From an uncultured Gemmatimonadaceae bacterium (GTDB lineage Bacteria; Gemmatimonadota; Gemmatimonadetes; Gemmatimonadales; Gemmatimonadaceae): a DNA stretch of 64,000 bases. Positions within the stretch are counted from its first letter, which is position 1. Each line of letters starts with the position of its first letter. The stretch is from positions 640,001 through 704,000 of the forward strand of contig CAWAGQ010000004.1 of the NCBI GenBank assembly GCA_963781585.1, written 5' to 3'. Shown one piece after another: positions 1-64,000 of this stretch. Under the pieces are notes generated by a model. The model made no database searches, was not told where the DNA came from, and saw only the letters and a program-made list of their open reading frames with translations. Made by a program: the position numbers and the translations under genes.

Positions 1-496
1 GCAGGCCCGCGACGCCCGCGGTGGAGGCATGCGCGCGATGCGCGGAGCCGAAGGCATCGTTGACGTAGAAGTCGCCGAGTTCCGCGAACGCGCGCGACAG
101 CGCCTCGTCGTTCTTCTCCTCGCCGGCGTGGAACCTCGTGTTCTCGAGCACCAGAATGTCGCCATCGCCTAACGCGTGGGTGGCGGCGACGGCCTCGTCG
201 CCCGACGAGGCGGCGACGAATCGCACCTGGTGGTCGGTGAGCTCGCCGAGGCGCGCCGCAACCGGGGCCAGGCTGTACCTCGCGTCCGAACCGCCCTTCG
301 GCCGACCCAGGTGCGAGAACAGCACCACTCGCGCGCCGCGCGCGCACAGGTACGCGATCGTCGGCAGGGCGGCCCGGATGCGCGTGTCGTCGGCCACCCT
401 GCCCTCCGCGATCGGCACATTGAAGTCCACCCGCACCAGCGCCCGTCGTCCGCGGAGCAGTGCGTCCGGGAGGTCGCGCAGCGTCTTCTTGTTCAT
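1..496 (-). CDS. pgk: phosphoglycerate kinase, N-terminal part (gene runs off window start)
   Basis: Reading from ATG at 496 gives [28 protein letters not shown]...[12 protein letters not shown]...SHLGRPKG, then LENTRFH and [16 protein letters not shown]; lies downstream of gap. Confidence 0.95.
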
Positions 497-587
497 GGAA
501 ACCGGTCAGGCCGTCGCGAGCTGGCCGCCGCGTCCGCGCGGCGGTTCCGACCGCTGGACACGGGCTGATCCATCGGCGCCTCGCGCA

Positions 588-1598
588 CTAGAGCTTGCCG
601 CCAACCAGTCGGAGAAGGTCGACGCAACGGGTGGCGTACCCCCACTCGTTATCGTACCAGCCGCTCGTCTTCACCAGCGTGCCGTCGATGACGTTGGTGC
701 TGCGGGCATCCACGATGCAGCTGTGCGGGTTGCCGATATAATCCGACGACACCAGCTCCTCCTCCGACACGGCCAGCACGCCGCGCATCGGGCCGGCGGC
801 GGCTTCGCGAAACGCCGCATTGACCGCGTCGATGGTGGTTGGCCGCTCGACCTCGACCACCAGCTCATTGAGTGAGGCGTCCGGCGTCGGGACGCGGATC
901 GCCACGCCGTCGATCTTGCCCTTGACCTCGGGGATCACCAGTCCCGTCGCCTTTGCCGCCCCGGTGGTGGTGGGAATGATGGACAGGGCGGCGGCACGGG
1001 CCCGTCGCAGGTCGCGATGCGGCAGATCGAGGAGCTGCTGGTCGTTGGTGTAGCTGTGGATGGTGATCATCGTGCCGTGCCGGAATCCGAACGCGTCGCG
1101 GATGACCCGAACCATCGGTGCCAGGCAATTGGTCGTGCACGACGCGTTGGAGATGATGTGGTGCGTCGCCGGGTCGTAGCGATCCTGGTTTACCCCCATG
1201 ACGATCGTTATGTCCTCGCCTTTCGCCGGCGCCGAAATGATCACCTTGCGGGCGCCGCCCGCGATGTGTTTTCGCGCATCGTCGGCCCTGGTGAACTTCC
1301 CGGTGGACTCGAGCACGATGGTGACGCCGAGCTCGCGCCACGGCAGGGCCGCCGGGTCCTTCTCCGCGAACACTCTGATCGAATCACCGTCGATTTCAAG
1401 CGCGTTCTCGCTGTGCGCGACGGTGCCCCGGTAGGTGCGGTGCACCGAATCGTACTTGAAGAGGTGCGCCAGCGTCCGTGTATCGGTGAGGTCGTTGACC
1501 GCCACGAAGTCGAGATCCGTGAACTCCCTCTCCTTCGCGACGCGGATCACCTGGCGGCCGATGCGACCGAATCCGTTGATGCCGACTTTGATGGCCAT
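588..1598 (-). CDS. gap: glyceraldehyde-3-phosphate dehydrogenase, type I
   Basis: [15 protein letters not shown], catalytic [20 protein letters not shown]; start trimmed to ATG at 1598. Confidence 0.97.
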
Positions 1599-1617
1599 GG
1601 GCAGTTCGGAGCCTCGC

Positions 1618-2352
1618 TCAGGTCGGCGCGTCACCCGGCAGGCGGGCGCGTCCGAATGTGACGTAGCTGATCATGCGGGCGCCTCCGTCGAACAGCGCGG
1701 TGGCGCAGGCGTTCATGGTCGCCGCGGTAGTCACGACGTCGTCCACCAGCAGCACGTGCAGGCCGCGCAGGCGTGTCACGTCGGCAGGGACACGAAACGC
1801 GCCGGCAACGTTGGTCAAACGCTGATCTGGTGTCAACCGCGTCTGGGATGCCGTGAATTCGTGACGCACGAGTGCCTGGCGCCACACCGGAAGCCCCCAT
1901 CGCTTGCCCAGCCCGGTTGCCAGTTGCTCGCTCTGGTTGTAGCCCCGTTCGCGCTGACGCCGTGGAGACAACGGCACTGGAATCACGGCCGCGCATTCCG
2001 CGACCACGTCGGGCGGCAGGGAGAGTCGCGCCATCCGGGCCGCCAGCTCGTCGGCGAGGCGCCACCATCCGTCGTACTTGAGCGCATGAACCAGGCGGCC
2101 GCCGACGCCGGCCGGGACCCACGTCACGGATCGGGCGGCGCGCACGAACGGCGGCAGGAGCTCGCACCAGCGGCACGTGTCGTCGCGCTCCGGGTATCCG
2201 CAGCGCGCGCACTGCGGCTGTGCCAGCGCTGGAATCCGGGTCCAGCACGGGCCGCAAGCAAGTTGCGTCTCCGAATCGGCGAGCCGCGCGCCGCAGACCA
2301 CACAGCAGCGGGGGAGCAGGAGTTCGAGCAATTCGCGCGCGACGCGGGGCAC
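1618..2352 (-). CDS. comF: ComF family double zinc-ribbon/phosphoribosyltransferase protein
   Basis: CVVC...CGPC and CARC...[26 protein letters not shown] start at 2352 inferred. Confidence 0.88.
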
Positions 2353-2374
2353 CCGCTCGCGCCACGGCCGGTTG

Positions 2375-3184
2375 TCAGCCTTCGAGGGCGGCGCGCATGG
2401 CGTCGATGTCGGGCGCGAATCCGAACCACCGCTCGAAGGCACAGGCCCCCTGCGTGATGAGCATCTCCAGTCCGTCGGCGGCCGCATGGCCGGCGGCGCG
2501 CGTGGCCCGGACCCACGGCGTCTCTCCGGCACGATACGCCAGGTCGATCACCGATGCGTCACGCGGAACCGCGTCCGGCGCAACGGGCATCTCCTCACCG
2601 CGCAGTCCCACCGGGGTGGCGTTCACTGCCAGGGTCGCGTCGCGAAGCGCGTCCGACGTCGACGATGCGGTGCGCGCAATCTCCGAGAACCGCTGCGCCA
2701 GCCGCTGTGCCCGCTCGGGACTGCGGCTGAAGATTGCCACGCGCGCCCGGGGCCACTCCTCCGCCGCCGCACAGACGGCTGCCGCGCCACCGCCCGCGCC
2801 GAGCAACGCAACACGCGCCCCGGACGGCCGACCGCCCAGCAGGCGGCTGGCCAGCGTGTCGAAGCCGGCGACATCGGTGTTGTCTCCCACCAGAAGGCCA
2901 CCCTCGGTCCAGAACGTGTTGACGGCGCCGGCACGTTCGGCCACGCGCGAGACGCGCGCGCAGACGGCTGCAACCGCGGCCTTGTGCGGAATCGTGACAT
3001 TGCCGGCCGCGCCCTCTCGTACCAGCCGCCGCAGCACCTCGCCAAGGTCCGGTGGCGCCACGTCGAGCGCTTCGTAGCAGAGGTCGATACGGGCCGCCCG
3101 CAACGCGGCGTTCTGCATGCGTGGAGAAAGGGAATGCTCCAGCGGATGCCCGAGCAGGACCAGCCGGCCCGGACGGCGGGTCAC
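2375..3184 (-). CDS. aroE: shikimate dehydrogenase
   Basis: GHPLEHSLSPRMQN, NVTIPHK, GAVNT, NTDVAGF, GAGGGA, NATPVG, DGLEMLITQG. Confidence 0.95.
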   Translation of the reverse strand: MTRRPGRLVLLGHPLEHSLSPRMQNAALRAARIDLCYEALDVAPPDLGEVLRRLVREGAAGNVTIPHKAAVAAVCARVSRVAERAGAVNTFWTEGGLLVGDNTDVAGFDTLASRLLGGRPSGARVALLGAGGGAAAVCAAAEEWPRARVAIFSRSPERAQRLAQRFSEIARTASSTSDALRDATLAVNATPVGLRGEEMPVAPDAVPRDASVIDLAYRAGETPWVRATRAAGHAAADGLEMLITQGACAFERWFGFAPDIDAMRAALEG

Positions 3185-3651
3185 GAACCGTGCGGCGTGC
3201 GCTCCGCGACCAGCCGGTCGAACACGCGGCGGATCTCCCCCTGCAGCTCGATGAGCGTGTCGCGGTAGTGCTCCAGCTCGCCGCCGAACGGATCGCTGAT
3301 GGCGCGGTCGCTCGCCGAATTCGACGCGAACGCGCTGAGGAGGTAGGTCTTCCCTTCCCCGCCTAACGCTTCAGCGCGCTCCAGGTGATGCGGGCCCATG
3401 ACCAAAATAATGTCGTGCTGCCGGACCAGGTCCCGGCTCAGCTGCTGCGCACGATGGGCACTGAGGTCGAGAGTGCGTTCCAGGGCCACCAGCAGCGCAC
3501 CGTCGGAGGCCGGAGCGCCCTCCCAGGCGCTCGTCCCCGCGCTCGCGACTTCCACGTCCGGCAATCCGCGCGCCATGGCTTCGCGGCGCGCCAGGGCCTC
3601 GGCCAGCGGGCTCCGACAGGTATTCCCGGTACACACAAAGAGAAGTCGCAT
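3181..3651 (-). CDS. low molecular weight protein tyrosine/arginine phosphatase
   Basis: LLFVCTGNTCRSPLAE P-loop, SAGT, ISDPFGG. Confidence 0.92.
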   Translation of the reverse strand: MRLLFVCTGNTCRSPLAEALARREAMARGLPDVEVASAGTSAWEGAPASDGALLVALERTLDLSAHRAQQLSRDLVRQHDIILVMGPHHLERAEALGGEGKTYLLSAFASNSASDRAISDPFGGELEHYRDTLIELQGEIRRVFDRLVAERTPHGS

Positions 3652-3657
3652 CACACG

Positions 3658-4323
3658 TCACACGTCACCGATCAGGTCGGGCACGCTCCCGCGCAACTCG
3701 GTCGACGAAATCGCACCTGGACGGATCACGCGGGGGCGGCGCCCGGTGCAGTCCACCACCGTCGACGGAGGCGACGCGGTCAGCCGTCCGCCGTCGAGCA
3801 CCAGCAGCTGGCCCCGCGCGACGGCGTCGCTCCACTGCTGCACAATCTCGGATGCCGCCATCGCCGGGGGAAGCCCTGGCCGATTGGCCGACGTCGATGT
3901 GATGGGATCGCCGTATGCGCCGATCAGACGCTGGAGCGCGGCATGCGACGTCCACCGCACCGCCACCCCGCCCTCCGGCCCCCGCAGTCCGATCGGTACC
4001 CGATGCTCGCCGCCCGCCAGCACCAGCGTGAGCGGTCCCGGCCAGAACCGCGCCGCCAGTCGCGATGCCGCATTCGTTAGGTGCAGGTCCAGCCGCGCCA
4101 GCATCTCGCTCCCGGCAATCAGCAGCAGGAACGGCTTGGCCGGCGGACGCCGTTTGAGAGCCATCAACGACTCCAGCCCCGCCAGATCCACTGCGCCGCC
4201 AAACCCGTAGATCGTCTCGGTCGGATACCCGAGCAGTCCGCCCGAGCGGAGATGCGTAATGGCCGGGCCGATCGCGGCCGTCACTTCCTCGTCCGACCAG
4301 AACGGCAGCGCGCGTGGCTGCAT
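3658..4323 (-). CDS. tsaC: L-threonylcarbamoyladenylate synthase (YrdC/Sua5 family)
   Basis: YPTETIYGFG, LKRRP, FWPGPLTLVL, TSTSANRPG, STVVD. Confidence 0.92.
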   Translation of the reverse strand: MQPRALPFWSDEEVTAAIGPAITHLRSGGLLGYPTETIYGFGGAVDLAGLESLMALKRRPPAKPFLLLIAGSEMLARLDLHLTNAASRLAARFWPGPLTLVLAGGEHRVPIGLRGPEGGVAVRWTSHAALQRLIGAYGDPITSTSANRPGLPPAMAASEIVQQWSDAVARGQLLVLDGGRLTASPPSTVVDCTGRRPRVIRPGAISSTELRGSVPDLIGDV

Positions 4324-5082
4324 CTACTCCGCCAGCGGCGCGAGGGCCTCGGCCCGCGCGAAGTCCCGCTCGTCCGTGATCTTCAAGGCCCGCTCGCTGC
4401 CGGGCACCAGCAGGACCGGAAACCCGAGCCGTTCGCACAACGCGGAGTCGTCGGTCGCCGAAATGCCTTCGCGCCTCGCCGCGAGATAGGCACGCTCGAT
4501 CATCTCGCGCGGGAACGCCTGCGGCGTCTGGGCGCGCCAGAGTCGCTCCCGGGACACCGTCCGCACGATACGTCCCGCGCCATCCGCCTCCTTGAGCGTA
4601 TCCACCACCGGTATCGCCGCCACAGCGCCGCGGCCCCGCCGCGCCGTCGCGATGACCGCCTCGATGGTGGCGTCGGTCACCAGCGGCCGCGCCGCGTCGT
4701 GGATCACTGCGATCGTTGCCTCCTCGGGAAGATCCTCCAATCCACTCCACACCGAGTCTCCCCGCTCGCGTCCTCCCACCGATACCAGCAGGCGATCAAG
4801 GTCCGCCTGAAAGAGCCAGGGCGGAGGATCGCCCGCAATCGACTTCGGGAGGACGCAAACCACCAGCGCCACGTCGGCACGACGCTGAAACGTCTGCACG
4901 GCGTGCAGGAGCATGGGCTTTCCCGCCACCCAGCGAAATTGCTTCAGCTCGTGCCCCTCCGTGCGCGATCCGGTTCCGGCTGCCACGACCACCACGCCCA
5001 CATCGCGGCCCGCGCTCGCCTCCGGCTCGACGGGACGCGCCGTTGGCTCGGCGATTCCCGGATTGCGTCGTTCCGCCATCAA
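4324..5082 (-). CDS. ispD: 2-C-methyl-D-erythritol 4-phosphate cytidylyltransferase
   Basis: AAGTGSR...KQF, GGRERGDSV, IHDAARP, AQTPQAF, TDDS, KITDERD; follows radA as usual. Confidence 0.93.
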   Translation of the reverse strand: MMAERRNPGIAEPTARPVEPEASAGRDVGVVVVAAGTGSRTEGHELKQFRWVAGKPMLLHAVQTFQRRADVALVVCVLPKSIAGDPPPWLFQADLDRLLVSVGGRERGDSVWSGLEDLPEEATIAVIHDAARPLVTDATIEAVIATARRGRGAVAAIPVVDTLKEADGAGRIVRTVSRERLWRAQTPQAFPREMIERAYLAARREGISATDDSALCERLGFPVLLVPGSERALKITDERDFARAEALAPLAE

Positions 5083-6456
5083 CCGAATACCTGCTTGAAC
5101 AGATCGCCGATTGTCGCCACTGGCTGGACGCGAATCCCGGTCGCGCGTACCGGCACGCTACGATCGCTTACGAAGGCCGTGGCCATTCCGCGCTGCGCTG
5201 CCTCGGCCAGGCGCCGCTCGGCATGCGCGACACCCCGCACTTCCCCCCCGAGTCCCACCTCGCCCACGAACACGGCATCAGCGGGAAGTGGTCGGTCAAG
5301 CACCGTCGAGGCGAGCGCGGTGACGATAGCGAGGTCGCCGGACGGTTCGGCAAGACGGAGTCCTCCCGCGATGTTCACGAACACGTCGAGTTGCGAGAAC
5401 TGGATGCCGGCGCGCCGTTCAAGGATTGCCAGCAGCAACGCCAGGCGCCTCCCGTCGAATCCGGTTGCCACGCGCTGCGGTGTCCCGTACCCCGACTTCG
5501 CGGCAAGCGCCTGGATCTCGACGAGCAGAGGACGGCTGCCTTCCATCAGCGCGGTCAGCGCGCTCCCGGATGCGTGTGGTCGCCGATCTCCCATGAACAG
5601 GTCCGAGGGATTCTCCACCGGCACCAGTCCGGCGCCGGTCATGCGGAAGACCCCGATCTCGTCCACGCTGCCGAACCGGTTCTTCGTGGCGCGCAGCACG
5701 CGATGGTCAAGCGATGCGTCGCCCTCGAAATACAGCACGGTATCGACGACGTGTTCCAGTGTCTTCGGTCCGGCGATGCCGCCCACCTTGGTGACATGCC
5801 CCACGAGAAACACCGCGGTCCCGATTTCCTTGGCCACTCGCATCAACTGGGCGGCGCACTCCCTCACCTGGCCCACGCTCCCCGGCGCGCCCTCCAGCTC
5901 GTCCGCCCACACGGTTTGTATGGAATCCACGACCAGAACCGAGCGGACGAAGCGTCCGCGCGGTTGCCTGAATGGCCGACAGCGACGTCTCGGTGAGCAG
6001 TTCCACGTTGGCGGCCTGCGACTCGAGGCGGTCGGCACGGAGCTTGACCTGGAGCGGCGACTCTTCGCCCGAGACGTACACGGCGCGCCCGCCGAGCCTG
6101 ACGACGTTCGCAGCCAGCTGCAGGAGCAAGGTTGATTTGCCGATTCCCGGTTCTCCGCCAACGAGGACCAGGCTTCCAGACACGATTCCGCCGCCCAGCA
6201 CGAAGTCCAGCTCCCGCAGGCCGCTGCTCGTGCGCGCGGTCGCGCTTCCTTTCACGTCGGCCAGGCGCACCGGTGACGCTCCCGTGCCCGCGGCCTCGCG
6301 CGGCGTACTGCGCCGGGACGTCGTCGTCCGTCGCTGCGGCGCCGGCTCCTCCACCAGGCTGTTCCACTCGCCGCAGAGATCGCATCGGCCGCCCCACTTC
6401 GGGAACTCCGCGCCGCACTCCGTGCACCGGTAGACTGTCCTTGCCTTGACGGTCAC
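5079..6456 (-). pseudogene. radA: DNA repair protein RadA/Sms, split by a one-base frameshift near 5943 (real lesion or sequencing error)
   Basis: N-half in ORF 5707..6456 (YRCTECG, GGEPGIGKSTLLLQ, YVSGEES); C-half in ORF 5079..6161 (VVDSIQT, GHVTK, KNRFG, LGGEVR); junction reads CTT CGT CCG C TCG GTT CTG GTC GTG GAT. Confidence 0.85.
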
Positions 6457-7877
6457 GTCGGCTGTCGGGGCGAGTAGTTGTCGAATCGCGTGTATTTCTT
6501 GTGGAAGAAGAGTCGCACCGTTTCGGTGGGCCCGTTGCGCTGCTTGCCGATGATCACCTCGGCGAGTCCTTCAATCGGGGTGCCGTCGCCCAGACGCCGC
6601 GGCTCGCCGCGCTCGTCGTTCGGCCCGTCGTAGTATTCCGGGCGATAGAGGAACATCACCACATCGGCGTCCTGCTCGATCGCGCCCGACTCGCGCAGGT
6701 CGGACAACTGCGGGCGACGGTTCTCGGCCGATCGTTGCTCGGGCGCGCGCGACAGCTGCGACAGCGCCACCACCGGCACCTTCAGCTCGCGCGACAGGTT
6801 TTTCAGCGAGCGCGAGATGTAGCTGATCTCCTGCTGTCGGTTCTCCGAATCGGACGGTCCCTGCATGAGCTGCAGATAGTCGATGATCACCAGGCCGATC
6901 CGGCTCTCGACCTGCAGCCGCCGCGCACGCGAACGGATGTCGAGCGCCGTGAGCGCCGGGGTATCGTCGATCCAGATCGGCGCCGAGCCGAGGATCCCGG
7001 CCGCCTTCGCGAGTCGGGCGAAGTCGTCATTGCTCAGCCGGCCGTTGCGCAGCTTCTGCGCGTCGATGTACCCCTCCGACGCCAGCATCCGTGCCACCAG
7101 CTGCTCCTTGGCCATCTCCAGCGAGAAGATCGCCACCGGCACCTGAGCCTGGATGGCCGCGTTCTGCGCCACGTTCAGCACGAACGCCGTCTTCCCCATC
7201 GACGGGCGCGCGGCAATGATGCTCAGTTCCGATCTCTGGAAGCCTAACGTGAGCTTGTCGAGATCGGCGTAGCCGCTGGGCACGCCGGTGATGGCGCTGG
7301 TGCCCCGCGACGTCTCCTCGATCCGCTCCATGCCCTCCCAGACGAGCTCCTTGATCCGATGGAAGCCCTCGCGGCCATGCTGCTGGCTGATCTGGAGAAT
7401 CCGCTGCTCGGCGTGGTCGAGCAGTTCGCCCGACGTGCGCCGGCCGTCAAACGCCGCCGTCACCAGCTCCGTGGACGTCTCGATCAGCCTCCGGACCAGC
7501 GCCTTCTCACGCACGATCCGGGCGTGGTACTCCACGTTGGCCGCGGTGGGGACTGCATCCAGCAGGAACGACAGGTATTCCTTTCCTCCTGAATGATCGA
7601 GCTCTCCCCGCAGGGCCAGTTCGTCGGCCAGCGTCAGCGCGTCGACCACCGCCCCGCGCTCGTTGAGCGCGACAATCGCGCGGAAGATCCGGCGATGTGC
7701 CTCGCGGTAGAACATCGTGTCATCGACATGTTCCGCGGCGCGATAGATCGCGTCGCGGTCCATGATCATCGCGCCCAGAACGGCTTGTTCCGCGTCCTCC
7801 GACCATGGCGGCCGGCGGTCGCGGTACGCGTCAGGGACTGATGGCGCGATCGAGGAGTCGTCGAGCAAGCTGGACAT
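6453..7877 (-). CDS. dnaB: replicative DNA helicase
   Basis: AEQAVLG, AARPSMGKT, FSLEM, IDYLQLM, LSQLSR, DLRESGAIEQDADV, KQRNGPT. Confidence 0.97.
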   Translation of the reverse strand: MSSLLDDSSIAPSVPDAYRDRRPPWSEDAEQAVLGAMIMDRDAIYRAAEHVDDTMFYREAHRRIFRAIVALNERGAVVDALTLADELALRGELDHSGGKEYLSFLLDAVPTAANVEYHARIVREKALVRRLIETSTELVTAAFDGRRTSGELLDHAEQRILQISQQHGREGFHRIKELVWEGMERIEETSRGTSAITGVPSGYADLDKLTLGFQRSELSIIAARPSMGKTAFVLNVAQNAAIQAQVPVAIFSLEMAKEQLVARMLASEGYIDAQKLRNGRLSNDDFARLAKAAGILGSAPIWIDDTPALTALDIRSRARRLQVESRIGLVIIDYLQLMQGPSDSENRQQEISYISRSLKNLSRELKVPVVALSQLSRAPEQRSAENRRPQLSDLRESGAIEQDADVVMFLYRPEYYDGPNDERGEPRRLGDGTPIEGLAEVIIGKQRNGPTETVRLFFHKKYTRFDNYSPRQPT

Positions 7878-8793
7878 CTTCCCAAGTCGGGCGCTTCCAC
7901 CCGGGATTCCGCAGCAGCGCCGCCGGGTGGTACGTGACCACCAGCGGCACGCCGTAGTAGTGGTGGACCTTTCCCCGAAGTCTGCTGATCGCGTCCTTCG
8001 TGTTCAACAGCGTTTGTGCGGCGAACGTGCCGAACGCGACGATCACCTTCGGGGCAATGAGTTCGATCTGGCGAAGAAGGTACGGACTGCACGCTTCCAC
8101 CTCGTCCGGCGTGGGATTGCGATTTCCCGGCGGACGATGCTTCAGGACGTTGCAGATATACACGTCGTTCCGCGAGAGCTTGATCGCCGCCAGGATCTTG
8201 TCGAGCAGCTGGCCGGCCGGCCCCACGAAGGGTCGCCCGGTTTCGTCCTCCACCGCTCCGGGCGCCTCACCCACGCACATCAGGCCGGCCGTGGGACTCC
8301 CCTCACCCGGGACCGGGTTCTTCGCCGACCTGGACAGGGGGCACTTCGTGCACCCTGCGACCGCCTGCACGAGTTCGTCCAATGATCCATAGCGCGACGC
8401 CGGTCCGCCAAACAACTCACGCGCGTCTGCCCCCACGGTGAGGCCGGTCGGAATCTGATCCAGCGGGATCGTGGCCGGCGATTCGACGCCGCTGCTCTCC
8501 GCGGGTGTGGCACTCCGGACCGGAGACGACTCGTCGAACTGATACCGCCTGGACGGAGGGGGGCTCACGCGTGCCGGTGCCTGCGGACGATCGGCCGAGC
8601 CGGAGTCGGAGTCGCGCAGAGCGGCGCGCCAGTCCACCGGCTGCTCGGATACGCCTGCCGTCGCGGCGCTCGAGCCGGTGGCACCGAGCAGCCGCATCAC
8701 CTCCTCGACCGTCAGGCCATCGAGCACCAGTTCGGTCTCCCCCGCTTCGCGCCGCTGCTCGAGGTAACGGCGAAGCTGAGCTCTAGCGTCCAC
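7831..8793 (-). CDS. uracil-DNA glycosylase, family 4, with N-terminal low-complexity linker
   Basis: CTKCPL, VGEAPGAVEDETGRPFVGPAG, NVLKHRPPGNR, TYHPAALLR; GTG start at 8793. Confidence 0.92.
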   Translation of the reverse strand: MDARAQLRRYLEQRREAGETELVLDGLTVEEVMRLLGATGSSAATAGVSEQPVDWRAALRDSDSGSADRPQAPARVSPPPSRRYQFDESSPVRSATPAESSGVESPATIPLDQIPTGLTVGADARELFGGPASRYGSLDELVQAVAGCTKCPLSRSAKNPVPGEGSPTAGLMCVGEAPGAVEDETGRPFVGPAGQLLDKILAAIKLSRNDVYICNVLKHRPPGNRNPTPDEVEACSPYLLRQIELIAPKVIVAFGTFAAQTLLNTKDAISRLRGKVHHYYGVPLVVTYHPAALLRNPGWKRPTWEDVQLARRLLDRAISP

Positions 8794-9988
8794 GCAGCAA
8801 CTCCGCGACCTGATCGAGGATGGCGTCCGCCACCTCATCCTTCGTGAGAATGGGGAGGGCCTGCTCGCGGCCGTCGCGGAACACGAACGTCACGCGATTG
8901 GTGTCGACCTCGAAGCCGGCCCCGTCTTCGCGTGCATCATTGAGCACGATCAGGTCGAGATCCTTGGACTTGAGCTTGGCGCGGGCATTGGCAACGCCAT
9001 CGCCTGTCTCGAGCGCGAATCCGACCGCCACCATTCCCGGTTTTCTGGCGGTCCGCGTTTCGACGAGAATGTCGGGAGTCGGCGCGAGGCGCACGGAAAC
9101 AGGCGCCTCGCCACGCTTGAGTTTCACATCTTCGACGTGGTGGGCGCGAAAGTCGCCGGGGGCCGCCGCCATGACGATCACGTCGGCACGCGTCAGCTCG
9201 TTCGCTACCACGTCGCGCATCTGCTCGGTGGTTTCCACCCGGCGCAGCTCGGCGCCGACGGGCGGCGAGACCGCCAGCGGACCCGCGACCAGCACCACGT
9301 CGGCGCCCCGCCGCCACGCGGCGGCCCCCAGAGCCACGCCCATCTTCCCGCTGCTTCGATTGGAAAGGAAGCGCACAGGGTCGAGCGACTCGCGAGTCGG
9401 TCCCGCCGACACCACCACGCGCCTCCCTTCCAGATCACCCGGACCCTCCAGCACGCGTCCCAGGTGTGCGAGTATGGTGTCCGGCTCCGGCATGCGGCCC
9501 GGCCCGTGTCCCTCACCGACTGCGAGGTCTCCAGTTTCCGGATCGAGCACGCGATAACCCAGGTCACGCAGATGCGACACGTTGCGTGCGGTCTGCCCGT
9601 GGGCCCACATGCGGTCGTTCATCGCGGGCACCAGCAGCACCGGAGCGGTGGTAGCGAGGAGACAGGCCGTCAGCAGGTCGTCGGCGCGACCGGTGGCGGC
9701 GCGAGCAAGAAAATCGGCGGTGGCGGGCGCGACCACCACCACCTCGGCGCCCCGCGCCAGTCTGATGTGATCGAGCGCGTGCCCTGCTTCGATCAACGCC
9801 GTGTGGACCGGCCTCCCGGTCAGCGCCTCGAAAGTGACTGCGCCAACGAATTCCAGGGCCGACCGCGTGAGGACGACATCAACTTCGGCGCCCGCCTGCG
9901 TGAGCAGCCGGGCCAGCCACGCGGACTTGTAGCTGGCAATGCCTCCCGTAACACCGAGGAGGATGCGGCGGTGTGAAAACGGGCGGAC
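8783..9988 (-). CDS. coaBC: bifunctional phosphopantothenoylcysteine decarboxylase/phosphopantothenate-cysteine ligase
   Basis: Frame stays open upstream of the called ORF: RPFSHRRILLGVTGGIASYK; then PAMNDRMW, SAGPTRESLDPVRFLSNRSSGKMG, VGFALET. Expected start position holds GTC (9986-9988). Confidence 0.93.
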   Translation of the reverse strand, partial: VRPFSHRRILLGVTGGIASYKSAWLARLLTQAGAEVDVVLTRSALEFVGAVTFEALTGRPVHTALIEAGHALDHIRLARGAEVVVVAPATADFLARAATGRADDLLTACLLATTAPVLLVPAMNDRMWAHGQTARNVSHLRDLGYRVLDPETGDLAVGEGHGPGRMPEPDTILAHLGRVLEGPGDLEGRRVVVSAGPTRESLDPVRFLSNRSSGKMGVALGAAAWRRGADVVLVAGPLAVSPPVGAELRRVETTEQMRDVVANELTRADVIVMAAAPGDFRAHHVEDVKLKRGEAPVSVRLAPTPDILVETRTARKPGMVAVGFALETGDGVANARAKLKSKDLDLIVLNDAREDGAGFEVDTNRVTFVFRDGREQALPILTKDEVADAILDQVAELLRGR

Positions 9989-9993
9989 CGGAG

Positions 9994-10200
9994 CTACTCC
10001 CCACGCTGCCGCGGAACGATACGGTATTCGATTTCGCCTGAAGCGAGTTCTTCGAGCGCGCGCGTGGTGAGCTTTTTTTCGTGTGCCGCCCGTTCGCGCG
10101 GAAACTCGTTCAGCACGCGGGCGTGCTTCGCAGCCACAAGGACGCCGAGGTACTTGTTGGCGGCGCGGTTGGTGACTTCGTCGGGCGTGAAGACTCGCAT
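9994..10200 (-). CDS. rpoZ: RNA polymerase omega subunit
   Basis: MRVFTP...NKYLGVLVAAKHAR...KLTTRALEELASGEI; conserved gmk-rpoZ-coaBC order. Confidence 0.88.
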   Translation of the reverse strand: MRVFTPDEVTNRAANKYLGVLVAAKHARVLNEFPRERAAHEKKLTTRALEELASGEIEYRIVPRQRGE

Positions 10201-10204
10201 TGGG

Positions 10205-10852
10205 CTAGGCTGTTTGGGTGAGGCTGAGAATCTCTCGATCGAGATCAGCGACCAGCTGGCGAAGCTGGACGTCCAGCTGCGGGATGCGTTCGTGTCGCAC
10301 GGTCTCGGCGTCCACGATGGCGCACACCAGCTCAAAGGTGCGCTGCAGATCGTCGTTCACCACTGCGTACTGGTACAAACTTACTTCATTGAGCTCCTGC
10401 CGCGCGCCCCTGATGCGCCGCAGGAATTCATCCGGTGCCTCGGTATGGCGGGCGGCAAGGCGCCGGAGCAGGACGTCGGCCGACGGCGGAAGGAGAAACA
10501 CCAGAACGGTTTCCGCGAAGGCCCTCGCCATCTGCCGTGCGCCCTGAACGTCGATGTCCATGACGACGTGCTTCCCCTGGCTCAGGACACGATCGATCTC
10601 GGTGCGCAAGGTCCCATACAGTTGGCCGTGCACCTCGGCGCTCTCGGCAAAGTCGCCTCGGGCGCGACGCGCAAGGAACTCGTCTCGCGACAGGAACTGG
10701 TAGTCTTTCCCCGCCTCCTCGCCGGGACGCGGCGCCCGCGTGGTACATGAGATCGAATACCCGACGTCCGCCCGCCGTTCGAGCAGCATCCGCGAGATCG
10801 TCGTCTTTCCCCCTCCGGAGGGTGAGGAGAGCACGAGGGGGAACGGGTTCAT
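10205..10852 (-). CDS. gmk: guanylate kinase
   Basis: SSPSGGGKTT, SCTTRAPRPGE, DY.F, YGT, DIDVQGA. Confidence 0.96.
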   Translation of the reverse strand: MNPFPLVLSSPSGGGKTTISRMLLERRADVGYSISCTTRAPRPGEEAGKDYQFLSRDEFLARRARGDFAESAEVHGQLYGTLRTEIDRVLSQGKHVVMDIDVQGARQMARAFAETVLVFLLPPSADVLLRRLAARHTEAPDEFLRRIRGARQELNEVSLYQYAVVNDDLQRTFELVCAIVDAETVRHERIPQLDVQLRQLVADLDREILSLTQTA

Positions 10853-11721
10853 TCGAGGTTCTCCACCTGCTCGCGAATCCGCTCCAACTCCTCCTTTATC
10901 AGGACGACGTCGTTCAGCATCGCGGCATCGTTCGCCTTGCTGCCGGTGGTGTTGGCCTCGCGGAGCATCTCCTGAAGGAGAAACCCCAGTCGCTTCCCGA
11001 CCGGATCGTCCTCCTGACCCGTCAGCGTGCGTCGAAACGCCTCGATGTGAGAGCGCAACCGCGTCAACTCCTCGTGCACATCCAGGCGATCGGCGAGGAT
11101 CGCAATCTCGACGGCGAGGCGCTGCGGGTCGACTGCCACGCCTTCGGCGAGCTGCTTCACCGCCTGTGCGAGTCGCTGGTGCTGCTCCGCCAGTCGCTGA
11201 GGTGCGCGCAGGGCCACGCGCTCGATGGCCGCCTCGATAACCGTCAGGCGCTCGAGCAGGAACGCCATCAGTCGCGATCCCTCTTCCTCGCGGGAGCGGG
11301 TCAATTCCGCGGCAGCGGCATTGACCACCTGAATGAACGCCGCGGCGTCTCCGTCTTCCCCTTCGGTGATCGACGACACCACGTCGGGCATGCGCAACAC
11401 CGTAGCCACGTCAACATCTCCGGAGAGCTTGAAGCGCTGGTTCAGGCCGCGCAAAAGCGTCACGTACGCGGCGAACCGCTCCTCGTCGATCAACGGAGTC
11501 CCGGCAACGCCTCTCGCGATCCGGGCGGAGAGCGATACGTGTCCGCGGGTAACTCGCCGGCGCAACGCTTCCCTCACCTCGCCTTCCCAGCGCGACAGTT
11601 CCGCGGGGAGGCGAATGGTCGAGTTGAAGAAGCGGTGGTTGACGGAGCGAAGCTCAACCGCGACGCGGGCAGCGCCGACGGCCCCTTCCGCCGAGCCGAA
11701 CCCCGTCATGCTTCGTATCAT
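10849..11721 (-). CDS. yicC: YicC/YloC family endoribonuclease
   Basis: MIRSMTGFG, ELRSVNHRF, EELTRLRSH, GKRLGFLLQEMLREANTTGSK, REQVENLE. Confidence 0.93.
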   Translation of the reverse strand: MIRSMTGFGSAEGAVGAARVAVELRSVNHRFFNSTIRLPAELSRWEGEVREALRRRVTRGHVSLSARIARGVAGTPLIDEERFAAYVTLLRGLNQRFKLSGDVDVATVLRMPDVVSSITEGEDGDAAAFIQVVNAAAAELTRSREEEGSRLMAFLLERLTVIEAAIERVALRAPQRLAEQHQRLAQAVKQLAEGVAVDPQRLAVEIAILADRLDVHEELTRLRSHIEAFRRTLTGQEDDPVGKRLGFLLQEMLREANTTGSKANDAAMLNDVVLIKEELERIREQVENLE

Positions 11722-11758
11722 TAGTGAGGGCGTAAGTTATGGAACGACAACGACCTTG

Positions 11759-13675
11759 TCAATTGAAGAAGTTCCATCTGACGCCGTAGAAATTCATCTG
11801 CTTGGGCATCAGAAAGCCGGGCACCTGCGAATACTGCTCACCAAAGAGATTGCGGTACTGATAGCTGACCGTCGCGGTGAGCAATCGGATTTCAAGCAGG
11901 AATCCCCAGGTCCGGTACTGCGAAGACTGCACGATGTCGCCGGTCGAGATCGGAAAGAGCGCCTGGCTACGGTACTCGTGCGTGAGCGCCGCCATGAGGT
12001 GCAGGTGCCCGCTGGGGAATCGCCGCAGGAAACTGCTCTCGAAATACAGCTGTGACCGCGTCTGATATTGGGGCCGAAAAGCGTCCGCCTGGCTGTAGCG
12101 AACTCCGCGCACGTCGACTCCCAGGTCGCCCCAGAACTTTCCTCTCACACCGGCGAACACGCCCGTGGTGTGTCCCTGCGCTGCAGCTTGATAGCTCGTG
12201 TCGAACACGATCGGTGGGGCGAGCGATGATGTGTCACGCGTCATCGCGCCCCCCGTGAGCCAGACCCGTCCCAGGCGGACTCCAGCCTCGGCGAGCATCG
12301 ACGTGGATGCCGGAATGCTCGTGCTGCCGATTGGTGTGCGACGGCCCAGTGATAGTCTGAGTGAAACGTATGGCAGGGGTGAGAGGCGTGCCGCGAGTTC
12401 CGTCCGAACCACGCTGTCGCGCGGTGCGCGCTCGCCGAACAGGGACACGGTGGCCCGGCGCTGCTCGAACGATGCGCGGACGCTGGGCGCGAACGATGAA
12501 TGTCCGTGGTCGCTGGTGGACCGTCCCGTTGCGGAGAGCCGCAGGGGGCCCCGGCTCCACCCGCCTGCGATGACGTACTGGGGCATCGAGCGCGTCGTGT
12601 CGCCCGACAGTTGGATGGTGTCCGGGTGCTCGGGCGATCCCCCGGGACCACCGCCGTCGGGCCCCGGGATGGAATCGATGATCGGTGGCGGCGGTGGGCC
12701 GTGCAGGGCGAAGCCCTCAGATGCCGCCACGGCCTGCGCCCAGACTCCTTGTCCCGGATCGCCGTAGGCGACGCGCGCGTACGAGATCGAAGTCGAACCG
12801 TCCAGTTTCGGCAGATTCGTGAACGGGACCAGCGCAAGCTGTTCATCTCGCTCACGGCTCCGGCGCAGGAATGATGCATCGGCCGTCCATTTCTTCTTCG
12901 ACCAGCCCACGCGTCCCCAGAGAGACAGGTCGTGCGTGTCTCCGCCATTGCGCACGTCGCGTGTCCCGAACTGGTCCGCGCCCAGTTGGAGGGCATAGCC
13001 CGACCGGAATCGCCTGCCGTAGAATCCGCGAAAGGCGTTGGTCTGCAGGTCGCCGGTGCTGAAATCCACGCGGGTGGTGGGAGTCGTACTGCGCACCGTC
13101 CAGCTTCCCAGGTATACGCGCACTTCGTCCGCGGTCTGTTCGACGCGGGCGTCCTCGAGCGGCCACATGCTCACCATCGAGAGGTCCAGCATGCGACCCA
13201 TGCGGGGATCGAGCGGTTGTATCTCGATGCCGTCATAGAAAACCCGCACGCGCGAGAAGTCGCCCTGGTACGCCCCCACGTGTGGAGAGCCGATCCATCC
13301 GCTGCGGAACACAGTGAGTCCCGGCACGTCGTCGAGGAGTTCGCCGAAGGTGAGTGCGCCGCTGGCGAACAGCGCCGTTCGGTCCCATCGCAGTCCGTCG
13401 TCGATGTCGGTGAGGACCGGGACCTCGGCGTGCGCGATGGGCGCCTTGATGGTATCGGCGGCGCGTCGCTGCTCGGCGAGGTGGCGGAGGCTGTCCGCGT
13501 GGGCGCGCGCGCGGAGCGAATCTGCGCGGGCGCTGTCCTGCGGTGTCAGCGCGTGTTGGGCCGAGTCGCGCCTGGTGCTGGTGGTGTCCTGCGCCTGGAC
13601 CTGTCCGTGCAACGCCACTGCGGTGATCGCGCCGAGGCACGCGCGCCGCAGCAGCGCGCGCAGCGCCGTCGTCAG
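11759..13675 (-). CDS. putative outer-membrane beta-barrel protein with TonB-receptor plug-like region
   Basis: Signal-like N-terminus (..AVALHGQVQAQ), plug-like ELLDDVPGL...VRVFYDGIE, beta-strand-rich body, C-terminal YGVRWNFFN; CTG start at 13675 inferred from GGAGG RBS and overlap with the pepA stop. Confidence 0.65.
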   Translation of the reverse strand: MTTALRALLRRACLGAITAVALHGQVQAQDTTSTRRDSAQHALTPQDSARADSLRARAHADSLRHLAEQRRAADTIKAPIAHAEVPVLTDIDDGLRWDRTALFASGALTFGELLDDVPGLTVFRSGWIGSPHVGAYQGDFSRVRVFYDGIEIQPLDPRMGRMLDLSMVSMWPLEDARVEQTADEVRVYLGSWTVRSTTPTTRVDFSTGDLQTNAFRGFYGRRFRSGYALQLGADQFGTRDVRNGGDTHDLSLWGRVGWSKKKWTADASFLRRSRERDEQLALVPFTNLPKLDGSTSISYARVAYGDPGQGVWAQAVAASEGFALHGPPPPPIIDSIPGPDGGGPGGSPEHPDTIQLSGDTTRSMPQYVIAGGWSRGPLRLSATGRSTSDHGHSSFAPSVRASFEQRRATVSLFGERAPRDSVVRTELAARLSPLPYVSLRLSLGRRTPIGSTSIPASTSMLAEAGVRLGRVWLTGGAMTRDTSSLAPPIVFDTSYQAAAQGHTTGVFAGVRGKFWGDLGVDVRGVRYSQADAFRPQYQTRSQLYFESSFLRRFPSGHLHLMAALTHEYRSQALFPISTGDIVQSSQYRTWGFLLEIRLLTATVSYQYRNLFGEQYSQVPGFLMPKQMNFYGVRWNFFN

Positions 13676-15147
13676 CTCGTCCTCCCCCGAACGAATTCCA
13701 CAAAGGTACCCACTGGCACGCCGGTGGGTCCGCGCGGAATGATGACGAGATCCGTCTCGCTGTAGGCCGTCCCTGCCACGTCGAGGTGCACCCACGGATA
13801 GTCCACGAACTCCTGGAGGAACTTGGCGGCCGTAATGGTGCCGGCGGCGCGTCCGCCGGTGTTCTTGACGTCAGCCACGTCCGACTTGATGAGCTCCCGG
13901 TACTCGTCCCACAGGGGGAGTTGCCACGCCGGTTCGCTTGCCCGGCCGGCGGCGCTCACCACCTCGCGCACCAGACGGTCGTCACCGCCTAACGCGCCGG
14001 TTGCGGCGCTGCCGAGGGCCACGACGCAGGCGCCGGTCAGGGTGGCCGCATCGATCACCGCCTCCGGCTTGAAGCGCTTCACGTAGGTGAGCAGGTCGGC
14101 CAGCACCAGCCGGCCTTCGGCGTCGGTATTGATGATCTCGATGGTGCGACCCGAGCTGGCCGTCACCACGTCGCCCGGCTTGACGGCGGTGCCCGACGGC
14201 ATGTTGGTCGTGGCGCCGAACACGCCGACGACGTTCGCGCGGAGTCCGAGGCGCGCAATCGCTTCCATCGCCCCGATCACGCCCGCCGCGCCGCACATGT
14301 CGAACTTCATGAATTCCATGCGATCGGCCGGCTTGATGGAGATGCCTCCCGTATCGAAGCAGAGTCCCTTCCCCACCAGCACAATCGGTCTGGCGTCCTT
14401 CCTGCCCTTCCGGTATTCCAGCGTCACCAAGCGGGGCTCCTGCGGTGTGCCCTGGGCGACCGCGAGAAACGAGCCCATCTTCTCGCGCTCCATTTCCTTG
14501 CGACCGAGCACTGTAACCTGCATCCGGTGGCGCTTGCCGATGTCGCGAGCCACGTCAGCCAGGAGATCGGGGGTGCAGAGATTCCCCGGCATCATCGCGA
14601 GACGCCTGGCCACCGCGTATCCCGACCCGAGCGCCAGCGCCGCGGCCAGCCCCCGCCGCGCGCGGGCGGCGTCGGCCACCAGAATGGTGGCCGCCGTGAG
14701 CGGTGCGCGGCGTGACTCGTCAGGCGGCGGAGTCCTGAGGTCGTTGTATTCCCAGCTGCCGAGCTGCACTCCCACTCCCACCCCTTCCACACCGCGCGCG
14801 TCCAGGCGCCCACCCCAGACGGTCATCGATCCCACCCCCATTCGTTGCGCCTGGCGCGCGGCCAGCGTGGCCGCGCGGCGCAGCGCCAGCCCCACGTCCT
14901 TCGGAGTGCCGATCCCGACCAGCAGCAGCCGCCGGGCCCGGCCCTCGCGTCCGCTGAGGTGCAGGGTCTCGTCGCGTTCGCCGCGGAAGTCGCCGCGCTG
15001 CAGCGTCTGCGACAACAGCCCGTCCGTTGCGGCGTCGAGCGGTCGCAGAGCAGGAGGAAGCCGACGTGATGCGGGGAGCAAGAGCACCAGAAGCGGTGTC
15101 GCGACGCTGGTGACGTCGGACGACCGAACTTCGAGCGAGAGGGGCAT
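13672..15147 (-). CDS. pepA: leucyl aminopeptidase (M17)
   Basis: LVGKGLCFDTGGISIKP, MKFDMCGAA, NTDAEGRLVLAD, ATLTGA, HLDVAGTA. Confidence 0.95.
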   Translation of the reverse strand: MPLSLEVRSSDVTSVATPLLVLLLPASRRLPPALRPLDAATDGLLSQTLQRGDFRGERDETLHLSGREGRARRLLLVGIGTPKDVGLALRRAATLAARQAQRMGVGSMTVWGGRLDARGVEGVGVGVQLGSWEYNDLRTPPPDESRRAPLTAATILVADAARARRGLAAALALGSGYAVARRLAMMPGNLCTPDLLADVARDIGKRHRMQVTVLGRKEMEREKMGSFLAVAQGTPQEPRLVTLEYRKGRKDARPIVLVGKGLCFDTGGISIKPADRMEFMKFDMCGAAGVIGAMEAIARLGLRANVVGVFGATTNMPSGTAVKPGDVVTASSGRTIEIINTDAEGRLVLADLLTYVKRFKPEAVIDAATLTGACVVALGSAATGALGGDDRLVREVVSAAGRASEPAWQLPLWDEYRELIKSDVADVKNTGGRAAGTITAAKFLQEFVDYPWVHLDVAGTAYSETDLVIIPRGPTGVPVGTFVEFVRGRTS

Positions 15148-15264
15148 GAGTGGTCCGGGAGGTGAAAGGGTGCGCGCGGCCCGCACGGAACAGGTCGCAG
15201 CGCGGCGGGCTGCGTTCGGCGGTGGCGAAAGCTAGAGGCCTCGGCGAACGACTTCTAGGTCGGA

Positions 15265-16233
15265 TCACACCACCCGATCAGGTGGCTCGCTCCCATCCAG
15301 GAAGGCCGCGATGTTCGCAAGGGCGCGATGGCCCATCGCCGAGCGCGACTCTGTCGTGGCGCTGCCCAGGTGCGGCAGCGCGACGACGTTGTCGAGGGCC
15401 AAGAGCGCGGGATCGACTGCCGGTTCGCGCTCGAACACGTCGAGCGCGGCACCTGCGATGGTGCCGTTTCGGAGGGCCGTTGCCAGCGCGCGTTCGTCGA
15501 CCACGTCGCCCCGGCTGGTGTTGATCAGGAAGGCCGTGGGGCGCATCTGTTCCAGGCGGCGCCCGTCGATCAGGTGATGGGTGTCGGGGTTTGCCGGGCA
15601 GTGGAGCGACACGAAATCCGATTGGGCGAGCAGGTCATCGAGGCTACATCGCTCGGCGCCGAGCTCGCGAACGAGGGTGTCGGGCGCGTCGTGCCGCGTA
15701 TGGTACAGCACGCGCATCCCGAAGCCGCGATCGGCGCGCAGGGCCACCGCGCGGCCGATCCGACCGAACCCAACGATCCCGATGGTCCGACCCGAGACGC
15801 GCGTGCCTAACAAGTAGGTCGGACGCCACCCGGTCCAGCGGCCCGCCCGGAGGTCGCGCTCGCCATCCCGGAACCGCCGTGCCACTGCCAGCAGCAGGAG
15901 CATCGTGAGATCGGCGGTGTCTTCGGTGAGCACGCCGGGGGTATTGGTCACGACCAGGCCGGCATCGCGGGCGGCATCGAGCGCGATGTTGTCGACGCCC
16001 GCGCCGAAGTTGGCCAGGAGTCGCGCCCGGAAAGGCGTGCTCTTCAGAACGGCTGCGGTCATCTGATCGGACACTGTGCACAGGACCACATCCGCTTCGT
16101 GCAGGGCCGCGATCAGCTCGTCAGGCGTGAACGCATGATCGTCGGGATTGAGCCGGGCGTCGTACAGTAAGTGCAGCTCGTGCTCGACGGGCGCGGGCAG
16201 GCGTCGCGTGGCGATGACGGTCGGCTGCGGCAT
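15265..16233 (-). CDS. D-2-hydroxyacid (glyoxylate/D-glycerate) dehydrogenase
   Basis: GAGVDNI, TNTPGVLTEDTADL, GIVGFGRIG, INTSRGDVVDE, LDVFEREP, PHLGSAT. Confidence 0.92.
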   Translation of the reverse strand: MPQPTVIATRRLPAPVEHELHLLYDARLNPDDHAFTPDELIAALHEADVVLCTVSDQMTAAVLKSTPFRARLLANFGAGVDNIALDAARDAGLVVTNTPGVLTEDTADLTMLLLLAVARRFRDGERDLRAGRWTGWRPTYLLGTRVSGRTIGIVGFGRIGRAVALRADRGFGMRVLYHTRHDAPDTLVRELGAERCSLDDLLAQSDFVSLHCPANPDTHHLIDGRRLEQMRPTAFLINTSRGDVVDERALATALRNGTIAGAALDVFEREPAVDPALLALDNVVALPHLGSATTESRSAMGHRALANIAAFLDGSEPPDRVV

Positions 16234-16481
16234 GTGGAACAACCTATCGACGTGGGGTCGGGAGCTGGCGACTGACGCGCCGCGTCGATCGGCCAACCCG
16301 CTTCACGGCATCAGCTTGTTCGCATGTCCTGGCGCGCGTCCTTCTGTCAATCTCTGCGGTGCGGTTCCGAATCAAACTGGCCGACGGGGACAAGTCCCTG
16401 TGTCGCAACGAAGCAACACTCTTACCCGCCACTTCTCGACTGCGAACATGGTCGCCATGTTTACGCCGATCTTCTGGATCG

Positions 16482-16567
16482 CCTTCCGTTAAAGGGCAAC
16501 CCGTCCGCGAGGACGGTGCGCAAAGCGCGGAGTCTCATCCCCGAGACGGTCCCGCTACCGACGAAGG
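16482..16567 (+). ncRNA. cyclic di-GMP-I (GEMM-I) riboswitch
   Basis: AAAGGGCAAC-CCGTCC-GCGA-GGACGG-TGCGCAAAGC-GCGG...CCCGC-TACCG, closed by CCTTCCGT/ACGAAGG; matches GEMM-I layout (P2 GNRA loop, CGCAAAGC junction, UACCG); ends 54 nt before the next ATG. Confidence 0.8.
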
Positions 16568-16621
16568 ACCCCAACCAACGCCTGGTCTGGGACGACTCCA
16601 CTCTTCGGGAGGTAGACGCAC

Positions 16622-17494
16622 ATGTTTCCCCAACATCTGGCGCGCGCATCGCTCGCCATTCTCTCGCTGGCTGCGCTCGCGGCCTGTGCCGACGGTCCGA
16701 CCGGCACATCGACGAGTCGGGTTCTGGTCCAAACTCCAGCCGCGGCCATCCAAACGCCGGGCGGCGGCGAGCTCTGGGTGTGCAAGGCAGGCAATACGGC
16801 CGGCACGTTCCACTTCGCCATCTCGTACTCGCACAAGTCGGGTCCCGGATCAGCGGTCCCGTCGAACCTCGCGTTGACGTCAACAGATGTCGATGTCGGC
16901 AGCTGCGTCGAGGTGGCGAGTTCTCCCGTGACCGGCTCAGACGTCTACCTCGCGTCGATCGTGGAGACGGGGCAGACGAACTGGGCCCTGTCCGCGGTCA
17001 CCGCTATCAAGGGAAATGGGTCCGACGTCACGGCCTCGCTCACCATCAATCTCGGGACCCTCACGGCGAGCGGCGCCCGACTGGGCAACGACCGCGGCAC
17101 GACGGTTGTCTTCACCAACACGTTCACCCCGCCGACCGTAACGCCGGAAGGCTGCTCGCCGGGCTACTACAAGAAGCACCTCCAGCCGGGCAACGACCAA
17201 CTCCTGGGCGACATCTTTTCCAGCACGCCGGGCGCACTGGCAGGCTACACGCTCCAGGACGCGCTGCACTTCGAAGGTGGTCCAACCCTGACCGACAAGG
17301 AAAAGATCCTGCTCCGGCAGGCGGCGGCCGGATACTTCAACATCGGGTGGCTCGGCGCCCCGCCGTACCCGCTGTCGCTCACGGACCTGCAGAACCTCGT
17401 CAATGACGCGCTGGACACTGGCAATGCGACGACGATACTGAACGTGAAGGACCAGATCGCCGGCGACAACAATCTGGAAGGGCCGAAGTGCTGA
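16622..17494 (+). CDS. secreted lipoprotein, hypothetical surface protein
   Basis: GGAGG RBS; lipobox LAACADG; Thr/Ser-rich beta region, then a GCSPGYYKKH...LLRQAAAGYFN...YP domain. Confidence 0.75.
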   Translation: MFPQHLARASLAILSLAALAACADGPTGTSTSRVLVQTPAAAIQTPGGGELWVCKAGNTAGTFHFAISYSHKSGPGSAVPSNLALTSTDVDVGSCVEVASSPVTGSDVYLASIVETGQTNWALSAVTAIKGNGSDVTASLTINLGTLTASGARLGNDRGTTVVFTNTFTPPTVTPEGCSPGYYKKHLQPGNDQLLGDIFSSTPGALAGYTLQDALHFEGGPTLTDKEKILLRQAAAGYFNIGWLGAPPYPLSLTDLQNLVNDALDTGNATTILNVKDQIAGDNNLEGPKC

Positions 17495-17547
17495 CCTGAG
17501 GTCGCGGATCCAGCCGCGCCACAGCGCGGCTGGTGTGGTGGATGTGC

Positions 17548-17580
17548 GAAGGGCCCTCCTCGGAGGGCCCTTCTGCTTTG
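17548..17580 (+). terminator. intrinsic terminator-like hairpin after the lipoprotein gene
   Basis: GAAGGGCCCTC-CTCG-GAGGGCCCTTC (11-bp stem) followed by TGCTTT. Confidence 0.7.
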
Positions 17581-17733
17581 CTACGCACCCGCGTCTGGCG
17601 ACCTGATGAAGGCGTGGTCCATCGCACCGGCAAGACTTCTGGCACCGCGGCATAAGCGACGATCATTCCCCACCGGCGGCCCCTTGGGTGCGCCGATCGT
17701 CCGCCTGCGCGCCTAACGCTCGGTCGAAATGAG

Positions 17734-17789
17734 TGCCCAGGACGAGACTCGAACTCGTAAGGGCCGAAGCCCGGCGGATTTTGAGTCCG
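17734..17789 (-). repeat. att site: displaced 3' part of tRNA-Leu
   Basis: TGCCCAGGACGAGACTCGAACTCGTAAGGGCCGAAGCCCGGCGGATTTTGAGTCCG, identical to 32608-32663. Confidence 0.97.
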
Positions 17790-17901
17790 AACAACGACGG
17801 GTGCGGTGTTTGCCGGTGTTCGCCGATGTTGTTGTGTGAGCGACCGTTAGGCACTTCGGTTCATGTGCTGCGGGAAGCATGTTTGACGATGTTTTGCGGT
17901 G

Positions 17902-17934
17902 GTTCTAGCACAGTTCTAGCACAGTTCTAGCACA
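17902..17934 (+). repeat. three tandem 11-bp repeats GTTCTAGCACA, probable integrase arm-type sites
   Basis: Exact 3x repeat ~110 bp inside the att site; same motif 2x at 32522-32542 near the other end. Confidence 0.8.
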
Positions 17935-17951
17935 ATCAACCAGGAAGGCCA

Positions 17952-18977
17952 GTGCACACGACACCTGATCTGGAGCTGTTGCGCTCTGTTGGAAGCGGCC
18001 AAGTCTGGGCCATCGACCCCGATCGGTTGGAGGCCGTGCTCGGCCTTGCCACGCTCCGCGGTGCGCAGGCCGGACCGGAGCGCCGAGGCGTGTTGGCCCC
18101 GCGCGCTCCGCTCGTTACGGGCGGCGTCGCCGTGCTGCCGATGCATGGCATCCTCGTGCATCGCGCGTCGCCGCTCGCGAACCCGCTCGGTGCGGTGACA
18201 TCCACCGAAGCGGTGGGCCGGTCGTTGGACGACCTGCTCTCCCACGGGACGGAGACCATTGTGCTGGAGGTGGACTCGCCCGGCGGGGAATACGACGGCG
18301 TTCCAGAACTTGCGGACAAGGTATTTCACGCGCGGAGCCGGGCGCGCATCATCGCCGTGGCGGATAGCCTGGCGACGGCTGGCGCGTACGTCGTGGCTGC
18401 GGCGGCTGGTGAACTGGTGGTGAGTCCGTCGGCGGTCGTGGGCGGGCTCGGCGTCTTCACCATGCACGATGACTTCTCGGCGATGTTCGAACGGGTCGGG
18501 CTCACACGGACGGTGGTGCGGGCGCCAGCCTCCAAGGCCGAAGGCGCGGGGAATCTCCCGCTCAGCGCGGCGGCCCGCACGGCGCTCCGGGCGACCGTGC
18601 AGACGGTGTACGCGACATTAGTGGAGTCCGTGGCGCGCGGCCGGGCCGTCACGCCCGCAAGGGTTCGCGACGGGTTCGGCCAGGGGCGTACGGTCATGTC
18701 AGAGCGCGCCGTGCGAGAGGGCATGGCCGATCGCGTGGCCACGCTCGAAAGCGTCGTGCGCGCGTATCAGCGGAGCGCGCCGCCTCTTGGCCGGAACGCC
18801 TTCCGGGCGCCCGCGGAGTCCCCGCCGTTAGATGCTGATGCGCCTGGCGCATGGATCCGCTGCGATGCCGACGACGCCCCTGATCCATTTGCGGTAGAGT
18901 GGGATCGGTTCTATCGGCCGCGCGACGGAGGGAACGCCGCGGTACTTCGTCGGCGGCTCGAGTTGGAAACCGACTGA
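17952..18977 (+). CDS. S49-family (SppA/phage head protease-like) protein, predicted catalytically inactive
   Basis: WAI, GVAVLPMHGIL, LEVDSPGG, SKAEG, VARGR, FGQGR, GMADRVATLE; the ASAAY and GSIGV motifs read TAGAY and GGLGV. Confidence 0.85.
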   Translation: MHTTPDLELLRSVGSGQVWAIDPDRLEAVLGLATLRGAQAGPERRGVLAPRAPLVTGGVAVLPMHGILVHRASPLANPLGAVTSTEAVGRSLDDLLSHGTETIVLEVDSPGGEYDGVPELADKVFHARSRARIIAVADSLATAGAYVVAAAAGELVVSPSAVVGGLGVFTMHDDFSAMFERVGLTRTVVRAPASKAEGAGNLPLSAAARTALRATVQTVYATLVESVARGRAVTPARVRDGFGQGRTVMSERAVREGMADRVATLESVVRAYQRSAPPLGRNAFRAPAESPPLDADAPGAWIRCDADDAPDPFAVEWDRFYRPRDGGNAAVLRRRLELETD

Positions 18978-19032
18978 TATGCTCTATGCCGCGTCGTCCG
19001 AACAAGCCGCCTGACGAAGCTTCGCGATGGTT

Positions 19033-19140
19033 AGGGCACAGAAAGGGCACAGTCATCCAGGAGGGCCATGTGCACATGACACGCGATTTCGAGCTGTTGC
19101 GCTGCGTCGGGACGCGGCCAAGCCTGGGCGATCGACACCA
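19033..19140 (+). pseudogene. degenerate second copy of element-end repeats plus the 5' end of an S49-like gene
   Basis: AGGGCACAG x2 at 11-bp period, then CATCCAGGAGGGCCATGTGCACATGACACGCGATTTCGAGCTGTTGCGCTG..., which aligns with 17936-18020 and carries a frameshift. Confidence 0.7.
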
Positions 19141-19256
19141 CGCCGTTGCTAGAGGCGCACGGCGGCGCGCTGTCGGCTGACATGCTGCCCGAGTCTAGCC
19201 TTACCACTGCTGACGGGCTATTGTCTCGTCCCTCCCTGAGCCCGAGGAATGAGAGC

Positions 19257-19697
19257 TTGAGAATCGCGCTAGCCGCCGTATGTGACTACGCAATAATGGA
19301 CCAAAGCGGCAAACTGAGCCTCCTTGGGTTATTCGATGAGTTGCGAGCCGTCTCCTTCCCGGTGGCGCATCCGCGGATGTTTGTATGTCTCCGGATCCAG
19401 TGCGAGCCGATTGAGGCTAACACTCAGCACAGGTTGCAGATACGCTTGCAGGACGCTGATGGGAACCTTGTCTTGCCGGAGGTATCCACGCAATTCACAG
19501 TGCCGGATCGGCGTGCCGATCAGCCACATATGGCCGTCCAACTTGTACTAGAGATGGGTGGCGTTCGCTTCCCGCGGGCCGGCGAGTACTCTTTCGAAGT
19601 GGCCATCGATGGCTCGCATGTTCAGACCCTTGCGATTCGTGTCCAGCAGTTCACCCCAGGAGGTCCCCAAGGCGGCCAGCGTCCGAAATTGCGCTAG
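19257..19697 (+). CDS. DUF6941-like beta-sandwich protein
   Basis: AAVCDYAIMDQSGKLSLLGLFD...FPVAHPRM...GVRFPRAGEYSFEVAIDG; TTG start after GAGG. Confidence 0.7.
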   Translation: MRIALAAVCDYAIMDQSGKLSLLGLFDELRAVSFPVAHPRMFVCLRIQCEPIEANTQHRLQIRLQDADGNLVLPEVSTQFTVPDRRADQPHMAVQLVLEMGGVRFPRAGEYSFEVAIDGSHVQTLAIRVQQFTPGGPQGGQRPKLR

Positions 19698-19700
19698 ACG

Positions 19701-20009
19701 ATGGCGCGCCACGTGCCGGGCAGGGCTTGGAAACTTTATGCGCGGATGTTGAACAGTCGTGCGGGTTGGGGACAGCGCGACTTCCACAAGCTGTACAAGG
19801 GCTTCGGATTCGAGTGTCGGGAAGGACGCGATCGGGTCTATTTCCACCCCGATCATCGCGGTGTGATTCCGATAGCGATGGTTGCAAGACATAATGAACT
19901 ATCAAAGGCATATACCGACGACGCCATCGAGCGCGTCGGCCGGCTCATCGCCTTAGAGCAATTGACGCAGGAGAAAATACCAAATGAGTACGATGATGTT
20001 CACGGATGA
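19701..20009 (+). CDS. HicA-like toxin
   Basis: W...DFHKLYKGFGFECREG...YFHPD...VARHNELSKAY pattern; precedes a HicB-like gene. Confidence 0.6.
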   Translation: MARHVPGRAWKLYARMLNSRAGWGQRDFHKLYKGFGFECREGRDRVYFHPDHRGVIPIAMVARHNELSKAYTDDAIERVGRLIALEQLTQEKIPNEYDDVHG

Positions 20010-20322
20010 CTCGATCACCGCCGTTCAGGTGAACGTTGACAATGTTGGTCGGAAGGTGTGGTGGGAGGAGACCCTTCCGAGTGGCGCGCAAGTCTGGGTG
20101 GCGCGTGACCTCGATCTACCTGGCTGCATCGTTCAGGAGGGCTCTGCGCCCGCAGCACTTGCGGCCCTAGAAGATGCGAGGCTGCACTATCGTGCTGTGA
20201 TGGCTGAAATTGCCCAACCCTCAGACGCTCCCGACGCGTTGCTTCCAACTAGCACCAGCGAGACATCGAGTGCCATACCGACAAAACTCTTCAGCTATCG
20301 GGATTTGCAGCCAGTAGGCTAA
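19984..20322 (+). CDS. HicB-like antitoxin with low-complexity C-terminal tail
   Basis: WVARDLDLPGCIVQEGSAPAALAALEDARLHY, the HicB N-terminal signature. Confidence 0.7.
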   Translation: MSTMMFTDDSITAVQVNVDNVGRKVWWEETLPSGAQVWVARDLDLPGCIVQEGSAPAALAALEDARLHYRAVMAEIAQPSDAPDALLPTSTSETSSAIPTKLFSYRDLQPVG

Positions 20323-20542
20323 ATCGTTAGGGAGCTCGGTGACAGCTAGCGCGGATTTGATCGCTCGACCACCGCGCGCAGGCTCTCAGTGAGTTCCCGG
20401 AGCTGCTCGAGCGCTTTGGCCGTTTTCCCGGTTTTGCGACATAGCGCCACCAGACGAGCCGCGTGAGCTCGTCGAGGGCTGCGCGGTCCGGGGCCGCGCT
20501 CACGAGGCGACCGAGCGCCGCGGCGCGGGGCGGTCGTGAGCT

Positions 20543-20719
20543 TCAATTGTCTCGGACCAGGCGCGCGCGTTTCAGCGTGATCAGGAGGACGAGCGCGGTG
20601 CTGTCCTCCCCTTCGGGATAGTAGTGGTCGAGATCGGCCCTGAGGCGCGCGAGCGCCGCCGGATCATCGGCGAGCCGGATGCGGCGCAGGTAAAGGCCGC
20701 CAGCTCGAGCGCGGGTCAC
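20543..20719 (-). CDS. small hypothetical protein
   Basis: GTG start overlapping the stop of 20716..21303 (GTGA coupling); TRARAGGLYLRRIRLADD... Confidence 0.35.
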   Translation of the reverse strand: MTRARAGGLYLRRIRLADDPAALARLRADLDHYYPEGEDSTALVLLITLKRARLVRDN

Positions 20720-21303
20720 TGGATAGTTGACCAGGCGGCTTTGTTGATGCAGCGCGCGTAGACGACGGAGAGGGCTCCGTCCTCGTCTGGTCCCCCGGGC
20801 CACATGGGTACGACGGCGCTCCCTTTGAAGAGAAGGCTGTCGAGTCGCCCGATCGGTAAGAATTGCGCGCGTCCTTCGCCATATCTCCACGTTCCATCGC
20901 GCCAACGGAAAACCATGGAAAGACGTGCCCAGAACGGCGCATGACCATCCGGCTTGGCCAGCAGAACGCCAATGCTGTCAGGCTCCGGTGAAAAAACCAT
21001 CTCAGCGATCTCGAACGAGACGGGCGCTGAGTACGGCGTCACCAGGCTCGCCGTCTTCTGCACGTCGAAAAGCACATTCTGAATAGCACATTGGACGCGG
21101 CCGAACTTGCCGCGATACTCGCTCGTCGAATCGAATTGCCAAATCACGCGCGCCTTCTGTACGGAGTCGATCTTCCGAGCGAGTGCCAGTTCGAAGTCCT
21201 TCGCGATCCGCGCTTCATTTACCGCCTGCGCGGGCAGATGCGTGGCCCCGAGCACGAGAGCGGCGAAGCCACATCTGCAAGCTTTGGACACGGTAACCTC
21301 CAT
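20716..21303 (-). CDS. hypothetical secreted protein
   Basis: Signal peptide-like ..AALVLGATHLPAQA; 195 aa; no family recognised. Confidence 0.55.
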   Translation of the reverse strand: MEVTVSKACRCGFAALVLGATHLPAQAVNEARIAKDFELALARKIDSVQKARVIWQFDSTSEYRGKFGRVQCAIQNVLFDVQKTASLVTPYSAPVSFEIAEMVFSPEPDSIGVLLAKPDGHAPFWARLSMVFRWRDGTWRYGEGRAQFLPIGRLDSLLFKGSAVVPMWPGGPDEDGALSVVYARCINKAAWSTIQ

Positions 21304-21559
21304 TACGATTCTGGCGACGCCGGCAGCTAACCGGCAGCTAAATGCGCCGGCAGTAGGCGGCGAAACTCTGCGCGGTCATCTTGCCCGCCGCGTCGGAACG
21401 CGGCTCAGAAGGAGACAAGGGTCGCTCGATCTCATTGCGAGCTGAGGCGCCTGGCTCCGAATCCGCTGCCGCGTCAACAGGGCCGCTGGTGCGGTCCCGG
21501 GGGCATTCGACAGCGTCAGCCCTGAGGAGCCATAGCGCCACGAATTTCCCAATACGCAT

Positions 21560-22291
21560 TTACGCGGTCACCGATTCGGTGTCGTGAGACCGCCGCTCTG
21601 ATGGAGGGTCGGCTTGCCAGCGTTCCTGCCATGCGCGGAGCATCTCCTCTAGGAACGCCGTCGCCCGGTGCCGAAATACCGAGTTGAAAGACGCTTCAAG
21701 CTCAATTTGTTGTTCTTGCTGCGTGAGCGTTAGCCCAACGTCCCTCTGCTCGAGACGCCGCACGATTTTTCTGCGATTCTCTCGCACCTCGCCGCGAGCA
21801 TGGATGAGGAGATTTCGAACTTCTCCGTACTCCAATAGCTCGTTCCACTGCGGCTCGGCTGGAGACGCGAGCGCGGCTACCTTGGTGAGGAATGTTCTCG
21901 CTTGGCGGATGCCAGTTCCACGCAGGTCCGTTCGCGCGACGCGCTGCGGCGCAAAGTAATGAACCAGGTCGCAAGTTCGAATCAGGCCGTGCTCCAACGT
22001 GCCGTAGGCCATGAGGAAGAGCGCGGCACGCTGGATCTGCGGGAAAGCCCAATCTGCCATCCCGTGTTCCAGTAAGAGCTCCGTGTATTCGCTCGCCGAC
22101 CGCTTCGTGCCCTCCACGAGGGCAGCCCGCGCCGTAGCAGAAGCGTTGTTCATGGCGACTTCCGACAGCTCGTGCAACCGCTGGACGTGGTACAGGCGCT
22201 CAAGCGTGGTCGATATTGCGAGCACGCCGTAGTCGCGAACGAGTTGAAAAGGTGCGCGCGATTTAGCAGGCGGTCGCTGCTCGGGGGTCAT
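21560..22291 (-). CDS. HEPN-like domain protein, putative RNase/defence effector
   Basis: All-helical character; YGTLEHGL...C and the RxxxxH motif VRNLLIHARG; ATGA-coupled to the XRE gene. Confidence 0.65.
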   Translation of the reverse strand: MTPEQRPPAKSRAPFQLVRDYGVLAISTTLERLYHVQRLHELSEVAMNNASATARAALVEGTKRSASEYTELLLEHGMADWAFPQIQRAALFLMAYGTLEHGLIRTCDLVHYFAPQRVARTDLRGTGIRQARTFLTKVAALASPAEPQWNELLEYGEVRNLLIHARGEVRENRRKIVRRLEQRDVGLTLTQQEQQIELEASFNSVFRHRATAFLEEMLRAWQERWQADPPSERRSHDTESVTA

Positions 22292-22512
22292 CTCCCCCGC
22301 TTCCGCTTCCCATCGGTGGCGAGCAGTTCGCCGGGCTGAACGCCCAGGGCCGCGGCGAGGCGTTCCAGCACGTCGAGATCGATCCGGGACGTCGCGCCGC
22401 GCTCAATCTGAGAGATGGTGGCCTGGCGGACGCCGGCGAGCTCCGCGAGCGCCTCCTGCGTGAGGCCGCGCGCCGCGCGAAGATCCCGAAGCCGGAACCG
22501 GACCGGTGACAT
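22288..22512 (-). CDS. XRE-family HTH transcriptional regulator
   Basis: RLRDLRAARGLTQEALAELAGVRQATISQIERG...LERLAAALGVQPGELL. Confidence 0.92.
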   Translation of the reverse strand: MSPVRFRLRDLRAARGLTQEALAELAGVRQATISQIERGATSRIDLDVLERLAAALGVQPGELLATDGKRKRGR

Positions 22513-22519
22513 GCCGGCC

Positions 22520-22569
22520 AATATACGCTGAGGCGGATATTGACGGCAATACGCCCTGGCGTATATCCT
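22520..22569. promoter_or_regulatory. divergent overlapping promoters with two related palindromic operators
   Basis: O1 AATATACGC-TGAG-GCGGATATT (22520-22541); O2 ATACGCC-CT-GGCGTAT (22549-22564); + strand TTGACG-N18-TATCCT; - strand TTGCCG-N18-TATATT ending 7 nt before the XRE ATG. Confidence 0.65.
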
Positions 22570-22601
22570 TCAGGCACCACACTTATCATGGAGGCGAGAC
22601 C

Positions 22602-22883
22602 ATGCCAGCACGGATGACCGCGAACACGATACCCACGCCGGGACCGAGCGCGGCGTTTCTCGAAGGGCTGAGGCTCATCGAGACGATCTACAAGGAGTAT
22701 GGCCGTGCGTGGATCGCGCGGGAGATCGGCACGAAGGCCAGCGTCATCGCGGACTGGTACGCCGGGAAGCGGACGCCACTACCGAAACACGTTGACGGTC
22801 TGCTGGACCTAATGCTTTCCGCGTACCCATCAGGCTCCCGGCGGGCGGAAGAGTGCATTGCCGCCGCCCGGGAGTCGGGTTGA
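22602..22883 (+). CDS. Cro-like HTH protein
   Basis: GGAGG RBS; YGRAWIAREIGTKASVIADWYAGKRTP HTH pattern; divergent from the XRE gene. Confidence 0.65.
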   Translation: MPARMTANTIPTPGPSAAFLEGLRLIETIYKEYGRAWIAREIGTKASVIADWYAGKRTPLPKHVDGLLDLMLSAYPSGSRRAEECIAAARESG

Positions 22884-23097
22884 CAGCATCGGGAATCCGG
22901 TGAGGGGATGGATCGAGCGCCGAGGGCGTTCGCGCTCTGCGCCGTCGGTAGGTTCTTGCTGATCCGGGCGGCGCTCCGGATTATACAGACCGGTGCGAAA
23001 CCATTCTTGCAGGTCGGCGCGAAGGCGTTGCGCCGATCTGCACGCACGCTATAAGGCTGGTCGGCCGACAGGTTTCCGGACGAACGATTCAAAGTAT

Positions 23098-23104
23098 GTT
23101 ATGC
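23098..23104 (+). other. integron core site GTTATGC starting cassette 1 (attI-like position)
   Basis: GTTATGCGG is the reverse complement of CCGCATAAC at the cassette end; no attC hairpin upstream of it. Confidence 0.7.
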
Positions 23105-23129
23105 GGACTGAGTAAGGACGAAGACCACG

Positions 23130-24002
23130 ATGACCTCACTGAAGTACTCGAAGCCGGAACGTATCTGGTTGAAGGACCATCCTGATTTGGATGAGCGCTG
23201 GCTTCAGGACCGGATCGGTGAGGATCCGGCACTCCTCGGCCTTGGAGACTTGGTCCTGAAGGATCGAGAGCGACCGCAGCCTCGAGCTGGGCGGCTCGAC
23301 CTGCTACTTCAAGATGCGGAGACCAACAAGCGCTACGAGGTCGAGGTGCAGCTCGGCAAGACCGATGAGGCGCACATCATCCGCACCATCGAGTACTGGG
23401 ACATCGAGCGGAAACGATATCCGCAATATGACCACACGGCGGTGATCGTCGCCGAGGATATTACCGGCCGTTTCCTTAACGTCATCAGCCTATTCAACGG
23501 TTCCATTCCCCTTGTCGCCATTCAGATGAGCGCGGTCCGGCTCGGCGATTCTGTATCGTTGATCTGTTCGAAGGTTCTCGACGAGATGCGCCTTGGCCTC
23601 GTGGACGAGGACGAGGAAGTCCAGGCAGCAGCGGACCGGTCGTATTGGGAGGCTCGAGCAAGCAAACACACCCTGGCGATGGCGGACGAAATGCTCGAAG
23701 TGGTTCGTGCTTTCGATCCGCAGCTCGAGCTCAAGTACAACAAGTTCTATATCGGCCTGGCCAAGGGTGGTCAGCCAAACAACTTTGTCATCTTCCGTCC
23801 GAAGAAGGACTGGCTTCGGCTTGAAGTGCGCCTCGACCGCTCAGACGAGACGCAAGCACAGCTCGATGGATCGGGTCTCGACGTCATGGACTACGATTCC
23901 CGATGGGGGCGGTACAGAATCCGCCTCGCCAAGGGCGACACTACGAAGCACAGGGATTTCCTGGCGGCGCTCATGACGAAGGCATTCGCAGGGACCGCAT
24001 AA
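23130..24002 (+). CDS. NucS/PD-(D/E)xK-like nuclease with DUF5655-like C-terminal domain (integron cassette 1)
   Basis: ERWLQDRI...GRLDLL...YEVEVQLGKTDEAHIIRTIEYW; C-terminal KYNKFYIGL...NFVIFRP; stop codon lies inside the attC R'' box. Confidence 0.75.
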   Translation: MTSLKYSKPERIWLKDHPDLDERWLQDRIGEDPALLGLGDLVLKDRERPQPRAGRLDLLLQDAETNKRYEVEVQLGKTDEAHIIRTIEYWDIERKRYPQYDHTAVIVAEDITGRFLNVISLFNGSIPLVAIQMSAVRLGDSVSLICSKVLDEMRLGLVDEDEEVQAAADRSYWEARASKHTLAMADEMLEVVRAFDPQLELKYNKFYIGLAKGGQPNNFVIFRPKKDWLRLEVRLDRSDETQAQLDGSGLDVMDYDSRWGRYRIRLAKGDTTKHRDFLAALMTKAFAGTA

Positions 24003-24072
24003 CAAGCGTTTGCAGCCGACGGCGGCGTGTGAAATCGTTTGGTGCCGCCGCGGCTGAAACACAACGTTAGGC
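23997..24072 (+). other. attC recombination site (76 bp)
   Basis: GCATAAC-AAGCG-TTT(G)CAGCCG(A)CGGCGGC-loop-GCCGCCGCGGCTGAAA-CACAAC-GTTAGGC: R''/R' boxes, paired L arms, two extrahelical bases. Confidence 0.9.
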
Positions 24073-24096
24073 CGAAAACGCAAAGGGGAGGACTGA

Positions 24097-24759
24097 ATGG
24101 CTTGGTGGATGTGGATCCTCCTGGTGCTCGCCGGCTTCGGAGTGTTGGTGACCCTTGGCAAGCGGCGCCGCTTTCGCCTTCGGGCGACCATTCTCGTGCC
24201 AGAGCAGGGAGCACCAGAAGTCCACATCTCACCTGCGGCCCCTGAAGCTGATGACTTATGCTTGCTAGTGCTCTGTTACGCTGCCAAGATCCGCTGGGTT
24301 ATCCTCAGTGAACCCGTAGTTGTTCAAGAATTATTCGACGAACTCTGTGGCGAGGCGATCGACTCGTGGAGCGAAAGCGGCGGCGATTTGATCGACCGCA
24401 TGCCGTCGGCGCGTGGACTACGTGCGGCTCAAGACTTGCCCCGCGCCGTCCCCGGAGGAGAGCGATTCCAGATTGATCTCTTTCGGACGCAGTATACCAG
24501 CCTCCAGAACCACGCGTACGTCGTCAACACGCTTCCGATGCCGGGCTTGGCCCCGAACCTTCCTTGGAGTTGGCTGCTCATCGCAAATCACGTTGCGTCT
24601 CGGCTGCACTCGCATGATTCGGAGAGACTGCGCGAAGCACTGGCGAGCTGGTGTGACAGCGTCCACGGGGAGAGCGGCGAGCAATCAGTCGCAAGCCTCA
24701 AGAGGCTCTTCGCACTGAGCTTGGCCAGCCTCGCATCGGTACAGGCCGTGCGCGAATGA
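24097..24759 (+). CDS. hypothetical protein with N-terminal membrane anchor (integron cassette 2)
   Basis: GGAGG RBS just after attC; MAWWMWILLVLAGFGVLVTLGKRRR; bracketed by GTTAGGCCGAAAACG and CGTTTCGGCCTAAC. Confidence 0.7.
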   Translation: MAWWMWILLVLAGFGVLVTLGKRRRFRLRATILVPEQGAPEVHISPAAPEADDLCLLVLCYAAKIRWVILSEPVVVQELFDELCGEAIDSWSESGGDLIDRMPSARGLRAAQDLPRAVPGGERFQIDLFRTQYTSLQNHAYVVNTLPMPGLAPNLPWSWLLIANHVASRLHSHDSERLREALASWCDSVHGESGEQSVASLKRLFALSLASLASVQAVRE

Positions 24760-24774
24760 GTCGTAGCCGTTTCG

Positions 24775-24800
24775 GCCTAACAACGTTTGCTGCTGGCAGC
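24775..24800 (+). other. truncated attC (R'' and start of L'' only)
   Basis: GCCTAAC-AACG-TTTGCTGCTGG; complementary to the start of cassette 2; no matching L'/R' found downstream. Confidence 0.55.
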
Positions 24801-24983
24801 CGGAGCTGACCTGCTCGGACGTCCGAATCTGCCCGCCACGCGGCTCGAACGCGCGAGTTCGGGTACGACGCGGGCGACTCGTGGAAAAAGGGCACGCCCT
24901 ATGACCATCGTCGGGATGAGGGCGAGGCTGGCGACGGAGCGACTGTCGCCTAACGGTTTCGTCACGCCATTTCGCTGTTGAAG

Positions 24984-25012
24984 GCCCGGCTCAATGGCCG
25001 GGCTTTTTGTTT
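24984..25012 (+). terminator. intrinsic terminator closing the cassette region
   Basis: GCCCGGC-TCAATG-GCCGGGC-TTTTTGTTT. Confidence 0.85.
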
Positions 25013-25188
25013 GCCTGTCCGACTTCGGCGGTCGATTCCAGCACCCGCCGAGCAGGAAGCGCGGGAACGTGAAAAGACGAGCAATGCGAGTAGGGCACTA
25101 ATGCCCGACTCGGACAAACGCCGCGCCCGCGACGATGCGGCGAAGCTGGTTGGCGTCTCCCCGCGCTACGTGCAGGACGCGAAGGCGA

Positions 25189-26079
25189 TCAGTCGGCGGG
25201 CGCCGGGCGGAGACGACCTGGTCTCAGGCGCATCCGCATAATTGCGTAATTTTGTCCCTTGTGCTCCTGAAACTTAGGTTGGGTCGGCAGCCGTTGGAGT
25301 CGCCGCTCGAGTTGCTCATGCTGCCGTGGGGTAACGAGCACCCACTGGTTAAGTGGCCACGCCTTCCATGCGCTGCTCCCCCATTGTGGCATTTCCCCGC
25401 GGCTCACCTTTTCGGCCGCCACGCTCCCGATGAAATCGGCGAGCGTGCGAAATGGTCTCGCATCTTTGCGCCGCTGCTGATTACGCCGCGGCGGCCGCGC
25501 GAAGGACGGCAACGGCGCCAACTCCAGATGATGAGCGGTCAAGGCGCACAGATCCCCAGCGATCGCCGCATACGGTGATCGAGATTCGGTCATCAGCCGA
25601 TGAAGTTCCCGTAGCTGCTCGTACAGGGCTCCGTCCCGGCTTTTGAGCACCTCAACTAACCGCTCATGGCTCCCGCGGTACTTTCGGACGATTTCCGCCA
25701 ACAGATCGTCGGGCCACGGAACAGAGTAGTCGGCCAACGCGCGCACAATAGGACTTTGTCCGCGGCTCAATGTCTGGACAATGAAATCACGAAGGGTCGC
25801 TGGCAAGGATCGGCGGTCCGCTGCGGCGCTGAGCGACTCAGGGCCGTTCCCCAAGAGTAGCCACGTCGGGGAGCGGTGATACTCCGTGCAGATCCGAAGA
25901 ATCGTGCCTACATCAGGGGTCGCCGGGTCGCGCTTTCGCAACCACTTCCCGACCGTTTCGCTGGTCGAGCCGATGGCTTCCGCAAACGCCGCCGCGCCGC
26001 CGGCGTCCTCGACCACCAAATGCAACCGGTGGCTGATGGCACGGGAATCTGACGGCTCCGGTTTCGATCGACCCAACAA
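25189..26079 (-). CDS. CI-like repressor: N-terminal HTH plus unknown C-terminal region
   Basis: GGAAAFAEAIGSTSETVGKWL...PDVGTILRICTEYHRSPTWLLLGNGP; divergent from the rightward operon; exact start uncertain. Confidence 0.7.
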   Translation of the reverse strand: MLGRSKPEPSDSRAISHRLHLVVEDAGGAAAFAEAIGSTSETVGKWLRKRDPATPDVGTILRICTEYHRSPTWLLLGNGPESLSAAADRRSLPATLRDFIVQTLSRGQSPIVRALADYSVPWPDDLLAEIVRKYRGSHERLVEVLKSRDGALYEQLRELHRLMTESRSPYAAIAGDLCALTAHHLELAPLPSFARPPRRNQQRRKDARPFRTLADFIGSVAAEKVSRGEMPQWGSSAWKAWPLNQWVLVTPRQHEQLERRLQRLPTQPKFQEHKGQNYAIMRMRLRPGRLRPAPAD

Positions 26080-26170
26080 TGCTCCGCGTTAAACTAGCAC
26101 CTCGGACAGTTTAACACCGAGTTCCCGTCATTAGCAATGTGCCCGTGACACACACACGGGAGAATCATTC

Positions 26171-26344
26171 GTGACATCGACTCTCATCGCGAATCTTCGG
26201 CCGGCGGCCGAAGAAGCGGCGCGGCGCGGGATCTCGCGGGAAGCGCTCGTACGAGCGATTCAGAAAAAGCGCATGCCTGGCGTGCGCATCGGCACCCATT
26301 GGTTCGCCGTGATCGAACCGGAAGAGCCGGGTGGGGCTTCTTGA
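26171..26344 (+). CDS. excisionase/AlpA-like small winged-HTH protein, 57 aa (absent from ORF track)
   Basis: GGGAG RBS, GTG start; MTSTLIANLRPAAEEAARRGISREALVRAIQKKRMPGVRIGTHWFAVIEPEEPGGAS. Confidence 0.7.
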   Translation: MTSTLIANLRPAAEEAARRGISREALVRAIQKKRMPGVRIGTHWFAVIEPEEPGGAS

Positions 26345-26826
26345 ACCGGACGTACCATGCGTGCCCCGAAGCTCTAAAGGCGAAGCGCCCCAGCCGGTAT
26401 GTGCAAGGTGTCCGCGTCGCCATCGACGATCTCGACGCCCGGCTGCGGCACATCGAGGGCGAGGTCTGCACGCGCGCCAGGGTGCGTGCAGTGGCAAACG
26501 TGACGAACGCGCACGCGGTGTCTCTCCTCCGCAGATGAACAACCTGCGCGTGGCGGACGCTCTGATCCGGCGCGGCGTCCCGACCGCGCCCGTGTCGGCG
26601 GTCGATAAGACACCGCTCGCCCAGCTTTTCGCGGATGATTCCGCGCGGCGCACTCCGGGGGGTCAGTCGGGACGGCCGCTACTACGTCGTCACGGGAACG
26701 GATGGCAGGGACTTGCGTGCGGTCGGCGGCAAACGTGACCGTCGCTGATACTGATGCACGTCCACCAAAAACAGGCGCCCCGCGGTCACGAGCCGCGAGG
26801 CGCTATGCCCCAACCTTCTCACCAGG

Positions 26827-27141
26827 ATGGAGCTTATGGCGAAGCTACGTAGTCGTTATGGGGTGCGCCAGCGCCCGGACCCTGCGGTCTCGCATCCTGC
26901 AATGCGCTCGCTCGGCGCGATCATGCTCGACGAGCATGATCGACGTCTGCTCGCGTGTTCGCTCCAAGCCTACGACCGCGCGTGGCGCGAACTGCCATTC
27001 AGCAAAGCGCGGTGTGCCACGGAAGTCCGCGCGGCTGTCACGCGCATGATCGCGCGCCTTCGCGGTGCTGACAAATTCATCCCCGCGGCCGAACAGGTCG
27101 ACGAACAGGTCGACGCTGCGATTGCGGCGCTGGGCGAGTAA
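26827..27141 (+). CDS. hypothetical protein
   Basis: 104-aa ORF in the rightward operon, ending 3 nt before the helicase start. Confidence 0.45.
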   Translation: MELMAKLRSRYGVRQRPDPAVSHPAMRSLGAIMLDEHDRRLLACSLQAYDRAWRELPFSKARCATEVRAAVTRMIARLRGADKFIPAAEQVDEQVDAAIAALGE

Positions 27142-27144
27142 CCG

Positions 27145-28452
27145 GTGCAATCTCGCGTCGATGCGTACGAGCCGCAGAATGACGAAGAGCTCGAGGACGT
27201 CCTCGGGTCGCCAGAGGGGAACGGCACGAAACCGCATCCGGCGAATGAGCCCGGACTCCCTTCCTTCGTGCGACTGTCCGAGGTGGCGCCTGACATCGCG
27301 ATCGAGTGGGACGCCGAGGACCTCTTTGTGCACGGAGAACCTGCGGTTCTGGCCGGGAGAGGGGCCACGTACAAGACGTCGACGATCCTCGCGATGGCCG
27401 GCGCCGTCGCGACGGGACATCGCGTCTTCGGGCGGTTCCATGTGCCCACGCCTGGTCCGTTCTGCTACGTCTCAGGCGAGGATCCGCCCGAGGTGATCCG
27501 CAACCGCCTCGAGGCCATTTGCCACGGCCACGGCTATAACGTGGCCGACGCGTTCGAGAACGTGCACGTGCTCGCGCTCTCCGGCATCGACCTCGCGGAA
27601 GAACGTTGGCGTCGACACGTCAGGGATGAAGTGCGCGCCATCGGCGCGCGGATGCTCGTGCTGGATCCGCTCGCCGAAGTGGACAGCGGCGAGGAGAACA
27701 ACAACGACGACCGCCGGCGCCTCGTACGCGCGATCCGGTGGTTCGGCGCGGAGACCGACGCGACGGTCCTGGTGGCGCACCACTTCCGCAAGAGCGCCGA
27801 GGGCGGAGACAAAGGTGATCTGATCCGGGGCGGTAATGCGCTCCCAAACGCGTCCCGGCAGACGTACGCCTTGGAACGCCTCGACGACGGGAGCGTGACC
27901 GTGGAGTGCGTGAAGTTCTCGCGGGCTGCGCGGCGACCACCCTTCGTGCTGCGGCCGATCATAGAGACCAAACCGGGCAACGAAGCGGTCTGGCTGAGTG
28001 CCCGGTTTGAATACGCCACGGCCTCCGAGGCCAAGTTCGACCGGGCGGAGGAATTCGTGCTCGAGCGCCTCACGCTCGGGGTCCGATTGAGCACCTCAGA
28101 CCTGAAGCTCGAGGCCAAGGGGACCGGTGTTTCCGGTGCCGATATTGCCCGGGCGCTGCGGGTGCTCGAGATGCGCCGGCTCATCAGTTTCGAGGCCGGG
28201 GAGAAGAATGCGAAGCTCTGGGGTCTGGTTGCCGGGCAAGCTGGGCAACCAGAGAATGTGCTTGCCCGGCAAACAGGCAGCTTGCCGGGCAACCAGAATA
28301 AGGCCGGTTCTGCTTGCCTTGCCCCCTTTAGGGGGGCAAGCAGAAACCGGCCGCCTAACGAGCACCGGCAACCAGACCCGCCCCCGAACCACGGCGAGGC
28401 CTGGGAGCCGCCTCTCGACGATTCGCAGGCAGCGATGTGGGGCGGCGCATGA
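27145..28452 (+). CDS. AAA_25/RepA-like helicase
   Basis: Walker A-like LAGRGATYKTS, YVSGED, Walker B MLVLDPL, VAHHFRK, IRGGNAL; wHTH-like C-terminal part. Confidence 0.85.
   Translation: MQSRVDAYEPQNDEELEDVLGSPEGNGTKPHPANEPGLPSFVRLSEVAPDIAIEWDAEDLFVHGEPAVLAGRGATYKTSTILAMAGAVATGHRVFGRFHVPTPGPFCYVSGEDPPEVIRNRLEAICHGHGYNVADAFENVHVLALSGIDLAEERWRRHVRDEVRAIGARMLVLDPLAEVDSGEENNNDDRRRLVRAIRWFGAETDATVLVAHHFRKSAEGGDKGDLIRGGNALPNASRQTYALERLDDGSVTVECVKFSRAARRPPFVLRPIIETKPGNEAVWLSARFEYATASEAKFDRAEEFVLERLTLGVRLSTSDLKLEAKGTGVSGADIARALRVLEMRRLISFEAGEKNAKLWGLVAGQAGQPENVLARQTGSLPGNQNKAGSACLAPFRGASRNRPPNEHRQPDPPPNHGEAWEPPLDDSQAAMWGGA
28229..28351. repeat. iteron-like TTGCC(G/C)GGCAA cluster with a large inverted repeat, putative replication origin
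   Basis: Copies at 28229, 28262 and 28282; GCCGGTTCTGCTTGCC...TTGCCCCC-TTTA-GGGGGGCAAGCAGAAACCGGC. Confidence 0.55.
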
Positions 28453-28535
28453 GCCGGGCGCTGTGGACGCCAGCGCCGCTTCCGTTCGACCGGCGTGGCA
28501 TGACCTCGGCGTCCCGGCCATCCGAGGACTGACCC

Positions 28536-28973
28536 ATGACTCCTCCGGAGAGTCGCGCGATGCGGTTGGCGGCCGGCCTGGATCCGGTCAGTCGGCATGC
28601 GTGGTATGCATTCCTCCCAACCTTGGAGAAGCTGCTCGCCGAGCACCACGGTCTGTGCGACGCGATCCGCGCATCCGATGGCCGGGAGGCGCGAGCCGTG
28701 CGGGCCGCAGGCTATCGCGCGCTCAGAGCGATGCAGCCTTTGGTAGCGATCGTGTGCGAAAACGAAGAGCTACGCGCCCGTATCGCCCGCCTCGCGCCCG
28801 CTCATAAGGACGAGTCGTTAGGTCAACCCCTGCCTTCACCCTTCACTTCCGAGGTGCTCCCATGTTCTACCCTTTCCCCGAACTCGACGGGCAGCTCGCC
28901 TCGGCGCGGCGCCCGCTTCTCACCCGCGCGGAGCGCGAGCGCTGGTGCGCAGAAACGGCGCCGTATGCCGTGA
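28536..28973 (+). CDS. hypothetical protein
   Basis: GAGGA RBS; helical/coiled-coil character; in the rightward operon. Confidence 0.45.
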   Translation: MTPPESRAMRLAAGLDPVSRHAWYAFLPTLEKLLAEHHGLCDAIRASDGREARAVRAAGYRALRAMQPLVAIVCENEELRARIARLAPAHKDESLGQPLPSPFTSEVLPCSTLSPNSTGSSPRRGARFSPARSASAGAQKRRRMP

Positions 28974-29064
28974 CCCTGGACGCCGACGGCCGCATAGTGA
29001 AGTCACCCCTGCGCCAGTCCGCGCCATCGCGCATCCGGCAGATGGCCATCAACGGACGGAACTG

Positions 29065-29265
29065 ATGACCACGCGATCGCGCCCTCAGAGCCCGGCTGAG
29101 CCGCCCGTCGGCGCCCGCCGGCTCATCGATTATTCGACCGGCTCGTTCTATCGCGAGCGGTTGTCCAGCGGCAAGCACATCACGTACCGGCGTGGGGCCA
29201 CGCCGGCGCATACGGACGCGGCGCGGCGCATCGCGCTGCTGCGCCTCGACCTCGCCACCCTCTAA
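29065..29265 (+). CDS. small hypothetical protein
   Basis: ATG overlaps the stop of 28862..29065 (TGATG). Confidence 0.35.
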   Translation: MTTRSRPQSPAEPPVGARRLIDYSTGSFYRERLSSGKHITYRRGATPAHTDAARRIALLRLDLATL

Positions 29266-29282
29266 CGGGAGAACTCGTCCTC

Positions 29283-29973
29283 ATGCTGCCCGAATGGATT
29301 CGTGAAGTTCCCGGCTTCGCGCCGATGCTGAAGGAGTTTGACGAGAAGCAGCGGCGGCAGGCCGCGGTCGAGCGCACGCAGCTCCTCGCCGAGCGTGCGC
29401 GCATCATCGCCGAAGCGGAACGTGGCAATCGAGAGCGGTGGAAGGCGCGCGACGCTCGCGAAGGAGCGAGCGGAAGCGGCGTGGAAGGAATACCAAGCCG
29501 CGAACGCGGCGCTCGTGATCGTCATGGCCGCGGGACACAGCGCAAGTCACGCTGGGTCGCGTCAGCTGCAGCAGCTCGAGGCTCGGCTGCGCGAGTCAGC
29601 GTCTCCCGCTATCGCGGCAGCGCGCGCGCAGCTCGTGGAGCTACGCGAGCAGATCCGGCGCCTTGGCAGTGAGGGGTTCTATAGCCGAACGGCGACGCAT
29701 TTTCTCACTGGCGAGCGGGTCACGGCCGTATCCAACACGCAGGCGATCGCCCAGCGCGTGGATGCCATCGCGACCACGCTCCGCGCGCTCGATGAACTCG
29801 AACTCGTCGACGTGCGCGATCCGGAGGCTGAGGTCGCGACGATCCTCGCCGGCGTACCAGGCGGCGTGCAGGATCCGGCCACTGAGGCCGTGGTGTTCTT
29901 TGAGACGCGGCCAGTCAACCCGCCGGAAGCGCGGCGCTCAGGTGAGGTTACCCCGCTGGGACGTCGGCGATGA
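29283..29973 (+). pseudogene. coiled-coil protein gene apparently split by a frameshift near 29424
   Basis: MLPEWIREV...IIAEAER continues with the same helical character in the +1 frame (AIESGGRRATLAKERAEAAWKEYQ...LQQLEARLRE). Confidence 0.5.
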
Positions 29974-30168
29974 GGCCGCGCGTCCGGCAGGCCGGAGTCG
30001 GCCTTCGCAGCGCATGGCGCGGGAACTCGCAGACCCACCCCGGGGTCGGTCCGATCTCTGTGATCGGCCGCGTTAGGGACCGTGGCCAGCCCTCAGCGCG
30101 CCCTGGGCAGGTTTTGCGAGCCGAAAGTGCCCGGCAGGACCTTCGCAGAACGAGCGGAGGCTGAAACG

Positions 30169-30657
30169 ATGCGTGGTCCGCCGAAGAAACCGACCGCCGT
30201 CAAGCTGATCGAGGGCACCTTCCGCCGGGATCGTGCGCCGAGGCGCGAGCCGCGTCCGGTGCCAGGCGTTCCCCGGCGCCCCCGCTGGCTCGATGCCCGC
30301 GGCGCGACGAAATGGCGACAGCTCGTGGCCATCCTCGGTCCAATGCACGTGGTGACCGTGGCCGACGGCGATGCGCTAGCGCTGGCTGCGGAGGCGTTCT
30401 CGCGATTCCTGGCGGCCAGGGATGCGGTCCGACAGTTCGGCACGGTCTACAGTTCGGCGACCCCGGCCGGGGGCACGATCGTCCGGCCCCGTCCGGAGTG
30501 CGCGATGGCGACGAGCACGTGGCGGGACTATCTGCGCGCGCTGCAGGAGTTCGGCCTCACGCCGGCGGCACGCGCCCGGGTGGAAGCGCGAGACGACGGC
30601 GGGAGCGAGACCGACCGGTTCCTGTTCGATGAGTCACGCCGCCGGCGTCGAGCGTAG
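30169..30657 (+). CDS. terS: phage terminase small subunit, P27 family
   Basis: GGAGG RBS; MRGPPKKPTAVKLIEGT, PRWLD...KW, D..ALA...EA, RPRPE, EFGLTPAARAR. Confidence 0.9.
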   Translation: MRGPPKKPTAVKLIEGTFRRDRAPRREPRPVPGVPRRPRWLDARGATKWRQLVAILGPMHVVTVADGDALALAAEAFSRFLAARDAVRQFGTVYSSATPAGGTIVRPRPECAMATSTWRDYLRALQEFGLTPAARARVEARDDGGSETDRFLFDESRRRRRA

Positions 30658-30666
30658 GAGAGCCGA

Positions 30667-30807
30667 ATGACAACATCACAGCAGCATGGCGATGAGCTGA
30701 TGCTCTTGCGGGCCAGGTACGACGCGCTGGCCGCCGAGGCGGTGCGGCAGGCGATTCTCTCCGGCGGCTCGCTCAAGATCGATGTGGAGGGCATCACGGA
30801 GCCGTGA
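30667..30807 (+). CDS. small hypothetical protein, 46 aa (absent from ORF track)
   Basis: AGGAG RBS; MTTSQQHGDELMLLRARYDALAAEAVRQAILSGGSLKIDVEGITEP; stop overlaps the next GTG. Confidence 0.5.
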   Translation: MTTSQQHGDELMLLRARYDALAAEAVRQAILSGGSLKIDVEGITEP

Positions 30808-31142
30808 CGTCTCCTCTTGCGGGCCAACTCGAGGCGCTCATCGAGCGCGCGACGGCAGAGGAATTGCCGACGCTCGCGGGAGCGTTGGCGACCGCGCTCG
30901 CGAGCGTGCTGGCGCGCGTATCGACGCCGGCCGCAGGGCCGACCCTTTCCCGGCCGCACACAACCTCTGACGGGCTCCTGGACGTGCAGCAGGCGGCCGA
31001 GCGGCTCGGGGTAGCGCCGACGTGGCTCTACCGACATGCCAGCAAGCTCCCCTTCACCCGGAAACTCGGGCACAAGACGCTCCGCTTTGACGCCCGCGGC
31101 CTCGATCGCTGGGCCGCGACGCGCGCCACGTCGCATGCTTGA
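30804..31142 (+). CDS. excisionase-like HTH_17 protein
   Basis: LLDVQQAAERLGVAPTWLYRHASKLPFTRKLGHKTLRFDARGLDRW. Confidence 0.85.
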   Translation: MTSPLAGQLEALIERATAEELPTLAGALATALASVLARVSTPAAGPTLSRPHTTSDGLLDVQQAAERLGVAPTWLYRHASKLPFTRKLGHKTLRFDARGLDRWAATRATSHA

Positions 31143-31177
31143 CATCATGCACCGGTCGGTAACACATTGGTACCAGC

Positions 31178-31423
31178 ATGAACGCCGTCACTCGCACCAT
31201 GCAGCGGATCCTCGCTGACTCGCCGGTGAGCCTTCGGGAGATTGCCCGGCGGTGCGGGGTGTCGCATGTGCAGCTCGCACGGATCGTGAATGGTGAACGC
31301 AACGCGACGCCGGCCGTGGCCGCCGCAGTGGCGACGGCGCTGGAGACACTCGGGGCCGACTGTACCGCGCGTGCGAAGCGGGTGCGGCGTTCCTTGGCCA
31401 CATCAGGCAAGGGGGAGCGATGA
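31178..31423 (+). CDS. XRE-like HTH protein
   Basis: SLREIARRCGVSHVQLARIVNGERNATP; ATGA-coupled to the integrase. Confidence 0.75.
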   Translation: MNAVTRTMQRILADSPVSLREIARRCGVSHVQLARIVNGERNATPAVAAAVATALETLGADCTARAKRVRRSLATSGKGER

Positions 31424-32520
31424 GAGACGCGACGAAGAAGCGCGCCGAGCGTGGCGCCGGAGGGCTCTACCAGCGCGGCGGTCTGTGGTGGATTCGCTAT
31501 AGCTATCGGGGAAAGCAACTCCGCGAGTCGAGCGGCTCCGACGTGCGGAACGACGCCGTGAAGCTCTTGCGGCGGCGTCTGGCCGAGATGGGATCCGGAA
31601 AGCTCATCGGTCCGGACGCCGAGCGCACGTCGTTCGACGACCTGGCCGACATGGTGATTGCTGACTATCGGCTCAATGGCCGGCGCTCGACTCGACGGGC
31701 CACCGAGGCGCTTGCGCGGCTTCGCGGCTTCTTTGCGTTCGCGCGCGTGCCTGACGTGACGAGCGATCGCATCGCCCGCTACATCACACAACGGCAAGAG
31801 GACAGCGCCGCGGCCGCGACGATCCGATACGAGCTGTCGATGCTCAAGCGCGCCTTCACGCTCGGCATGCGCGCCGGCAAGGCCGCGACGCGCCCCTACA
31901 TCCCCACGGTGGCCGTCGATAACGCTCGCAAGGGATTCTTTGAGCCCGCAGACTTCGAGGCCGTCGAGACGCACTTGCCGGCGCCGCTGCAGCCGCTCAT
32001 GCGCTTCCTCTACCTCACCGGCTGGCGCGCGGGTGAAGCGCTCGGGCTCACCTGGGCGGGCGTTGATTTTTCGGCCGGCGTCTTGCGGCTCGAACCAGGC
32101 GTGACGAAGAATCGTGAGGGGCGGGAGTTTCCCTTTGCGGGCTTCCCTGCCCTGGCCGAGCTCCTCCGCGCACAGCGCGAGCATACGTCGGTGATCGAGC
32201 GGAAGCGACAGCGCATCATCGCGCACGTCTTCCATCGGAACGGCAAGCCGCTCCGGTCGTACAGCGGCGGATGGGACGCGGCGACGAAAGCGGTTGGGCT
32301 CGAGGGCCGGCTCGTGCACGACTTGCGGCGCACGGCGGTGCGGAACCTCGAGCGGGCCGGCGTCTCGCGGTCCGTGGCGATGAAACTGACGGGCCACAAG
32401 ACCGAGGCCGTGTACCGTCGTTATGCGATCACGTCCGCGGCCGATCTCTCCGAAGGCGTCGCGAAACTGGCGACGCTGCACGCGGGGCCAGCGAAGCGCA
32501 CGACGGCCGGCACCCGATGA
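31420..32520 (+). CDS. int: tyrosine integrase
   Basis: Arm-binding N-terminus (GLYQRGGLWWIRYSYRGK); catalytic TGWRAGE, TKN, HDLRR, GHKT, RRY; next to the tRNA att site. Confidence 0.96.
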   Translation: MRDATKKRAERGAGGLYQRGGLWWIRYSYRGKQLRESSGSDVRNDAVKLLRRRLAEMGSGKLIGPDAERTSFDDLADMVIADYRLNGRRSTRRATEALARLRGFFAFARVPDVTSDRIARYITQRQEDSAAAATIRYELSMLKRAFTLGMRAGKAATRPYIPTVAVDNARKGFFEPADFEAVETHLPAPLQPLMRFLYLTGWRAGEALGLTWAGVDFSAGVLRLEPGVTKNREGREFPFAGFPALAELLRAQREHTSVIERKRQRIIAHVFHRNGKPLRSYSGGWDAATKAVGLEGRLVHDLRRTAVRNLERAGVSRSVAMKLTGHKTEAVYRRYAITSAADLSEGVAKLATLHAGPAKRTTAGTR

Positions 32521-32521
32521 C

Positions 32522-32542
32522 TTCTAGCACAGTTCTAGCACA
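32522..32542 (+). repeat. two TTCTAGCACA arm-type repeats
   Basis: Same motif as 17902-17934, directly after the integrase stop. Confidence 0.8.
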
Positions 32543-32607
32543 ATTTCGCGATATTCACGCGTGGCAGCACTTCAGGTGACGGGCTCTAAGTCCTTATGCT
32601 GCAACGA

Positions 32608-32691
32608 TGCCCAGGACGAGACTCGAACTCGTAAGGGCCGAAGCCCGGCGGATTTTGAGTCCGCTGCGTCTACCAGTTCCGCCACCCGGGC
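32608..32691 (-). tRNA. tRNA-Leu(CAA); CCA not encoded
   Basis: GCCCGGG TGGCGGAACTGGTAGACGC A GCGGA-CTCAAAA-TCCGC, variable arm GGGC-TTCG-GCCC, T arm ACGAG-TTCGAGT-CTCGT, CCTGGGC-A. Confidence 0.97.
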
Positions 32692-32806
32692 TCGACGGCA
32701 ATGTAGCACGCCGTGCCGTCCGGACTCAACGGAGCAGCCACCGCCCGGACTGCGCCGCTCCAGCGTCCGGTTCCGCCGCCGCGTGAATGCCCGCGGCGAG
32801 CTGGAA

Positions 32807-33352
32807 CTAGACGGGTGGGCGCTTGCGACCGCGCCCCGGCGCCCCGGGACGCCCGCTCAGCGAGTCATCGACGAATCCCGGACGATCGCGGAACTGCTCG
32901 ATCCGCCGGCGCGTCTGCTCCTGCAGGCCCAGATACCTTGCGCGCTGCGATGGCGTGAGGAACTTCGCCAGATCCGCCTGCTCGTTGTCCGTCACGTCGA
33001 GCCGTTCGTGCTGAATGCGCGCCAACTCCTGCAGCTGCTGCGCGACCCGATCCTCGCTCGGCGCTCCGCTCTCCATGAGCTCCTTCCGCAAGGCCATGCG
33101 CGCCTGGCGCTCACGCCGGACGAGATTCAGGCGCAGGGGCTCGTATTTCTGATTCACCTCCGCCAGGCGGCGCATCTCGTCGTCGCTCAACCCGACCTGC
33201 TTCTGAACGACCGACGCCAGCCGCTCACGGAAGCGCTGCTCCAGGGCAGCGCGGTCCGGCGGTGCCTGGCCCCGCCCGCGCTGCGCCGCCGCCGGATGCG
33301 GGAGCGCTGCCGCGATCGCAGCGACCAGGCTCGCCAGAATCAATCGACGCAT
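32807..33352 (-). CDS. Spy/CpxP-like periplasmic helical protein
   Basis: Signal peptide MRRLILASLVAA...AAAQ; LSDDEMRRL and LTPSQRARY motifs; third gene of the ECF operon. Confidence 0.7.
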   Translation of the reverse strand: MRRLILASLVAAIAAALPHPAAAQRGRGQAPPDRAALEQRFRERLASVVQKQVGLSDDEMRRLAEVNQKYEPLRLNLVRRERQARMALRKELMESGAPSEDRVAQQLQELARIQHERLDVTDNEQADLAKFLTPSQRARYLGLQEQTRRRIEQFRDRPGFVDDSLSGRPGAPGRGRKRPPV

Positions 33353-33354
33353 TC

Positions 33355-33948
33355 CTATTCCTTCGATGTATCCGGTGTTGCGGGAACCACGGGCGCCACC
33401 TCGGTCGGCGGCAACGCATCCGGCTCTGCCGGTGGTGCCGCCTCCAGAGACTCGAGCGAACCGATCAACGCCTCGAGATCTTCGGTCGCGAGGTCGCTCA
33501 CCCCACCGCCGAAGGTGATGCCGGAACGACTGGCTTGCGCCACCACGAGCGGCTGCGACGTATCGCGCGCGAGCATGGTACTGTCCACCCGCGTCAGCCG
33601 ACCGTCGCCGCTGAAGAACGAGCGCGCCACCACCAGCGAGATGCCGCCCAGCGAGATGAACGAGATCGCGGCGGCCAGACGCCATGCTACGAGCCGGCGC
33701 AGGTGCGGACGCCCGAGCGTCCAGGAACGCTGGTGCGGCTGCGGCAGCGCGCGGACAATCGCCGCAGTGTCGATGGGCGGTACCAGCGCGAACGCCTGTC
33801 GGACCGCGCGGAGCGTTCCCAGCTCCGCGACGCAGTCCTCGCAGATGGCCAGGTGTGCGTCGACGCGCGCCCGATCGGACGCGGCGAGCCGGCCGTGCAG
33901 GTATTCCGGCAGCAGCTCCCGGATCTCGACGCTCGTGCAATCAGACAT
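33355..33948 (-). CDS. zinc-finger (zf-HC2) anti-sigma factor
   Basis: C...RELLPEYLHGRL...HLAICEDC; one TM segment. Confidence 0.85.
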   Translation of the reverse strand: MSDCTSVEIRELLPEYLHGRLAASDRARVDAHLAICEDCVAELGTLRAVRQAFALVPPIDTAAIVRALPQPHQRSWTLGRPHLRRLVAWRLAAAISFISLGGISLVVARSFFSGDGRLTRVDSTMLARDTSQPLVVAQASRSGITFGGGVSDLATEDLEALIGSLESLEAAPPAEPDALPPTEVAPVVPATPDTSKE

Positions 33949-34492
33949 ACAGGCTCTCCTTCACCGTCCGCAGCGCATTATGGTAATGCACACGCGCGGC
34001 ACCTTCGGTTGTGCCGACGATCCCGGCAATCTCCTTGTACGACAATCCTTCCGACACTCGCAAGATGAAGACTTCACGTTGGGTGGGCGAGAGCCTCTGC
34101 ACGGCATCCTTCACTCGTGCCTCGGCCTCGTCCGCGATGATGCTGTCCAGCGCCGTGAACTCCGTGGCGGCGCCGACATTGTCCAGCGATCCGACATCTT
34201 TCCGCCGCCGCGCGGACCGCCGTCGATCCACCACCAGCCGTCGCGCGATGGTAAACAACCACGTCCTGAGGGCGCTGTCGCCCCGAAACGAATCGAGTGA
34301 CGAGAACGCCCGAACAAACGTATCCTGCACCACCTCATCCACCGCGTCCCGCTCGCCGAGGCTCAACACGTACCGCGACAGGGCGGTTGCGTGACGCTCC
34401 ACGAGGCCGGTGGCCGCCCGTTCGTCACCCCCGCGCCAGCGCGCTATCAACTGCTGGTCGAGGGCGTCGCTGCGGTTCTGGTCCTCAGCCAT
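33941..34492 (-). CDS. ECF RNA polymerase sigma factor
   Basis: VVQDTFVRAF, FRGDSALRTWLFTIARR, LSPTQREVFILR, LSYKEIA. Confidence 0.93.
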   Translation of the reverse strand: MAEDQNRSDALDQQLIARWRGGDERAATGLVERHATALSRYVLSLGERDAVDEVVQDTFVRAFSSLDSFRGDSALRTWLFTIARRLVVDRRRSARRRKDVGSLDNVGAATEFTALDSIIADEAEARVKDAVQRLSPTQREVFILRVSEGLSYKEIAGIVGTTEGAARVHYHNALRTVKESLYV

Positions 34493-34628
34493 GTGTTTGC
34501 GCAGGATAGGACGTCACGGTGCTGCAATCGTTAAGACAGATTGCCCGAATGCGGCGCCCCACTGATCCGGCCGCGACGCCTCGTCTCACGGCACGCCGGC
34601 AGATGGCGCCGTGCCCCTGGAGGACGGT

Positions 34629-35321
34629 ATGAGCCGCCCGGAAGTCATTGCCCACCGGGGTGTTGTCAGAGGGGTGCCGGAGAACTCCATCGCGGCATTC
34701 CGCGCGGCGCTCGTCCTGGGTGTCGACGGCATTGAGCTCGACGTTCATACCACTGCTGACGGGGTGGTAGTGGTCCACCACGATCCGCTCCTGCCGGCAC
34801 CGGACGACGCCGGCGAGGGTGCCCCGATCGCCCGTCTGTCGTGGCAGGCGCTCCACCGTGAGACAACGGAGGGCCGTCACATCCCGACCCTCGACGAAGT
34901 GCTCGAAGAAGTCAACGCGCGCTGCAGGGTTTATGTGGAGATCAAGGCCCCGCGAATCGAAGCCCAGGTCTGTCGCGCCCTTCGTACCCGTTCCGCGTGG
35001 TGCGCGGTCCACAGCTTCGACCACCGCACGATCTCCAGGGCTCATGCGCTGGCGCCCGGCATACCGGGAGGTGTGTTGATGTCGAGCTATCTCATGGATC
35101 CCCTCGTTCCGCTTCGCGACACGGACGCGCGGGACCTCTGGCAGCACGTCGACATGGTCGACGAGGAATTGGTGCAGCGCGTTCACGGGATGGGGCGGCG
35201 GCTGATCGTCTGGACGGTCAACGCGCCGGACGATATCACCCGGTTGAGCGCCTGGTCCGTGGACGGGTTGTGCACCGACGCCAGCGAAGTGGCGCTGGCG
35301 TCGGTGCTGGTCGGCGGATAG
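34629..35321 (+). CDS. glycerophosphodiester phosphodiesterase
   Basis: IAHRG, PENSIAAF, IELDVH, VVHHD, VEIK, WTVN, DGLCTD. Confidence 0.93.
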   Translation: MSRPEVIAHRGVVRGVPENSIAAFRAALVLGVDGIELDVHTTADGVVVVHHDPLLPAPDDAGEGAPIARLSWQALHRETTEGRHIPTLDEVLEEVNARCRVYVEIKAPRIEAQVCRALRTRSAWCAVHSFDHRTISRAHALAPGIPGGVLMSSYLMDPLVPLRDTDARDLWQHVDMVDEELVQRVHGMGRRLIVWTVNAPDDITRLSAWSVDGLCTDASEVALASVLVGG

Positions 35322-35345
35322 CGGCCGCGCGTCGCGCGCTTTCGC

Positions 35346-35678
35346 TCAGCCGGGCGGCGTGGTGCCGCCTTCGGCGCCGGGCTCGGGGGGCTTGTCCGCA
35401 CCCTCCTTCTGGCTTGCCGTGCGCAGGAGCTCCTCGAGCCGTTTCACCTCGGCGTCGCGTTCGGCCAGCGCGTTCACCAGGCGCGTCAGGGATTCCCAGT
35501 CGGGGTCCTGCCCGGCCTGGCGTGCACGGAATACCGCGTAGCCTAACGATTCCGCGGACTTGTCCGCGAGCTGACGGGCCCGGAAGGCCTCCAGGCGGAG
35601 CTTGCCCTCATCGAGTGCGCCCTGCGCCGCCTTGCCGGCGCGGTCGAGTTCCGTTCTGAGCTTGTCCCACAGTGCCAT
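35346..35678 (-). CDS. hypothetical coiled-coil protein
   Basis: MALWDKLRTELDRAGKAAQGALDEGKLRLE...; 110 aa. Confidence 0.7.
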   Translation of the reverse strand: MALWDKLRTELDRAGKAAQGALDEGKLRLEAFRARQLADKSAESLGYAVFRARQAGQDPDWESLTRLVNALAERDAEVKRLEELLRTASQKEGADKPPEPGAEGGTTPPG

Positions 35679-35823
35679 GTGACCCCCGATGCAGGACGGC
35701 GCGCCACCAGACGCCGCGCCGGATGTGTCCGGTGCCCGATGGCCGACGAGGCCTGGCCCTCGAGCAATGGCCGCAGCCAGCCATACGCGACGGCGGCGCT
35801 GAAAGTTGCATCGGTGGGCGGCG

Positions 35824-35854
35824 AAAAAAAATCCCCGGCCGTGCAGGACCGGGG
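35824..35854 (-). terminator. intrinsic terminator after rpmA
   Basis: Minus strand CCCCGGTC-CTGCAC-GGCCGGGG-A-TTTTTTTT. Confidence 0.8.
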
Positions 35855-35875
35855 CGGGGTCGCGTCCGTCAGCCG

Positions 35876-36154
35876 TTAGGCAGCCGTTTCATCGGCTCCC
35901 GGACGCGGGTAGACGCTGACACGGTAGCGGCGCTTGCTCTTGTGCTCGAACCGCACCACGCCGTCGATGAGCGAGTAGATGGTGTAGTCGGTGCCCAATC
36001 CCACGTTGGTTCCGGGATGCCACTTCGTCCCGGTCTGCCGGAGGATGATGTTTCCGGCGCGGACGTACTCCCCGCCATACTTCTTCACCCCCCGGTATTT
36101 CGGGTTGCTGTCGCGGCCGTTGCGAGACGAGCCGACGCCCTTCTTGTGTGCCAT
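35876..36154 (-). CDS. rpmA: 50S ribosomal protein L27
   Basis: [24 protein letters not shown]. Confidence 0.98.
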
Positions 36155-36167
36155 TGCGTCCTCGACG

Positions 36168-36488
36168 TCAACCGAGCGCGATGCGCTCGATGCGGATTTC
36201 GGTGAAGCCCTGCCGGTGTCCCTGCTTGCGCGCGTAGTTCTTGCGCCGCTTGAACTTGAATACCACGAGCTTCTCGCCCCGCCCCTGCTTCACGATCTGA
36301 CCGGTCACCTTCGCGCCGTCGAGCCGGGGGACGCCGGTGTGCAGGCGCTCGCCATCAGAGCCGAAAAGCACGTCGTCGAACTCCACCGTCGTGCCGGACT
36401 CGCCCGGCAGCGACGGCACGCGCAGGGTGGAGCCTTCCTGCACGCGATACTGCTTACCGCCGGTTCTGATGATCGCGTACGATGCCAT
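36168..36488 (-). CDS. rplU: 50S ribosomal protein L21
   Basis: [13 protein letters not shown]...[17 protein letters not shown]. Confidence 0.98.
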
Positions 36489-36662
36489 GGGGTGAGCCCT
36501 GTAACGTTTCAATATGTGGAGCCGCTAAACATAGCGGGCCGTGGGACTTGCCGTCAACGCCCCTGCTCTGGAAAGGAGCCGGAGCCGCCGGCGCGAGCGC
36601 GGCCACGTCGACGTTGTCGTTGGGAGCGACGATCGCCGCGCGTACGGCGAGGGCCGCACGAC

Positions 36663-38219
36663 TCAGGCCACCGCGTACTGCTGCGTCACGTCTCGACCCG
36701 CGGTCTTCACCACCAGGCGGAACTCGTCAGGTCGCAGACGCGGATCGTCGCGCAGCTCGACGGCGAATCCCGCGATCTTCTCCAGCTTCTTGAGAAAATC
36801 GCGCTCCTCTTCGAGCAGGTGCAGCGCCACGTCGGGGTGCAGCTTCACCACCACCGCCTCCTTCTTTCCCTCGGCCTGCATCCGCCGCACAGCGCGCTCC
36901 ACGCGGCGCACAATCGTCCGCGGCGTGAATACGCGGCCGGTGCCGTGGCACGTCGGACAGGGTTCGGTCATGTTCTGGAGGTGGCTCTGCCGCACGCGCT
37001 GTCTCGTCATCTCCACGAGCCCCAGCTCGCTCACGGCAAACGCGCGGGTCCGGGCACGGTCGCGGCCGAGGTGGGTGCGCAGCTCCTGGAGGACCTTCTC
37101 GCGGTTGGTCCGCGATTCCATGTCGATGAAGTCGCAGACGATGATGCCACCCACGTCGCGGAGGCGAAGTTGACGGGCGACCTCACGTGCCGCCTCGAGG
37201 TTCGTCCTGAGGATGGTCTTTTCGGGGTCCTTCTTGCCGGTGAAGCGGCCGGAGTTCACGTCGATCGACACCAGTGCCTCGGTCGGCTCGATAATCAGGT
37301 AGCCGCCGGCCGGCAGGTCGCAGCGCCGCTTGAAGAGATCGCGGATCTCGGTCTCTATCTCCGCCTGGTCGAAGAGCGGAACGTGCCCCTGGTACAGGTG
37401 GATGCGTTCGACGAGCTCCGGGGCGATCTCCTTCAGGTACTCGACGATCTCGTTGAAGACCTGGCGGGAATCGACCTGGACGCTCTCGATCTTCGTGCTG
37501 AATACGTCCCGGATGATACCGCGCGTAAGGTTGGTCTCCCGGTGCAGCACCGCCGGCGCCCGCACGAACGACGTCTTTCGCTTGATTCGCTTCCATTGGG
37601 ACATCAGCGACTGCAACTCGCGCTGGAAGGTGTCCCGTGTCACGTCTTCCCCGACCGTGCGGACGATCACGCCCCCGGACTTCTCGGGCAGCATCTCCTG
37701 CACCTGATCACGCAGGCGTTGCCGTTCGGCGCGGTCTCCGATCTTGCGACTGATGCCGACGCGAGCGGCGAACGGCATGTAGACCAGGAACCGTCCGGCC
37801 AGCGAGACCTGGGCCGTCACGCGCGGCCCCTTGGTGGAAATCGGCTCCTTGGTGGCCTGGACGACGACGTCCTGGCCTTTCTTCAGGACGTCCTGGATCG
37901 GCGGCGCCTTGTCGCGGCGCGCCCGTCGACCCTCGTCGCCATTCTCCTCGTCCTCGCCGTCCTCGGGGTCGTCGGGTTCTCCGCCGTCCTCGTCGTAGAC
38001 GAGATCGGACGCGTGCAGAAAGGCGCTCTTTTCGGTGCCGATGTCGACAAAGGCGGCCTGAATGCCCGGCAGGACTGCTTCCACACGACCGATGTAGATG
38101 TCTCCGACCATGCGCCGGACGTCGGGCCGGTCGACAAGGAGCTCAACGAGCTGGTCGTCCTCGAGTATGGCGACGCGCGTTTCGCGCGGCGCCGCGTTGA
38201 TCAGGATTTCGCGTTTCAT
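36663..38219 (-). CDS. rng: ribonuclease E/G family protein
   Basis: [61 protein letters not shown]. Confidence 0.95.
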
Positions 38220-38628
38220 CGGAGACCGACGCGCTCGCGCTGGGTTGCGACTCGACCCGCGGACCGCGACGGAAGAGAGTGGTGGTGGGCGCGTCCCCGA
38301 AGCCGACTGTTCCCGGCCGGGCGTGTCGCGTGACCAGGTGGGGCAGACGCGAAATCGTGATCGTCCACGTCGCGTCCGGACCACACGCGCGTCCGGCGGG
38401 AGAGCGCGAGTGCGTCTCCCGTGGCGCGGGTGCGGTCTGTGATCGGAGTGACATGCGATCGAGTTCCAGGCTCGGAATTGCGATTCCGTCGTTGCCGGCC
38501 GGGCCCGCCGGGGGCGTCACGCGCCTCCGCGGCTCCGGCCAATTCGAGCGGCGCTGCGCGAGTCGCGCGCGGCGCCGCCAGGTGAGCATCAGTTCCGGAC
38601 CGTGCCAGTGGACCTGACCTGTTCCCTC

Positions 38629-39180
38629 CTACGGTCCGACCTTCTTCCGAAAGACGAGCCAGGCCATGGCCAAGGCAAACCCCAGCGCGGCCTTCCACTC
38701 GCCGTGCTTCAGATACAGGTCAAAGCTAAACGGTGCGGCGTTTTCCCGGCGAGAGCCCGTCCAGGGGGTGACCCGCGGAACAAACGCCGGCACGTTGGCC
38801 TCGTACTCGGCGTAGGCATCGGGAAAGCGCGAGCGGATGTTGGCCCGCTCGCGCTCCATCGTGGGGGCGTAGACCAGCACGAAGAACGAGATCACCAGCA
38901 GGAGCAGCGACCAGTGCGCCGCCACCGCGAAGCCGGCGGCGATGAGGAAGCTCCCGAAGTACAGCGGGTTCCGGGTATGGGCGTACGGGCCGGAGGTGGC
39001 CAGCCGTTCGTTCTTCGCGATGTGTCCCGAGGCCCAGGCCCGCACGCCGAGGCCGACCAGGGCCACGGTGCCGCCGAACATCAGGGCGCCCGGCGTGGGG
39101 TGCACGAACGCGAGGTACAGCAGGGAGAGCGTGAACCCGAGCGGGAGGCGCAGCCGCTTCGCGACCAGCGAGTACGTCAC
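38629..39180 (-). CDS. isoprenylcysteine carboxyl methyltransferase/PEMT family membrane protein
   Basis: [35 protein letters not shown]; several TM segments. Confidence 0.85.
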
Positions 39181-40394
39181 ACCGGGAGGTTTCCGAGCAG
39201 GTCGCGGGCGATCACGAGGCGTTGAATCTCGCTCGTGCCTTCCCCGATCTCGCAGACCTTGGCATCGCGCATCATGCGCTCGACGGGAAAGTCCCTGGTG
39301 TAGCCGTAGCCTCCGTGGAGCTGGACGGCCTTAATCGTCGCCCGCATGGCCAGTTCCGAGCAGAACAGCTTGGCCATCGCGGCGGCGGTCGTGTACGGCT
39401 TGCCGTGCTGCGCCAGCCAGGCCGCGTGGTAGACGAGGTGCTTCCCGGCCTCGATCTCGGTCGCCAGGTCACTGAGCTGGAACTGGACGCCCTGGAACAG
39501 GGCCACCGGTTGCCCGAACTGGCGGCGGCCCGAGGTGTACCGGACCGCCTGGTCGAACGCCCCCTCGGCGATGCCTAACGAGAGAGCGCCGATCCCGATG
39601 CGTCCGGAATCGAGCGTGCGCATGAAATTGACGAATCCCTCTCCCTCATTTCCGAGGCGGTTCTCCACCGGCACTTCGACATCCTCGAGGATGAGCTCCC
39701 GGGTATCTGATGCGCGCCATCCGAGCTTGTCTTCCTTCCGGCCGGAGCGAAACCCCGGCATGGCCGCGATGGTCGGGTCGTGGCCGATGCCGTGCGGGCG
39801 GGCACGCTCCCGATCGTCGTTGTGCTTGGTGAGGATGAACGAGGTGATGCCGCGCGCCTTCCTGGCGGGGTCGGTGAGCGCGGTCACCACGAAGATCTCG
39901 CCCACGCCGCCGTGCGTGATGAAGCGCTTGGATCCGTTCAGGATGTATCGATCACCCTTCCGCCGAGCGACCGTGCGGGTGCCCCCGGCGTCGCTGCCCG
40001 CACCCTCTTCGGTGAGTCCAAAGCCGCCCATCACCCGACCCGACGCCAGCGGCGCCACGAAGCGCAATCGCTGGGCATCGGTTCCGAAATGCACGATTGG
40101 CGACGTGCCCAGCGTGGTGTGCGCGGAAATCGTGAGCGCATGAGACGCGTCGACCTTGGCCAGTTCGTGAATGGCGATGATGTAGCTGAACAGGTCGAGG
40201 CCGGCGCCGCCGAGTGATTCGGGCCACGGGATGCCCAGCAGCCCGAGTTCCGACATGCGCCGGATGTTCTCCCAAGGAAACTCGGCTGATTCGTCGTACT
40301 GCGCGGCAACCGGCGCGACCACGTCGGTCGCAAACGCGCGCACCATCTCGCGCACCGCCAGATGCTGCTCGGTGAAATACAGCCTGTCGTCCAT
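39177..40394 (-). CDS. acyl-CoA dehydrogenase
   Basis: [55 protein letters not shown]. Confidence 0.95.
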
Positions 40395-40510
40395 TCGGGC
40401 CCGGAGGAGTACTCGCTGGCGAGGGTCTCGGTGGCCGCGGCGCGTCGCTCTCGCCGCCGCCGGCATTCCGCTCCCGGACGCCGTCGGAGAGGCGGCGCCC
40501 GGGAGAGAGA

Positions 40511-42187
40511 TCAGTCGTCGCAGTTATCGCACCGTGAGCACGTAGCCCGCGCCGACTCGTCGCCGAAATATCGAAGGATGTATTCGCGGCGGCAACCGCG
40601 AGTTGCAGCGTAACCAACCATCGCGTCGAGCTTTGCACGTTCCCCGGCTCGCCGGTGCTCCAGGCGATGGAGCGCTGCGGCCAGGTGGAGCTCTGCGCGA
40701 CGGCCCGTGTCGAGGGTGCCGTGGCGGACGTGGCGGCGCACGTAGACCAGCTGCCGGCCCTCGAGCTCCTGGAGTGCGCGCTGAAGCACAAACGGACGCG
40801 CCACGAGCGGCGGCTGATCGACGGCGATCCAGTCGTCACCGCCGGTGTCGCACGCGAAGCGCAGAACGCGGCGCGCCGATTCGGAAAGCGCGGCCTCTTC
40901 GCAGACTGCCCGGAGGGGCGAGGCCAGCAGACGGATCTGGACCGGGTCGGCGCGGTCGGCCACGTGCAGGAGGCCATTCTGTTGCAGGAAGTCGGCGGCG
41001 CGTTTGAGAGAGTCCGGCGCGAGACGCTGTCGCGAGCCGGCGGCCAGCCGCGAGGGGTCGAGGCGCACCGGCGCCGATTCGCGGGCCAGCAGGTCGTAGG
41101 TGCGCCTAACGACGGACGGTTCGGGATACGACACGTCGCGAAAGCGATCGTGCACCCGCCGATCGCGGGGATGGAAGAGGAGGATGCAGCGCGCCGCCGC
41201 CCCGTCACGACCGGCGCGGCCGGCCTCCTGATAGTAGTCCTCCAGCGAGCCCGACATCGCGAAATGGAGCACCAGTCGTACGTCGGCCTTGTCGATGCCC
41301 ATGCCGAAAGCGTTGGTTGCGGCAATGATCGGCACCCGGCCGCTCATGAATGACTCCTGCGCGCGTGCGCGACGGTCCGGCGAGAGCCCGGCGTGGTATC
41401 CCACGGCCGCGATGCGCTGCTTCGCGAGCAGTCGGACCACATGCTCTACCTGTCGCCGTGTGGCGGCGTACACCACCACTGCCCCGGACGGATTGGCGAC
41501 CAGTCCGGCCATCGCCTCCACGCGCGCGGCTTCGTTCGCGACGGCGGCGACGCCAAGGCGGAGGTTTGGTCGGTCGAAGCCGCTGACGATTTCGACCGGC
41601 GCCCGCAGCCCCAGCAACTCGCGAATGTCTCGCCGAACCGCCGGCGTGGCGGTTGCGGTCAGGGCGACCGTCTGGGGCATTCCGAGCGTCCGCCTGACGT
41701 CGCGGATGCGGAGATAGCTCGGTCGGAAATCGTGGCCCCATTCGCTCACACAATGCGCTTCGTCGACAGCCAGGAGCGACGGCCGGAGCACGCGAAGCAG
41801 GTCGATCGTGGACGCGATGACGAGTCGCTCCGGGGCGACGTACAGCAGTTTGATCTCACCCCGCCGCAGCCGGGCAAGTCGGCGCGCCGCCTCGTCAGGC
41901 GGCACGGTGCTGTTGATGACTTCCGCCGCCACGCCGCGCTTCTGGAGGGCCTGCACCTGGTCCGCCATCAGCGAGATGAGGGGGGAGACGACCACAGTCA
42001 GACCGGGCAGCAGGAGCGCCGGAATCTGAAAGCAGAGGGACTTCCCGCCGCCGGTCGGGAGCACGATCAGCGCATCCGCGCGCCGAAGCACGGCCTGCAC
42101 GGCACCGATCTGCGGCGCGCGAAAGTCGTCGTAGCCGAAGGTGGCGCGGAGTGCGCTGCGTGCATCGTCGAGCGTGAGCGGGGGCAC
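40511..42187 (-). CDS. recQ: RecQ family ATP-dependent DNA helicase
   Basis: [52 protein letters not shown], Zn domain CRR...CSRCDNC. Confidence 0.95.
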
Positions 42188-42507
42188 GCCGAAAGCTGCG
42201 CGCTCGGCGATCGACCTGCGCCATCGCGCGGTTGCACCCCGGAGCAGAATCCCGCGCGAGCATCAGGTCTCGCGCAGATGTGGCGCAGCAGGTAATCCCG
42301 TCGGCTCCGAGCGACTCTGTGGGAGATCCCCCGACGCTGCCGTCAGGGTTCGACTGGAGCCCGGCGTGGTGACGTGACGACGCTTCATTAGCGATCGTCA
42401 ATGTTGCCGAGTAGTGCGCCATCGGCAGTAATCGACGCGGGCTGACAAGGAAGTTCGCGCGAAACAAGGGCGGCGCATCCCATCCCTCAATGCTGGAGGT
42501 GGTACCG

Positions 42508-43080
42508 ATGCTCCGTCTCACCCGAGCAACACTGTCTGTCGCTGCGCTCCTGGGCATGGCGCAGGTGGCGACCGCGCAGGGCGGCCTCACATCGAACATC
42601 GCAACGGCAACGCTGTCAGCCGCGAAGGCCGCATCGTTGAGCGTGTCGATCACGTCGGGCGCCTCACAGTCGATCGCCAATCTCGTCGACAACGCGGTGA
42701 ACACCTTTCCCGGCGCAACGCCGGTGGTCATTCAGACTGACTGGGACATCAATCCGAGTGCCGCGAGCATCTCACTGGTGGGCTACTTCAGCGCGCCGTC
42801 GCAGGCCCTCGCCAACGGCACCGACTACATCACGAGCAGCCTGATTCTCGGCCGCGTGTCCACCGGACTCCCGACCTCGTTCACGACCTTCACGCAGAAC
42901 GCGCTTGCTGGCGTCGGGACGGCGGGTGGCAGTCTCGTCCTGTTCACGCAGGCGATCAACGGCACCAACAAGCAATCGTCGCGAACGGACAATCTCGAGC
43001 TGCGGATCGACATGACCGGCCAGACGGCCACGGCCGGCACGTACACCGGAACGCTGAACCTCCGGCTCGTCACGCAGTGA
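42508..43080 (+). CDS. pilin-like secreted subunit (Csu/spore-coat-U-like)
   Basis: GGAGG RBS; signal peptide ..QVATAQ; Thr/Ser/Gly-rich; C-terminal AGTYTGTLNLRL strand. Confidence 0.65.
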   Translation: MLRLTRATLSVAALLGMAQVATAQGGLTSNIATATLSAAKAASLSVSITSGASQSIANLVDNAVNTFPGATPVVIQTDWDINPSAASISLVGYFSAPSQALANGTDYITSSLILGRVSTGLPTSFTTFTQNALAGVGTAGGSLVLFTQAINGTNKQSSRTDNLELRIDMTGQTATAGTYTGTLNLRLVTQ

Positions 43081-43814
43081 TGACCGGCAACGACGTCCGA
43101 TGGCTCGCGGTGACTTCCCGGATCGTTCGGGGCCTGCTGTGGACCGTCGTTCTCCTGCCAGCCACGGCGCGGGCGCAATCGATCAGCCCCGCCGTGGTCG
43201 AATACCGTGAAGCGGCACGCGGCAAGTTCGAGCTCGCCAACAAGACCCTCTATCCCCTGCGCGTGGTGCTCGACCCCCGCGGATTCGTGGTGGAGGAGTC
43301 GGGCACACTGATCGACGAGCCGCTTGACACCACGGTCGTGCATCTCCGTCTGTCGACGATGAGCTTCACCATTCCACCGCTGCAGAACTACGCCGTGTAT
43401 TACGAGGCGAGCGCCTCGAAGTATCCCGCGTGGTTCCAGATCATCAGCGCGATCAGCGGCGGGCGGACGGCCGAGGGACTGAACGTCCGCATCGAGATGC
43501 CGCACGTCGTGTACCTCCTGCAGCGCCGTTCCCTCGCGCGCGCCGACGTTTCGATCCGGGGACTGTCGTACGATTCCGTGGGGCACCGCGTGCTGATCGA
43601 CGTGGAGAACATGGGGAGCGCTCTGGGGCGGATCCTTCGTACGGAAGTGACGGATGGCAGCGGCGCGCGGGCGGTTGGGCCAGCACTGCCACTCTTTCCG
43701 AACAGCCGGCGACATATCGAAATCCCGTGGAACCATCCCGAGTCGGCGGAACGGGTGATCCTGCGCTTCGCGGGGTTTTCGGTCGAGGAACGCCGACGGG
43801 CGGCGTCCAACTGA
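43080..43814 (+). CDS. PapD-like periplasmic chaperone
   Basis: Signal peptide, then QSISPAVVEY...FELAN, FTIPP, ENMGSALGR, LFPNSRR two-Ig-domain pattern. Confidence 0.6.
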   Translation: MTGNDVRWLAVTSRIVRGLLWTVVLLPATARAQSISPAVVEYREAARGKFELANKTLYPLRVVLDPRGFVVEESGTLIDEPLDTTVVHLRLSTMSFTIPPLQNYAVYYEASASKYPAWFQIISAISGGRTAEGLNVRIEMPHVVYLLQRRSLARADVSIRGLSYDSVGHRVLIDVENMGSALGRILRTEVTDGSGARAVGPALPLFPNSRRHIEIPWNHPESAERVILRFAGFSVEERRRAASN

Positions 43815-43815
43815 G

Positions 43816-45429
43816 GTGGGCAGACTGCCGCGTCGCTCCGTTCTTGCTGCCGTCATCGCGTGCGCCGCACCTTCGGCGCTCTCCGCTCAGGTCATTCAGA
43901 TTCAAGGGACAGCCTCGTCCCTGGAGTCGGGGGTCGGCGCCGCTCTGAAGGTGTGGGGCGACGGTTACGACGGCGGTGCGGGCATCGGGTACCTGCGTGG
44001 GCTTCGCACGAGTCTCTGGGTGCGACGCGCGATCGGGCGCGACACGCTCCGGCTGGGCGACGATGTCATTCCCCTGCGCCTCGCGTCCGATGTATTCGGC
44101 TCGAGTCCGGTGATTCTCGCGCAGGGGGCAGGGTTGCGCGCGCGCCGCGGCCGCACGGCCTTCAGCGTGTTCGCCGGCGCGAGTGCACGCGCCCTGCCCT
44201 CTCCGCTCTTCACATCGACAGAACGCGAATCACCGCTGGGCTACCTGCACGGCGAGAGCGCGATCTCTCCGAGGATTTTGCTGGCGGGAGACGCGGTGGT
44301 GGCACACCGACAGACGCTGCTACTGAGCTCTTCGTGGCAGCCGGTGTCGGACATGACGGCAAGCGCCTCCGCCGGCGTGGGTGGCAACGCGCCGTATGCC
44401 GCGTCCGCGTTCCGGGTTCACCGGGAGCGCTTCGACGTCACAACGGCGTACGTGTATCACGGAGACGCCTATCGGCGCGCCGATGCGCCCCTCAGCGTCC
44501 ACGCCGAAGTCGAAGGGGCGAATGCATCCGCGACCTGGCGCCCCTTGCCTTCGTTCGCCATCAACGCCGGCCGACAGCACTTCCGGCAGGACAGCGTGGT
44601 GGCCGGCATGTCGCCCAATGCCACATCCACTCAGGCGTCACTCTCCTGGGCCTCAACCGCATTGGCCGCGTCGCTGGGTGGCTTCGAGTCGCAGTCGGAT
44701 TCCGTGCGCAATTTCAGTTCGTTCGCGTACCTGCGGCGCGACCTGACTTCGTGGTTTCGGGGGGATCTCTATCTGCTCTCGATCTGGGAGCCGCATCGGA
44801 TCCGCAGCACGACCCCGGTCCTGTACCTGCGCGAAAGCCTCTCGCCACGCGCGGAGTTCGTTCAGGTCGTGACGCGCAGCGACCGTGGCACGACGGTCAA
44901 TTTCGGCGGGGCCCTGCGGGGCGGACTCAGCGAAGTGAGCGTCGACTATCAGGTCGTGCACTCCCCGCTCCGCGTCAACGACCCCTTCCAGACGTCCATG
45001 GGGCTGACGGTGAGGCTGCAGCTTGGCGCCCTGCAACTTTCCCTCGGGAGCTTCGTGGCGCCCGACGGCCGCACGTACTTCTCGGCGTCGGGCGGGAGCT
45101 TTCTCTATCGCGCGGCGTCATCGATGGGGCGAGCCGAGGGGCTGCTGTTCCAGTTCGACCGATTCCTCGTGCGGGGACGCGTGGTCGACGAGGAGGGCAA
45201 CCCGGTCGAGGGTGCCGCCATTCGACTGGGAGACGAGACCGTCTACACGAACCGCCGCGGTGAATTCTTTCTCCGACGCCCCTCGGCGCAGGCGCTGCCG
45301 CTCACGGTGCTGCCAACGGACTTTCTGCTGCCGGGAACCTACGAGACCGTCAGCGCGCCCGAACAGGCGACACCGGCACGAGAGGGACACGAGCAGCCGG
45401 TCACCATCGTGGTCCGCAAGCGCGCCTAA
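43816..45429 (+). CDS. outer-membrane beta-rich protein with C-terminal carboxypeptidase-regulatory-like domain (usher-like)
   Basis: Signal peptide; amphipathic beta strands; VRGRVVDEEGNPVEGAAI...TNRRGEFF. Confidence 0.6.
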   Translation: MGRLPRRSVLAAVIACAAPSALSAQVIQIQGTASSLESGVGAALKVWGDGYDGGAGIGYLRGLRTSLWVRRAIGRDTLRLGDDVIPLRLASDVFGSSPVILAQGAGLRARRGRTAFSVFAGASARALPSPLFTSTERESPLGYLHGESAISPRILLAGDAVVAHRQTLLLSSSWQPVSDMTASASAGVGGNAPYAASAFRVHRERFDVTTAYVYHGDAYRRADAPLSVHAEVEGANASATWRPLPSFAINAGRQHFRQDSVVAGMSPNATSTQASLSWASTALAASLGGFESQSDSVRNFSSFAYLRRDLTSWFRGDLYLLSIWEPHRIRSTTPVLYLRESLSPRAEFVQVVTRSDRGTTVNFGGALRGGLSEVSVDYQVVHSPLRVNDPFQTSMGLTVRLQLGALQLSLGSFVAPDGRTYFSASGGSFLYRAASSMGRAEGLLFQFDRFLVRGRVVDEEGNPVEGAAIRLGDETVYTNRRGEFFLRRPSAQALPLTVLPTDFLLPGTYETVSAPEQATPAREGHEQPVTIVVRKRA

Positions 45430-45956
45430 CGTGCCTCCCCGACCGGACCGATGAGGTGCAGCACATCCTCGCGATCGGCGACCAACCGACCATTCACATC
45501 GAACAGTTCGTACCGCAGGCAGGCCGCCCCGGTCGCCTGTCCGGGTTCCGCGATCACGCGATATCGGACCACGCGCTCCGCGGTCGCTGACAGCATGACG
45601 GGGCTGGCCCCGGCCGCCTCGGGAACGATGACCAGACGGCCCGCGCTGTCGCGAACGAACAGGCGCGTCACGTTGTCGCCGCGGCTGCACTGGCCCTTCG
45701 TCAGGCCGAGGACATCGCCAGTCCTAACGACAAACGGTATCGGCGCGGTGACGTCCAGAACCTGCGGGCCCACCCGGCGGACGGTCTCACCGGTGGGGAG
45801 TCGTGGTTCGGGGGCGCTGATGGGCGCGGTGGCAGGCGGCCGCTTGACGACGATCAGGGTTACTTGCGCGACCCTGCTCCGGGTTGCCTGCGCCCTGGTG
45901 CTGACGGGGGTCAGCAACAGGCAGGCGACCAGGGTAACGGGGAGCGTCCGCTGCAT
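45426..45956 (-). CDS. hypothetical secreted protein
   Basis: Signal peptide ..TPVSTRAQ; convergent with the usher-like gene. Confidence 0.5.
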   Translation of the reverse strand: MQRTLPVTLVACLLLTPVSTRAQATRSRVAQVTLIVVKRPPATAPISAPEPRLPTGETVRRVGPQVLDVTAPIPFVVRTGDVLGLTKGQCSRGDNVTRLFVRDSAGRLVIVPEAAGASPVMLSATAERVVRYRVIAEPGQATGAACLRYELFDVNGRLVADREDVLHLIGPVGEAR

Positions 45957-46186
45957 CCACGTCGCCCGTTCGGCACGACATCTGGTGTTGTGGACCACGC
46001 CACAACGGGCCGGTGAGACGGCGCTCGGTGCGGGTCGAAAGGTAGTGCCGGCCGCCTTCCGTTCTGGCTCGGGATGCATGCTTTACAGCCTCGGCTGGCC
46101 ACCCCTGAAAGTTTAGCGCTGCCTCGCATACCGGAAGAGGTTGCCCGCGGGTCAATTCCCCAATACTCCCGTGCGACACGGCGCCC

Positions 46187-48736
46187 TCACACCGCGCGTG
46201 CGAAATGGCCCCGGGTGAAGGTCGTCCCAACAATGGCACGCGGCGCGTCCAGCGCCGGCCGCGCGGCTTGTGCCAGCGAATCGAGCGCGGCGGCGTATGC
46301 GCGCACCAGCCCGGCGACCGGATCACCATGGACGTTGAAGACGGCCCGGTACGCCCGTATCCCCGCGCTCCAGAGCCGCGGCAGGTATTCCGATGCCTCG
46401 ATGGGACGGGAATGCAGCAGGCGATTGCGGCAATGCGCATCGGTCGCCACGGGAAACGTGTATCCGGCGGGATCGGTGAGCGCCACGATGGGGTGCTTGT
46501 GTACGCACAGGTCCCGGCAAGTGGTGGGTTTGCGGTCGAATGCTGCCGAGAGCACGCAATGCTCCAGTGTCATCCCCTCGGGGCGACCGTAGATCAGCAC
46601 TTCGAAACGCTGTCCGCGCCACGGCGCGACCATTTCGGCCAGCTCATCCGCGGTGAGTTCGACGGACGCGGTGACACGAGTGGCGCCGCGGATCAGGATC
46701 TCGGCGGCGGTGTGCTGGTTGAAGCAATTGGCCGCGTAATCCACGACCACGTCGCGGCCAAGCGCGGCGAGCTCGGACGCCAGGCCGAGGTGTCCGGACA
46801 GGATTGGCAGATCGAGGGCCAGCCACTTCTCGAGCGAGCGATTCTCTTCCGGCCGGAGAATTGTCGGTGTCCGCAGTCGCAGCGCGATCCCGCGCGCGGC
46901 GAGCTCCCCGGCCAGCGAGCGCACGTGCGATGCCGACGGCGTCGGATGGCGAAGGAACGGATCGAACACGATTTCCGTGGCCCCGGCTCCGGCAGCCTGG
47001 TGGGCGTCGTCGTCGCAGAACACCTCGGCAACCAGCGCATAGCGCGGCGGTGGCAACGAGCTCCCGTTTCCGGCGTTTCCCCGGTCCGCGCTGGCTGTCC
47101 GTGGTGGCGCGATATCGGGCGCGCTGGCCTTTGGAGGAATCGCGACAATCGCGGTGTCGATAGCGCGCTGCCGCTCCGCGAGCCGCACCTGCTCCAGGTC
47201 ACGACGGCGTCGCAGTAGTTCGTCAACCGCCCGGCGTCGCATCTCATTCAGCTCTCGAACCGGGAGGAAGACACCGGAGGAGAGGCCCGCGCGATCGAGC
47301 GCCCCTAACGCGAAAGGCGTGTCGCCCAGGCGCGCCCAGTGCTCGCGCAGTCGCGGTTCGTCGAGCTCGTGCGCCCGAGCGATCGACAGCTGGCCTTCGC
47401 TTTCCACGGTGACGTCGAGTCCCACGCACGAAAACAGGGCGGTCAGGTGCGAACCGGCCCGACCGAAGGCGCGAACCTGGAGCGCGATCCGATCGGGTCC
47501 CGTGTCGGCGGAGAGCCCGCTGGTGCTGGCCCGGGCGCGGTCGATCAGCGCCGCGTCGGCGCTTCGCACCACGCGCCACCCAATGGGCACCGGTATTGGT
47601 GACCGGATCGCCTGGCGGACTGCTCCGGTGCGAGGCCCCAGCGCCCGCACGTCGCGCACACGAAACCCGCTGCTCGGCCCCGACGCGCCGGGGGGAGGCT
47701 CGAACCCGAGTCCGTCTCCCACGCGAACCGGTTCGGCTACCTCGATCGTGATCTCTCCCTTGCGGCTTCCGACGACGACGCCGAGTTCACGGCCGCGATT
47801 GTCCGGTTGGGTTCGGGTCACGTACGTGCGGCCGGCGCGGCCGTGCAGCATGCCGGCGGTGAACCCGCGGCTGTAGATCTGGACGAGCGGCGTCACGGCC
47901 TCCGGGGAAGGAATCGTGTCGTCGCCGCGGGCCAGCCGATCCAGGAACTGCCGATAACTCCTGGTCGCCACAGCGACGTACTCGGGCTTCTTCTTGCGCC
48001 CCTCGATCTTCAGGCAACCCACGCCCAGGTCGGCGAGCTGCGACAGCTCGTCATGCGCAGCCAGATCCCGGGCGGAGATCAGGTATCCGCGATCGAGCTC
48101 GTCGCCGGTGGCGCTATCGCGCAGGACGTAATCCTTGCGGCACGCCTGGGCGCACGATCCGCGGTTGGCGCTGCGGTCCGAGATCATCCCCGACATGAGG
48201 CACTGCCCGGAGTACGAAATGCAGAGCGCTCCGTGCACGAACGTCTCGAGGCCGAGCTCCGGCACCGCGTCACGGATCGCGCGCAGATCGTCCAGCGTAT
48301 TCTCGCGTGCCATGACCACCCTTTGCACACCGAGCTCACGCAACAGTCTCGCGCCGCGCTCGTCGTGAACCGTGAGTTGCGTGGAACCGTGGAGCTCGAA
48401 TCCCGGAAAGACCTGGTGGATGAGCCGGATCAGCCCGATGTCCTGGACGATCGCGGCATGGATGCCTTGATCGATCGCACGTCCCAGGAGATCGAGCGCC
48501 GGCGCGAGCTCGGCGGGCTTGACGAGCGTGTTGAGGGTGAGGTAGAGGCGCACGCCGTGGGCGCGGGCGAGTGCGCCCGCCTGCCCGAGTTCCTCGACCG
48601 TAAGCTGGGCGCCCTCGTCGCGGGCGTTGAAGCGCTCGACGCCGAGGTACACGGCGTCGGCGCCATTGGCCACGGCTGCCCGCACAGCCTCGAGCGAGCC
48701 GGCCGGTGCAAGAAGCTCCGGGATGCGTCGCGTCAT
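46187..48736 (-). CDS. peptidase U32 family protein (RlhA-like rRNA hydroxylase, long form)
   Basis: PELLAPAGS, GADAVYLG, HGSTQ, FVHGALCISYSGQC, ANRGSCAQACR, LKIEGRKK. Confidence 0.9.
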   Translation of the reverse strand: MTRRIPELLAPAGSLEAVRAAVANGADAVYLGVERFNARDEGAQLTVEELGQAGALARAHGVRLYLTLNTLVKPAELAPALDLLGRAIDQGIHAAIVQDIGLIRLIHQVFPGFELHGSTQLTVHDERGARLLRELGVQRVVMARENTLDDLRAIRDAVPELGLETFVHGALCISYSGQCLMSGMISDRSANRGSCAQACRKDYVLRDSATGDELDRGYLISARDLAAHDELSQLADLGVGCLKIEGRKKKPEYVAVATRSYRQFLDRLARGDDTIPSPEAVTPLVQIYSRGFTAGMLHGRAGRTYVTRTQPDNRGRELGVVVGSRKGEITIEVAEPVRVGDGLGFEPPPGASGPSSGFRVRDVRALGPRTGAVRQAIRSPIPVPIGWRVVRSADAALIDRARASTSGLSADTGPDRIALQVRAFGRAGSHLTALFSCVGLDVTVESEGQLSIARAHELDEPRLREHWARLGDTPFALGALDRAGLSSGVFLPVRELNEMRRRAVDELLRRRRDLEQVRLAERQRAIDTAIVAIPPKASAPDIAPPRTASADRGNAGNGSSLPPPRYALVAEVFCDDDAHQAAGAGATEIVFDPFLRHPTPSASHVRSLAGELAARGIALRLRTPTILRPEENRSLEKWLALDLPILSGHLGLASELAALGRDVVVDYAANCFNQHTAAEILIRGATRVTASVELTADELAEMVAPWRGQRFEVLIYGRPEGMTLEHCVLSAAFDRKPTTCRDLCVHKHPIVALTDPAGYTFPVATDAHCRNRLLHSRPIEASEYLPRLWSAGIRAYRAVFNVHGDPVAGLVRAYAAALDSLAQAARPALDAPRAIVGTTFTRGHFARAV

Positions 48737-48747
48737 CCTCGATGAAG

Positions 48748-48915
48748 CTAGCGCGGCGCGCGGTCGCGCGGCTTCACGAAGCGAAGCACCCAGGCCGCGG
48801 CCACGATCGCGATGCCCACCATGCGCAGACGCGAGTGGTCCAGCCGCACCCCAACGGCAAAGACACCGACGCCGATGATGGCGAGCGCGAGTTTGACGCG
48901 GGTGAGCAGGGTCAT
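48748..48915 (-). CDS. small two-TM membrane protein, 55 aa (absent from ORF track)
   Basis: MTLLTRVKLALAIIGVGVFAVGVRLDHSRLRMVGIAIVAAAWVLRFVKPRDRAPR; ATGA-coupled to the upstream gene. Confidence 0.6.
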   Translation of the reverse strand: MTLLTRVKLALAIIGVGVFAVGVRLDHSRLRMVGIAIVAAAWVLRFVKPRDRAPR

Positions 48916-49301
48916 GGGGGCGACCAGGCGGCGGACCGTGACGCGGCAGCCGGCACGCCGGGCAGCGCGAGGCGGCGTGCTTCGTCGTCAGGCACGTCGA
49001 GCACCATCCGCAGCAAGGCCGTGGAAAAGACCTTGCCCTGGGCGTCGGTCTTGAGCGACAACGTGCCGCCGCCGTCGAGGGCGCCATGCAGGAGGAAGTT
49101 GAGAGCGCCGAGGTTGGGCAGATCGAACCGTTCCACTCCGCCAGTGATCATCCCGCGGAAGTGTGCCGCCACCCGTTCAACCGTGAGCTCCCGGGCGAGC
49201 ACGGCATACCAGTCCGGCCTGAGGGCGATGACGCCCACGTTCGCCGTGTCGCCCTTGTCGCCCGATCGGGCATGCGCGATGTCGACCAGTCGCACGTTCA
49301 C
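48912..49301 (-). CDS. AtuA C-terminal-like stand-alone protein
   Basis: IAHARSGDKGDTANVGVIA...LNFLLHGALDGGGTLSLKTDAQGK. Confidence 0.85.
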   Translation of the reverse strand: MNVRLVDIAHARSGDKGDTANVGVIALRPDWYAVLARELTVERVAAHFRGMITGGVERFDLPNLGALNFLLHGALDGGGTLSLKTDAQGKVFSTALLRMVLDVPDDEARRLALPGVPAAASRSAAWSPP

Positions 49302-49422
49302 GGTGCAACTCGCCGACTGCGCTTCGAGGAGCTCGCGGCGTTCGAGCCATGCGCCGCCGGTGGCGCATCCGGATGCCCGGCGCGTGCATTCCGCACACGC
49401 GGTGCGGCGGGCGTGACGCGCT

Positions 49423-50784
49423 TCACGTGACGAGCTCCACGCGCGTCTCGACGGCTGTCTTGTCGATGAGCGCGGGCCAGTATGCCACGATCTCCTCCAC
49501 CTTGGGCCGACCGCCGGCGAAGCCGGTGACGGTGGGGGGGCCGTTGAGCACCAGCGGGGCGATTTCCCGGGTGAATCGCGCCACCGGCGCCTGATCCGCG
49601 GAGCGCACGCCGACACGCAGCTGGACCTCGGGGAAATCGCACGGCTCGTGGACCAGCGGACCGTGCGTGGCGTTGGCGCCCACGAACTCGGTCACGATCG
49701 CATCGAACCGCAAGCCCAGCCTGGCGAGACGCTCGCGGAGCACACGATCGGCACGCTGGGCCTTGGCGAGAGCCTGGGGCCAGGCATAGACGAGGGTCCC
49801 CACCGCCTTGAAGCCCGCGCGATAGGCGATCGAGACCTTGAGCCTGTCGGTCGGCGGCTTCCCGACGATGTCCGAGACGTGCACGCGGTCAGGGCCGGCC
49901 TGGGTGAGCCGGATGCTGGTGAAGTCGGCGACGACGTCCGGCGTGATATAGGAGCGCGGGTCGCCCATCTCGTAGACGAGTTGCTCGGTAACCGACGGAA
50001 CGGAAATGCGGCCCCCGGTGCCGGGATGCTTGGTGATGTCGAAGGAGCCGTCGGGGTGCGCCTCGACGATCGGATATCCGACATTGGCGAGGTCAGGGAT
50101 CGTTTCCCAGTCGTGGAGGCAGTTCCCTCCCGAGCACTGGGCGCCGCATTCGATGATGTGTCCGGCGATGATGCCGGCGGCGAGCCGGTTCCAGTCACCG
50201 GCCTGCCAGCCGAACTCGAAGCGAAGGGGCGCCATGGTGAGGGCGGTGTCGGTGGACCGTCCCGTGACGACCACATTGGCCCCCATGCCTAACGCCTCGA
50301 CGATCGGTCCGGAACCGAGGTAGGCGTTGGCGGCGAGGACGCGGTCACGGACGCGGGAGAGGGGATCACCGGTGTCCATGTTCGAGAGGGCGTGGCCTTC
50401 CGCCAGCAGCGCGTCGAGCCGGGGCAGGAGATCGTCGCCGGTCACAACGCCCAGCCGGAGCTTTCCCCTGACGCGACGTGCGTCGGCGAGCGCAAGCAGG
50501 GCCTTTGCGCAGGCCCCCGGATTGACGCCGCCGGCGTTGGCGACCACCCTGACGCCCCGCTCGACCACGGCCGACAGGACGCTGTCGACCGCGTCGACGA
50601 AATCGCGGGCGAATCCGGCATCGGGGTCGCGTTCCTTCTGCTTCTGCAGAATGGACATCGTGACCTCGGCCAGATAGTCGAGCATGAGGTAGTCGATCGG
50701 GCCACCGGCGACCTGCCGTCGCGGCGCCTCGAGCCAGTCGCCCCAGAAACCCTGTCCGGCGGCCACGCGCACCGTGCTCTTCAT
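49423..50784 (-). CDS. atuA: acyclic terpene utilization AtuA family protein (DUF1446)
   Basis: [60 protein letters not shown]. Confidence 0.9.
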
Positions 50785-52403
50785 CGCACCGCGTCCGGTT
50801 GCGGCGGGAGAACGAACGGTCCGATATGGGGCCCCGGATTGTGCAGGGCGGCGCGCAGCGCGCAGGCCAGAACCTGACGGGTATTCTCGGGATACACGAT
50901 CGCGTCCACAAATCCGCGCGCGGCCGCATAACGCGCATCGAGCTGATGCTCGTAGTCGGCCCGCAGCTCCTCCATCGCATCGACCACCGCGGGATCGGGA
51001 GACTGGTCGCGCTCGCGCGCCTCCTCGAGGGCACGGCCATGCACCGCCTGCACGGCCGCCTCCCCCTCCATCACGCCCATGCGGCCGGTGGGCCAGGTGA
51101 AGATGAAATCGGGGTCGAATCCCTGCCCGGCCATGGCGTAGTAGCCGGCGCCCGAGGCGTGATTGACGGTCAGGACGATCTTCGGCACGCGCGCGCACGA
51201 CATCGCTTCGACCCAGCGCGCGCCGGCCCGGATGATGCCCGCGTGCTCGGCCTCCGGTCCCACCATGAATCCCGAGACGTCCTGGACGAACAGGAGCGGA
51301 ATTCCCTCGCGGTCGCATCGGTCGATGAAGAACGCCACTTTTTCCGAACTCTCGGGGTAGACGATTCCGCCAAACCGTGGCTTCTCGCCCGGATGACCGC
51401 GCACGATGCCGCGCTGGTTGGCGATGACGCCGACCGCGATGCCGTCGATGCGGGCGTCGGCGCAGATCATTTCGCGCGCCAGGTTCTGCTGGAATTCGTC
51501 GAGCGCCCCGTCGTCGACCAGGGCGCGCAGCACCGCGTGCATGTCGTACGACATCCGGTGGTCGGAAGGGAGGAGGTCATAGAGCACGTCGCCGACGGCG
51601 GTGGATGCCGGGTCGCGTGCGGTGTCCCCGTGGCCGGCGCGAGGCTCGTACGGCAGCCGCGCAACGAGCTCCCGCAGTTTTTCCACGCAGGCCGCGTCAT
51701 CGTCCACGGCGTAGTGGGCGACGCCGCTGGTCTCGGTGTGGGTGACGGCGCCGCCCAGGGTTTCCGCATCGATGACCTGTCCGGTGGCTCCCTTCACGAG
51801 GTTGGGGCCCCCGAGTCCCATGAAGGACGTTCCCTTCACCATCACGATCTCGTCCGACAGCGCCGGCAGGTACGCCCCACCGGCCACGCACTGCCCCATG
51901 ACGGCGGCGATCTGCGGCACGCGCAGGAAGCGCCGCATGATGGAGTTGTAGTAGAACAGACGAGCGGCGCCGTACTGACCGGGGAAGACGCCGCCCTGGT
52001 AGGGGAGGTTCACGCCGGCCGAGTCCACCAGGTAGATGATCGGGATGCGGCAGCGCATCGCGATTTCCTGGGCGCGGAGCATCTTCCTGATCGTCTCCGG
52101 CCACCACGAGCCGGCCTTCACCGTGGCATCGTTGGCGACGATCACGACCTCGCGGCCTGCCACCACGCCGATGCCGGTCACCACGCCGGCGGACGGGGCC
52201 TGTCCGTCGTAGGCATCGCAGGCGACGAGCAGCCCGATCTCGAGGAAGGTGTCGGGGTCATCGACCAGGCGGGCGACACGTTCGCGAGCGGTCAGCTTGC
52301 CCTGGGCGTGCTGGCGGGCAATCCGATCCGGGCCGCCGCCCTGACGGATGCGCTCCTCCAGCGCTCGGACCTGGGCGCTGAGTTCGCGCAGACGGCTGGT
52401 CAC
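50781..52403 (-). CDS. acyl-CoA carboxylase, carboxyltransferase subunit
   Basis: [53 protein letters not shown] start coupled to the upstream stop. Confidence 0.93.
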
Positions 52404-52813
52404 GCTTCCTGCGTCTGCCGGCTCGTGAACCACTGGCGGATGTACTCCACCAGCGCTGAGGTGGACGTGCCCGGACCGAACAGCTGTCCGATGCCCTGCG
52501 CCTGCAGCGCCTCCATGTCCTCGTGGGGGATGATCCCGCCGCCGGTGATCAGGACATCCTCCCGGCCGGCGTCGACCAGCAGCTGCCTAACGCGTGGAAA
52601 GAGGGTCATGTGCGCGCCGCTGAGAATCGAAAGCCCCACCACGTCCACGTCCTCCTGGATCGCGGCGTTGGCGATCATCTCGGGGGTCTGGTGGAGTCCC
52701 GTGTAGATGACCTCCATGCCGGCGTCGCGGAGCGCCGCGGCGACGACCTTGGCGCCGCGGTCGTGGCCGTCGAGACCGGGTTTGGCGATGAGCACGCGAA
52801 TGGGTCGGGACAT
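52400..52813 (-). CDS. acyl-CoA mutase small (cobalamin-binding) subunit
   Basis: [27 protein letters not shown]. Confidence 0.95.
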
Positions 52814-52969
52814 CGAAGGAGGCGAGCGCGTTTCCAGTGGCCGAGCCGCGAGTGTGGTGTATCCTAGCGCATTGGCGGAACGAGTGGCAGGCGATGCGCC
52901 CCGACGGGGCCGGACCGCGTGCGAGACCGTGCGGCGTCACCGTCGCAGACGGGGGATGCCGAGGCGCCT

Positions 52970-54664
52970 CTAGAAGAACACCGGCTCGCGGTAGGCGCCG
53001 AACACCTCCTCCATGGCGTGCCGGATCTCGAACAGCGTGGCGTAGGCGCGCGCGCAGTCGAGGATCAGGGGCACCAGATTGGCATCGGTGCGGGCCGCGT
53101 CGCGCAACGCGTCGAGCCGACGCCTGACGAGCGCCGCGTCGCGGGAGGCGCGCAGGGCCGCCAGCCGCTCGCGCTGTTCGCGGTCCACGCTGTCGGCCAC
53201 GCGCAGGACCGGAATCGTGAGCTCGTCCTCCCCGGTCGCGAATGCGTTGACGCCGACAACCAGGCGCCGGTGCTGCTCGACTTCCCACTGCTGGCGGGCC
53301 GCCGATTCGGCGATCCGTCGTTGAAACCACCCCTGCTCGATTCCCCGCACCACACCGCCGATGGCCTCGATCTCCTGGAACATCCCCTCGGCCTCCCGCT
53401 CGAGGCGGTCGGTGAGCGCCTCCAGGTAGTATGAACCGCCCAGCGGATCGATCACATTGGGGACTCCGCTCTCGAAGGCGAGGACCTGCTGCGTGCGCAA
53501 TGCCACCTGCGCCGCGGCCTCGGTCGGGAGGGCGAGGGTCTCGTCCATGGAGTTCGTGTGCAGTGACTGGGTCCCGCCCAGCACCGCCGCCAGCGCCTGA
53601 TAGGCCACCCGCACCACGTTGTTCATGGGCTGCTGCGCGGTGAGCGTGACACCGGCCGTCTGCGAGTGGAAGCGCAGGGACCACGACCGCGGGTCGCGCG
53701 CGCCGAAGTCCTCGCGAAGGTGACGCGCCCAGATGCGCCGAGCCGCGCGCAGCTTGGCAATCTCCTCGAAGAAGTCGTTGTGGATGTCGAAGAAGAACGA
53801 GAGGCGCGGCGCGAACAGGTCGACGTCGAGCCCGCGCGCCCGGCCGCGCTCCACGTAGGTGAATCCGTTGGCCAGCGTGAATGCGAGCTCCTGCGCCGCG
53901 GTGGCCCCGGCCTCGCGGATGTGGTAGCCGGAAATGGAGATGGTATTCCATTTCGGCGCGTGCGCCGCGCCCCACTCGAACAGGTCCTCGATCAGGCGCA
54001 GCGCCGGCTCGATGGGATAGCACCAGGCGTGCTGCGCCATGTACTCCTTGAGAATGTCGTTCTGCACCGTGCCGCGGAGCGCCTCCGGTGCGACGCCCTG
54101 TTTCTCCGCCGCCGCGACGTACATGCAGAACAGGATCACGGCCGGGCCGTTGATGGTCATCGACGTCGACACACGGTCGAGCGGAATGCCGTCGAACAGG
54201 ATCTCCATGTCGGCGAGACTCGAGATCGCCACCCCGGTCTTTCCCACTTCGCCCTCCGACCGCGGATGGTCGGAGTCGTAGCCCATCAGCGTCGGGAAAT
54301 CGAACGCTGTGGAGAGGCCGGTCTGTCCCTGCTCGAGCAGGAACTTGAACCGCTGGTTGGTATCGCGTGCGCTCCCGAATCCGGCGAACTGCCGCATGGT
54401 CCACAGCCGGCCGCGGTAGCCGGTGGGGTGGATGCCGCGGGTGAACGGATACGTCCCGGGAACGGGCAGCTGCGCCGGATCGCGCTCCGCGCCGTCGAGC
54501 GCCGTGTAGAGGGGATCGACCTCGCCCCCGGAATTCGCGAAGGCGATTTCGCGCTTTTCCGCGCGGTCGTATAGGGCCTGCCACCGGGCCACCTCGTCCC
54601 GAAGGCGCTCGATGTGAGCCCGCTGCTCGCGCACGGCATCCGACAATTCGCGTAGTGACGTCAT
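52970..54664 (-). CDS. B12-dependent acyl-CoA mutase large subunit, isobutyryl-CoA mutase-type residues
   Basis: [48 protein letters not shown]. Confidence 0.92.
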
Positions 54665-55752
54665 GGCTCAGTCCGCGCGATAACGTGAGCGCCCCGAGCG
54701 AGAAGCTCGTCGGCGATTCCGAACGGCGACAGTTCACCCGACTCGATGCGGGGGAGCATCTGGTCGATGAACGCCTGGACCGCGGCGTCGCCCCAGAGGC
54801 GTCGGCGCAACCGGTACTCGGCGACATCCACGATCTGTTCCCGCAGCCGCCGGTGACGTCGCCGCCTCAGGTCGCCGCTGTGCTCAAGATAACGCACATG
54901 GCGGTCGAGCGCGGCGATCATCTCGTCGATTCCCTCCCCGCGAACCGCGACCGTCTTGATCACCGGCGGAACCCACACATCGCCTGCCTCGCGAGCAGCG
55001 TCTTCGCGGGCGGCACGTCCCGGATTCAACACCGGCGCGAACTCGACGCCGTGGTGCGCCGGCGCGCCCTGGAGCGCGTGGCCGCGCCGAAGGCCGAGCA
55101 TCAGCTCCAGATCGTTGCGCACCCGGTCGGCTCCCGGCCGGTCGGCCTTGTTCACGATGAACAGGTCGGCGATTTCCATGAGCCCGGCTTTGAGGGTCTG
55201 AATCGAATCGCCCGACTCCGGCACCAGAATGACCACGGTGGAGTCGCAGACCCCCGCGATCTCGAGCTCGCTCTGCCCCACCCCGACTGTCTCCATGAGG
55301 ACGCGGTCGAAGCCATAGGCATCCAGTACGTCGGCGACTGCGCGCATGGCGCCGGAGATGCCGCCGAGCGAACCGCGGGTGGCGAGGGACCGGATGTACA
55401 CGCCGGGGTCGAGCGCCACCGCCTCCATGCGGATGCGGTCGCCCAGCAGCGCACCGCCGGTGAACGGCGAGGTGGGATCGACCGCGATGACGCCGACGGT
55501 GAGTCCTGCCTGACGATAGGCGGCGACGAGGCGGCTGGTGATGGTGCTCTTGCCGGCGCCGGGAGGGCCGGTGAGACCGATTCGTCTGGCGCGTCCCAGC
55601 CGGCCGTGCAGGCTGCCCAGCAACTCCTCGAAGCCCGGCCGCTGGTTCTCGACCAGACTGACCGCCCGGGCCAGCGCGGCCGGCTTGCGGGCGTCGAAAT
55701 CGGCGAGCAGGCGCGCCAGCGCACTGGAGCGATCTGCTGAGGTGGTCGTCAT
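54661..55752 (-). CDS. meaB: mutase-associated GTPase
   Basis: [51 protein letters not shown]. Confidence 0.95.
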
Positions 55753-55797
55753 CGTGAACCGCCGTTTCTCGGCCCGAGGCGGCGCCTCATCGATTGC

Positions 55798-56784
55798 TCA
55801 CGGGTGCGCCGCACGGACGGTGCTTCGGACCCCCGGCTCGTCGTGCTCGTCGCGGATATCGCCGACGAGTTCTTCGAGCAGGTCCTCGAGCGTGACGATG
55901 CCAAGGGTCGAGCCGGCGTCGTCGCGCACGACCGCCAGGTGTTTCCGATCCCGGAGCATCGCGAAGAGCAGTTCCTTGCAGGATGCCGAAGGCCGCGCGA
56001 ACGCGACCGGCCGAAGCTCCGGCCACGCGCCATTGGAATGTTTGAGGATGTCGAAGACGTGTACCATGCCCACGATCTGGTCGATCGACCCCCGGCAGAC
56101 GGGAACGCGACTGTATTCGGCGCGCGCGACGAGCGCCGCGAGCTGGGCGGGGGCGACGCTCCGGTCCACGACAAACACGTCGGCGCGGGGCGTCATCACG
56201 TCCCCCGCCCGTTTCTCGCCGAACTGCAGCACGCCGCTGATGATGGCGAATTCGGTCGCGGCGCCGATTCCCTCGAGTTCGCCTTCGCGCATCAGCTCCT
56301 CGAGGGCCTCGTCGCCGGTTTGCGGGCGTCGCAGCTGATCGTGGGCGCGTTCACCGGTCAGACCACGGACCACGCGCAGCGCCGGCGACAGGAGCAACTC
56401 CACCACGCGCAGCGGCGGCAGCAGCGCGGGAACAAGCGCGGTCGCCCAGCGGCGCGCGATCGCGCGCGGGACGAGCTGGCCCGCTACCAGGAGCGCCACC
56501 GCATAGGCGATTGCCGTGGGCAACACGACGAGCGGCACGCTCCGGATGCTGGTTCCGATGTCGACACCGGCGGCGAAGACCGTGAGCGAGACGGCGGTGG
56601 TGGCCGCGAGAAGCATGCGGTGCGGGCGGTCGAGATACAGCGCCGCGGTGCCCGAGCCCCGCAGTTGCTGCTCCACCCAGTGCCGGAGCCAGATGCGACT
56701 TACCGAGCGGACGGCCGTGGCGGCGGCCGTGAGCCAGGCGACGACTGCGATCGAGGCCAGCAGCATCGTGCTCCACAGGATCAT
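55798..56784 (-). CDS. CNNM/hemolysin-family CBS-domain membrane protein
   Basis: TM region, VMTPRADV, YSRVPV, GIVTLEDLLEELVGDIRDEHD. Confidence 0.88.
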   Translation of the reverse strand: MILWSTMLLASIAVVAWLTAAATAVRSVSRIWLRHWVEQQLRGSGTAALYLDRPHRMLLAATTAVSLTVFAAGVDIGTSIRSVPLVVLPTAIAYAVALLVAGQLVPRAIARRWATALVPALLPPLRVVELLLSPALRVVRGLTGERAHDQLRRPQTGDEALEELMREGELEGIGAATEFAIISGVLQFGEKRAGDVMTPRADVFVVDRSVAPAQLAALVARAEYSRVPVCRGSIDQIVGMVHVFDILKHSNGAWPELRPVAFARPSASCKELLFAMLRDRKHLAVVRDDAGSTLGIVTLEDLLEELVGDIRDEHDEPGVRSTVRAAHP

Positions 56785-58019
56785 GCGGCGTGCTCCGCGT
56801 CGAGTGCCGTGCGTTCGAAGTAGACCCGGCGCACGCGCCGCCGGTCCACGCGTTCGACCACGACGCGGAATCCGTCGAGCACGAATTCCTCGCCCGATCT
56901 TGGCACGCGTCCGAGGCGCTCATACACCAGGCCGCCCACGGTCGACACGTCGTCCCGGTGGAAGTCGTGGCCCAGCAGTTCCGACAGTTCCGTGAGCGTA
57001 AGCCTCGCCGACACCCAGAATCGCCGCCCTTCCTCCTGGACGACGGAGGCCTCCTCCTCGTCGTACTCGTCACGGATGTCGCCGACGATCTCCTCCAGCA
57101 CGTCTTCGATGGTGATGAGGCCGGCGGTGCCGCCGAACTCGTCGACCACGATCGCCATGTGGGTTCGGCTTGCCTGAAAGTCGCGGAGCTGGACATCGGC
57201 CTTCTTGGCGCCTGGAATGAAGACCGCGGGCCGCACCAGGGCGGGCCAACCGCCCGCCGGTGGCTCGTCGCTCACCACCGTGGGCAGCAGGTCCTTGGCG
57301 TAGAGGACGCCGACGATGTTGTCGATGGTGTCGCTGTACACCGGAAGTCTGGCGTGCTCGGAGCTGCGGACGCGGTCGACGACTTCCGACCAGGGCGCTT
57401 CGCGATCGATGGCGATGACGTCCACTCGCGGGACCATGACATCGTGGACGTCGGTCTGGGCGAGACGAAAGACGCCGTTGAGCAACACGGCCTCGTCTTT
57501 CGAGACGTCTGCTTCGGCGGCCACCACGGCCTTGAACTGTTCGGCGGTTGCTTCGCGTTCCTCCTCGGCGCGCTCGGGCGGCGGGAGCAGGAGGTGCAAT
57601 CCGCGGTCGATGATCTCGCCGAGCACGACGACGGGAGCGAGGAGATTCTCGAGCGCGCGGATGAACGGCAACAGACGCTCGGCGGCGGGCGCGCCAATGG
57701 TGTCGCCGGCGCTCCGCGCGACGCTCTCGGCGAGTCCGACCAGCAGGACCGCGGCGGCGATGGTGGTTGCCATCCACGCGACAGTGGAACGGGTCCACGA
57801 TGCGGCGACGACGGCGGTACCGATTCCGGCGCCGAGGTGCCCCAGCACGCGGGCGAAGGCGAGCGCGCGGTGCGCGCGTTCGCGGCGGGCGTGCAGGGCG
57901 ACCAGCGGCGGCGAGAGCGCGTCGTCGGGGTCCAGGGAGAGCATCGCGCCGTCGGCGGCCGCGCAGAGGGCCGCCAGCGCCGCGGCGGCGAGGGCGAACA
58001 GCATGGCGGCCACGCTCAC
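56781..58019 (-). CDS. HlyC/CorC family CBS-domain membrane protein
   Basis: VMVPRVDV, HARLPVY, VVDEFGGTAGLITIEDVLEEIVGDIRDEYD, C-terminal CorC_HlyC domain. Confidence 0.9.
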   Translation of the reverse strand: MSVAAMLFALAAAALAALCAAADGAMLSLDPDDALSPPLVALHARRERAHRALAFARVLGHLGAGIGTAVVAASWTRSTVAWMATTIAAAVLLVGLAESVARSAGDTIGAPAAERLLPFIRALENLLAPVVVLGEIIDRGLHLLLPPPERAEEEREATAEQFKAVVAAEADVSKDEAVLLNGVFRLAQTDVHDVMVPRVDVIAIDREAPWSEVVDRVRSSEHARLPVYSDTIDNIVGVLYAKDLLPTVVSDEPPAGGWPALVRPAVFIPGAKKADVQLRDFQASRTHMAIVVDEFGGTAGLITIEDVLEEIVGDIRDEYDEEEASVVQEEGRRFWVSARLTLTELSELLGHDFHRDDVSTVGGLVYERLGRVPRSGEEFVLDGFRVVVERVDRRRVRRVYFERTALDAEHAA

Positions 58020-58483
58020 AGGAGGCCCTCCCGTTGGGCCAGATGCAACAGCCGCTCCTGGCGCCGCCACATGGGCGAGCGCTCGCGGCGCCCGTTCTCC
58101 GGGTGGCGCATGCCTAACGCGTGGAGGATGCCGTGGATGACCACGCGGGCCAGTTCCTCGCGAACCGGGAGACCGAGGCGCCGGGCCTGGGTCCGCACCA
58201 CATCGGGCGACACGTAGATGTCGCCGACCACCGGCGCCGCGGAACCGGCGCGTCCGAGCGCGAAGGTGATGACATCGGTGGGGCCCTGATGGCCGAGATG
58301 GCGGCGGTTCATCGCGGCAATGCGGCGGCGGGACACGAACGCCAGCGACAGCAGCGCCTGCCGCTGGCCCTGGCGGTGCAGGACGGACTCCCCGAGGGCG
58401 CGCAACCGCCGCGCGCCCAGGGCCGGACGAAAGCCGCCCAGGTCGATGTCGATCGCCAGGTCAGGCGTTGAAGTCTTCCGCAT
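58016..58483 (-). CDS. ybeY: rRNA maturation endoribonuclease
   Basis: [25 protein letters not shown]; start uncertain (ATG 58483 or CTG 58459). Confidence 0.9.
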
Positions 58484-59408
58484 ATGCCTTGATGATGTCG
58501 CGCACCAGGCGATGCCGGACGACATCGATTTCCGAGAGGTAGTGGAATGCGATGCCATCGATGCCCGACAGGATCCGCTCGATCTGGATGAGCCCCGACT
58601 CCTCCCGCCGTGGGAGGTCGATCTGCGTCTTGTCGCCGGTGATCACGGTGCGCGAATTCACCCCGAGCCGCGTGAGGAACATCTTCATCTGCGCGCTGGT
58701 CGCGTTCTGGGCTTCGTCGAGAATGACGAACGCGTCACTCAGCGTGCGACCGCGCATGTAGGCGAGGGGCGCGATCTCGAGCACCCGCGACTCGAGGGCG
58801 CGCTGCATCCGCTCGGCCGGCATCATGTCCTCGAGCGCATCGTAGAGCGGCCGCAGGTACGGGTCCACCTTGGCCTGCATGTCACCAGGCAGGAATCCGA
58901 GACTCTCACCCGCTTCCACCGCGGGCCGCGCGAGAATGATCCGGCGCACCCGCTTCCGCATCAGCGCGTCCACGGCGGCGGCGACGGCGAGATACGTCTT
59001 GCCGGTGCCGGCCGGACCGATGCCGACCACGATGTCGTTGTCGAGAATCAGACGAAGGTACTCCGCCTGGCCCGGCGTCCGCGGCTGGATGATGCGGCGC
59101 ACTCCCGGCAGCACGATCCGCTCGCCGGCGTCGGCCGTGTCCCGCGAGGTGTCGAGACTCATCCGGAGCACGTCATCCGCGTCGAGCGTGAGGCGCTGCC
59201 GTGCGGCATCGATCATGCGCTGGGCAATGGCGGTGGCGCGTTCCACCGATTCGGGCGCTCCGGCGACGCTCAGCGTGTCGCCGCGGAGGGCGATGCGCGC
59301 GCCGGTTTGTCGCGCCAGCTCGATCAGATTCGCGTCATTCACGCCGGCGAGGACGAGCAGGTCCGCACCTTCCGCGTTGAGCCGCTGGGTCGGGGAGTCG
59401 TCAGGCAC
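58461..59408 (-). CDS. phoH: PhoH family ATPase
   Basis: [50 protein letters not shown]. Confidence 0.95.
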
Positions 59409-59421
59409 GAGGGGTGCGCGC

Positions 59422-61200
59422 CTACCGCCGCCGCAGGTGGAGCGCGGCCAGATCAGCCTCGGTCACCGGACTGGGCGCGTCCTCGAACAGGGCGCGCGCG
59501 GCCGTGGTCTTGGGAAAGGCGATCACGTCGCGCAGCGAGCCGCTTCCCGACAGGAGCATCACGGTGCGGTCGAACCCGACGGCGAACCCGCCATGCGGCG
59601 GCGCACCGGCAGCCAGTGCCTGGAGCAGAAAACCGAACCGCTCCGACGCCTCCTGCTCGCTCATCCCGAGGTGGGTGAAGACGCGGCGCTGTATCGCGGG
59701 ATCGGTGATCCGGATGGAGCCCGACCCGAGCTCATTGCCGTTGTAGACCGCGTCGTAATGCAGCGCCCGGCACGAGAAGGGCGCGCTGTCCAGACGATCG
59801 CTGTCATCCGGATGGGGCGAGGTGAACGGGTGATGTGCAAACACCGGCCGGCCGGTCCCGGGATCGGGCTCGAAGAGCGGAAAGTCGACGACCCACAGAA
59901 ACGCGTGCCGGCTCTCCGGTTTCACTGCAGTTCGCCTGATCACCTCCTGTCGCACGCGATCGAGCACCGGAGACGTCACGCGATCGGGTCCGACTGCCAT
60001 CAAGGCGGCGTCGCCGTCGCCGACACCGAGATTGTCGAGCGTGTCGGTGGTGAAGAACTTCCCCAGCGAGCCCGACACCTGGCCCGCCTGGCGCTTGACC
60101 CACGCCAGTCCGGACGCGCCGTGCAGTTTGGCGGTTTCGGCAAGCTGGTCGAGGTCCTTTCTCGACAGCGACGCCCCGGCGGCCACCGCGAGCCCGCGCA
60201 CCCGCGATCCGTCCGACAGCGCCGATTCGAAGAACGGAACGCCGAGCGGACGGACGGGGCTCGTCCAGTCGGCGATCGGCAACGCGTACCGCAGGTCCGG
60301 CTTGTCGGTGCCGTAGCGTTCCATGGCGTCGCGCCACGCGAGACGCGGGAACGGGGTCGCCACGTCATGGCCCGCAGCTTTCCACAGTGCGACGAGCAGC
60401 GCCTCCACGAATCCGAGCACGTCCTCCTGCTGCACGAACGACGCCTCGAGATCGATCTGCGTGAACTCCGGCTGCCGGTCGTTGCGGAGATCCTCGTCGC
60501 GGAAGCATCGCGCGATCTGAAAGTAGCGGTCGAAGCCCGACACCATGAGCAGCTGCTTGTAGATCTGCGGCGATTGTGGAAGGGCGTAGAACTCGCCGGC
60601 ATGGACGCGAGACGGGACGAGATAGTCGCGCGCGCCTTCCGGAGTGGGCTTGGTCAGAATCGGAGTCTCGATTTCGAAGAATCCCTGTTCGCTCAGATTG
60701 CGCCGTGCCGCCTGCATGAGTCGGTGGCGCAGCAGCAGGTTGTCTCGCAGCTCGGGACGCCGCAGATCGAGGTGCCGGTAGCGGAGGCGGAGTTCTTCGG
60801 CGGGCAGGTTCTCGCCTTTCGCGCGCGCCACCGGGATGGCGGGAGTGACCGCGGGACCCACCACGCGGGCGGTGCGAGCCCGAACCTCGATGTCACCGGT
60901 TTCCAACTCGGGATTGCGTCCTTCCGGCGGGCGCGGCGCGACCGTGCCCTCGACCAGGATGACGTCTTCGCTGGACAATTGCTCCGCCACGCGGAGGGCG
61001 TCTTCGGTCGCGCTGCCGGGCGCGAATGAAACCTGGACGATGCCGGCGCGGTCCCGCAGGTCGATGAACAGGAGTCCGCCGAGGTTGCGCACGCGATGCA
61101 CCCAGCCGCCGAGCCGCACGTTCACCCCCTGGTGTTCGAGGCGCAGAACGCCACACAGGTGCGTGCGTAAGCTGGTTGCTCGTGGTAACACGTCCGTCAC
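59422..61200 (-). CDS. aspS: aspartate-tRNA ligase
   Basis: [63 protein letters not shown] start at 61200. Confidence 0.97.
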
Positions 61201-61407
61201 GCGGTCGAGGCTCCGAGCGGGCAAATCTCCCGGTCCGCGACGCGACCCGACCCTCTCATCCTCATGTGCGGCAAAGATCGCTCGCGGGTGCCAAGCGCAA
61301 TGGTGGCGATGGTCGAGGCATTGGTGCCTTGGCAATCTAAGGGACAGGGACGTGGGCGGGTAGCGATGTCGTTGACCGCACCTGGTCTGATGCATAAGCT
61401 TAAGTCA

Positions 61408-62313
61408 ATGCGCCACAATGGGTTTTGGGCAGCGCTTCTTGCACTTTCGCCGCTACTGGTCTCGGCGCAGCAGATCCCCGGACGGGATCTGTTCGAGTTT
61501 CCCCTGGGCTCGCTGGCGGAGGGACGGGCTCTGGCGCTCGCGACCGGCGATGGTCTGCGGAACCCGGCATCCATTGGATTGCCGACAGGCGTGCGCGCCC
61601 GATTCTCGGTCTCGTCGCTCACCAGTGGGACGGATGAGGGGGTGGCTGGACAGATCCTGTCGGTCGCGGTGCCGGTTCGGAATCAGGTCACGGCCGGCGT
61701 GTCCGTGGCCCGGGCTGCGGTGAGCGGGATCGGACTCACGCAGGACGATCCCCAGTCAGTGGGCAGCGATCTGCCCTACAGCGTATTCGTGCTGTCGGCA
61801 CTCGCGGCGCGTCGCTCGTCTCCCAACGTCACAACCGGAGTGGCACTCCGCTACCAGTACGGGGAGCTGGATACGGAGCACCGGACTGCGCTCGGGGTCG
61901 ACGCTGGCGTGGTTGTGGAGCACATCCTCACGGTCGACGGCCGGCTTGGTCTGTCGAGCTTTCTCTGGCGTCCCGGGACCGGGAGTGGCGATGGCGCGGC
62001 GTTTTCCGGAGCGTTCGACGCGAGGATTGCGGGGCGTGATTCGCTGGCGCAACTGCGCGCCGGCTATTCGTACAACGACTCGCCCGGACTGGACCGGGAG
62101 CATTACGCGTTCGCGTCGGCGCGCGTGGGACGATGGGAGGCGCGCGGCGGGCTCGCGCGGACCCTGGTGGCGGGGCACTACACGTCGCGGATGCGTTTTG
62201 CGATCGACCTGCACTACGCGCGCTACCTGGTGGGTGTGGCGCGCGACGAGAGTCCGGCGGGGCTGACGGCGATCTATCATTTCACGTTCGTGACGTCGGT
62301 GCCCTCGCCATGA
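61408..62313 (+). CDS. hypothetical outer-membrane beta-barrel protein
   Basis: Signal peptide ..PLLVSAQQ, NPA motif, alternating beta strands (PorV/FadL-like layout). Confidence 0.55.
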   Translation: MRHNGFWAALLALSPLLVSAQQIPGRDLFEFPLGSLAEGRALALATGDGLRNPASIGLPTGVRARFSVSSLTSGTDEGVAGQILSVAVPVRNQVTAGVSVARAAVSGIGLTQDDPQSVGSDLPYSVFVLSALAARRSSPNVTTGVALRYQYGELDTEHRTALGVDAGVVVEHILTVDGRLGLSSFLWRPGTGSGDGAAFSGAFDARIAGRDSLAQLRAGYSYNDSPGLDREHYAFASARVGRWEARGGLARTLVAGHYTSRMRFAIDLHYARYLVGVARDESPAGLTAIYHFTFVTSVPSP

Positions 62314-63386
62314 CAATCAATCTGCTCGATCTGCTGCCTGACGAGGCCGAGCAGGCGGTGGCCGCGTTCGCTCGCGAGCAGGGCGAACCCACGTATCGCG
62401 GGCGCCAGGTGGTCGGGCACCTGTGGCAGCGCCCGGCGGCGTCGTTCGAGGCGATGAGCGATCTGCCGCGCGCATTCCGCGACGGCCTCACTGCGCGCTT
62501 CACCGTCCCCCGCCTCGCGCTCGAGGTGCGGCAGACGTCGCTCGACGGGACCGAGAAGTTTCTGTTCCGGCTGCACGACGGCCAGGCGATCGAGACGGTG
62601 GCGATCCCCGACCGCGGACGCCTCACGCTCTGCATCTCGTCGCAGGCCGGGTGCGCCCTCCAGTGCGCCTTCTGCGCGACCGGCGCGATGGGGTTTGCGC
62701 GGAATCTGCAGCCGTTCGAAATCGCCGGGCAGGTGCGGGAGATGGCGCTGCTCGATCCACCCCTGCGGCCCACCAACGTGGTGTTCATGGGGATGGGGGA
62801 GCCGCTGATGAACTGGCCTGCGGTGGAACGGGCGCTCGAGCTGCTCAATCATCCCAAGGGGCTCGAGATCGGGGCCCGCCATATCACCGTGTCGACCGTG
62901 GGTGTGCTGCCCGGCATCGAAGCGTTAGGCGCGCGCCCGGAGCAGTTCCGGCTGGCGATCTCGGTGCATGCTCCCACCGACGCGTTGCGCCGGTCGCTGA
63001 TGCCGATCAACCTGAAGTATCCGCTGGCGTCGGTGATCGAAGCCGCAAAGTGCTTCGCGCGGCGCGTGACCTTCGAGTACGTGATGCTGCGGGGCGTGAA
63101 CGACAGCGCCCAGTCGGCCGATACGCTGGGCGCGCTGGCGCGGGAGTGCGGCGCGTTCGTGAACCTCATTCCGCTGCACCCTGGCGGCGCCGGACCGTTC
63201 TCTCCCACGGCGGCCGCGGATATCCGGCGGTTCGCTGGACGCCTGCGTGCCGCAGGCGTCCGCGTGGCGGTGCGAAAGAGCCGGGGCCTGGACATCGCGG
63301 CCGCCTGCGGTCAGCTACGGGTGGAACGGCTGCGACGGCGGCCGCCAGTCGGTGCCGAGGAGCACCGTGACATCCAGGTAGCGTGA
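62310..63386 (+). CDS. rlmN: 23S rRNA/tRNA adenine C2-methyltransferase
   Basis: CISSQAGCALQCAFCATG, FMGMGEP, FEYVML, NLIP, DIAAACGQL. Confidence 0.96.
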   Translation: MTINLLDLLPDEAEQAVAAFAREQGEPTYRGRQVVGHLWQRPAASFEAMSDLPRAFRDGLTARFTVPRLALEVRQTSLDGTEKFLFRLHDGQAIETVAIPDRGRLTLCISSQAGCALQCAFCATGAMGFARNLQPFEIAGQVREMALLDPPLRPTNVVFMGMGEPLMNWPAVERALELLNHPKGLEIGARHITVSTVGVLPGIEALGARPEQFRLAISVHAPTDALRRSLMPINLKYPLASVIEAAKCFARRVTFEYVMLRGVNDSAQSADTLGALARECGAFVNLIPLHPGGAGPFSPTAAADIRRFAGRLRAAGVRVAVRKSRGLDIAAACGQLRVERLRRRPPVGAEEHRDIQVA

Positions 63387-63746
63387 GGAATCGGGGCTCA
63401 GTTCCACGCGCCCGCCGCCGAGCGCCCGCACGACGAGCCGGGCCCAGTTGGGATTGCCGGATCGATCGAGCACCACTGTGCTGTCGCGCCGTCCGGTATC
63501 GTTGGCATACCGCACCACGTCGAACCCGGCATCGCGCAGTGCAAAAGTGGCGCGTCGCGCCAGGCCGCGCACGCCGCTGGCGTTCAGGACCTCGACCTTG
63601 ATCCGGACGCCGGCGGGTGCCACGGATTGACGGGATGCGGCCGGTCGTCCCGCGCCGTCGTGACGCAGCCAGAACAGAAGACTGATCGCCGCGATCGCGA
63701 TCAGCAGGGCCCCGGTGGCTGCGCGCCTCAGAGGAGGCAGTTCCAC
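63315..63746 (-). CDS. LytR C-terminal domain protein
   Basis: TM anchor, KVEVLNASGVRGLAR, DVTVLLGTDW. Confidence 0.85.
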   Translation of the reverse strand: MELPPLRRAATGALLIAIAAISLLFWLRHDGAGRPAASRQSVAPAGVRIKVEVLNASGVRGLARRATFALRDAGFDVVRYANDTGRRDSTVVLDRSGNPNWARLVVRALGGGRVELSPDSSRYLDVTVLLGTDWRPPSQPFHP

Positions 63747-64000
63747 AGCGCCACTGTCCCCGGGAACACGGGCTTCCCTTCCCGAATGGTCCACTCGAGC
63801 CGCATGCGGACGACCTGCGCGAAGACGCCGTCGAAATCGCCTGGCACCCGCTGCGCCAGGAACGCGCGGTCGCGGCGCATGAACGGACGCCCGGGCTCGA
63901 GAAAATCGGCCATGAAGAGCGCCCGGCCGGCACGAGCCCAATCCGGATTGCCGAGCGTATGCCACCGGACGGCCTCGAGGACGGCGTCGCGATCCTCACC
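63728..64000 (-). CDS. YqeK-like HD-domain protein, C-terminal part (runs off window end)
   Basis: AVRWHTLG...GRALFMADFLEPGR. Confidence 0.7.
   Translation of the reverse strand, partial: GEDRDAVLEAVRWHTLGNPDWARAGRALFMADFLEPGRPFMRRDRAFLAQRVPGDFDGVFAQVVRMRLEWTIREGKPVFPGTVALWNCLL

Follow-up and report, generated by a model that had tools for sequence, protein, structure and literature searches.

An eight-letter word found about 30-fold too often across a soil Gemmatimonadaceae genome and the genomes of some relatives, as with the uptake tags of Neisseria and Haemophilus

An octamer in the window and in its genome

Why should one short word, GCCTAACG on one strand and CGTTAGGC on the other, recur in core gene after core gene of a soil bacterium, written there with rare codons, not common ones? 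The question arises from the window, i.e. the whole 64-kb stretch of DNA analysed here, in which a sequence-only reading had listed 18 exact copies and suspected a genome-wide signal analogous to DNA-uptake sequences, Chi or HIP1. All 18 copies are where that reading placed them, 14 on the plus strand and 4 on the minus strand (Table 1), and dinucleotide-preserving shuffles of the window hold 1.01 copies on average and 4 at most (0 of 100 shuffles reach 18). Present too are the six sites said to carry the CCTAACG core only, and this heptamer occurs 24 times in total against 3.1 expected. The 14:4 imbalance follows gene orientation, the minus strand carrying the majority of genes in this stretch.

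Contexts were assigned with a custom ORF caller and Pfam. Half of the copies (9/18) are read xCG-TTA-GGC on the sense strand, among them the eight that had been described as Leu-Gly (pgk, ptp, dnaB, pepA, the acyl-CoA dehydrogenase gene, atuA, ybeY and rlmN); the ninth, at 35541, lies in an unnamed ORF that had not been named among them. Two are read GTT-AGG (Val-Arg), in the pair of genes proposed, two supply a TAA stop codon, one is read G-CCT-AAC-G, and four are intergenic.

Table 1. Octamer copies and the attC site of the 64-kb window
Feature	Position	Strand	Context
octamer	167..174	+	xCG-TTA-GGC on sense (-) strand of pgk
octamer	3361..3368	+	xCG-TTA-GGC, ptp, LMW phosphotyrosine phosphatase gene (- strand)
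octamer	7242..7249	+	xCG-TTA-GGC, dnaB (- strand); same column has the word in G009, another genus
octamer	13987..13994	+	xCG-TTA-GGC, pepA (M17 aminopeptidase, - strand); G024 and G001 have it at this codon position too
octamer	17711..17718	+	intergenic; immediately left of 56-nt tRNA-Leu repeat of genomic island
octamer	17845..17852	-	intergenic; barely within genomic island
attC, integron type	23997..24072	+	R'' GCATAAC ... R' CGTTAGGC; octamer copy 24065-24072 = last 8 bases
octamer	24948..24955	+	intergenic, within genomic island
octamer	28353..28360	+	xxG-CCT-AAC-Gxx (Pro-Asn), sense strand of AAA_25 gene in island
octamer	35541..35548	+	xCG-TTA-GGC, unnamed 110-aa ORF (- strand)
octamer	35874..35881	-	GCC-TAA-CG = rpmA stop codon (ribosomal protein L27)
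octamer	39573..39580	+	xCG-TTA-GGC, acyl-CoA dehydrogenase gene
octamer	41104..41111	+	xxC-GTT-AGG-Cxx (Val-Arg), recQ-like helicase gene
octamer	45424..45431	+	GCC-TAA-CG = stop codon of gene 43951-45429
octamer	50287..50294	+	xCG-TTA-GGC, atuA
octamer	52585..52592	+	GTT-AGG, B12-binding mutase small subunit gene
octamer	58112..58119	+	xCG-TTA-GGC, ybeY
octamer	62923..62930	-	xCG-TTA-GGC, rlmN (+ strand gene)

Is this a local oddity? The source genome (G000) is a soil Gemmatimonadaceae metagenome bin of 5.7 Mb in 17 contigs (93.5% complete, 7.2% contamination), in which our own crude caller finds 4523 genes (83.7% coding). The octamer is by far its most over-represented 8-mer, with 1442 copies where Markov models of orders 1 to 3 predict 89, 44 and 51, and its density is 0.19–0.34 copies per kb on each of the 17 contigs. 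When codons were shuffled synonymously within genes, the codon counts of every gene being kept, ten runs gave 14–26 copies of CGTTAGGC (about 19) against 790 observed and 22–35 copies of GCCTAACG (about 28) against 331 observed inside called genes; both orientations occur in genes, and this codon-aware null falls short of the count by about 40-fold and 12-fold. Nor are TTA codons equally common elsewhere, as 760 of 1322 (57%) lie within the octamer. The k-mer enrichment and the synonymous shuffle thus support the suspicion of a genome-wide signal. Non-coding DNA carries the word at a density equal to that of genes (220 copies in 927,920 bp against 14–18 expected, a 12- to 16-fold excess).

 Among the 1442 copies, 758 are read xCG-TTA-GGC and 267 CCT-AAC. 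Peptides that permit the octamer are written with it in 270 of 840 cases for x-P-N-(GAVDE), 759 of 4826 for (S/P/T/A)-L-G, 61 of 2451 for (S/C/R/G)-L-T and 30 of 3150 for V-R, so that usage varies with the cost of the codons and not with strand; whichever of the four residues precedes Leu-Gly, the share is equal (13–17%). Stop codons are recruited as well (42 of 338 TAA and 71 of 1364 TAG).

Shape, spacing and spread among relatives

The octamer is not its own reverse complement, and it is the exact word that is enriched: the 1442 aligned sites have no conserved flanks beyond weak preferences at -1 and +9, and most of the 24 one-mismatch variants are without enrichment. Close pairs are too rare, with 4.8% of 1425 gaps shorter than 500 bp (12% expected) and 0.6% shorter than 100 bp (2.5% expected). 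Only 20 neighbour pairs among these gaps lie within 200 bp, 8 of them convergent, and frequent inverted pairs of the DUS terminator type are not seen. Orientation tracks gene sense in leading-strand genes (142:55) and lagging-strand genes (23:6) and is balanced in intergenic DNA (13:15); at the 265 of 1442 sites that can be assigned to a replichore, no replication-strand polarity was found. Density rises with local GC (from 1.1 to 4.1 copies per 10 kb) and over codon-bias quintiles (from 0.12 to 0.33 per kb), and the octamer is enriched in compositionally native genes. One cold region stands apart: a 38.7-kb vertically inherited block of core genes (alaS, recA, ftsK and others) holds 0 copies where about 10 are expected, and it is octamer-poor in a congener (G001) too.

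How widely is the word shared? Rich genomes, in which the octamer count exceeds that of the reversed-word control, are patchily distributed and number 12 of the 41 sampled from the order, with a maximum of 6360 copies (1.25 per kb, in G009); 27 of the 41 are poor, with 3–65 copies, and not one of the 81 genomes sampled from the phylum's other families is rich. A 400-kb sample of one poor genome (G003) held no alternative hyper-abundant 8-mer. The octamer is abundant or it is not; there are no dialects, and among genera it is all or little. Where it is present it is kept: in 217 kb aligned at 88% identity between the source genome and its congener G001, 38 copies are shared, 11 are found only in the former and 3 only in the latter, the differing alleles being mostly consistent with synonymous variants. 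This conservation (38/49) compares with 25–51% for a set of 13 controls, made up of synonymous Leu/Gly codings and further words matched in composition, and with 41% when all 8-mers are taken together. Between these congeners the octamer is twice as well preserved as the synonymous controls. In pepA, dnaB and pgk, genomes of different genera have copies in identical alignment columns.

Candidate explanations for the word

What kind of process acts at the level of DNA, is specific to an exact word, avoids close pairs, ignores replication and conserves the word between species beyond expectation? All of these properties are observed here, and the proposed analogy with DUS and HIP1 fits such a DNA-level signal, without replichore polarity, evenly spaced and maintained between species. 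The reading to which we give most credence, while stopping short of calling it probable, is that the octamer is a genome-wide self-DNA tag of the DUS/USS/HIP1 kind, accumulated by transfer-biased molecular drive. When relatives exchange DNA, some step would favour fragments with the exact 8-mer, and the likeliest candidate is the binding of free DNA by the encoded type IV pilus/ComEA/ComEC uptake route. Octamer-bearing fragments would then recombine in more often, alleles with the word would displace alleles without it, and the word would accumulate wherever protein sequence permits, despite rare codons (TTA, CCT, AGG, CTA) and the TAA/TAG choice of stop.

The source genome does encode uptake genes, namely ComEC, a ComEA-like protein, a pilin-pilM-pilN-...-pilQ-aroK-aroC locus and 17 prepilin-type genes. 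However, 40 of 41 genomes have ComEC and 36 of 41 give ComEA-like matches, rich and poor alike, and these genes therefore do not separate the two classes, which weighs against an uptake tag. So does the absence of the Neisseria-type receptor from rich genomes at the cut-off of the ComP_DUS family (PF16732), which is exceeded in 1 of 41 genomes (G011, poor); the source genome scores 19.9 bits at best, below the required 27.3. Also on the negative side, the specificity looks sharper than typical uptake bias, one-mismatch forms being hardly enriched, the cold region is conserved, and a simple uptake model leaves the identity of the octamer with the attC R' box unexplained. A limited literature search yielded no publication on natural transformation for members of this phylum.

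The DUS of Neisseriaceae, at a density of about 1 per kb, is read by the minor pilin ComP; the USS consists of a core plus AT-rich flanking segments; HIP1 (GCGATCGC) is palindromic and is linked to a pair of methylases, DmtA and DmtC. Like the DUS, the octamer is a short non-palindromic word that is hyper-abundant genome-wide (1442 copies against 44–89 expected), but it has 8 bp instead of 10–12, its density is 0.25 per kb in the source genome and 1.25 per kb in the richest, it forms few inverted terminator-type pairs, it has no dialects and no ComP_DUS protein above cut-off in rich genomes, and its host belongs to a different phylum, where it is a putative uptake tag. Like the USS, it has preferred frames for common peptides and a spacing more even than random, but it comes without a flank signal and with mismatched forms barely enriched. 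Like HIP1, it is an over-represented octamer conserved above neutral expectation (38/49 against 25–51% for controls), but it is asymmetric, and the three methylases tested do not follow octamer richness. Published uptake sequences are non-palindromic, lie largely within ORFs, lack a bias in orientation around the chromosome, are reported to be evenly spaced and show graded enrichment of mismatched forms (PMC1939737). The DUS is described as a short non-palindromic word with hundreds to thousands of copies, genic and intergenic, common to related genera (PMC1939737; PMC3868556; PMC3630211). The USS is reported to lie mostly in ORFs, where it favours frames in which it codes for common peptides, and to be evenly spaced, with molecular drive as the explanation (PMC1939737; PMC2817400). 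HIP1 is described as a 15- to 300-fold over-represented octamer whose conservation exceeds the neutral expectation (PMC5861425); it is missing from some lineages, and a role as uptake signal is now proposed for it (PMC13756078).

Could the bias instead arise inside the cell, without uptake? In sequence-specific biased repair or gene conversion, which we judge unlikely yet worth taking seriously, a protein would recognise the octamer in one of the two strands at a heteroduplex or mismatch and would steer repair toward it, akin to very-short-patch repair or to the older methyltransferase-linked view of HIP1. Exact-word specificity resembles an enzyme recognition site, and equal enrichment of coding and non-coding DNA and maintenance between congeners are consistent with such a process; the source genome also has a single open frame that encodes both a Dcm-type methylase and a Vsr nuclease, besides two adenine methylases that are Eco57I/TaqI-like. 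However, a search for an N6_N4 methylase found none, and none of these genes tracks richness: Dcm plus Vsr occurs only in G000, G007 and G019, a 439-aa methylase only in G000, G009 and G017, and a 1076-aa methylase in 40 of 41 genomes. Furthermore, repair at a single methylated base cannot lift an 8-mer about 30-fold, and biased repair predicts no shortage of close pairs, whereas one is observed.

Integrons could offer a different source of specificity. The consensus of the integron core site is GTTRRRY, classically GTTAGGC, and the sequence-only reading was right that the octamer contains it: C plus GTTAGGC is the conserved R' end of attC where related genomes have cassette arrays, and it agrees in every letter with the R' end that characterises the order's attC family. 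In 52 of 55 attC sites (arrays in families f2 and f3) the R' end is the octamer, the other 3 ending in CGTTAGAC, and the partner R'' box never has the following G; by our own arithmetic, an arbitrary 8-mer would match the octamer by chance about once in 33,000. Integron integrase (TIGR02249) exceeds the cut-off in 26 of the 41 genomes of the order, the source genome included, and attC-family sites are detected in 30 of 41. The dispersed copies might thus be double-stranded R boxes for the integron integrase or another tyrosine recombinase, serving as cassette landing pads ('attG'-type), decoys or nicking sites, a reading that we consider rather improbable. Of the earlier suggestion that they could act as secondary IntI sites, the shared core stands, but the dispersed copies have no attC structure and no R''-L''-L'-R' hairpin partner, and richness does not track IntI. 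Above cut-off, the enzyme is present in 8 of the 14 genomes classed as rich or intermediate and in 18 of the 27 classed as poor, none is above cut-off in the rich genomes G024, G005 and G015 or in G013, that of the richest genome (G009) is broken across three frames, and rich and poor genomes are intermixed in a tree of 18 IntI sequences; a second IntI-like recombinase of 301 aa is restricted to 4 of 41 genomes. Most copies lie within essential genes, where insertions would do harm, and the variants that the degenerate consensus permits are without enrichment. In numbers, R1, a covariance model derived from 36 attC sites, detects 6 such sites in the source genome against 1442 octamer copies, a ratio of more than 100 to 1 in favour of dispersed copies in core genes, and attC explains less than 1% of the total.

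A Chi-like or KOPS/AIMS-like signal, whose polarity would serve recombinational repair or the segregation of chromosomes, is very unlikely, and we reject it. Chi and KOPS are over-represented 8-mers found about once per 4–5 kb, and the density (1 per 4 kb) and 8-bp length seen here recall Chi of E. coli; moreover, by our own sums, about 64% of the CGTTAGGC copies of the large contig C4 are on what is presumed to be the leading strand. However, that skew is the one predicted from gene orientation and sense preference, as the lagging-strand and intergenic counts given above attest; the octamer lacks replication-linked polarity and uses rare codons rather than common ones, and poor relatives have no alternative word, which is not what one expects of a universal repair signal. 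RecC (PF04257) and alpha-type AddB (TIGR02786), the two types searched for, have no match in the source genome at its 93.5% completeness.

Finally, an artefact, whether it came from base composition, from the usage of codons or codon pairs, or from a dispersed repeat, has nothing in its favour beyond its prior; GCCTGACG, one mismatch from the octamer, is common but readable as the frequent codon pair CTG-ACG. It is refuted by the synonymous shuffle, the 57% of TTA codons within the octamer, the intergenic enrichment and the mere 3–65 copies in relatives of similar GC and codon usage, and unconserved flanks speak against it as well.

The proposed tag and the integron

May the proposed self-DNA tag and the integron nonetheless be mechanistically linked? 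We regard this as a minority possibility, in which an exchange step, be it DNA uptake or another transfer or recombination step, adopted the attC R' box as its recognition word, or an integron-derived reader acts genome-wide. If so, every gene cassette would bear its host's own 'take me up' tag, the host chromosome would have been rewritten with the cassette crossover word, natural transformation (or an equivalent) would be tied directly to the capture of integron cassettes, and this would be the first uptake-type signal with a sequence of identifiable origin.

The window itself holds such a box in its attC setting. The site at 23997-24072 aligns with 35 attC sites and scores 58.7 bits (E 3.3e-11) with the covariance model; on its 3' side lie a cassette-like ORF (24097-24759) and then a second R''-like start at 24775.

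Abundance and codon context of the octamer

The octamer GCCTAACG occurs in the window in 18 exact copies (14 on the + strand and 4 on the −), all where the sequence-only reading had placed them, as compared to a mean of 1.01 and a maximum of 4 under dinucleotide-preserving shuffles. The six sites that it had listed as carrying only the CCTAACG core are all real, and this core totals 24 occurrences in the window versus 3.1 expected. The genes that it had named have Pfam support (pgk, the LMW phosphotyrosine phosphatase, dnaB, pepA, the acyl-CoA dehydrogenase, atuA, ybeY, rlmN, the recQ-like helicase and the B12-binding mutase subunit), and two genes, rpmA and the one at 43951–45429, do end on the TAA of the octamer. 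Its proposal of a genome-wide signal also holds: in the source genome (G000), a metagenome bin of 5.72 Mb in 17 contigs with 67% GC, 93.5% completeness and 7.2% contamination, there are 1442 copies (718 + and 724 −), at 0.19–0.34 per kb on all contigs, whereas Markov models of orders 1, 2 and 3 predict 89, 44 and 51. The octamer is the top 8-mer of this genome by a wide margin, with its own overlapping sub-words ranking next. Because these sub-words hold the signal, high-order Markov nulls (the maximal order, and also orders 5–6) mask the octamer and were dropped; the nulls that we adopted are low-order Markov models and a synonymous shuffle.

The word is sharply bounded. Alignment of the 1442 sites revealed no flank conservation, with G mildly disfavoured at −1 and +9 and a three-base periodicity that stems from coding context. 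Enrichment extends to few of the 24 one-mismatch variants (2–8-fold for ACCTAACG, GCATAACG and GCCTAACA), and many of them are depleted. A repeat-element reading is refuted.

Could codon usage alone produce such a pattern? With genes from a home-made ORF caller (4523 genes, 83.7% coding), the sites are written as xCG-TTA-GGC on the sense strand (758), xxG-CCT-AAC-G (267), xGC-CTA-ACG (61) and GTT-AGG (30), with 2 at in-frame stops (miscalls), 104 at gene boundaries and 220 in 927,920 bp of non-coding DNA, where 14–18 are expected. TTA codons are not equally common elsewhere, as 760 of the 1322 lie inside the octamer; 832 are followed by GGC. Nor does a codon-aware null explain the counts: observed values of 790 and 331 compare with 14–26 and 22–35 in ten within-gene shuffles of synonymous codons that retain the TTA count of every gene. 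The codon-artefact reading is thus refuted. By peptide context, the octamer is used in 270 of 840 x-P-N-(G/A/V/D/E), 759 of 4826 (S/P/T/A)-L-G, 61 of 2451 (S/C/R/G)-L-T and 30 of 3150 V-R occurrences, and the residue preceding Leu-Gly has no effect (13–17% each). The apparent sense-strand preference therefore reflects the supply of cheap contexts, not strand recognition. Stop codons are written with the octamer in 42 of 338 cases for TAA and 71 of 1364 for TAG, and the genome carries a gene for tRNA-Leu(UAA).

A second over-represented family, present throughout the source genome and on contig C5 of its congener (G001), is made up of heptamers repeated in tandem, (AGGCCAA)n in type, and includes the variants GGTCATA, GGCCAGA and GGCCATA. 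One of its words, AAGGCCAAAGG, occurs 111 times in the source genome, 108 of them outside called genes, and another, TTTGGCCT, has 331 copies versus ~28 expected.

Orientation, spacing and conservation

The analogy to Chi or KOPS offered by the sequence-only reading fails on polarity, and replichore polarity is rejected: among the 265 of 1442 sites for which a replichore could be assigned, octamers in leading-strand genes (142:55) and lagging-strand genes (23:6) have the same sense orientation and intergenic ones are balanced (13:15), and motif skew correlates with GC skew solely via gene strand. The strand imbalance in the window parallels gene orientation as well. The window, C4:640001–704000 of the source genome, lies within a stretch of that contig (~570–750 kb) where gene orientation and GC skew both switch sign, from + genes and positive skew on the left to − genes and negative skew on the right; it is probably near the replication terminus.

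Gaps between octamers (n = 1425) are exponential-like in mean and coefficient of variation and deficient in short values: 0.6% are below 100 bp (2.5% expected), 4.8% below 500 bp (12%) and 14.8% below 1 kb (22.6%). Density climbs from 1.1 to 4.1 per 10 kb as local GC increases and from 0.12 to 0.33 per kb across codon-bias quintiles; the octamer marks compositionally native DNA, and strongly biased genes do not avoid it. One 38.7-kb block of core genes on C4 (alaS, recA, ftsK, biotin carboxylase, a pilT-like ATPase, surA, hutU, hutH, lptD and tatC) has no octamer, against an expectation of ~10. In tetranucleotide signature the block is unremarkable (74th percentile), and it is syntenic with the congener at 85–88% identity, the genome-wide level; the block is vertically inherited, and import from an octamer-poor lineage is rejected on the same identity. 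The counterpart in the congener is likewise poor, with 0 and 2 octamers in two 20-kb stretches. Prophages are rejected as an account of such deserts, given the core genes inside. The most atypical composition in the assembly belongs to two regions on C8 and C5 (62% GC, few octamers) that nonetheless hold the core genes argG, argH, murB and mnmG, and that may represent either bin contamination or a real low-GC region.

Are the copies retained over time? In 217,346 aligned columns between the source genome and its congener (88.1% identity), 38 octamers occupy the same column, 11 are found in the source genome only and 3 in the congener only. Conservation is thus 38 of 49 (78%); 13 control words, chosen as synonymous codings or otherwise matched in composition, reach 25–51%, and 8-mers as a whole 41%. 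The non-octamer alleles mostly fit synonymous variants; for example, TTA is replaced by CTA, CTG, CTC or TTG, and GGC by GGG. The pepA octamer occupies the identical codon in three genomes (G000, G001 and G024), and those in dnaB and pgk are common to the source genome and G009, a member of another genus, at ~73% nucleotide identity. Over 15.5 kb aligned between these last two genomes, 2 octamers are shared, 2 are specific to the source genome and 8 to G009; an assignment of site frames in G009 from the local periodicity of GC yielded impossible classes, and we do not use it.

Distribution among relatives and candidate reader proteins

Across 41 genomes of the order, 12 are rich in the octamer, meaning above a reversed-word control (G000, G001, G005, G009, G014, G015, G020, G023, G024, G036, G038 and G040; 177–6360 copies, the maximum in G009), two are intermediate (G013 with 194 and G016 with 173) and 27 are poor (3–65), tallies in which kin are not independent and relatives' genome sizes are rounded. 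On a PepA tree, a single-gene tree of 29 rows with many unresolved forks (loci came from 30 of the 41 genomes, and the partial row of the congener was left out), G023, G009, G000, G024, G016 and G015 form one clade and the remaining rich genomes are scattered beside poor ones. In a phylum-wide sample of 251 genomes, family f1 includes rich examples with 3896 (G240), 1100 (G165) and 815 (G193) copies, f2 is rich in one genus (G211 1061, G173 726 and G218 579), and families f4–f12 (81 genomes) have no member above 70. The unpublished genomes G008, G085, G203 and G124 are counted among the poor rows of these tallies. In 400 kb of one poor genome (G003), no 8-mer at all is hyper-abundant (top ratio ~3), and therefore poor genomes are without the phenomenon, as opposed to using a different word. 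Closely related genera with 3–65 versus up to 6360 copies represent a natural experiment, from which a phylogenetic profile could reveal the reader protein.

Nine candidates were compared with richness in the 41 genomes, and none is co-distributed with it. Integron integrase is over the family cut-off in 26 genomes of both classes (8 of the 14 classed as rich or intermediate, and 18 of the 27 poor ones), and a particular integrase clade fares no better, as rich and poor are intermixed on a single-gene tree of 18 sequences. Also rejected as drivers are a Dcm-type cytosine methylase with Vsr (3 of 41), a 439-aa TaqI-like methylase (full-length relatives at 54–56% identity in 3 of 41, with weaker partial matches in 17 further genomes), a 1076-aa Eco57I-like methylase (40 of 41), ComEA-like proteins (36 of 41), ComEC (40 of 41), a 301-aa IntI-like recombinase (4 of 41) and ComP_DUS (over cut-off in 1 of 41). 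For uptake, the source genome encodes ComEC, 17 prepilin-type genes and a type IV pilus locus with three pilin-like genes, pilM, pilN and the pilQ secretin (AMIN domain), followed by aroK and aroC; RecC, alpha-type AddB and an N6_N4 methylase were not found in this 93.5% complete assembly.

Several of these loci merit description (see the table for coordinates). The Dcm-type and Vsr mismatch endonuclease parts form one 790-aa open frame with relatives in G007 and G019 only. The 1076-aa Eco57I/MmeI-like adenine methylase, which has a TaqI-like specificity domain and adjoins an 800-aa SNF2/ResIII helicase, is duplicated in the source genome at 90% identity; its conservation in 40 of 41 genomes gives it a core-like character that is unusual among enzymes of restriction-modification type. 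The 301-aa tyrosine recombinase resembles integron integrases, although the alignment falls into two pieces and lacks the segment between them; its three copies in the source genome are 100% identical, the congener has one more identical copy, and the intI region is flanked by two of the copies. The recombinase gene looks like a mobile element with recent activity.

The integron core and the process behind the octamer

In poor genomes, the few octamers are clustered every 500–600 bp on a single strand, and these clusters are cassette arrays adjoining integron integrase genes. The 55 attC sites that we collected from G027, G025 and G029 (f2) and G026 and G032 (f3) are organised as R'' GCCTAAC(A/C) ... 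L'' ... L' ... R', with CGTTAGGC as the R' end in 52; thus, the octamer consists of the R' box and the C before it. A G directly after R'' was never seen in these sites. The GTTAGGC in the octamer is the classical integron core (GTTRRRY/RYYYAAC). An arbitrary 8-mer would match the R' word with a chance of ~1 in 33,000; the identity is too exact for chance, and the simple models considered do not account for it. The boldest reading compatible with the data is that one recognition word serves both the exchange step and the integron, through descent or selection. Integrons have been reported earlier from Gemmatimonadota (PMC8618304).

The evidence leaves a process that works at DNA level with exact 8-bp specificity, on either strand and in every compartment, with ongoing maintenance, local saturation (few close pairs) and lineage-wise presence or absence. 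We tentatively favour transfer-biased drive, most likely at uptake, since the known processes of this type are the uptake-biased molecular drive of DUS/USS, which yields such a pattern, and the maintenance of HIP1. A 2026 paper links HIP1, too, to transformation (PMC13756078). Against uptake drive, uptake genes occur in poor and rich genomes alike, and the specificity is sharper than described for uptake sequences. Purely intracellular biased repair could maintain the octamer instead, a reading that we consider unlikely. An integron-linked function of the copies, with the attC identity in its favour, strikes us as improbable: an attC covariance model built from 36 sites matches its family in 30 of 41 genomes, with at least 51 matches in G027 and at least 31 in G032 versus 0–15 per rich or intermediate genome and 6 in the source genome (lower bounds, 104 candidates being scored per genome). 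The dispersed octamers are not attC sites, as crude hairpin scans of the source genome also return almost none.

Genome-wide uptake-type words are not known beyond two families of proteobacteria and, with HIP1, the cyanobacteria. Transfer-biased drive would extend them to the Gemmatimonadota, an abundant, poorly cultured soil phylum. We did not find either strand's 8-mer as a word in the literature, or mention of the octamer in work on Gemmatimonadota with uptake or attC. There are several possible applications: the octamer in donor DNA may aid transformation of octamer-bearing Gemmatimonadota, and as a sharp marker it can serve to bin metagenomes and to detect foreign DNA in such genomes. Additionally, the exact match between the octamer and the integron crossover core is relevant to cassette movement between cells and to the conservation of attC ends, questions that are now testable.

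Coordinates of features in the window, the source genome and two relatives
Location	Feature	Remark
window 17734-32663	genomic island, 14.9 kb	integrated into tRNA-Leu(CAA)
window 17734-17789, 32608-32663	perfect 56-nt direct repeat	tRNA 3' part; bounds the island
window 32608-32691 (-)	intact tRNA-Leu(CAA)	
window 23997-24780	small cassette cluster	integrase-less
window 23997-24072	attC site, order's family	one of six in the source genome
window 24097-24759	cassette-like ORF, 220 aa	no Pfam match
within window 23997-24780	second R''-like start GGCCTAACAACG..., decayed site	no recognisable R' end
G000:C4:866742-905435	octamer-free block	
G001:C18:1-40000	counterpart of that block	
G000:C8:247000-342000	atypical composition	
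G000:C5:247000-323000	atypical composition	
G000:C7:477177-478451	Dcm-type methylase + Vsr frame	
G000:C6:142082-147699, G000:C2:157769-160996	1076-aa methylase	
G000:C7:172353-173255, C7:182952-183854, C13:309003-309905	301-aa recombinase	
G001:C13:6352-7254	301-aa recombinase	
G009:C182:835-1781	sole integron-integrase match in G009	split over three frames; probably a pseudogene

The island in the window contains the attC cassette and coincides with a low-GC stretch (62–64%), and it still holds 4 octamers, approximately the genome average.

Follow-up and report, generated by a model that had tools for sequence, protein, structure and literature searches.

What is a homologue of a phage head-maturation protease, apparently lacking its catalytic nucleophile, doing in a satellite element? 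The question is raised by an open reading frame at 17952 to 18977 (forward strand) of the window analyzed here, a 64,000-nucleotide stretch of a Gemmatimonadaceae contig. The 341-aa product, referred to below as P0001, is an S49/gpC-type protein without the nucleophile serine.

A PICI-like element at a tRNA-Leu gene

The gene lies in a 14.9-kb PICI-like element whose two ends are marked by a perfect 56-bp repeat of the 3′ end of tRNA-Leu. The tRNA-Leu (caa) gene occupies 32608 to 32691 on the reverse strand, and its 3′ 56 nt (32608 to 32663) form the proximal att repeat; the distal repeat (attL; 17734 to 17789) is 100% identical to it, and local alignment agrees. Tandem 11-bp repeats of the TTCTAGCACAG type were found on the forward strand between the distal att and the S49 gene (17892 to 17937), and a second set lies between int and the proximal att (32522 to 32545, forward strand). 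Both sets are candidate integrase arm-type sites.

The element encodes a helix-turn-helix (HTH) repressor-like regulator on the reverse strand (25189 to 26079; PHROG 8, 4, and 2328, with a weak YdaS HTH match), followed on the forward strand by an AAA_25 replicase/helicase-like protein (27145 to 28452; PF13481, 1.7e−31; PHROG 906 and 239), a P27-family small terminase (terS, 30082 to 30657; PF05119 and TIGR01558) that is the only terS in the genome, an HTH_17 AlpA/excisionase-like regulator (30804 to 31142; PHROG 66), a small HTH protein with a weak HigA-like match below the curated cutoff (31178 to 31423), and a tyrosine integrase (31420 to 32520; PHROG 1, 2.9e−45). The AAA_25 protein matched the C-terminal parts of the primase/helicase PHROGs 906 and 239, and no primase domain was detected in it. 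No capsid, portal, or TerL profile and no tail or holin gene was matched among the element ORFs tested. Across the genome, which is 93.5% complete, profiles for HK97-type coat, lambda-E-type coat, portal, and TerL proteins were likewise without a match, and a protein query with P0001 returned no second S49 gene. The preliminary description had called the element satellite-like and devoid of a capsid gene, and both statements agree with these results. Known capsid-morphogenesis families had no match in the element; the Ser-less S49 gene is its only candidate for such a role.

An integrase with att repeats, regulators, and a terS without tail, holin, or portal genes are the features by which PICI are recognized. 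As far as the accessible text of PMC10085698 goes, the PICI described there resemble the element in having an integrase, AlpA-like or repressor-like regulators, and terS within ∼15 kb and in lacking tail, holin, portal, and coat genes; the AAA_25 protein may answer to their replicase. The gene order differs from theirs, however, as rep, terS, alpA, and int are codirectional here and the protease gene stands at the far end beside att, and the host here is a high-GC bacterium.

The P0001 gene has a GC content of 0.70 and a GC3 of 0.79, like the AAA_25, terS, and int genes, while a cargo block between 19.1 and 26 kb has a GC content of 0.55 to 0.63. The S49 gene thus groups by composition with the satellite core rather than with the cargo. 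The low-GC block opens with a DUF6941 gene (19182 to 19697, forward strand), an additional copy of a family that is widespread in the host. Farther into the block, an ORF at 23130 to 24002 gave weak matches to PDC-S11 and PDC-S18, the sole defense-profile matches obtained.

Between the S49 and DUF6941 genes lies a diverged duplicate of the S49 upstream region, the Shine-Dalgarno sequence, and the first 28 codons (19012 to 19150, forward strand; ∼80% identity). A 1-nt insertion in the duplicate leaves a 36-aa ORF running from a GTG at 19070 to a TGA at 19180, and the DUF6941 ATG follows 1 nt after that stop. Given the ∼20% divergence of the two copies, the S49 gene start appears to have been long resident in the element lineage. 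The frameshifted duplicate is itself a sign of local rearrangement and decay. A scan of 17600 to 20500, which includes the region upstream of P0001, found no promoters or terminators.

Catalytic positions of the S49 homologue

The P0001 ORF starts with GTG and runs for 341 codons with no internal stop. A Shine-Dalgarno-like AGGAAGG, read from the sequence (17942 to 17948, forward strand), lies 3 nt 5′ of the GTG. The S49 motifs reported at first description were each found in the translation, at residues 108 to 112 (DSPGG), 194 to 198 (SKAEG), 227 to 231 (VARGR), and 257 to 262 (GMADRV), and the protein ends in AVLRRRLELETD. Pfam PF01343 scored 75.6 bits against a cutoff of 24.9 (E value, 5e−21), and PHROG_53, annotated as head maturation protease, matched residues 10 to 276 (3.1e−55). 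AlphaFold2 returned a model with a mean pLDDT of 83, in which the means of 10-residue blocks were mostly above 90 over residues 61 to 270. The best Foldseek matches of the model were the Bacillus subtilis SppA structures 4kwb and 3rst, with target-normalized TM scores of 0.82 to 0.85 and an rmsd of 2.0 Å. P0001 therefore belongs to the S49 family by homology, with a profile score above the curated threshold and an SppA-like fold that is confidently predicted.

To fix the register of the catalytic sites, P0001 was aligned pairwise with HMMER to B. subtilis SppA (3rst and 4kwb) and Escherichia coli SppA (3bez). The codons at the first site, GCG ACG GCT GGC GCG TAC, had been quoted correctly and encode A141, T142, A143, G144, A145, and Y146; those at the second, GTG GGC GGG CTC GGC GTC, encode V163 to V168. 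Ala143 (GCT, 18378 to 18380, forward strand) falls opposite the serine of "..maaSggyy..", so the proposed replacement of the nucleophile held in the alignment. Gly165 (GGG, 18444 to 18446, forward strand) falls opposite the serine of "..tGSlgv..", the GSIGV position. The lysine of SKAEG, said to be retained, is Lys195 (codon 18534 to 18536, forward strand), which aligns with the lysine of the E. coli SppA N-terminal domain ("tyKsavep") and corresponds to the general base.

Could P0001 still be a protease that uses another nucleophile, such as Thr142 or Ser139? A hydroxyl residue does stand one position before the canonical site, and the lysine and the DSPGG loop are intact. However, T142 aligned with the alanine preceding the nucleophile in all alignments, which places it out of nucleophile register, and of the 149 representatives, 134 have Ala and 2 have Thr at position 142, both of the latter also having Ser143. 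In the model, the helix spanning residues 143 to 150 begins at residue 143, and residue 142 closes the preceding strand. The second serine, W147, and G192 are changed as well. We consider an alternative nucleophile very improbable.

How unusual the substitution is was assessed in four sets of homologues, which may overlap. Serine was found at position 143 in 68 of 69 homologues from a word search, in all 149 of the best library representatives, in 88 of the 89 loci on viral and genome contigs once these had been inspected, and in 80/80 metagenome loci. Judged from these alignments, the loss of the nucleophile in P0001 is real and far outside the chance variation of the family. Position 165 was Ser in 64 of the 69 word-search homologues and 146 of the 149 representatives, and Lys195 was present in 65/69 and 149/149, respectively. 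Ala or Gly stands at position 165 in a few members that have the nucleophile and are otherwise intact, so S165G alone is not decisive; the initial claim that both catalytic serines were replaced thus stands for the nucleophile but overstates the second. Without the nucleophile, P0001 is predicted not to cleave scaffold or coat proteins.

P0001 resembles lambda gpC-type S49 proteases in its SppA-like fold, DSPGG loop, general-base lysine, phage-specific N-terminal segment, and RRxLxL end. It differs from them in having Ala and Gly where they have the nucleophile and the GSIGV serine. In addition, gpC-type proteases are encoded in a phage head module beside portal and coat genes, whereas P0001 is encoded in a satellite with neither adjoining. 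The RRxLxL motif lies in a predicted C-terminal helix of residues 327 to 340 (18930 to 18971, forward strand; block mean pLDDT, 79 to 89). It was present in 47 of 167 stand-alone homologues, compared with 158 of 3,340 shuffled tails, and the helix is a candidate procapsid-docking determinant.

Decay or retention of a noncatalytic protein

A serine-less copy might simply be a decaying relic, that is, a head-protease gene inherited from a capsid-forming ancestor or acquired from a helper, in which the nucleophile was lost once no capsid genes remained. Its frame would then be open only because little time has passed and, at 70% GC, stop codons seldom arise. Departures from family-conserved residues offer a way of telling a pseudo-enzyme from a decaying copy, according to whether they are concentrated at the active site or evenly spread. 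With 214 active homologues as the reference, conserved columns no more than 5 residues from S143, S165, and K195 were compared with those elsewhere. P0001 deviates at 8 of 17 conserved columns near the active site and at 6 of 53 elsewhere (one-sided Fisher test, P = 0.0033); the windows were the analyst's choice, and P ranged from 0.003 to 0.068 over the six window and threshold settings run. The count near the active site exceeds that of every active homologue (maximum, 7), while the count elsewhere is ordinary (active-homologue mean, 4.85; standard deviation, 3.3). Neutral decay should affect both regions alike. The altered residues include W147 and G192, the latter changed to proline beside the lysine. 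In a separate run, the enrichment was 8/18 versus 4/50 (P = 0.0015) at an 80% conservation threshold and P = 0.28 at a 90% threshold. This clustering is better explained by retention of a pseudo-enzyme than by free decay. The possibility, raised at the outset, that this copy is only decaying is thus disfavored by where the deviations fall, but not by the run at the 90% threshold.

Other features of the gene also speak against a relic. No stop, frameshift, or domain-breaking indel has accumulated along a branch of ∼0.8 to 0.9 substitutions per site, confidence in the predicted fold is high, the docking-type motif persists at the C terminus, and the Shine-Dalgarno sequence is intact. On the other side, an open frame of 341 codons is little evidence of function, the frameshifted duplicate of the 5′ end adjoins the gene, and P0001 keeps only 33 of 38 residues conserved at ≥90%, the joint minimum of the 150 sequences compared. 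Its terminal branch is also long (0.89 versus a mean of 0.53; standard deviation, 0.17), ranking fifth of 150.

Also in favor of decay, P0001 is a singleton, with no close relative in the same Ser-less state. Its nearest relatives among 5.8 billion clustered proteins, 1.8 billion representatives, and IMG/VR were 39 to 47% identical. No close relative was found by the word-index search (best nonself identity, 47%), by the exhaustive search of representatives (maximum, 47%), in IMG/VR (nine loci, all at 35 to 39% identity), in 60 related genomes (matches in 5, at 27 to 35%), or among phage records (all 652 below 60%). Two small Ralstonia "phage" records with S49 matches were set aside, as they resemble lambda-type head-module fragments, judged by ORF order and size only. 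Relatives of the element were also sought through its replicase, and 3 of 200 family genomes gave matches, at 34 to 40% identity; two replicase-relative loci (L013 and L014) encode integrases and a primase-helicase and lack an S49 gene.

Two other Ser-less copies were identified, P0064 and L033, the second having a true Ala at position 143. Neither is a sister of P0001 in either tree, which points to independent losses of the serine, and both have features that suit the relic explanation. P0064 deviates everywhere, including 16 of 53 conserved columns outside the active site, and has also lost the lysine at position 195. The island around L033 also contains fragments similar to tape-measure proteins and has the look of a decaying prophage; no att repeat was found in the stretch of it scanned. 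Among the three Ser-less copies, enrichment of deviations at ±5 residues and the 80% threshold was seen in P0001 only, and that of P0064 reached P < 0.05 only at looser settings. A further candidate, L090, was rejected as an alignment shift. A search with an alignment of the three Ser-less proteins recovered no more such copies among 80 loci, the query having fallen on DSPGG-type patterns. Taken with the evidence on both sides, decay is a serious contender, and we lean against it by our own estimate.

Possible roles in helper capsid assembly

Satellites are known to redirect helper capsids by means of scaffold-like or coat-like proteins, such as CpmB, Sid, TcaP, and Ccm. The accessible text of Dearborn (2017, PMC5644958) describes CpmB of SaPI1 as a competitor of the helper scaffold at a coat-protein site, and in lambda, the C, Nu3, portal B, and coat E proteins interact in an initiator, according to the portion of PMC3224144 available. 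The likeness of P0001 to CpmB is that of a satellite protein occupying a helper assembly site, which for P0001 is proposed only. The two have no sequence relation; P0001 is protease derived, whereas CpmB is a scaffold.

The reading that we prefer, with a confidence somewhat short of even, is that P0001 is a noncatalytic gpC-type homologue encoded by a satellite core gene and most likely selected as a capsid-assembly factor, not as an enzyme. P0001 would fold, and probably oligomerize, like the helper phage's own protease, and the family N-terminal segment and the RRxLxL helix at the extreme C terminus would have been kept as docking parts. It could then enter the helper portal/protease/coat initiator or the procapsid interior and compete there with the helper protease. 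Head maturation would thereby be reduced or diverted in the satellite's favor, and the net effect might be a block, a size change, or an adaptor function. Expression may have to await excision, with transcription from the rep-terS-int operon reading through attP.

A bolder form of the proposal, which we think rather unlikely, holds that the satellite made a weapon or tool of a helper-type prohead protease, whose nucleophile was killed while the assembly determinants and the lysine were kept. The protein would load into procapsids or mix into protease rings, thereby blocking or retiming maturation or biasing heads toward the 15-kb genome.

The preliminary description had regarded such a strategy as new to satellites. 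A literature search of mostly open-access coverage returned no account of a catalytically dead head protease carried by a satellite. The claim of novelty is narrowed by the accessible text of de Sousa et al. (2023; PMC10085698), in which serine-protease genes occur occasionally in PICI and capsid modification is postulated; the catalytic state of those proteases is not discussed in that text. If the bolder form is true, P0001 would represent capsid hijacking by a pseudo-enzyme, a class not described for satellites. A dead factor derived from a protease would add interference at the maturation step to the strategies of satellites and would be a viral pseudo-enzyme kept for its binding surfaces. 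Satellites of high-GC bacteria have barely been explored, and for the PICI-like elements among them, P0001 is a concrete candidate for the capsid-morphogenesis slot.

S49 rings form each active site from more than one subunit, so a subunit contributing only the lysine could co-assemble with the helper protease. P0001 might thus complete the sites of its neighbors and recruit or retarget proteolysis, for example toward satellite-sized heads, without poisoning the ring. E. coli SppA offers a parallel: its N-terminal domain has Gln at the nucleophile position and Lys at the position of K195, and its C-terminal domain has the serine and no lysine, the catalytic dyad being S409/K209. This split makes the N-terminal domain a natural Ser-less, Lys-bearing S49 domain, or half an active site. 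That domain is, however, fused in cis to a Ser-bearing membrane-peptidase domain, whereas P0001 is free-standing and of the phage type. Lys195 is kept in P0001 and lost in P0064, in keeping with a donor role, but one retained residue is weak evidence, and G192P and other changes beside the lysine may disturb the loop. We judge a lysine-donor partner to be quite unlikely.

P0001 might also act outside capsid assembly, for example binding a helper protein as a regulator or sensor, or serving as a decoy that evades defenses responsive to prohead-protease activity; we put this slightly below the lysine donor in likelihood. The proposal is pure analogy, with no link of the gene to regulation, and defense-system profiles matched neither the S49 gene nor its direct neighbors. 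The analogy comes from lambda gpC, which, according to the accessible part of a preprint (10.64898/2026.10.06.757031), needs its protease activity to activate a CBASS enzyme. In the same source, the catalytically dead S166A variant still binds and does not activate CBASS, so protease-dead forms would be immunologically silent binders.

The S49 gene and its catalytic positions

P0001, the S49 homologue, is encoded at 17952 to 18977 (plus strand) by 341 codons without a stop, opened by a GTG with a Shine-Dalgarno-like AGGAAGG 3 bases 5′ of it. It matched Pfam Peptidase_S49 (5.4e−21; 75.6 bits against a cut-off of 24.9) and, over residues 10 to 276, PHROG_53, "head maturation protease" (3.1e−55). 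The S49 motifs and open 341-amino-acid frame of the preliminary description were all found in the translation, and the codons it quoted at the catalytic positions were correct on re-reading. P0001 belongs by homology to family S49 and to the gpC-type head proteases; because it lacks the enzyme-defining feature, it is a non-peptidase homologue. Its composition (GC 0.70; GC3 0.79) lies near that of the genes for the AAA_25 protein, small terminase (terS), and integrase, and groups it with the satellite core; the block 3′ of it (19.1 to 26 kb) has a GC of 0.55 to 0.63 and GC3 of 0.61 to 0.72.

In HMMER alignments to solved SppA structures, Ala143 takes the position of the nucleophile Ser and Gly165 that of the Ser in GS(I/L)GV, and the retained Lys195 pairs with the N-terminal-domain Lys of E. 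coli SppA, as the proposed register required. The adjacent Thr had been named as a possible correctly placed nucleophile; Thr142 aligns one position ahead of that register, and use of an alternative nucleophile is thus very improbable. Ser was found at position 143 in 68 of 69 word-search homologues, all 149 best representatives from an exhaustive HMMER search, 88 of 89 IMG/VR and GTDB genome loci after inspection, and 80/80 metagenome loci, sets that may overlap. Lys occupied position 195 in 65/69 word-search homologues and 149/149 representatives, and Ser occupied position 165 in 64/69 and 146/149, respectively. Ala or Gly occurs at position 165 in a few homologues that retain the nucleophile Ser, and S165G is therefore supportive rather than decisive. 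The claim that both catalytic serines were replaced holds in that neither position carries Ser, but position 165 is naturally variable and does not settle the matter.

In S49 peptidases, neighboring subunits jointly form the active site; in the E. coli SppA alignment, the N-terminal domain has only the Lys of the Ser/Lys dyad and the C-terminal domain only the Ser. P0001 might likewise supply the Lys that complements the Ser of an adjacent helper subunit, with proteolysis continuing, a donor role that we consider improbable.

Substitution pattern, fold, and other Ser-less copies

The best relatives of P0001 were 39 to 47% identical in every collection searched, and 5 of 60 related genomes had a match, at 27 to 35% identity. 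As no close relative was found, the substitution pattern was used to weigh a relic against a retained protein. Departures from the family majority were counted at columns conserved at an 80% threshold among 214 homologues retaining the nucleophile. P0001 departs at 8 of the 17 conserved columns within 5 residues of S143, S165, or K195 and at 6 of the 53 elsewhere in the domain (one-sided Fisher P = 0.0033; P = 0.003 to 0.068 across six window/threshold combinations, with analyst-set windows and small counts). The count near the site exceeds that of any of the 214 active homologues (maximum, 7), and the count outside is ordinary (mean, 4.85; standard deviation [SD], 3.3). Using the 149 representatives, departures at the 80% threshold numbered 8/18 near the active site versus 4/50 elsewhere (P = 0.0015); P was 0.02, 0.016, and 0.28 at thresholds of 70, 60, and 90%, respectively. 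Changes near the center comprise A142T, S143A, A144G, W147V, S165G, I166L, and G192P. The direction is nonetheless clear: constraint has been lost at the catalytic center and retained across the remaining fold.

An AlphaFold2 model (mean pLDDT, 83; block means mostly >90 for residues 61 to 270) agrees with a retained fold, with a root mean square deviation of 2.0 Å over 219 columns on B. subtilis SppA, and predicts a disordered linker (residues 280 to 325) and a C-terminal helix (327 to 340). The C-terminal end (…AVLRRRLELETD) bears the R-R-x-L-x-L ending of the family; its strict pattern was present in 47 of 167 stand-alone homologues versus 158 of 3,340 shuffled tails, and looser variants in many more homologues.

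That P0001 is instead a relic is quite possible but less likely. Its terminal branch, with a length of 0.89, is the 5th longest of 150 (mean, 0.53; SD, 0.17), and it retains the fewest residues with ≥90% conservation in the set (33 of 38; tied minimum). Directly downstream, at 19012 to 19150, an ∼80% identical duplicate covers the region 5′ of P0001 with its repeats, the Shine-Dalgarno sequence, and codons 1 to 28; a one-base insertion leaves GTG 19070 opening only a 36-amino-acid frame (TGA, 19180). This frameshifted duplicate demonstrates rearrangement and decay at the P0001 locus itself, and also that the P0001 5′ end has resided in the element lineage for long enough to accumulate ∼20% divergence. 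Against a relic stands the concentration of changes near the active site, with an ordinary count outside it.

Two other Ser-less copies look like recent or advanced decay. P0064, an S49 homologue on a 1.4-kb contig, has lost Ser143, Ser165, and Lys195 (A143, G165, and Q195) and departs at 9/17 conserved columns near the active site and 16/53 outside, an enrichment that is weak and setting dependent (P = 0.014 to 0.29). The homologue at 9998 to 10903 of L033, an Acidobacteriota metagenome-assembled genome contig, has the motif CALAGAYW, retains Ser165, Lys195, and an RRELE tail, and is without active-site enrichment (3/17 versus 6/53). Neither was sister to P0001 in either of two trees, and the Ser losses are therefore independent; the placement of P0001 itself was unstable between the trees. 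Among the three, only P0001 is clearly enriched for changes at the active site and at the same time ordinarily conserved elsewhere, as would be expected of a kept pseudo-enzyme. The L033 gene lies ∼5 kb from a tRNA-Leu(taa) and an integrase. Its island (4565 to 20125) also encodes an excisionase-like protein and tape-measure-like fragments; coat, portal, and terminase genes were not recognized there.

Proposed role in capsid assembly

Many of the best representatives (among P0072 to P0216) are 680- to 880-amino-acid fusions of an S49 protease with a coat protein of the HK97 type (PF05065 or PF25209); in one, P0072, the S49 protease is joined to another prohead protease domain, of the S78 type. 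Coat-protein fusions, frequent among the closest relatives of P0001, tie the S49 domain closely to coat assembly. A role unrelated to capsids seems quite unlikely. We tentatively favor, at a little under even confidence, a retained assembly factor. With its fold, phage-specific N-terminal segment, and C-terminal helix retained and cutting precluded, P0001 should still enter the assembly pathway of the helper, in competition with the helper enzyme; helper maturation could be blocked, head size could change, or P0001 could serve only as an adaptor. The C-terminal tail of a prohead protease is a capsid-targeting signal in HK97.

Interactions among the lambda S49 protease C, scaffold Nu3, portal B, and coat E take place within an initiator complex (PMC3224144), S166A in the gpC nucleophile abolished activity but not partner binding (preprint 10.64898/2026.10.06.757031), and SaPI1 CpmB competes with the 80alpha scaffold (PMC5644958). 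For P0001, the same logic is proposed by analogy with CpmB. The paper by de Sousa et al. 2023 (PMC10085698) describes serine-protease genes as occasional in PICI and postulates capsid modification, so the general idea of a satellite protease acting on capsids has precedent. The strategy had been described as not recognized from satellites; this stands for a catalytically dead head protease, no description of which was found in the literature searched (of incomplete coverage), but not for capsid modification by PICI proteases.

The satellite element and its cargo

The att repeat is a perfect 56-bp direct repeat (17734 to 17789 and 32608 to 32663; 14,874 bp start to start), the second copy being the 3′ end of a tRNA-Leu(caa) gene (32608 to 32691, minus strand). 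Inside lie genes for a repressor-like HTH protein (25189 to 26079, minus strand), an AAA_25 replicase-like protein (27145 to 28452), a P27-family small terminase (30082 to 30657), an HTH_17 AlpA/excisionase-like protein (30804 to 31142), a small HTH protein that weakly matches HigA-like antitoxins (31178 to 31423), for which no toxin partner was seen, and a tyrosine integrase (31420 to 32520), whose start the preceding gene overlaps by 4 nt. The S49 gene, a DUF6941 gene, and open reading frames (ORFs) without an assigned family complete the content. No element ORF tested matched capsid, portal, large-terminase, tail, or lysis profiles, in keeping with the preliminary description of an element without a capsid gene. 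Across the genome (5.7 Mb; 17 contigs; 93.5% complete; 7.2% contamination), no other S49 match, PF05065 or PF03864 coat protein, TerL, portal, or second terS was found; any helper must therefore come from outside. The content matches four of the five PICI core components listed by de Sousa et al. 2023 (PMC10085698), and the fifth, "capsid morphogenesis," has no assigned match; the element fits PICI-type satellites by content, not by gene order, with putative helper dependence.

Tandem 11-bp repeats of the TTCTAGCACAG type, including a degenerate GGGCACAG form, border the att core on each side (17892 to 17937 and 32522 to 32545) and recur in the duplicate (19030 to 19053); they are probably integrase arm-type sites, although they may alternatively bind a regulator. 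The excised circle would carry, all on the same strand, rep, terS, alpA, int, attP, and the S49 gene in this order. Between att and the P0001 gene, neither promoter-like nor terminator-like sites were found, so expression by read-through after excision is possible. Upstream of attL, ∼1.4 kb (16324 to 17733) follow the last recognizable host gene, a 2-hydroxyacid dehydrogenase (15265 to 16296); overlapping ORFs there matched neither Pfam nor PHROG families. Another integrase-bearing island (L014 in genome G144, 6734 to 18346) contains a distant relative of the replicase and a 288-amino-acid protein whose match to large terminases is confined to their C-terminal part; this island may be another satellite-like element.

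The duplicate segment (19012 to 19182) forms the boundary between the high-GC core and low-GC cargo. Its 36-amino-acid ORF ends 1 nt ahead of the start codon (ATG, 19182) of the gene for DUF6941 (19182 to 19697, plus strand), a spacing that would allow termination-reinitiation coupling. DUF6941, not mentioned in the literature searched, had matches in 361 of the 401 host-phylum genomes searched (including four flagged unpublished, G356, G286, G008, and G259, which enter this tally only), with one to three matches per genome among those listed and two in its own genome; the gene is an extra copy of a near-universal host gene carried as satellite cargo. The low-GC block (19100 to 26100; GC 0.55 to 0.63) has ORFs on both strands without an assigned family and may be a candidate defense or accessory cargo region; one ORF (23130 to 24002) weakly matched DUF5655 and two candidate families of PADLOC, PDC-S11 and PDC-S18.

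Follow-up and report, generated by a model that had tools for sequence, protein, structure and literature searches.

How does a short array of integron cassettes come to lie inside a putatively mobile island, and can such a site still take up cassettes? The question is raised by a stretch of 64,000 nucleotides (hereafter the window, positions 640001-704000 of contig C4 in genome G000; C-numbers denote contigs of this genome and of G001, a genome from the same genus), in which an original prediction saw a phage satellite with a docking site that borrows the integron integrase (IntI) of its host in trans. To our knowledge, there is no good explanation of how cassettes pass from the chromosomal integron of one species to that of another, as cassettes themselves do not replicate.

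A comparison of repeats within the window delimits the element as an island of 14.9 kb (~15 kb) enclosed by perfect 56-bp repeats, with the following principal features.

17734-17789, no strand: left attachment repeat, a 56-bp copy of the 3' part of tRNA-Leu (100% direct repeat with 32608-32663).
17952-18977, plus strand: homologue of the S49 head protease (PF01343, E 5e-21; phrog_53).
22288-22521, minus strand: XRE-type HTH regulator (HTH_3, E 2e-18).
27145-28452, plus strand: AAA_25 replication protein of the primase/helicase type (PF13481, E 2e-31; phrog_906).
30082-30657, plus strand: terminase small subunit (PF05119, E 1e-17; phrog_83).
31420-32520, plus strand: island tyrosine integrase, not an IntI (PF00589, phrog_1; absent from the TIGR02249 matches).
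32608-32691, minus strand: tRNA-Leu(CAA), containing the right attachment repeat, 32608-32663 (tRNA call and repeat).

The closest relatives of the island integrase, at 71-78% identity, occur in genomes of Gemmatimonadota, which points to this phylum for the host. Family matches point to two regulators (an HTH_17 gene and the XRE HTH gene), and the scan of 22 island ORFs, many of them without a family, gave no match to capsid, tail or holin proteins. With its integrase and attachment repeats, regulator, primase-replicase and small terminase, the island has four of the five core components that the accessible part of 10.1101/2022.09.14.508007 lists for PICIs. It resembles the PICI satellites that this source, as far as its accessible text goes, describes with SatelliteFinder (tRNA integrase, regulators, primase/helicase, small terminase, accessory cargo), but differs from them in its unusual gene order and in having an attI among its cargo. 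The gene content fits a PICI-like, or satellite-like, element that is predicted to be mobile. In and around the island, we also noted a c-di-GMP-I riboswitch at 16485-16562, 5' of an unknown 290-aa ORF just beyond the island; a duplication of the S49 gene start (17930-18020 and 19047-19139, 82% alike); and a 60-bp gene remnant at 25126-25185 with a 93% match in another element (G001 C25), close to a related HTH gene.

The integron-derived part of the island comprises these features.

22506-22883, plus strand: island ORF with its stop codon inside the captured piece (no family match).
22873-22951, plus strand: end of the intI reading frame, its last 79 nt, corresponding to the post-catalytic tail and now with an in-frame TGA (4 substitutions relative to the tail of the intact G001 IntI).
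22952-23104, plus strand: attI region, with the L box GATTCAA at 23086-23092, a 5-bp spacer and the crossover G|TT at 23098/23099 (homology to G001).
23099-24066, plus strand: cassette 1, 968 bp (end complementarity; also the first cassette in G001 C9).
23997-24072, plus strand: attC1, complete, 76 bp (covariance model, 49.8 bits; bottom-strand hairpin).
24067-24817, plus strand: cassette 2 with a truncated attC (12-nt end complementarity; left arm only).
24097-24759, plus strand: orphan ORF of 220 aa with a hydrophobic N-terminus (ORF call).
24775-24817, plus strand: left arm of attC2, the right capture junction being close behind (25/26 nt identical to an attC on G000 C2).
24988-25012, plus strand: hairpin and T run resembling an intrinsic terminator (hairpin scan).

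The identity of the site at the head of this array is clarified by G001. Window positions 22873-24072 are 97% identical to positions 26392-27588 of G001 C9, directly upstream of which, in the same orientation, lies an intact IntI gene (TIGR02249, 384.7 bits against a cut-off of 265) whose frame extends into the matched stretch. The upstream region, which we compared with attI regions beside chromosomal intI genes as had been proposed, thus finds its match in the G001 C9 integron; since the homologous site there stands beside intI at the head of the array, position 23098, previously described as attI-like, is by homology a genuine attI. The accompanying statement that the window contains no intI holds for an intact gene, but overlooked the 79-nt 3' tail at 22873-22951. 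A long match to the attI stretch was present in one (G001) of the 300 family genomes searched, and attI pattern scans returned 14 matches in metagenome contigs and two in viral contigs, which have no similarity past the motif and are taken as chance matches. Over 147 bp, the attI region differs from that of G001 C9 by 11 substitutions and 1 indel, and it is 83% identical to a second copy at G001 C6. The L box, the spacer length and the G|TT are the same in all three copies, the two changes in the island falling in the spacer, and, because the L box and core are unchanged, we infer that the island attI may still be competent.

As stated earlier, no attC precedes the first core site, the attC model having no match before 23098. 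A strong hairpin at about 23008-23048 (z = -2.53) was considered as an upstream attC and rejected, given no model match and no compensatory changes in G001. The promoter proposed at 23028-23055 (TTGCGC-N16-TATAAG) is present as a string but finds no support: it fails a sigma-70 scan, and neither hexamer is the same in the copies of G001. The left capture junction lies at 22873 or just to the left of it; as no empty or alternative island allele was found, both junctions are approximate. The ORF starting at 22506 had no relatives among viral contigs. With intI reduced to a 79-nt tail, the fragment is not a complete integron, and with one complete attC by the model built here it falls below the CALIN default (at least two attC and no intI nearby).

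Cassette 1 has the ends that were described for it: the core at 23098 reads GTTATGCGG, and CCGCATAAC at 23995-24003 is exactly its reverse complement over 9 nt. The boxes of attC1 are R'' GCATAAC, L'' TTTGCAGC, L' GCTGAAA and R' GTTAGGC, and the bottom strand (z = -3.16; top strand, z = -1.82) folds into a hairpin with two bulged bases, in agreement with the paired arms and two extrahelical bases reported before. A covariance model built here from 14 other attC sites of G000 and G001 (not IntegronFinder's own, and with attC1 and its G001 twin left out) finds 23997-24072 with 49.8 bits and E 8e-13, the second best of its 24 window matches being the reverse strand of attC1 at 14.2 bits; in G000, it yields 25 sites among 150 scored candidates.

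Cassette 2 is less complete. Its ends are complementary over 12 nt and its attC is truncated, as previously thought, with the correction that an A is the one difference after these 12 nt. With the model, attC2 scores 8.9 bits (E 3), and cassette 2 has no complete attC; the 43 nt of its left arm are 81% identical to part of an intact attC of locus L213. A full attC2 ending at 24863 was discarded (no hairpin, z = -0.63; 8.9 bits). Among 2052 length-matched candidates, the ORF had no relative other than itself; it had no atlas match either, and the search of G001 did not recover cassette 2. The terminator formerly called strong corresponds to a terminator-like hairpin with a T run at 24988-25012; a count of 1 such structure against 2.0 expected in shuffles is, taken by itself, not above chance.

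The comparison with G001 also bears on timing. Relative to G001 C9, the upstream stretch 22873-23098 shows 15 substitutions (6.6% of 226 bp), the last ones at 23093 and 23097, and a single indel. Cassette 1 differs by 10 substitutions in 968 bp (six of them synonymous), all confined to a 289-bp patch at 23462-23750, with no differences in 23099-23461 (0/363) or 23751-24066; this gives an upper bound of 0.44% over 679 bp, these identical bases having been picked after the patch was seen. The contrast between the upstream stretch and the cassette has a Fisher p of 0.012 on synonymous plus non-coding cassette sites and of 0.11 on synonymous sites alone. Third-position divergence between G000 and G001 amounts to 20-28% in five shared chromosomal genes, 30% in the island integrase and 2.4% in cassette 1, and both attI lineages contain derived changes when polarised by the G001 C6 copy. 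Read from divergence, this gives three time layers, namely the species split, the attI split and cassette 1. An identity tract starting at the crossover base is the mark of IntI insertion. As the tract begins at precisely this base, an IntI likely placed cassette 1 in one attI site or in both, recently, after the attI copies had split. Mixed assembly may contribute to the pattern, because neither genome is flawless: G001 has a completeness of 64%, its copy of cassette 1 contains frameshifts, and G000 is 7% contaminated.

Cassette 1 is by no means restricted to these two places. All 8000 of 8000 scored candidates (hence at least 8000) match it at E <= 1e-20, many with more than 90% identity, and a 41% homologue sits between attC sites in locus L020. 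In one independent metagenome run (X1), a contig matches cassette 1 from 23098 onward, with 17 differences over 623 bp, and has unrelated sequence to the left of it, so cassette 1 occurs elsewhere with its boundary at G|TT. Four viral homologues (49-61%) had no attC by the model built here. Among the matches listed for public sequencing runs, there was one (share 0.06), covering cassette 1 only, with no RNA match and none that included the island.

Where did the fragment come from? The upstream region and cassette 1 match the chromosomal integron of G001 as one block, which argues for a captured fragment rather than a site evolved by the satellite. The original prediction had set against itself the case that the whole block is a single captured chromosomal fragment; this applies to the upstream region and cassette 1 but not to cassette 2, which differs, the second cassette of G001 C9 being a LexA-type HTH gene. 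An origin from the intact integron of the host (G000 C7) can be put aside, as the region before 23098 has no blastn match elsewhere in G000. Vertical origin from G000 C11, the orthologue of the G001 C9 locus, is disfavoured because attI, at 6.6%, has diverged much less than the shared genes, at 20-28%, although constraint on attI could explain part of the difference; this locus (L097, 2340-4873) has lost intI and attI, and contains a transposase element and two attC around one cassette. Capture via an IntI secondary site at 22879 is not favoured either, the identity extending several bases to the left of the GTT there.

Other integron loci in the two genomes provide context. In G001 (64% complete), five intI genes lie above the family cut-off (on C6, C9, C17 and C29), with arrays downstream on the same strand. 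G001 C6 also has an orphan attI of the same type as that of the island, with intI traces only and a LexA-type cassette first; over 731 bp, this cassette and the second one of C9 are 100% identical, and the orphan attI was loaded recently. Three more intI remnants occur in G000, each followed by an attI-like site and cassettes (C2, L012 11808-12360; C7:417k, L096; C13:299k, L013), and orphan attI platforms are common in this genome; the first cassettes at these three platforms have no near-identical copy in G001. Elsewhere in G000, a gene for a 303-aa XerD-like recombinase is present three times with identical scores, each copy adjoining an attC (C7, L009 6354-8476 and 16953-19075; C13:309021-309851), in L009 followed by a 389-aa ORF; these copies are possibly an attC-targeting mobile element. 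A transposase element also lies at an attC in L012 (13189-14995), with ~100% identical copies at G001 C17 and C26.

The reading that we prefer, with a probability of about 0.8, is that the island carries an integron fragment, likely captured once, and that cassette 1 was likely inserted by an IntI long after the attI copies split. Non-IntI recombination would have captured the intI tail, attI, cassettes 1 and 2 and half of an attC from a lineage close to G001; because divergence in the attI region falls well short of that in shared genes, this presumably happened after the split of G000 and G001. IntI would have inserted cassette 1 at the attI crossover long after the copies in the island and in G001 had parted. 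New loading would depend on an IntI encoded elsewhere in the cell, preferably of the G001 C9 type; in the present host, the site would therefore be dormant or weak, and in a G001-like one active. G000 has a single intact IntI (C7, 434.5 bits), and its use at the island attI is doubtful, because it is 58% identical to the cognate G001 C9 enzyme and an attI is reported to be specific for its own integrase; the accessible part of PMC2095811 describes a strict specificity of IntIs for their attI. What survives of the proposed docking site is the likely IntI activity after the attI split; an origin within the satellite gives way to capture, and the 58% identity of the host IntI to the cognate enzyme weakens the role envisaged for it. 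Loading of cassette 1 in trans while on the satellite is, on the sequence pattern, plausible.

Within this frame, it is about an even bet that an unsampled sister integron already possessed cassette 1 and that the island took up the block once, recently, with no IntI action since. Both ends of the fragment are broken (the intI tail and the half attC), the abundance of cassette 1 would make independent loading of two integrons easy, G000 has no intact IntI of the cognate type (the best being 58% identical), and the strict specificity reported for IntIs (PMC2095811, as far as accessible) points the same way, as do the three other orphan platforms of G000, whose first cassettes are without near-identical counterparts in G001. 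Such a capture must, however, have come very late in the period that followed the attI split (0/679, <=0.44%, versus 6.6%), and its donor integron is unseen.

Somewhat short of even odds is a history with an older capture, in which IntI acting in trans either inserted cassette 1 before cassette 2 on the island or moved it from the island to the G001 integron, most simply in a cell with the cognate IntI. One event would then explain both the near-identical first cassette at the two sites and the identity from the crossover onward. The intact L box, which differs at two of seven positions from the GGTCCAA of the host's own integron (a box also used by a relative of the cognate IntI), agrees with this, as do the recent loading of the same-type orphan attI in G001 and the cassettes that other G000 and G001 arrays have in common at 99.7-99.9% identity. 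So does a sister island in G001 at the same tRNA-Leu, whose integrase is 91% identical and which indicates that the island family lives in both species. Yet no second allele of the island was found, the sister island has neither attI nor attC, the one matching sequencing run covers cassette 1 only, and no strong attC was found on the element side among 86 more integrase-related loci (48 of them with at least 8.4 kb of that side). Among these loci, there was one strong attC on the other side of the integrase, and two weak matches near 20 bits. Five further related elements had no attI or attC in the stretch examined (8 kb only in one case); the related-element sets may overlap, and the shared sequence is mostly the integrase end. 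Since the sister island and the related loci are without it, the attI site is, judging from the sequences compared, not a trait of the island family, and the check proposed earlier, for the same site with different cassettes in related satellites, came out negative. A single attC cassette was seen at L160 10017-10097, 4.5 kb past a related integrase.

It is improbable that homologous recombination evened out cassette 1 between the two places or that the likeness is an assembly artefact. The cassette is a mosaic, given its 289-bp patch with 10 substitutions, six synonymous, and both assemblies are imperfect; on the other hand, the identical tract starts at the crossover base, the flanks differ on both sides in long contigs, and the copies are not identical, unlike the products of mis-assembly. 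Off-target insertion by IntI into a secondary site, without any attI, is acknowledged as a source of CALINs in the accessible part of PMC8618304; here it is refuted by the 226 bp upstream of the crossover, which match an intI tail plus attI region at 93%.

The predicted product of cassette 1 is as follows.

23130-24002, plus strand: 290-aa protein with a predicted NucS/EndoMS-like nuclease domain and a DUF5655 (PF18899, E 2e-4, below the cut-off; DUF5655 atlas clusters).

A structure model of the protein (pLDDT 85) has EndoMS (5gke) as its best fold match (E 1.7e-3, prob 1.0); matches to EndoMS/NucS range from E 1.7e-3 to 2.7e-3, none reaching 1e-3, and a sequence search against PDB with cassette 1 gave no match. 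On this model, the product would be a fusion of a NucS/EndoMS-like nuclease domain with DUF5655. It has weak PADLOC matches to PDC-S11 and PDC-S18 (E about 5e-5 to 7e-5), and we found no paper that combines DUF5655, defence and phage. Defence genes are enriched in integron cassettes, according to the accessible part of 10.1101/2024.07.02.601686, and a putative anti-phage role, to which the weak matches also point, would fit this enrichment.

[quoted passage not shown] Like the CALINs and single attC sites lacking integrase treated in the accessible text of PMC8618304 and PMC11389934, the island has cassettes without a neighbouring intI; it differs from them in retaining an attI and an intI stub, with one complete attC, under the two-site default. 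With its attI in place, it could both take up and release cassettes. With sedentary chromosomal integrons (G001 C9, and G000 C7, where intI is oriented as the array), it has the attC type in common, and with C9 the attI region and the first cassette, whereas the island fragment is without an integrase, cut after two cassettes and carried on an island. The nearest precedent is an attI-headed CALIN reported in the Shewanella prophage M16-3 (Qi et al. 2023, PMC9892861), where, as far as the accessible text goes, cassettes likewise stand behind a real attI, their own intI missing, in an integrated phage-type element. M16-3, however, is a cryptic prophage that also carries a complete integron, whereas the present element is a ~15-kb satellite-like island with no IntI and with its donor integron type identified; neither 'satellite' nor 'PICI' appears as a word in the main text of PMC9892861. 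Within the openly accessible texts and listings that our literature search covered, no report of a satellite-borne attI was found. What is new here is a real attI captured by a satellite-like island, together with a dated hint of later IntI activity.

If the capture was recent and without IntI action since, the locus is a tidy, dated case, of modest interest, in which an island acquired integron DNA. If cassette 1 was loaded on the island, the latter would be a reloadable gene ferry, and we tentatively entertain the notion of a stolen working attI on a phage satellite, loaded and unloaded by the IntIs of successive hosts and moving cassettes between species. With the donor integron, the cognate IntI and the host IntI in hand, an attI on an island that is predicted to be packageable offers a candidate vehicle for such travel that is concrete, small and testable.
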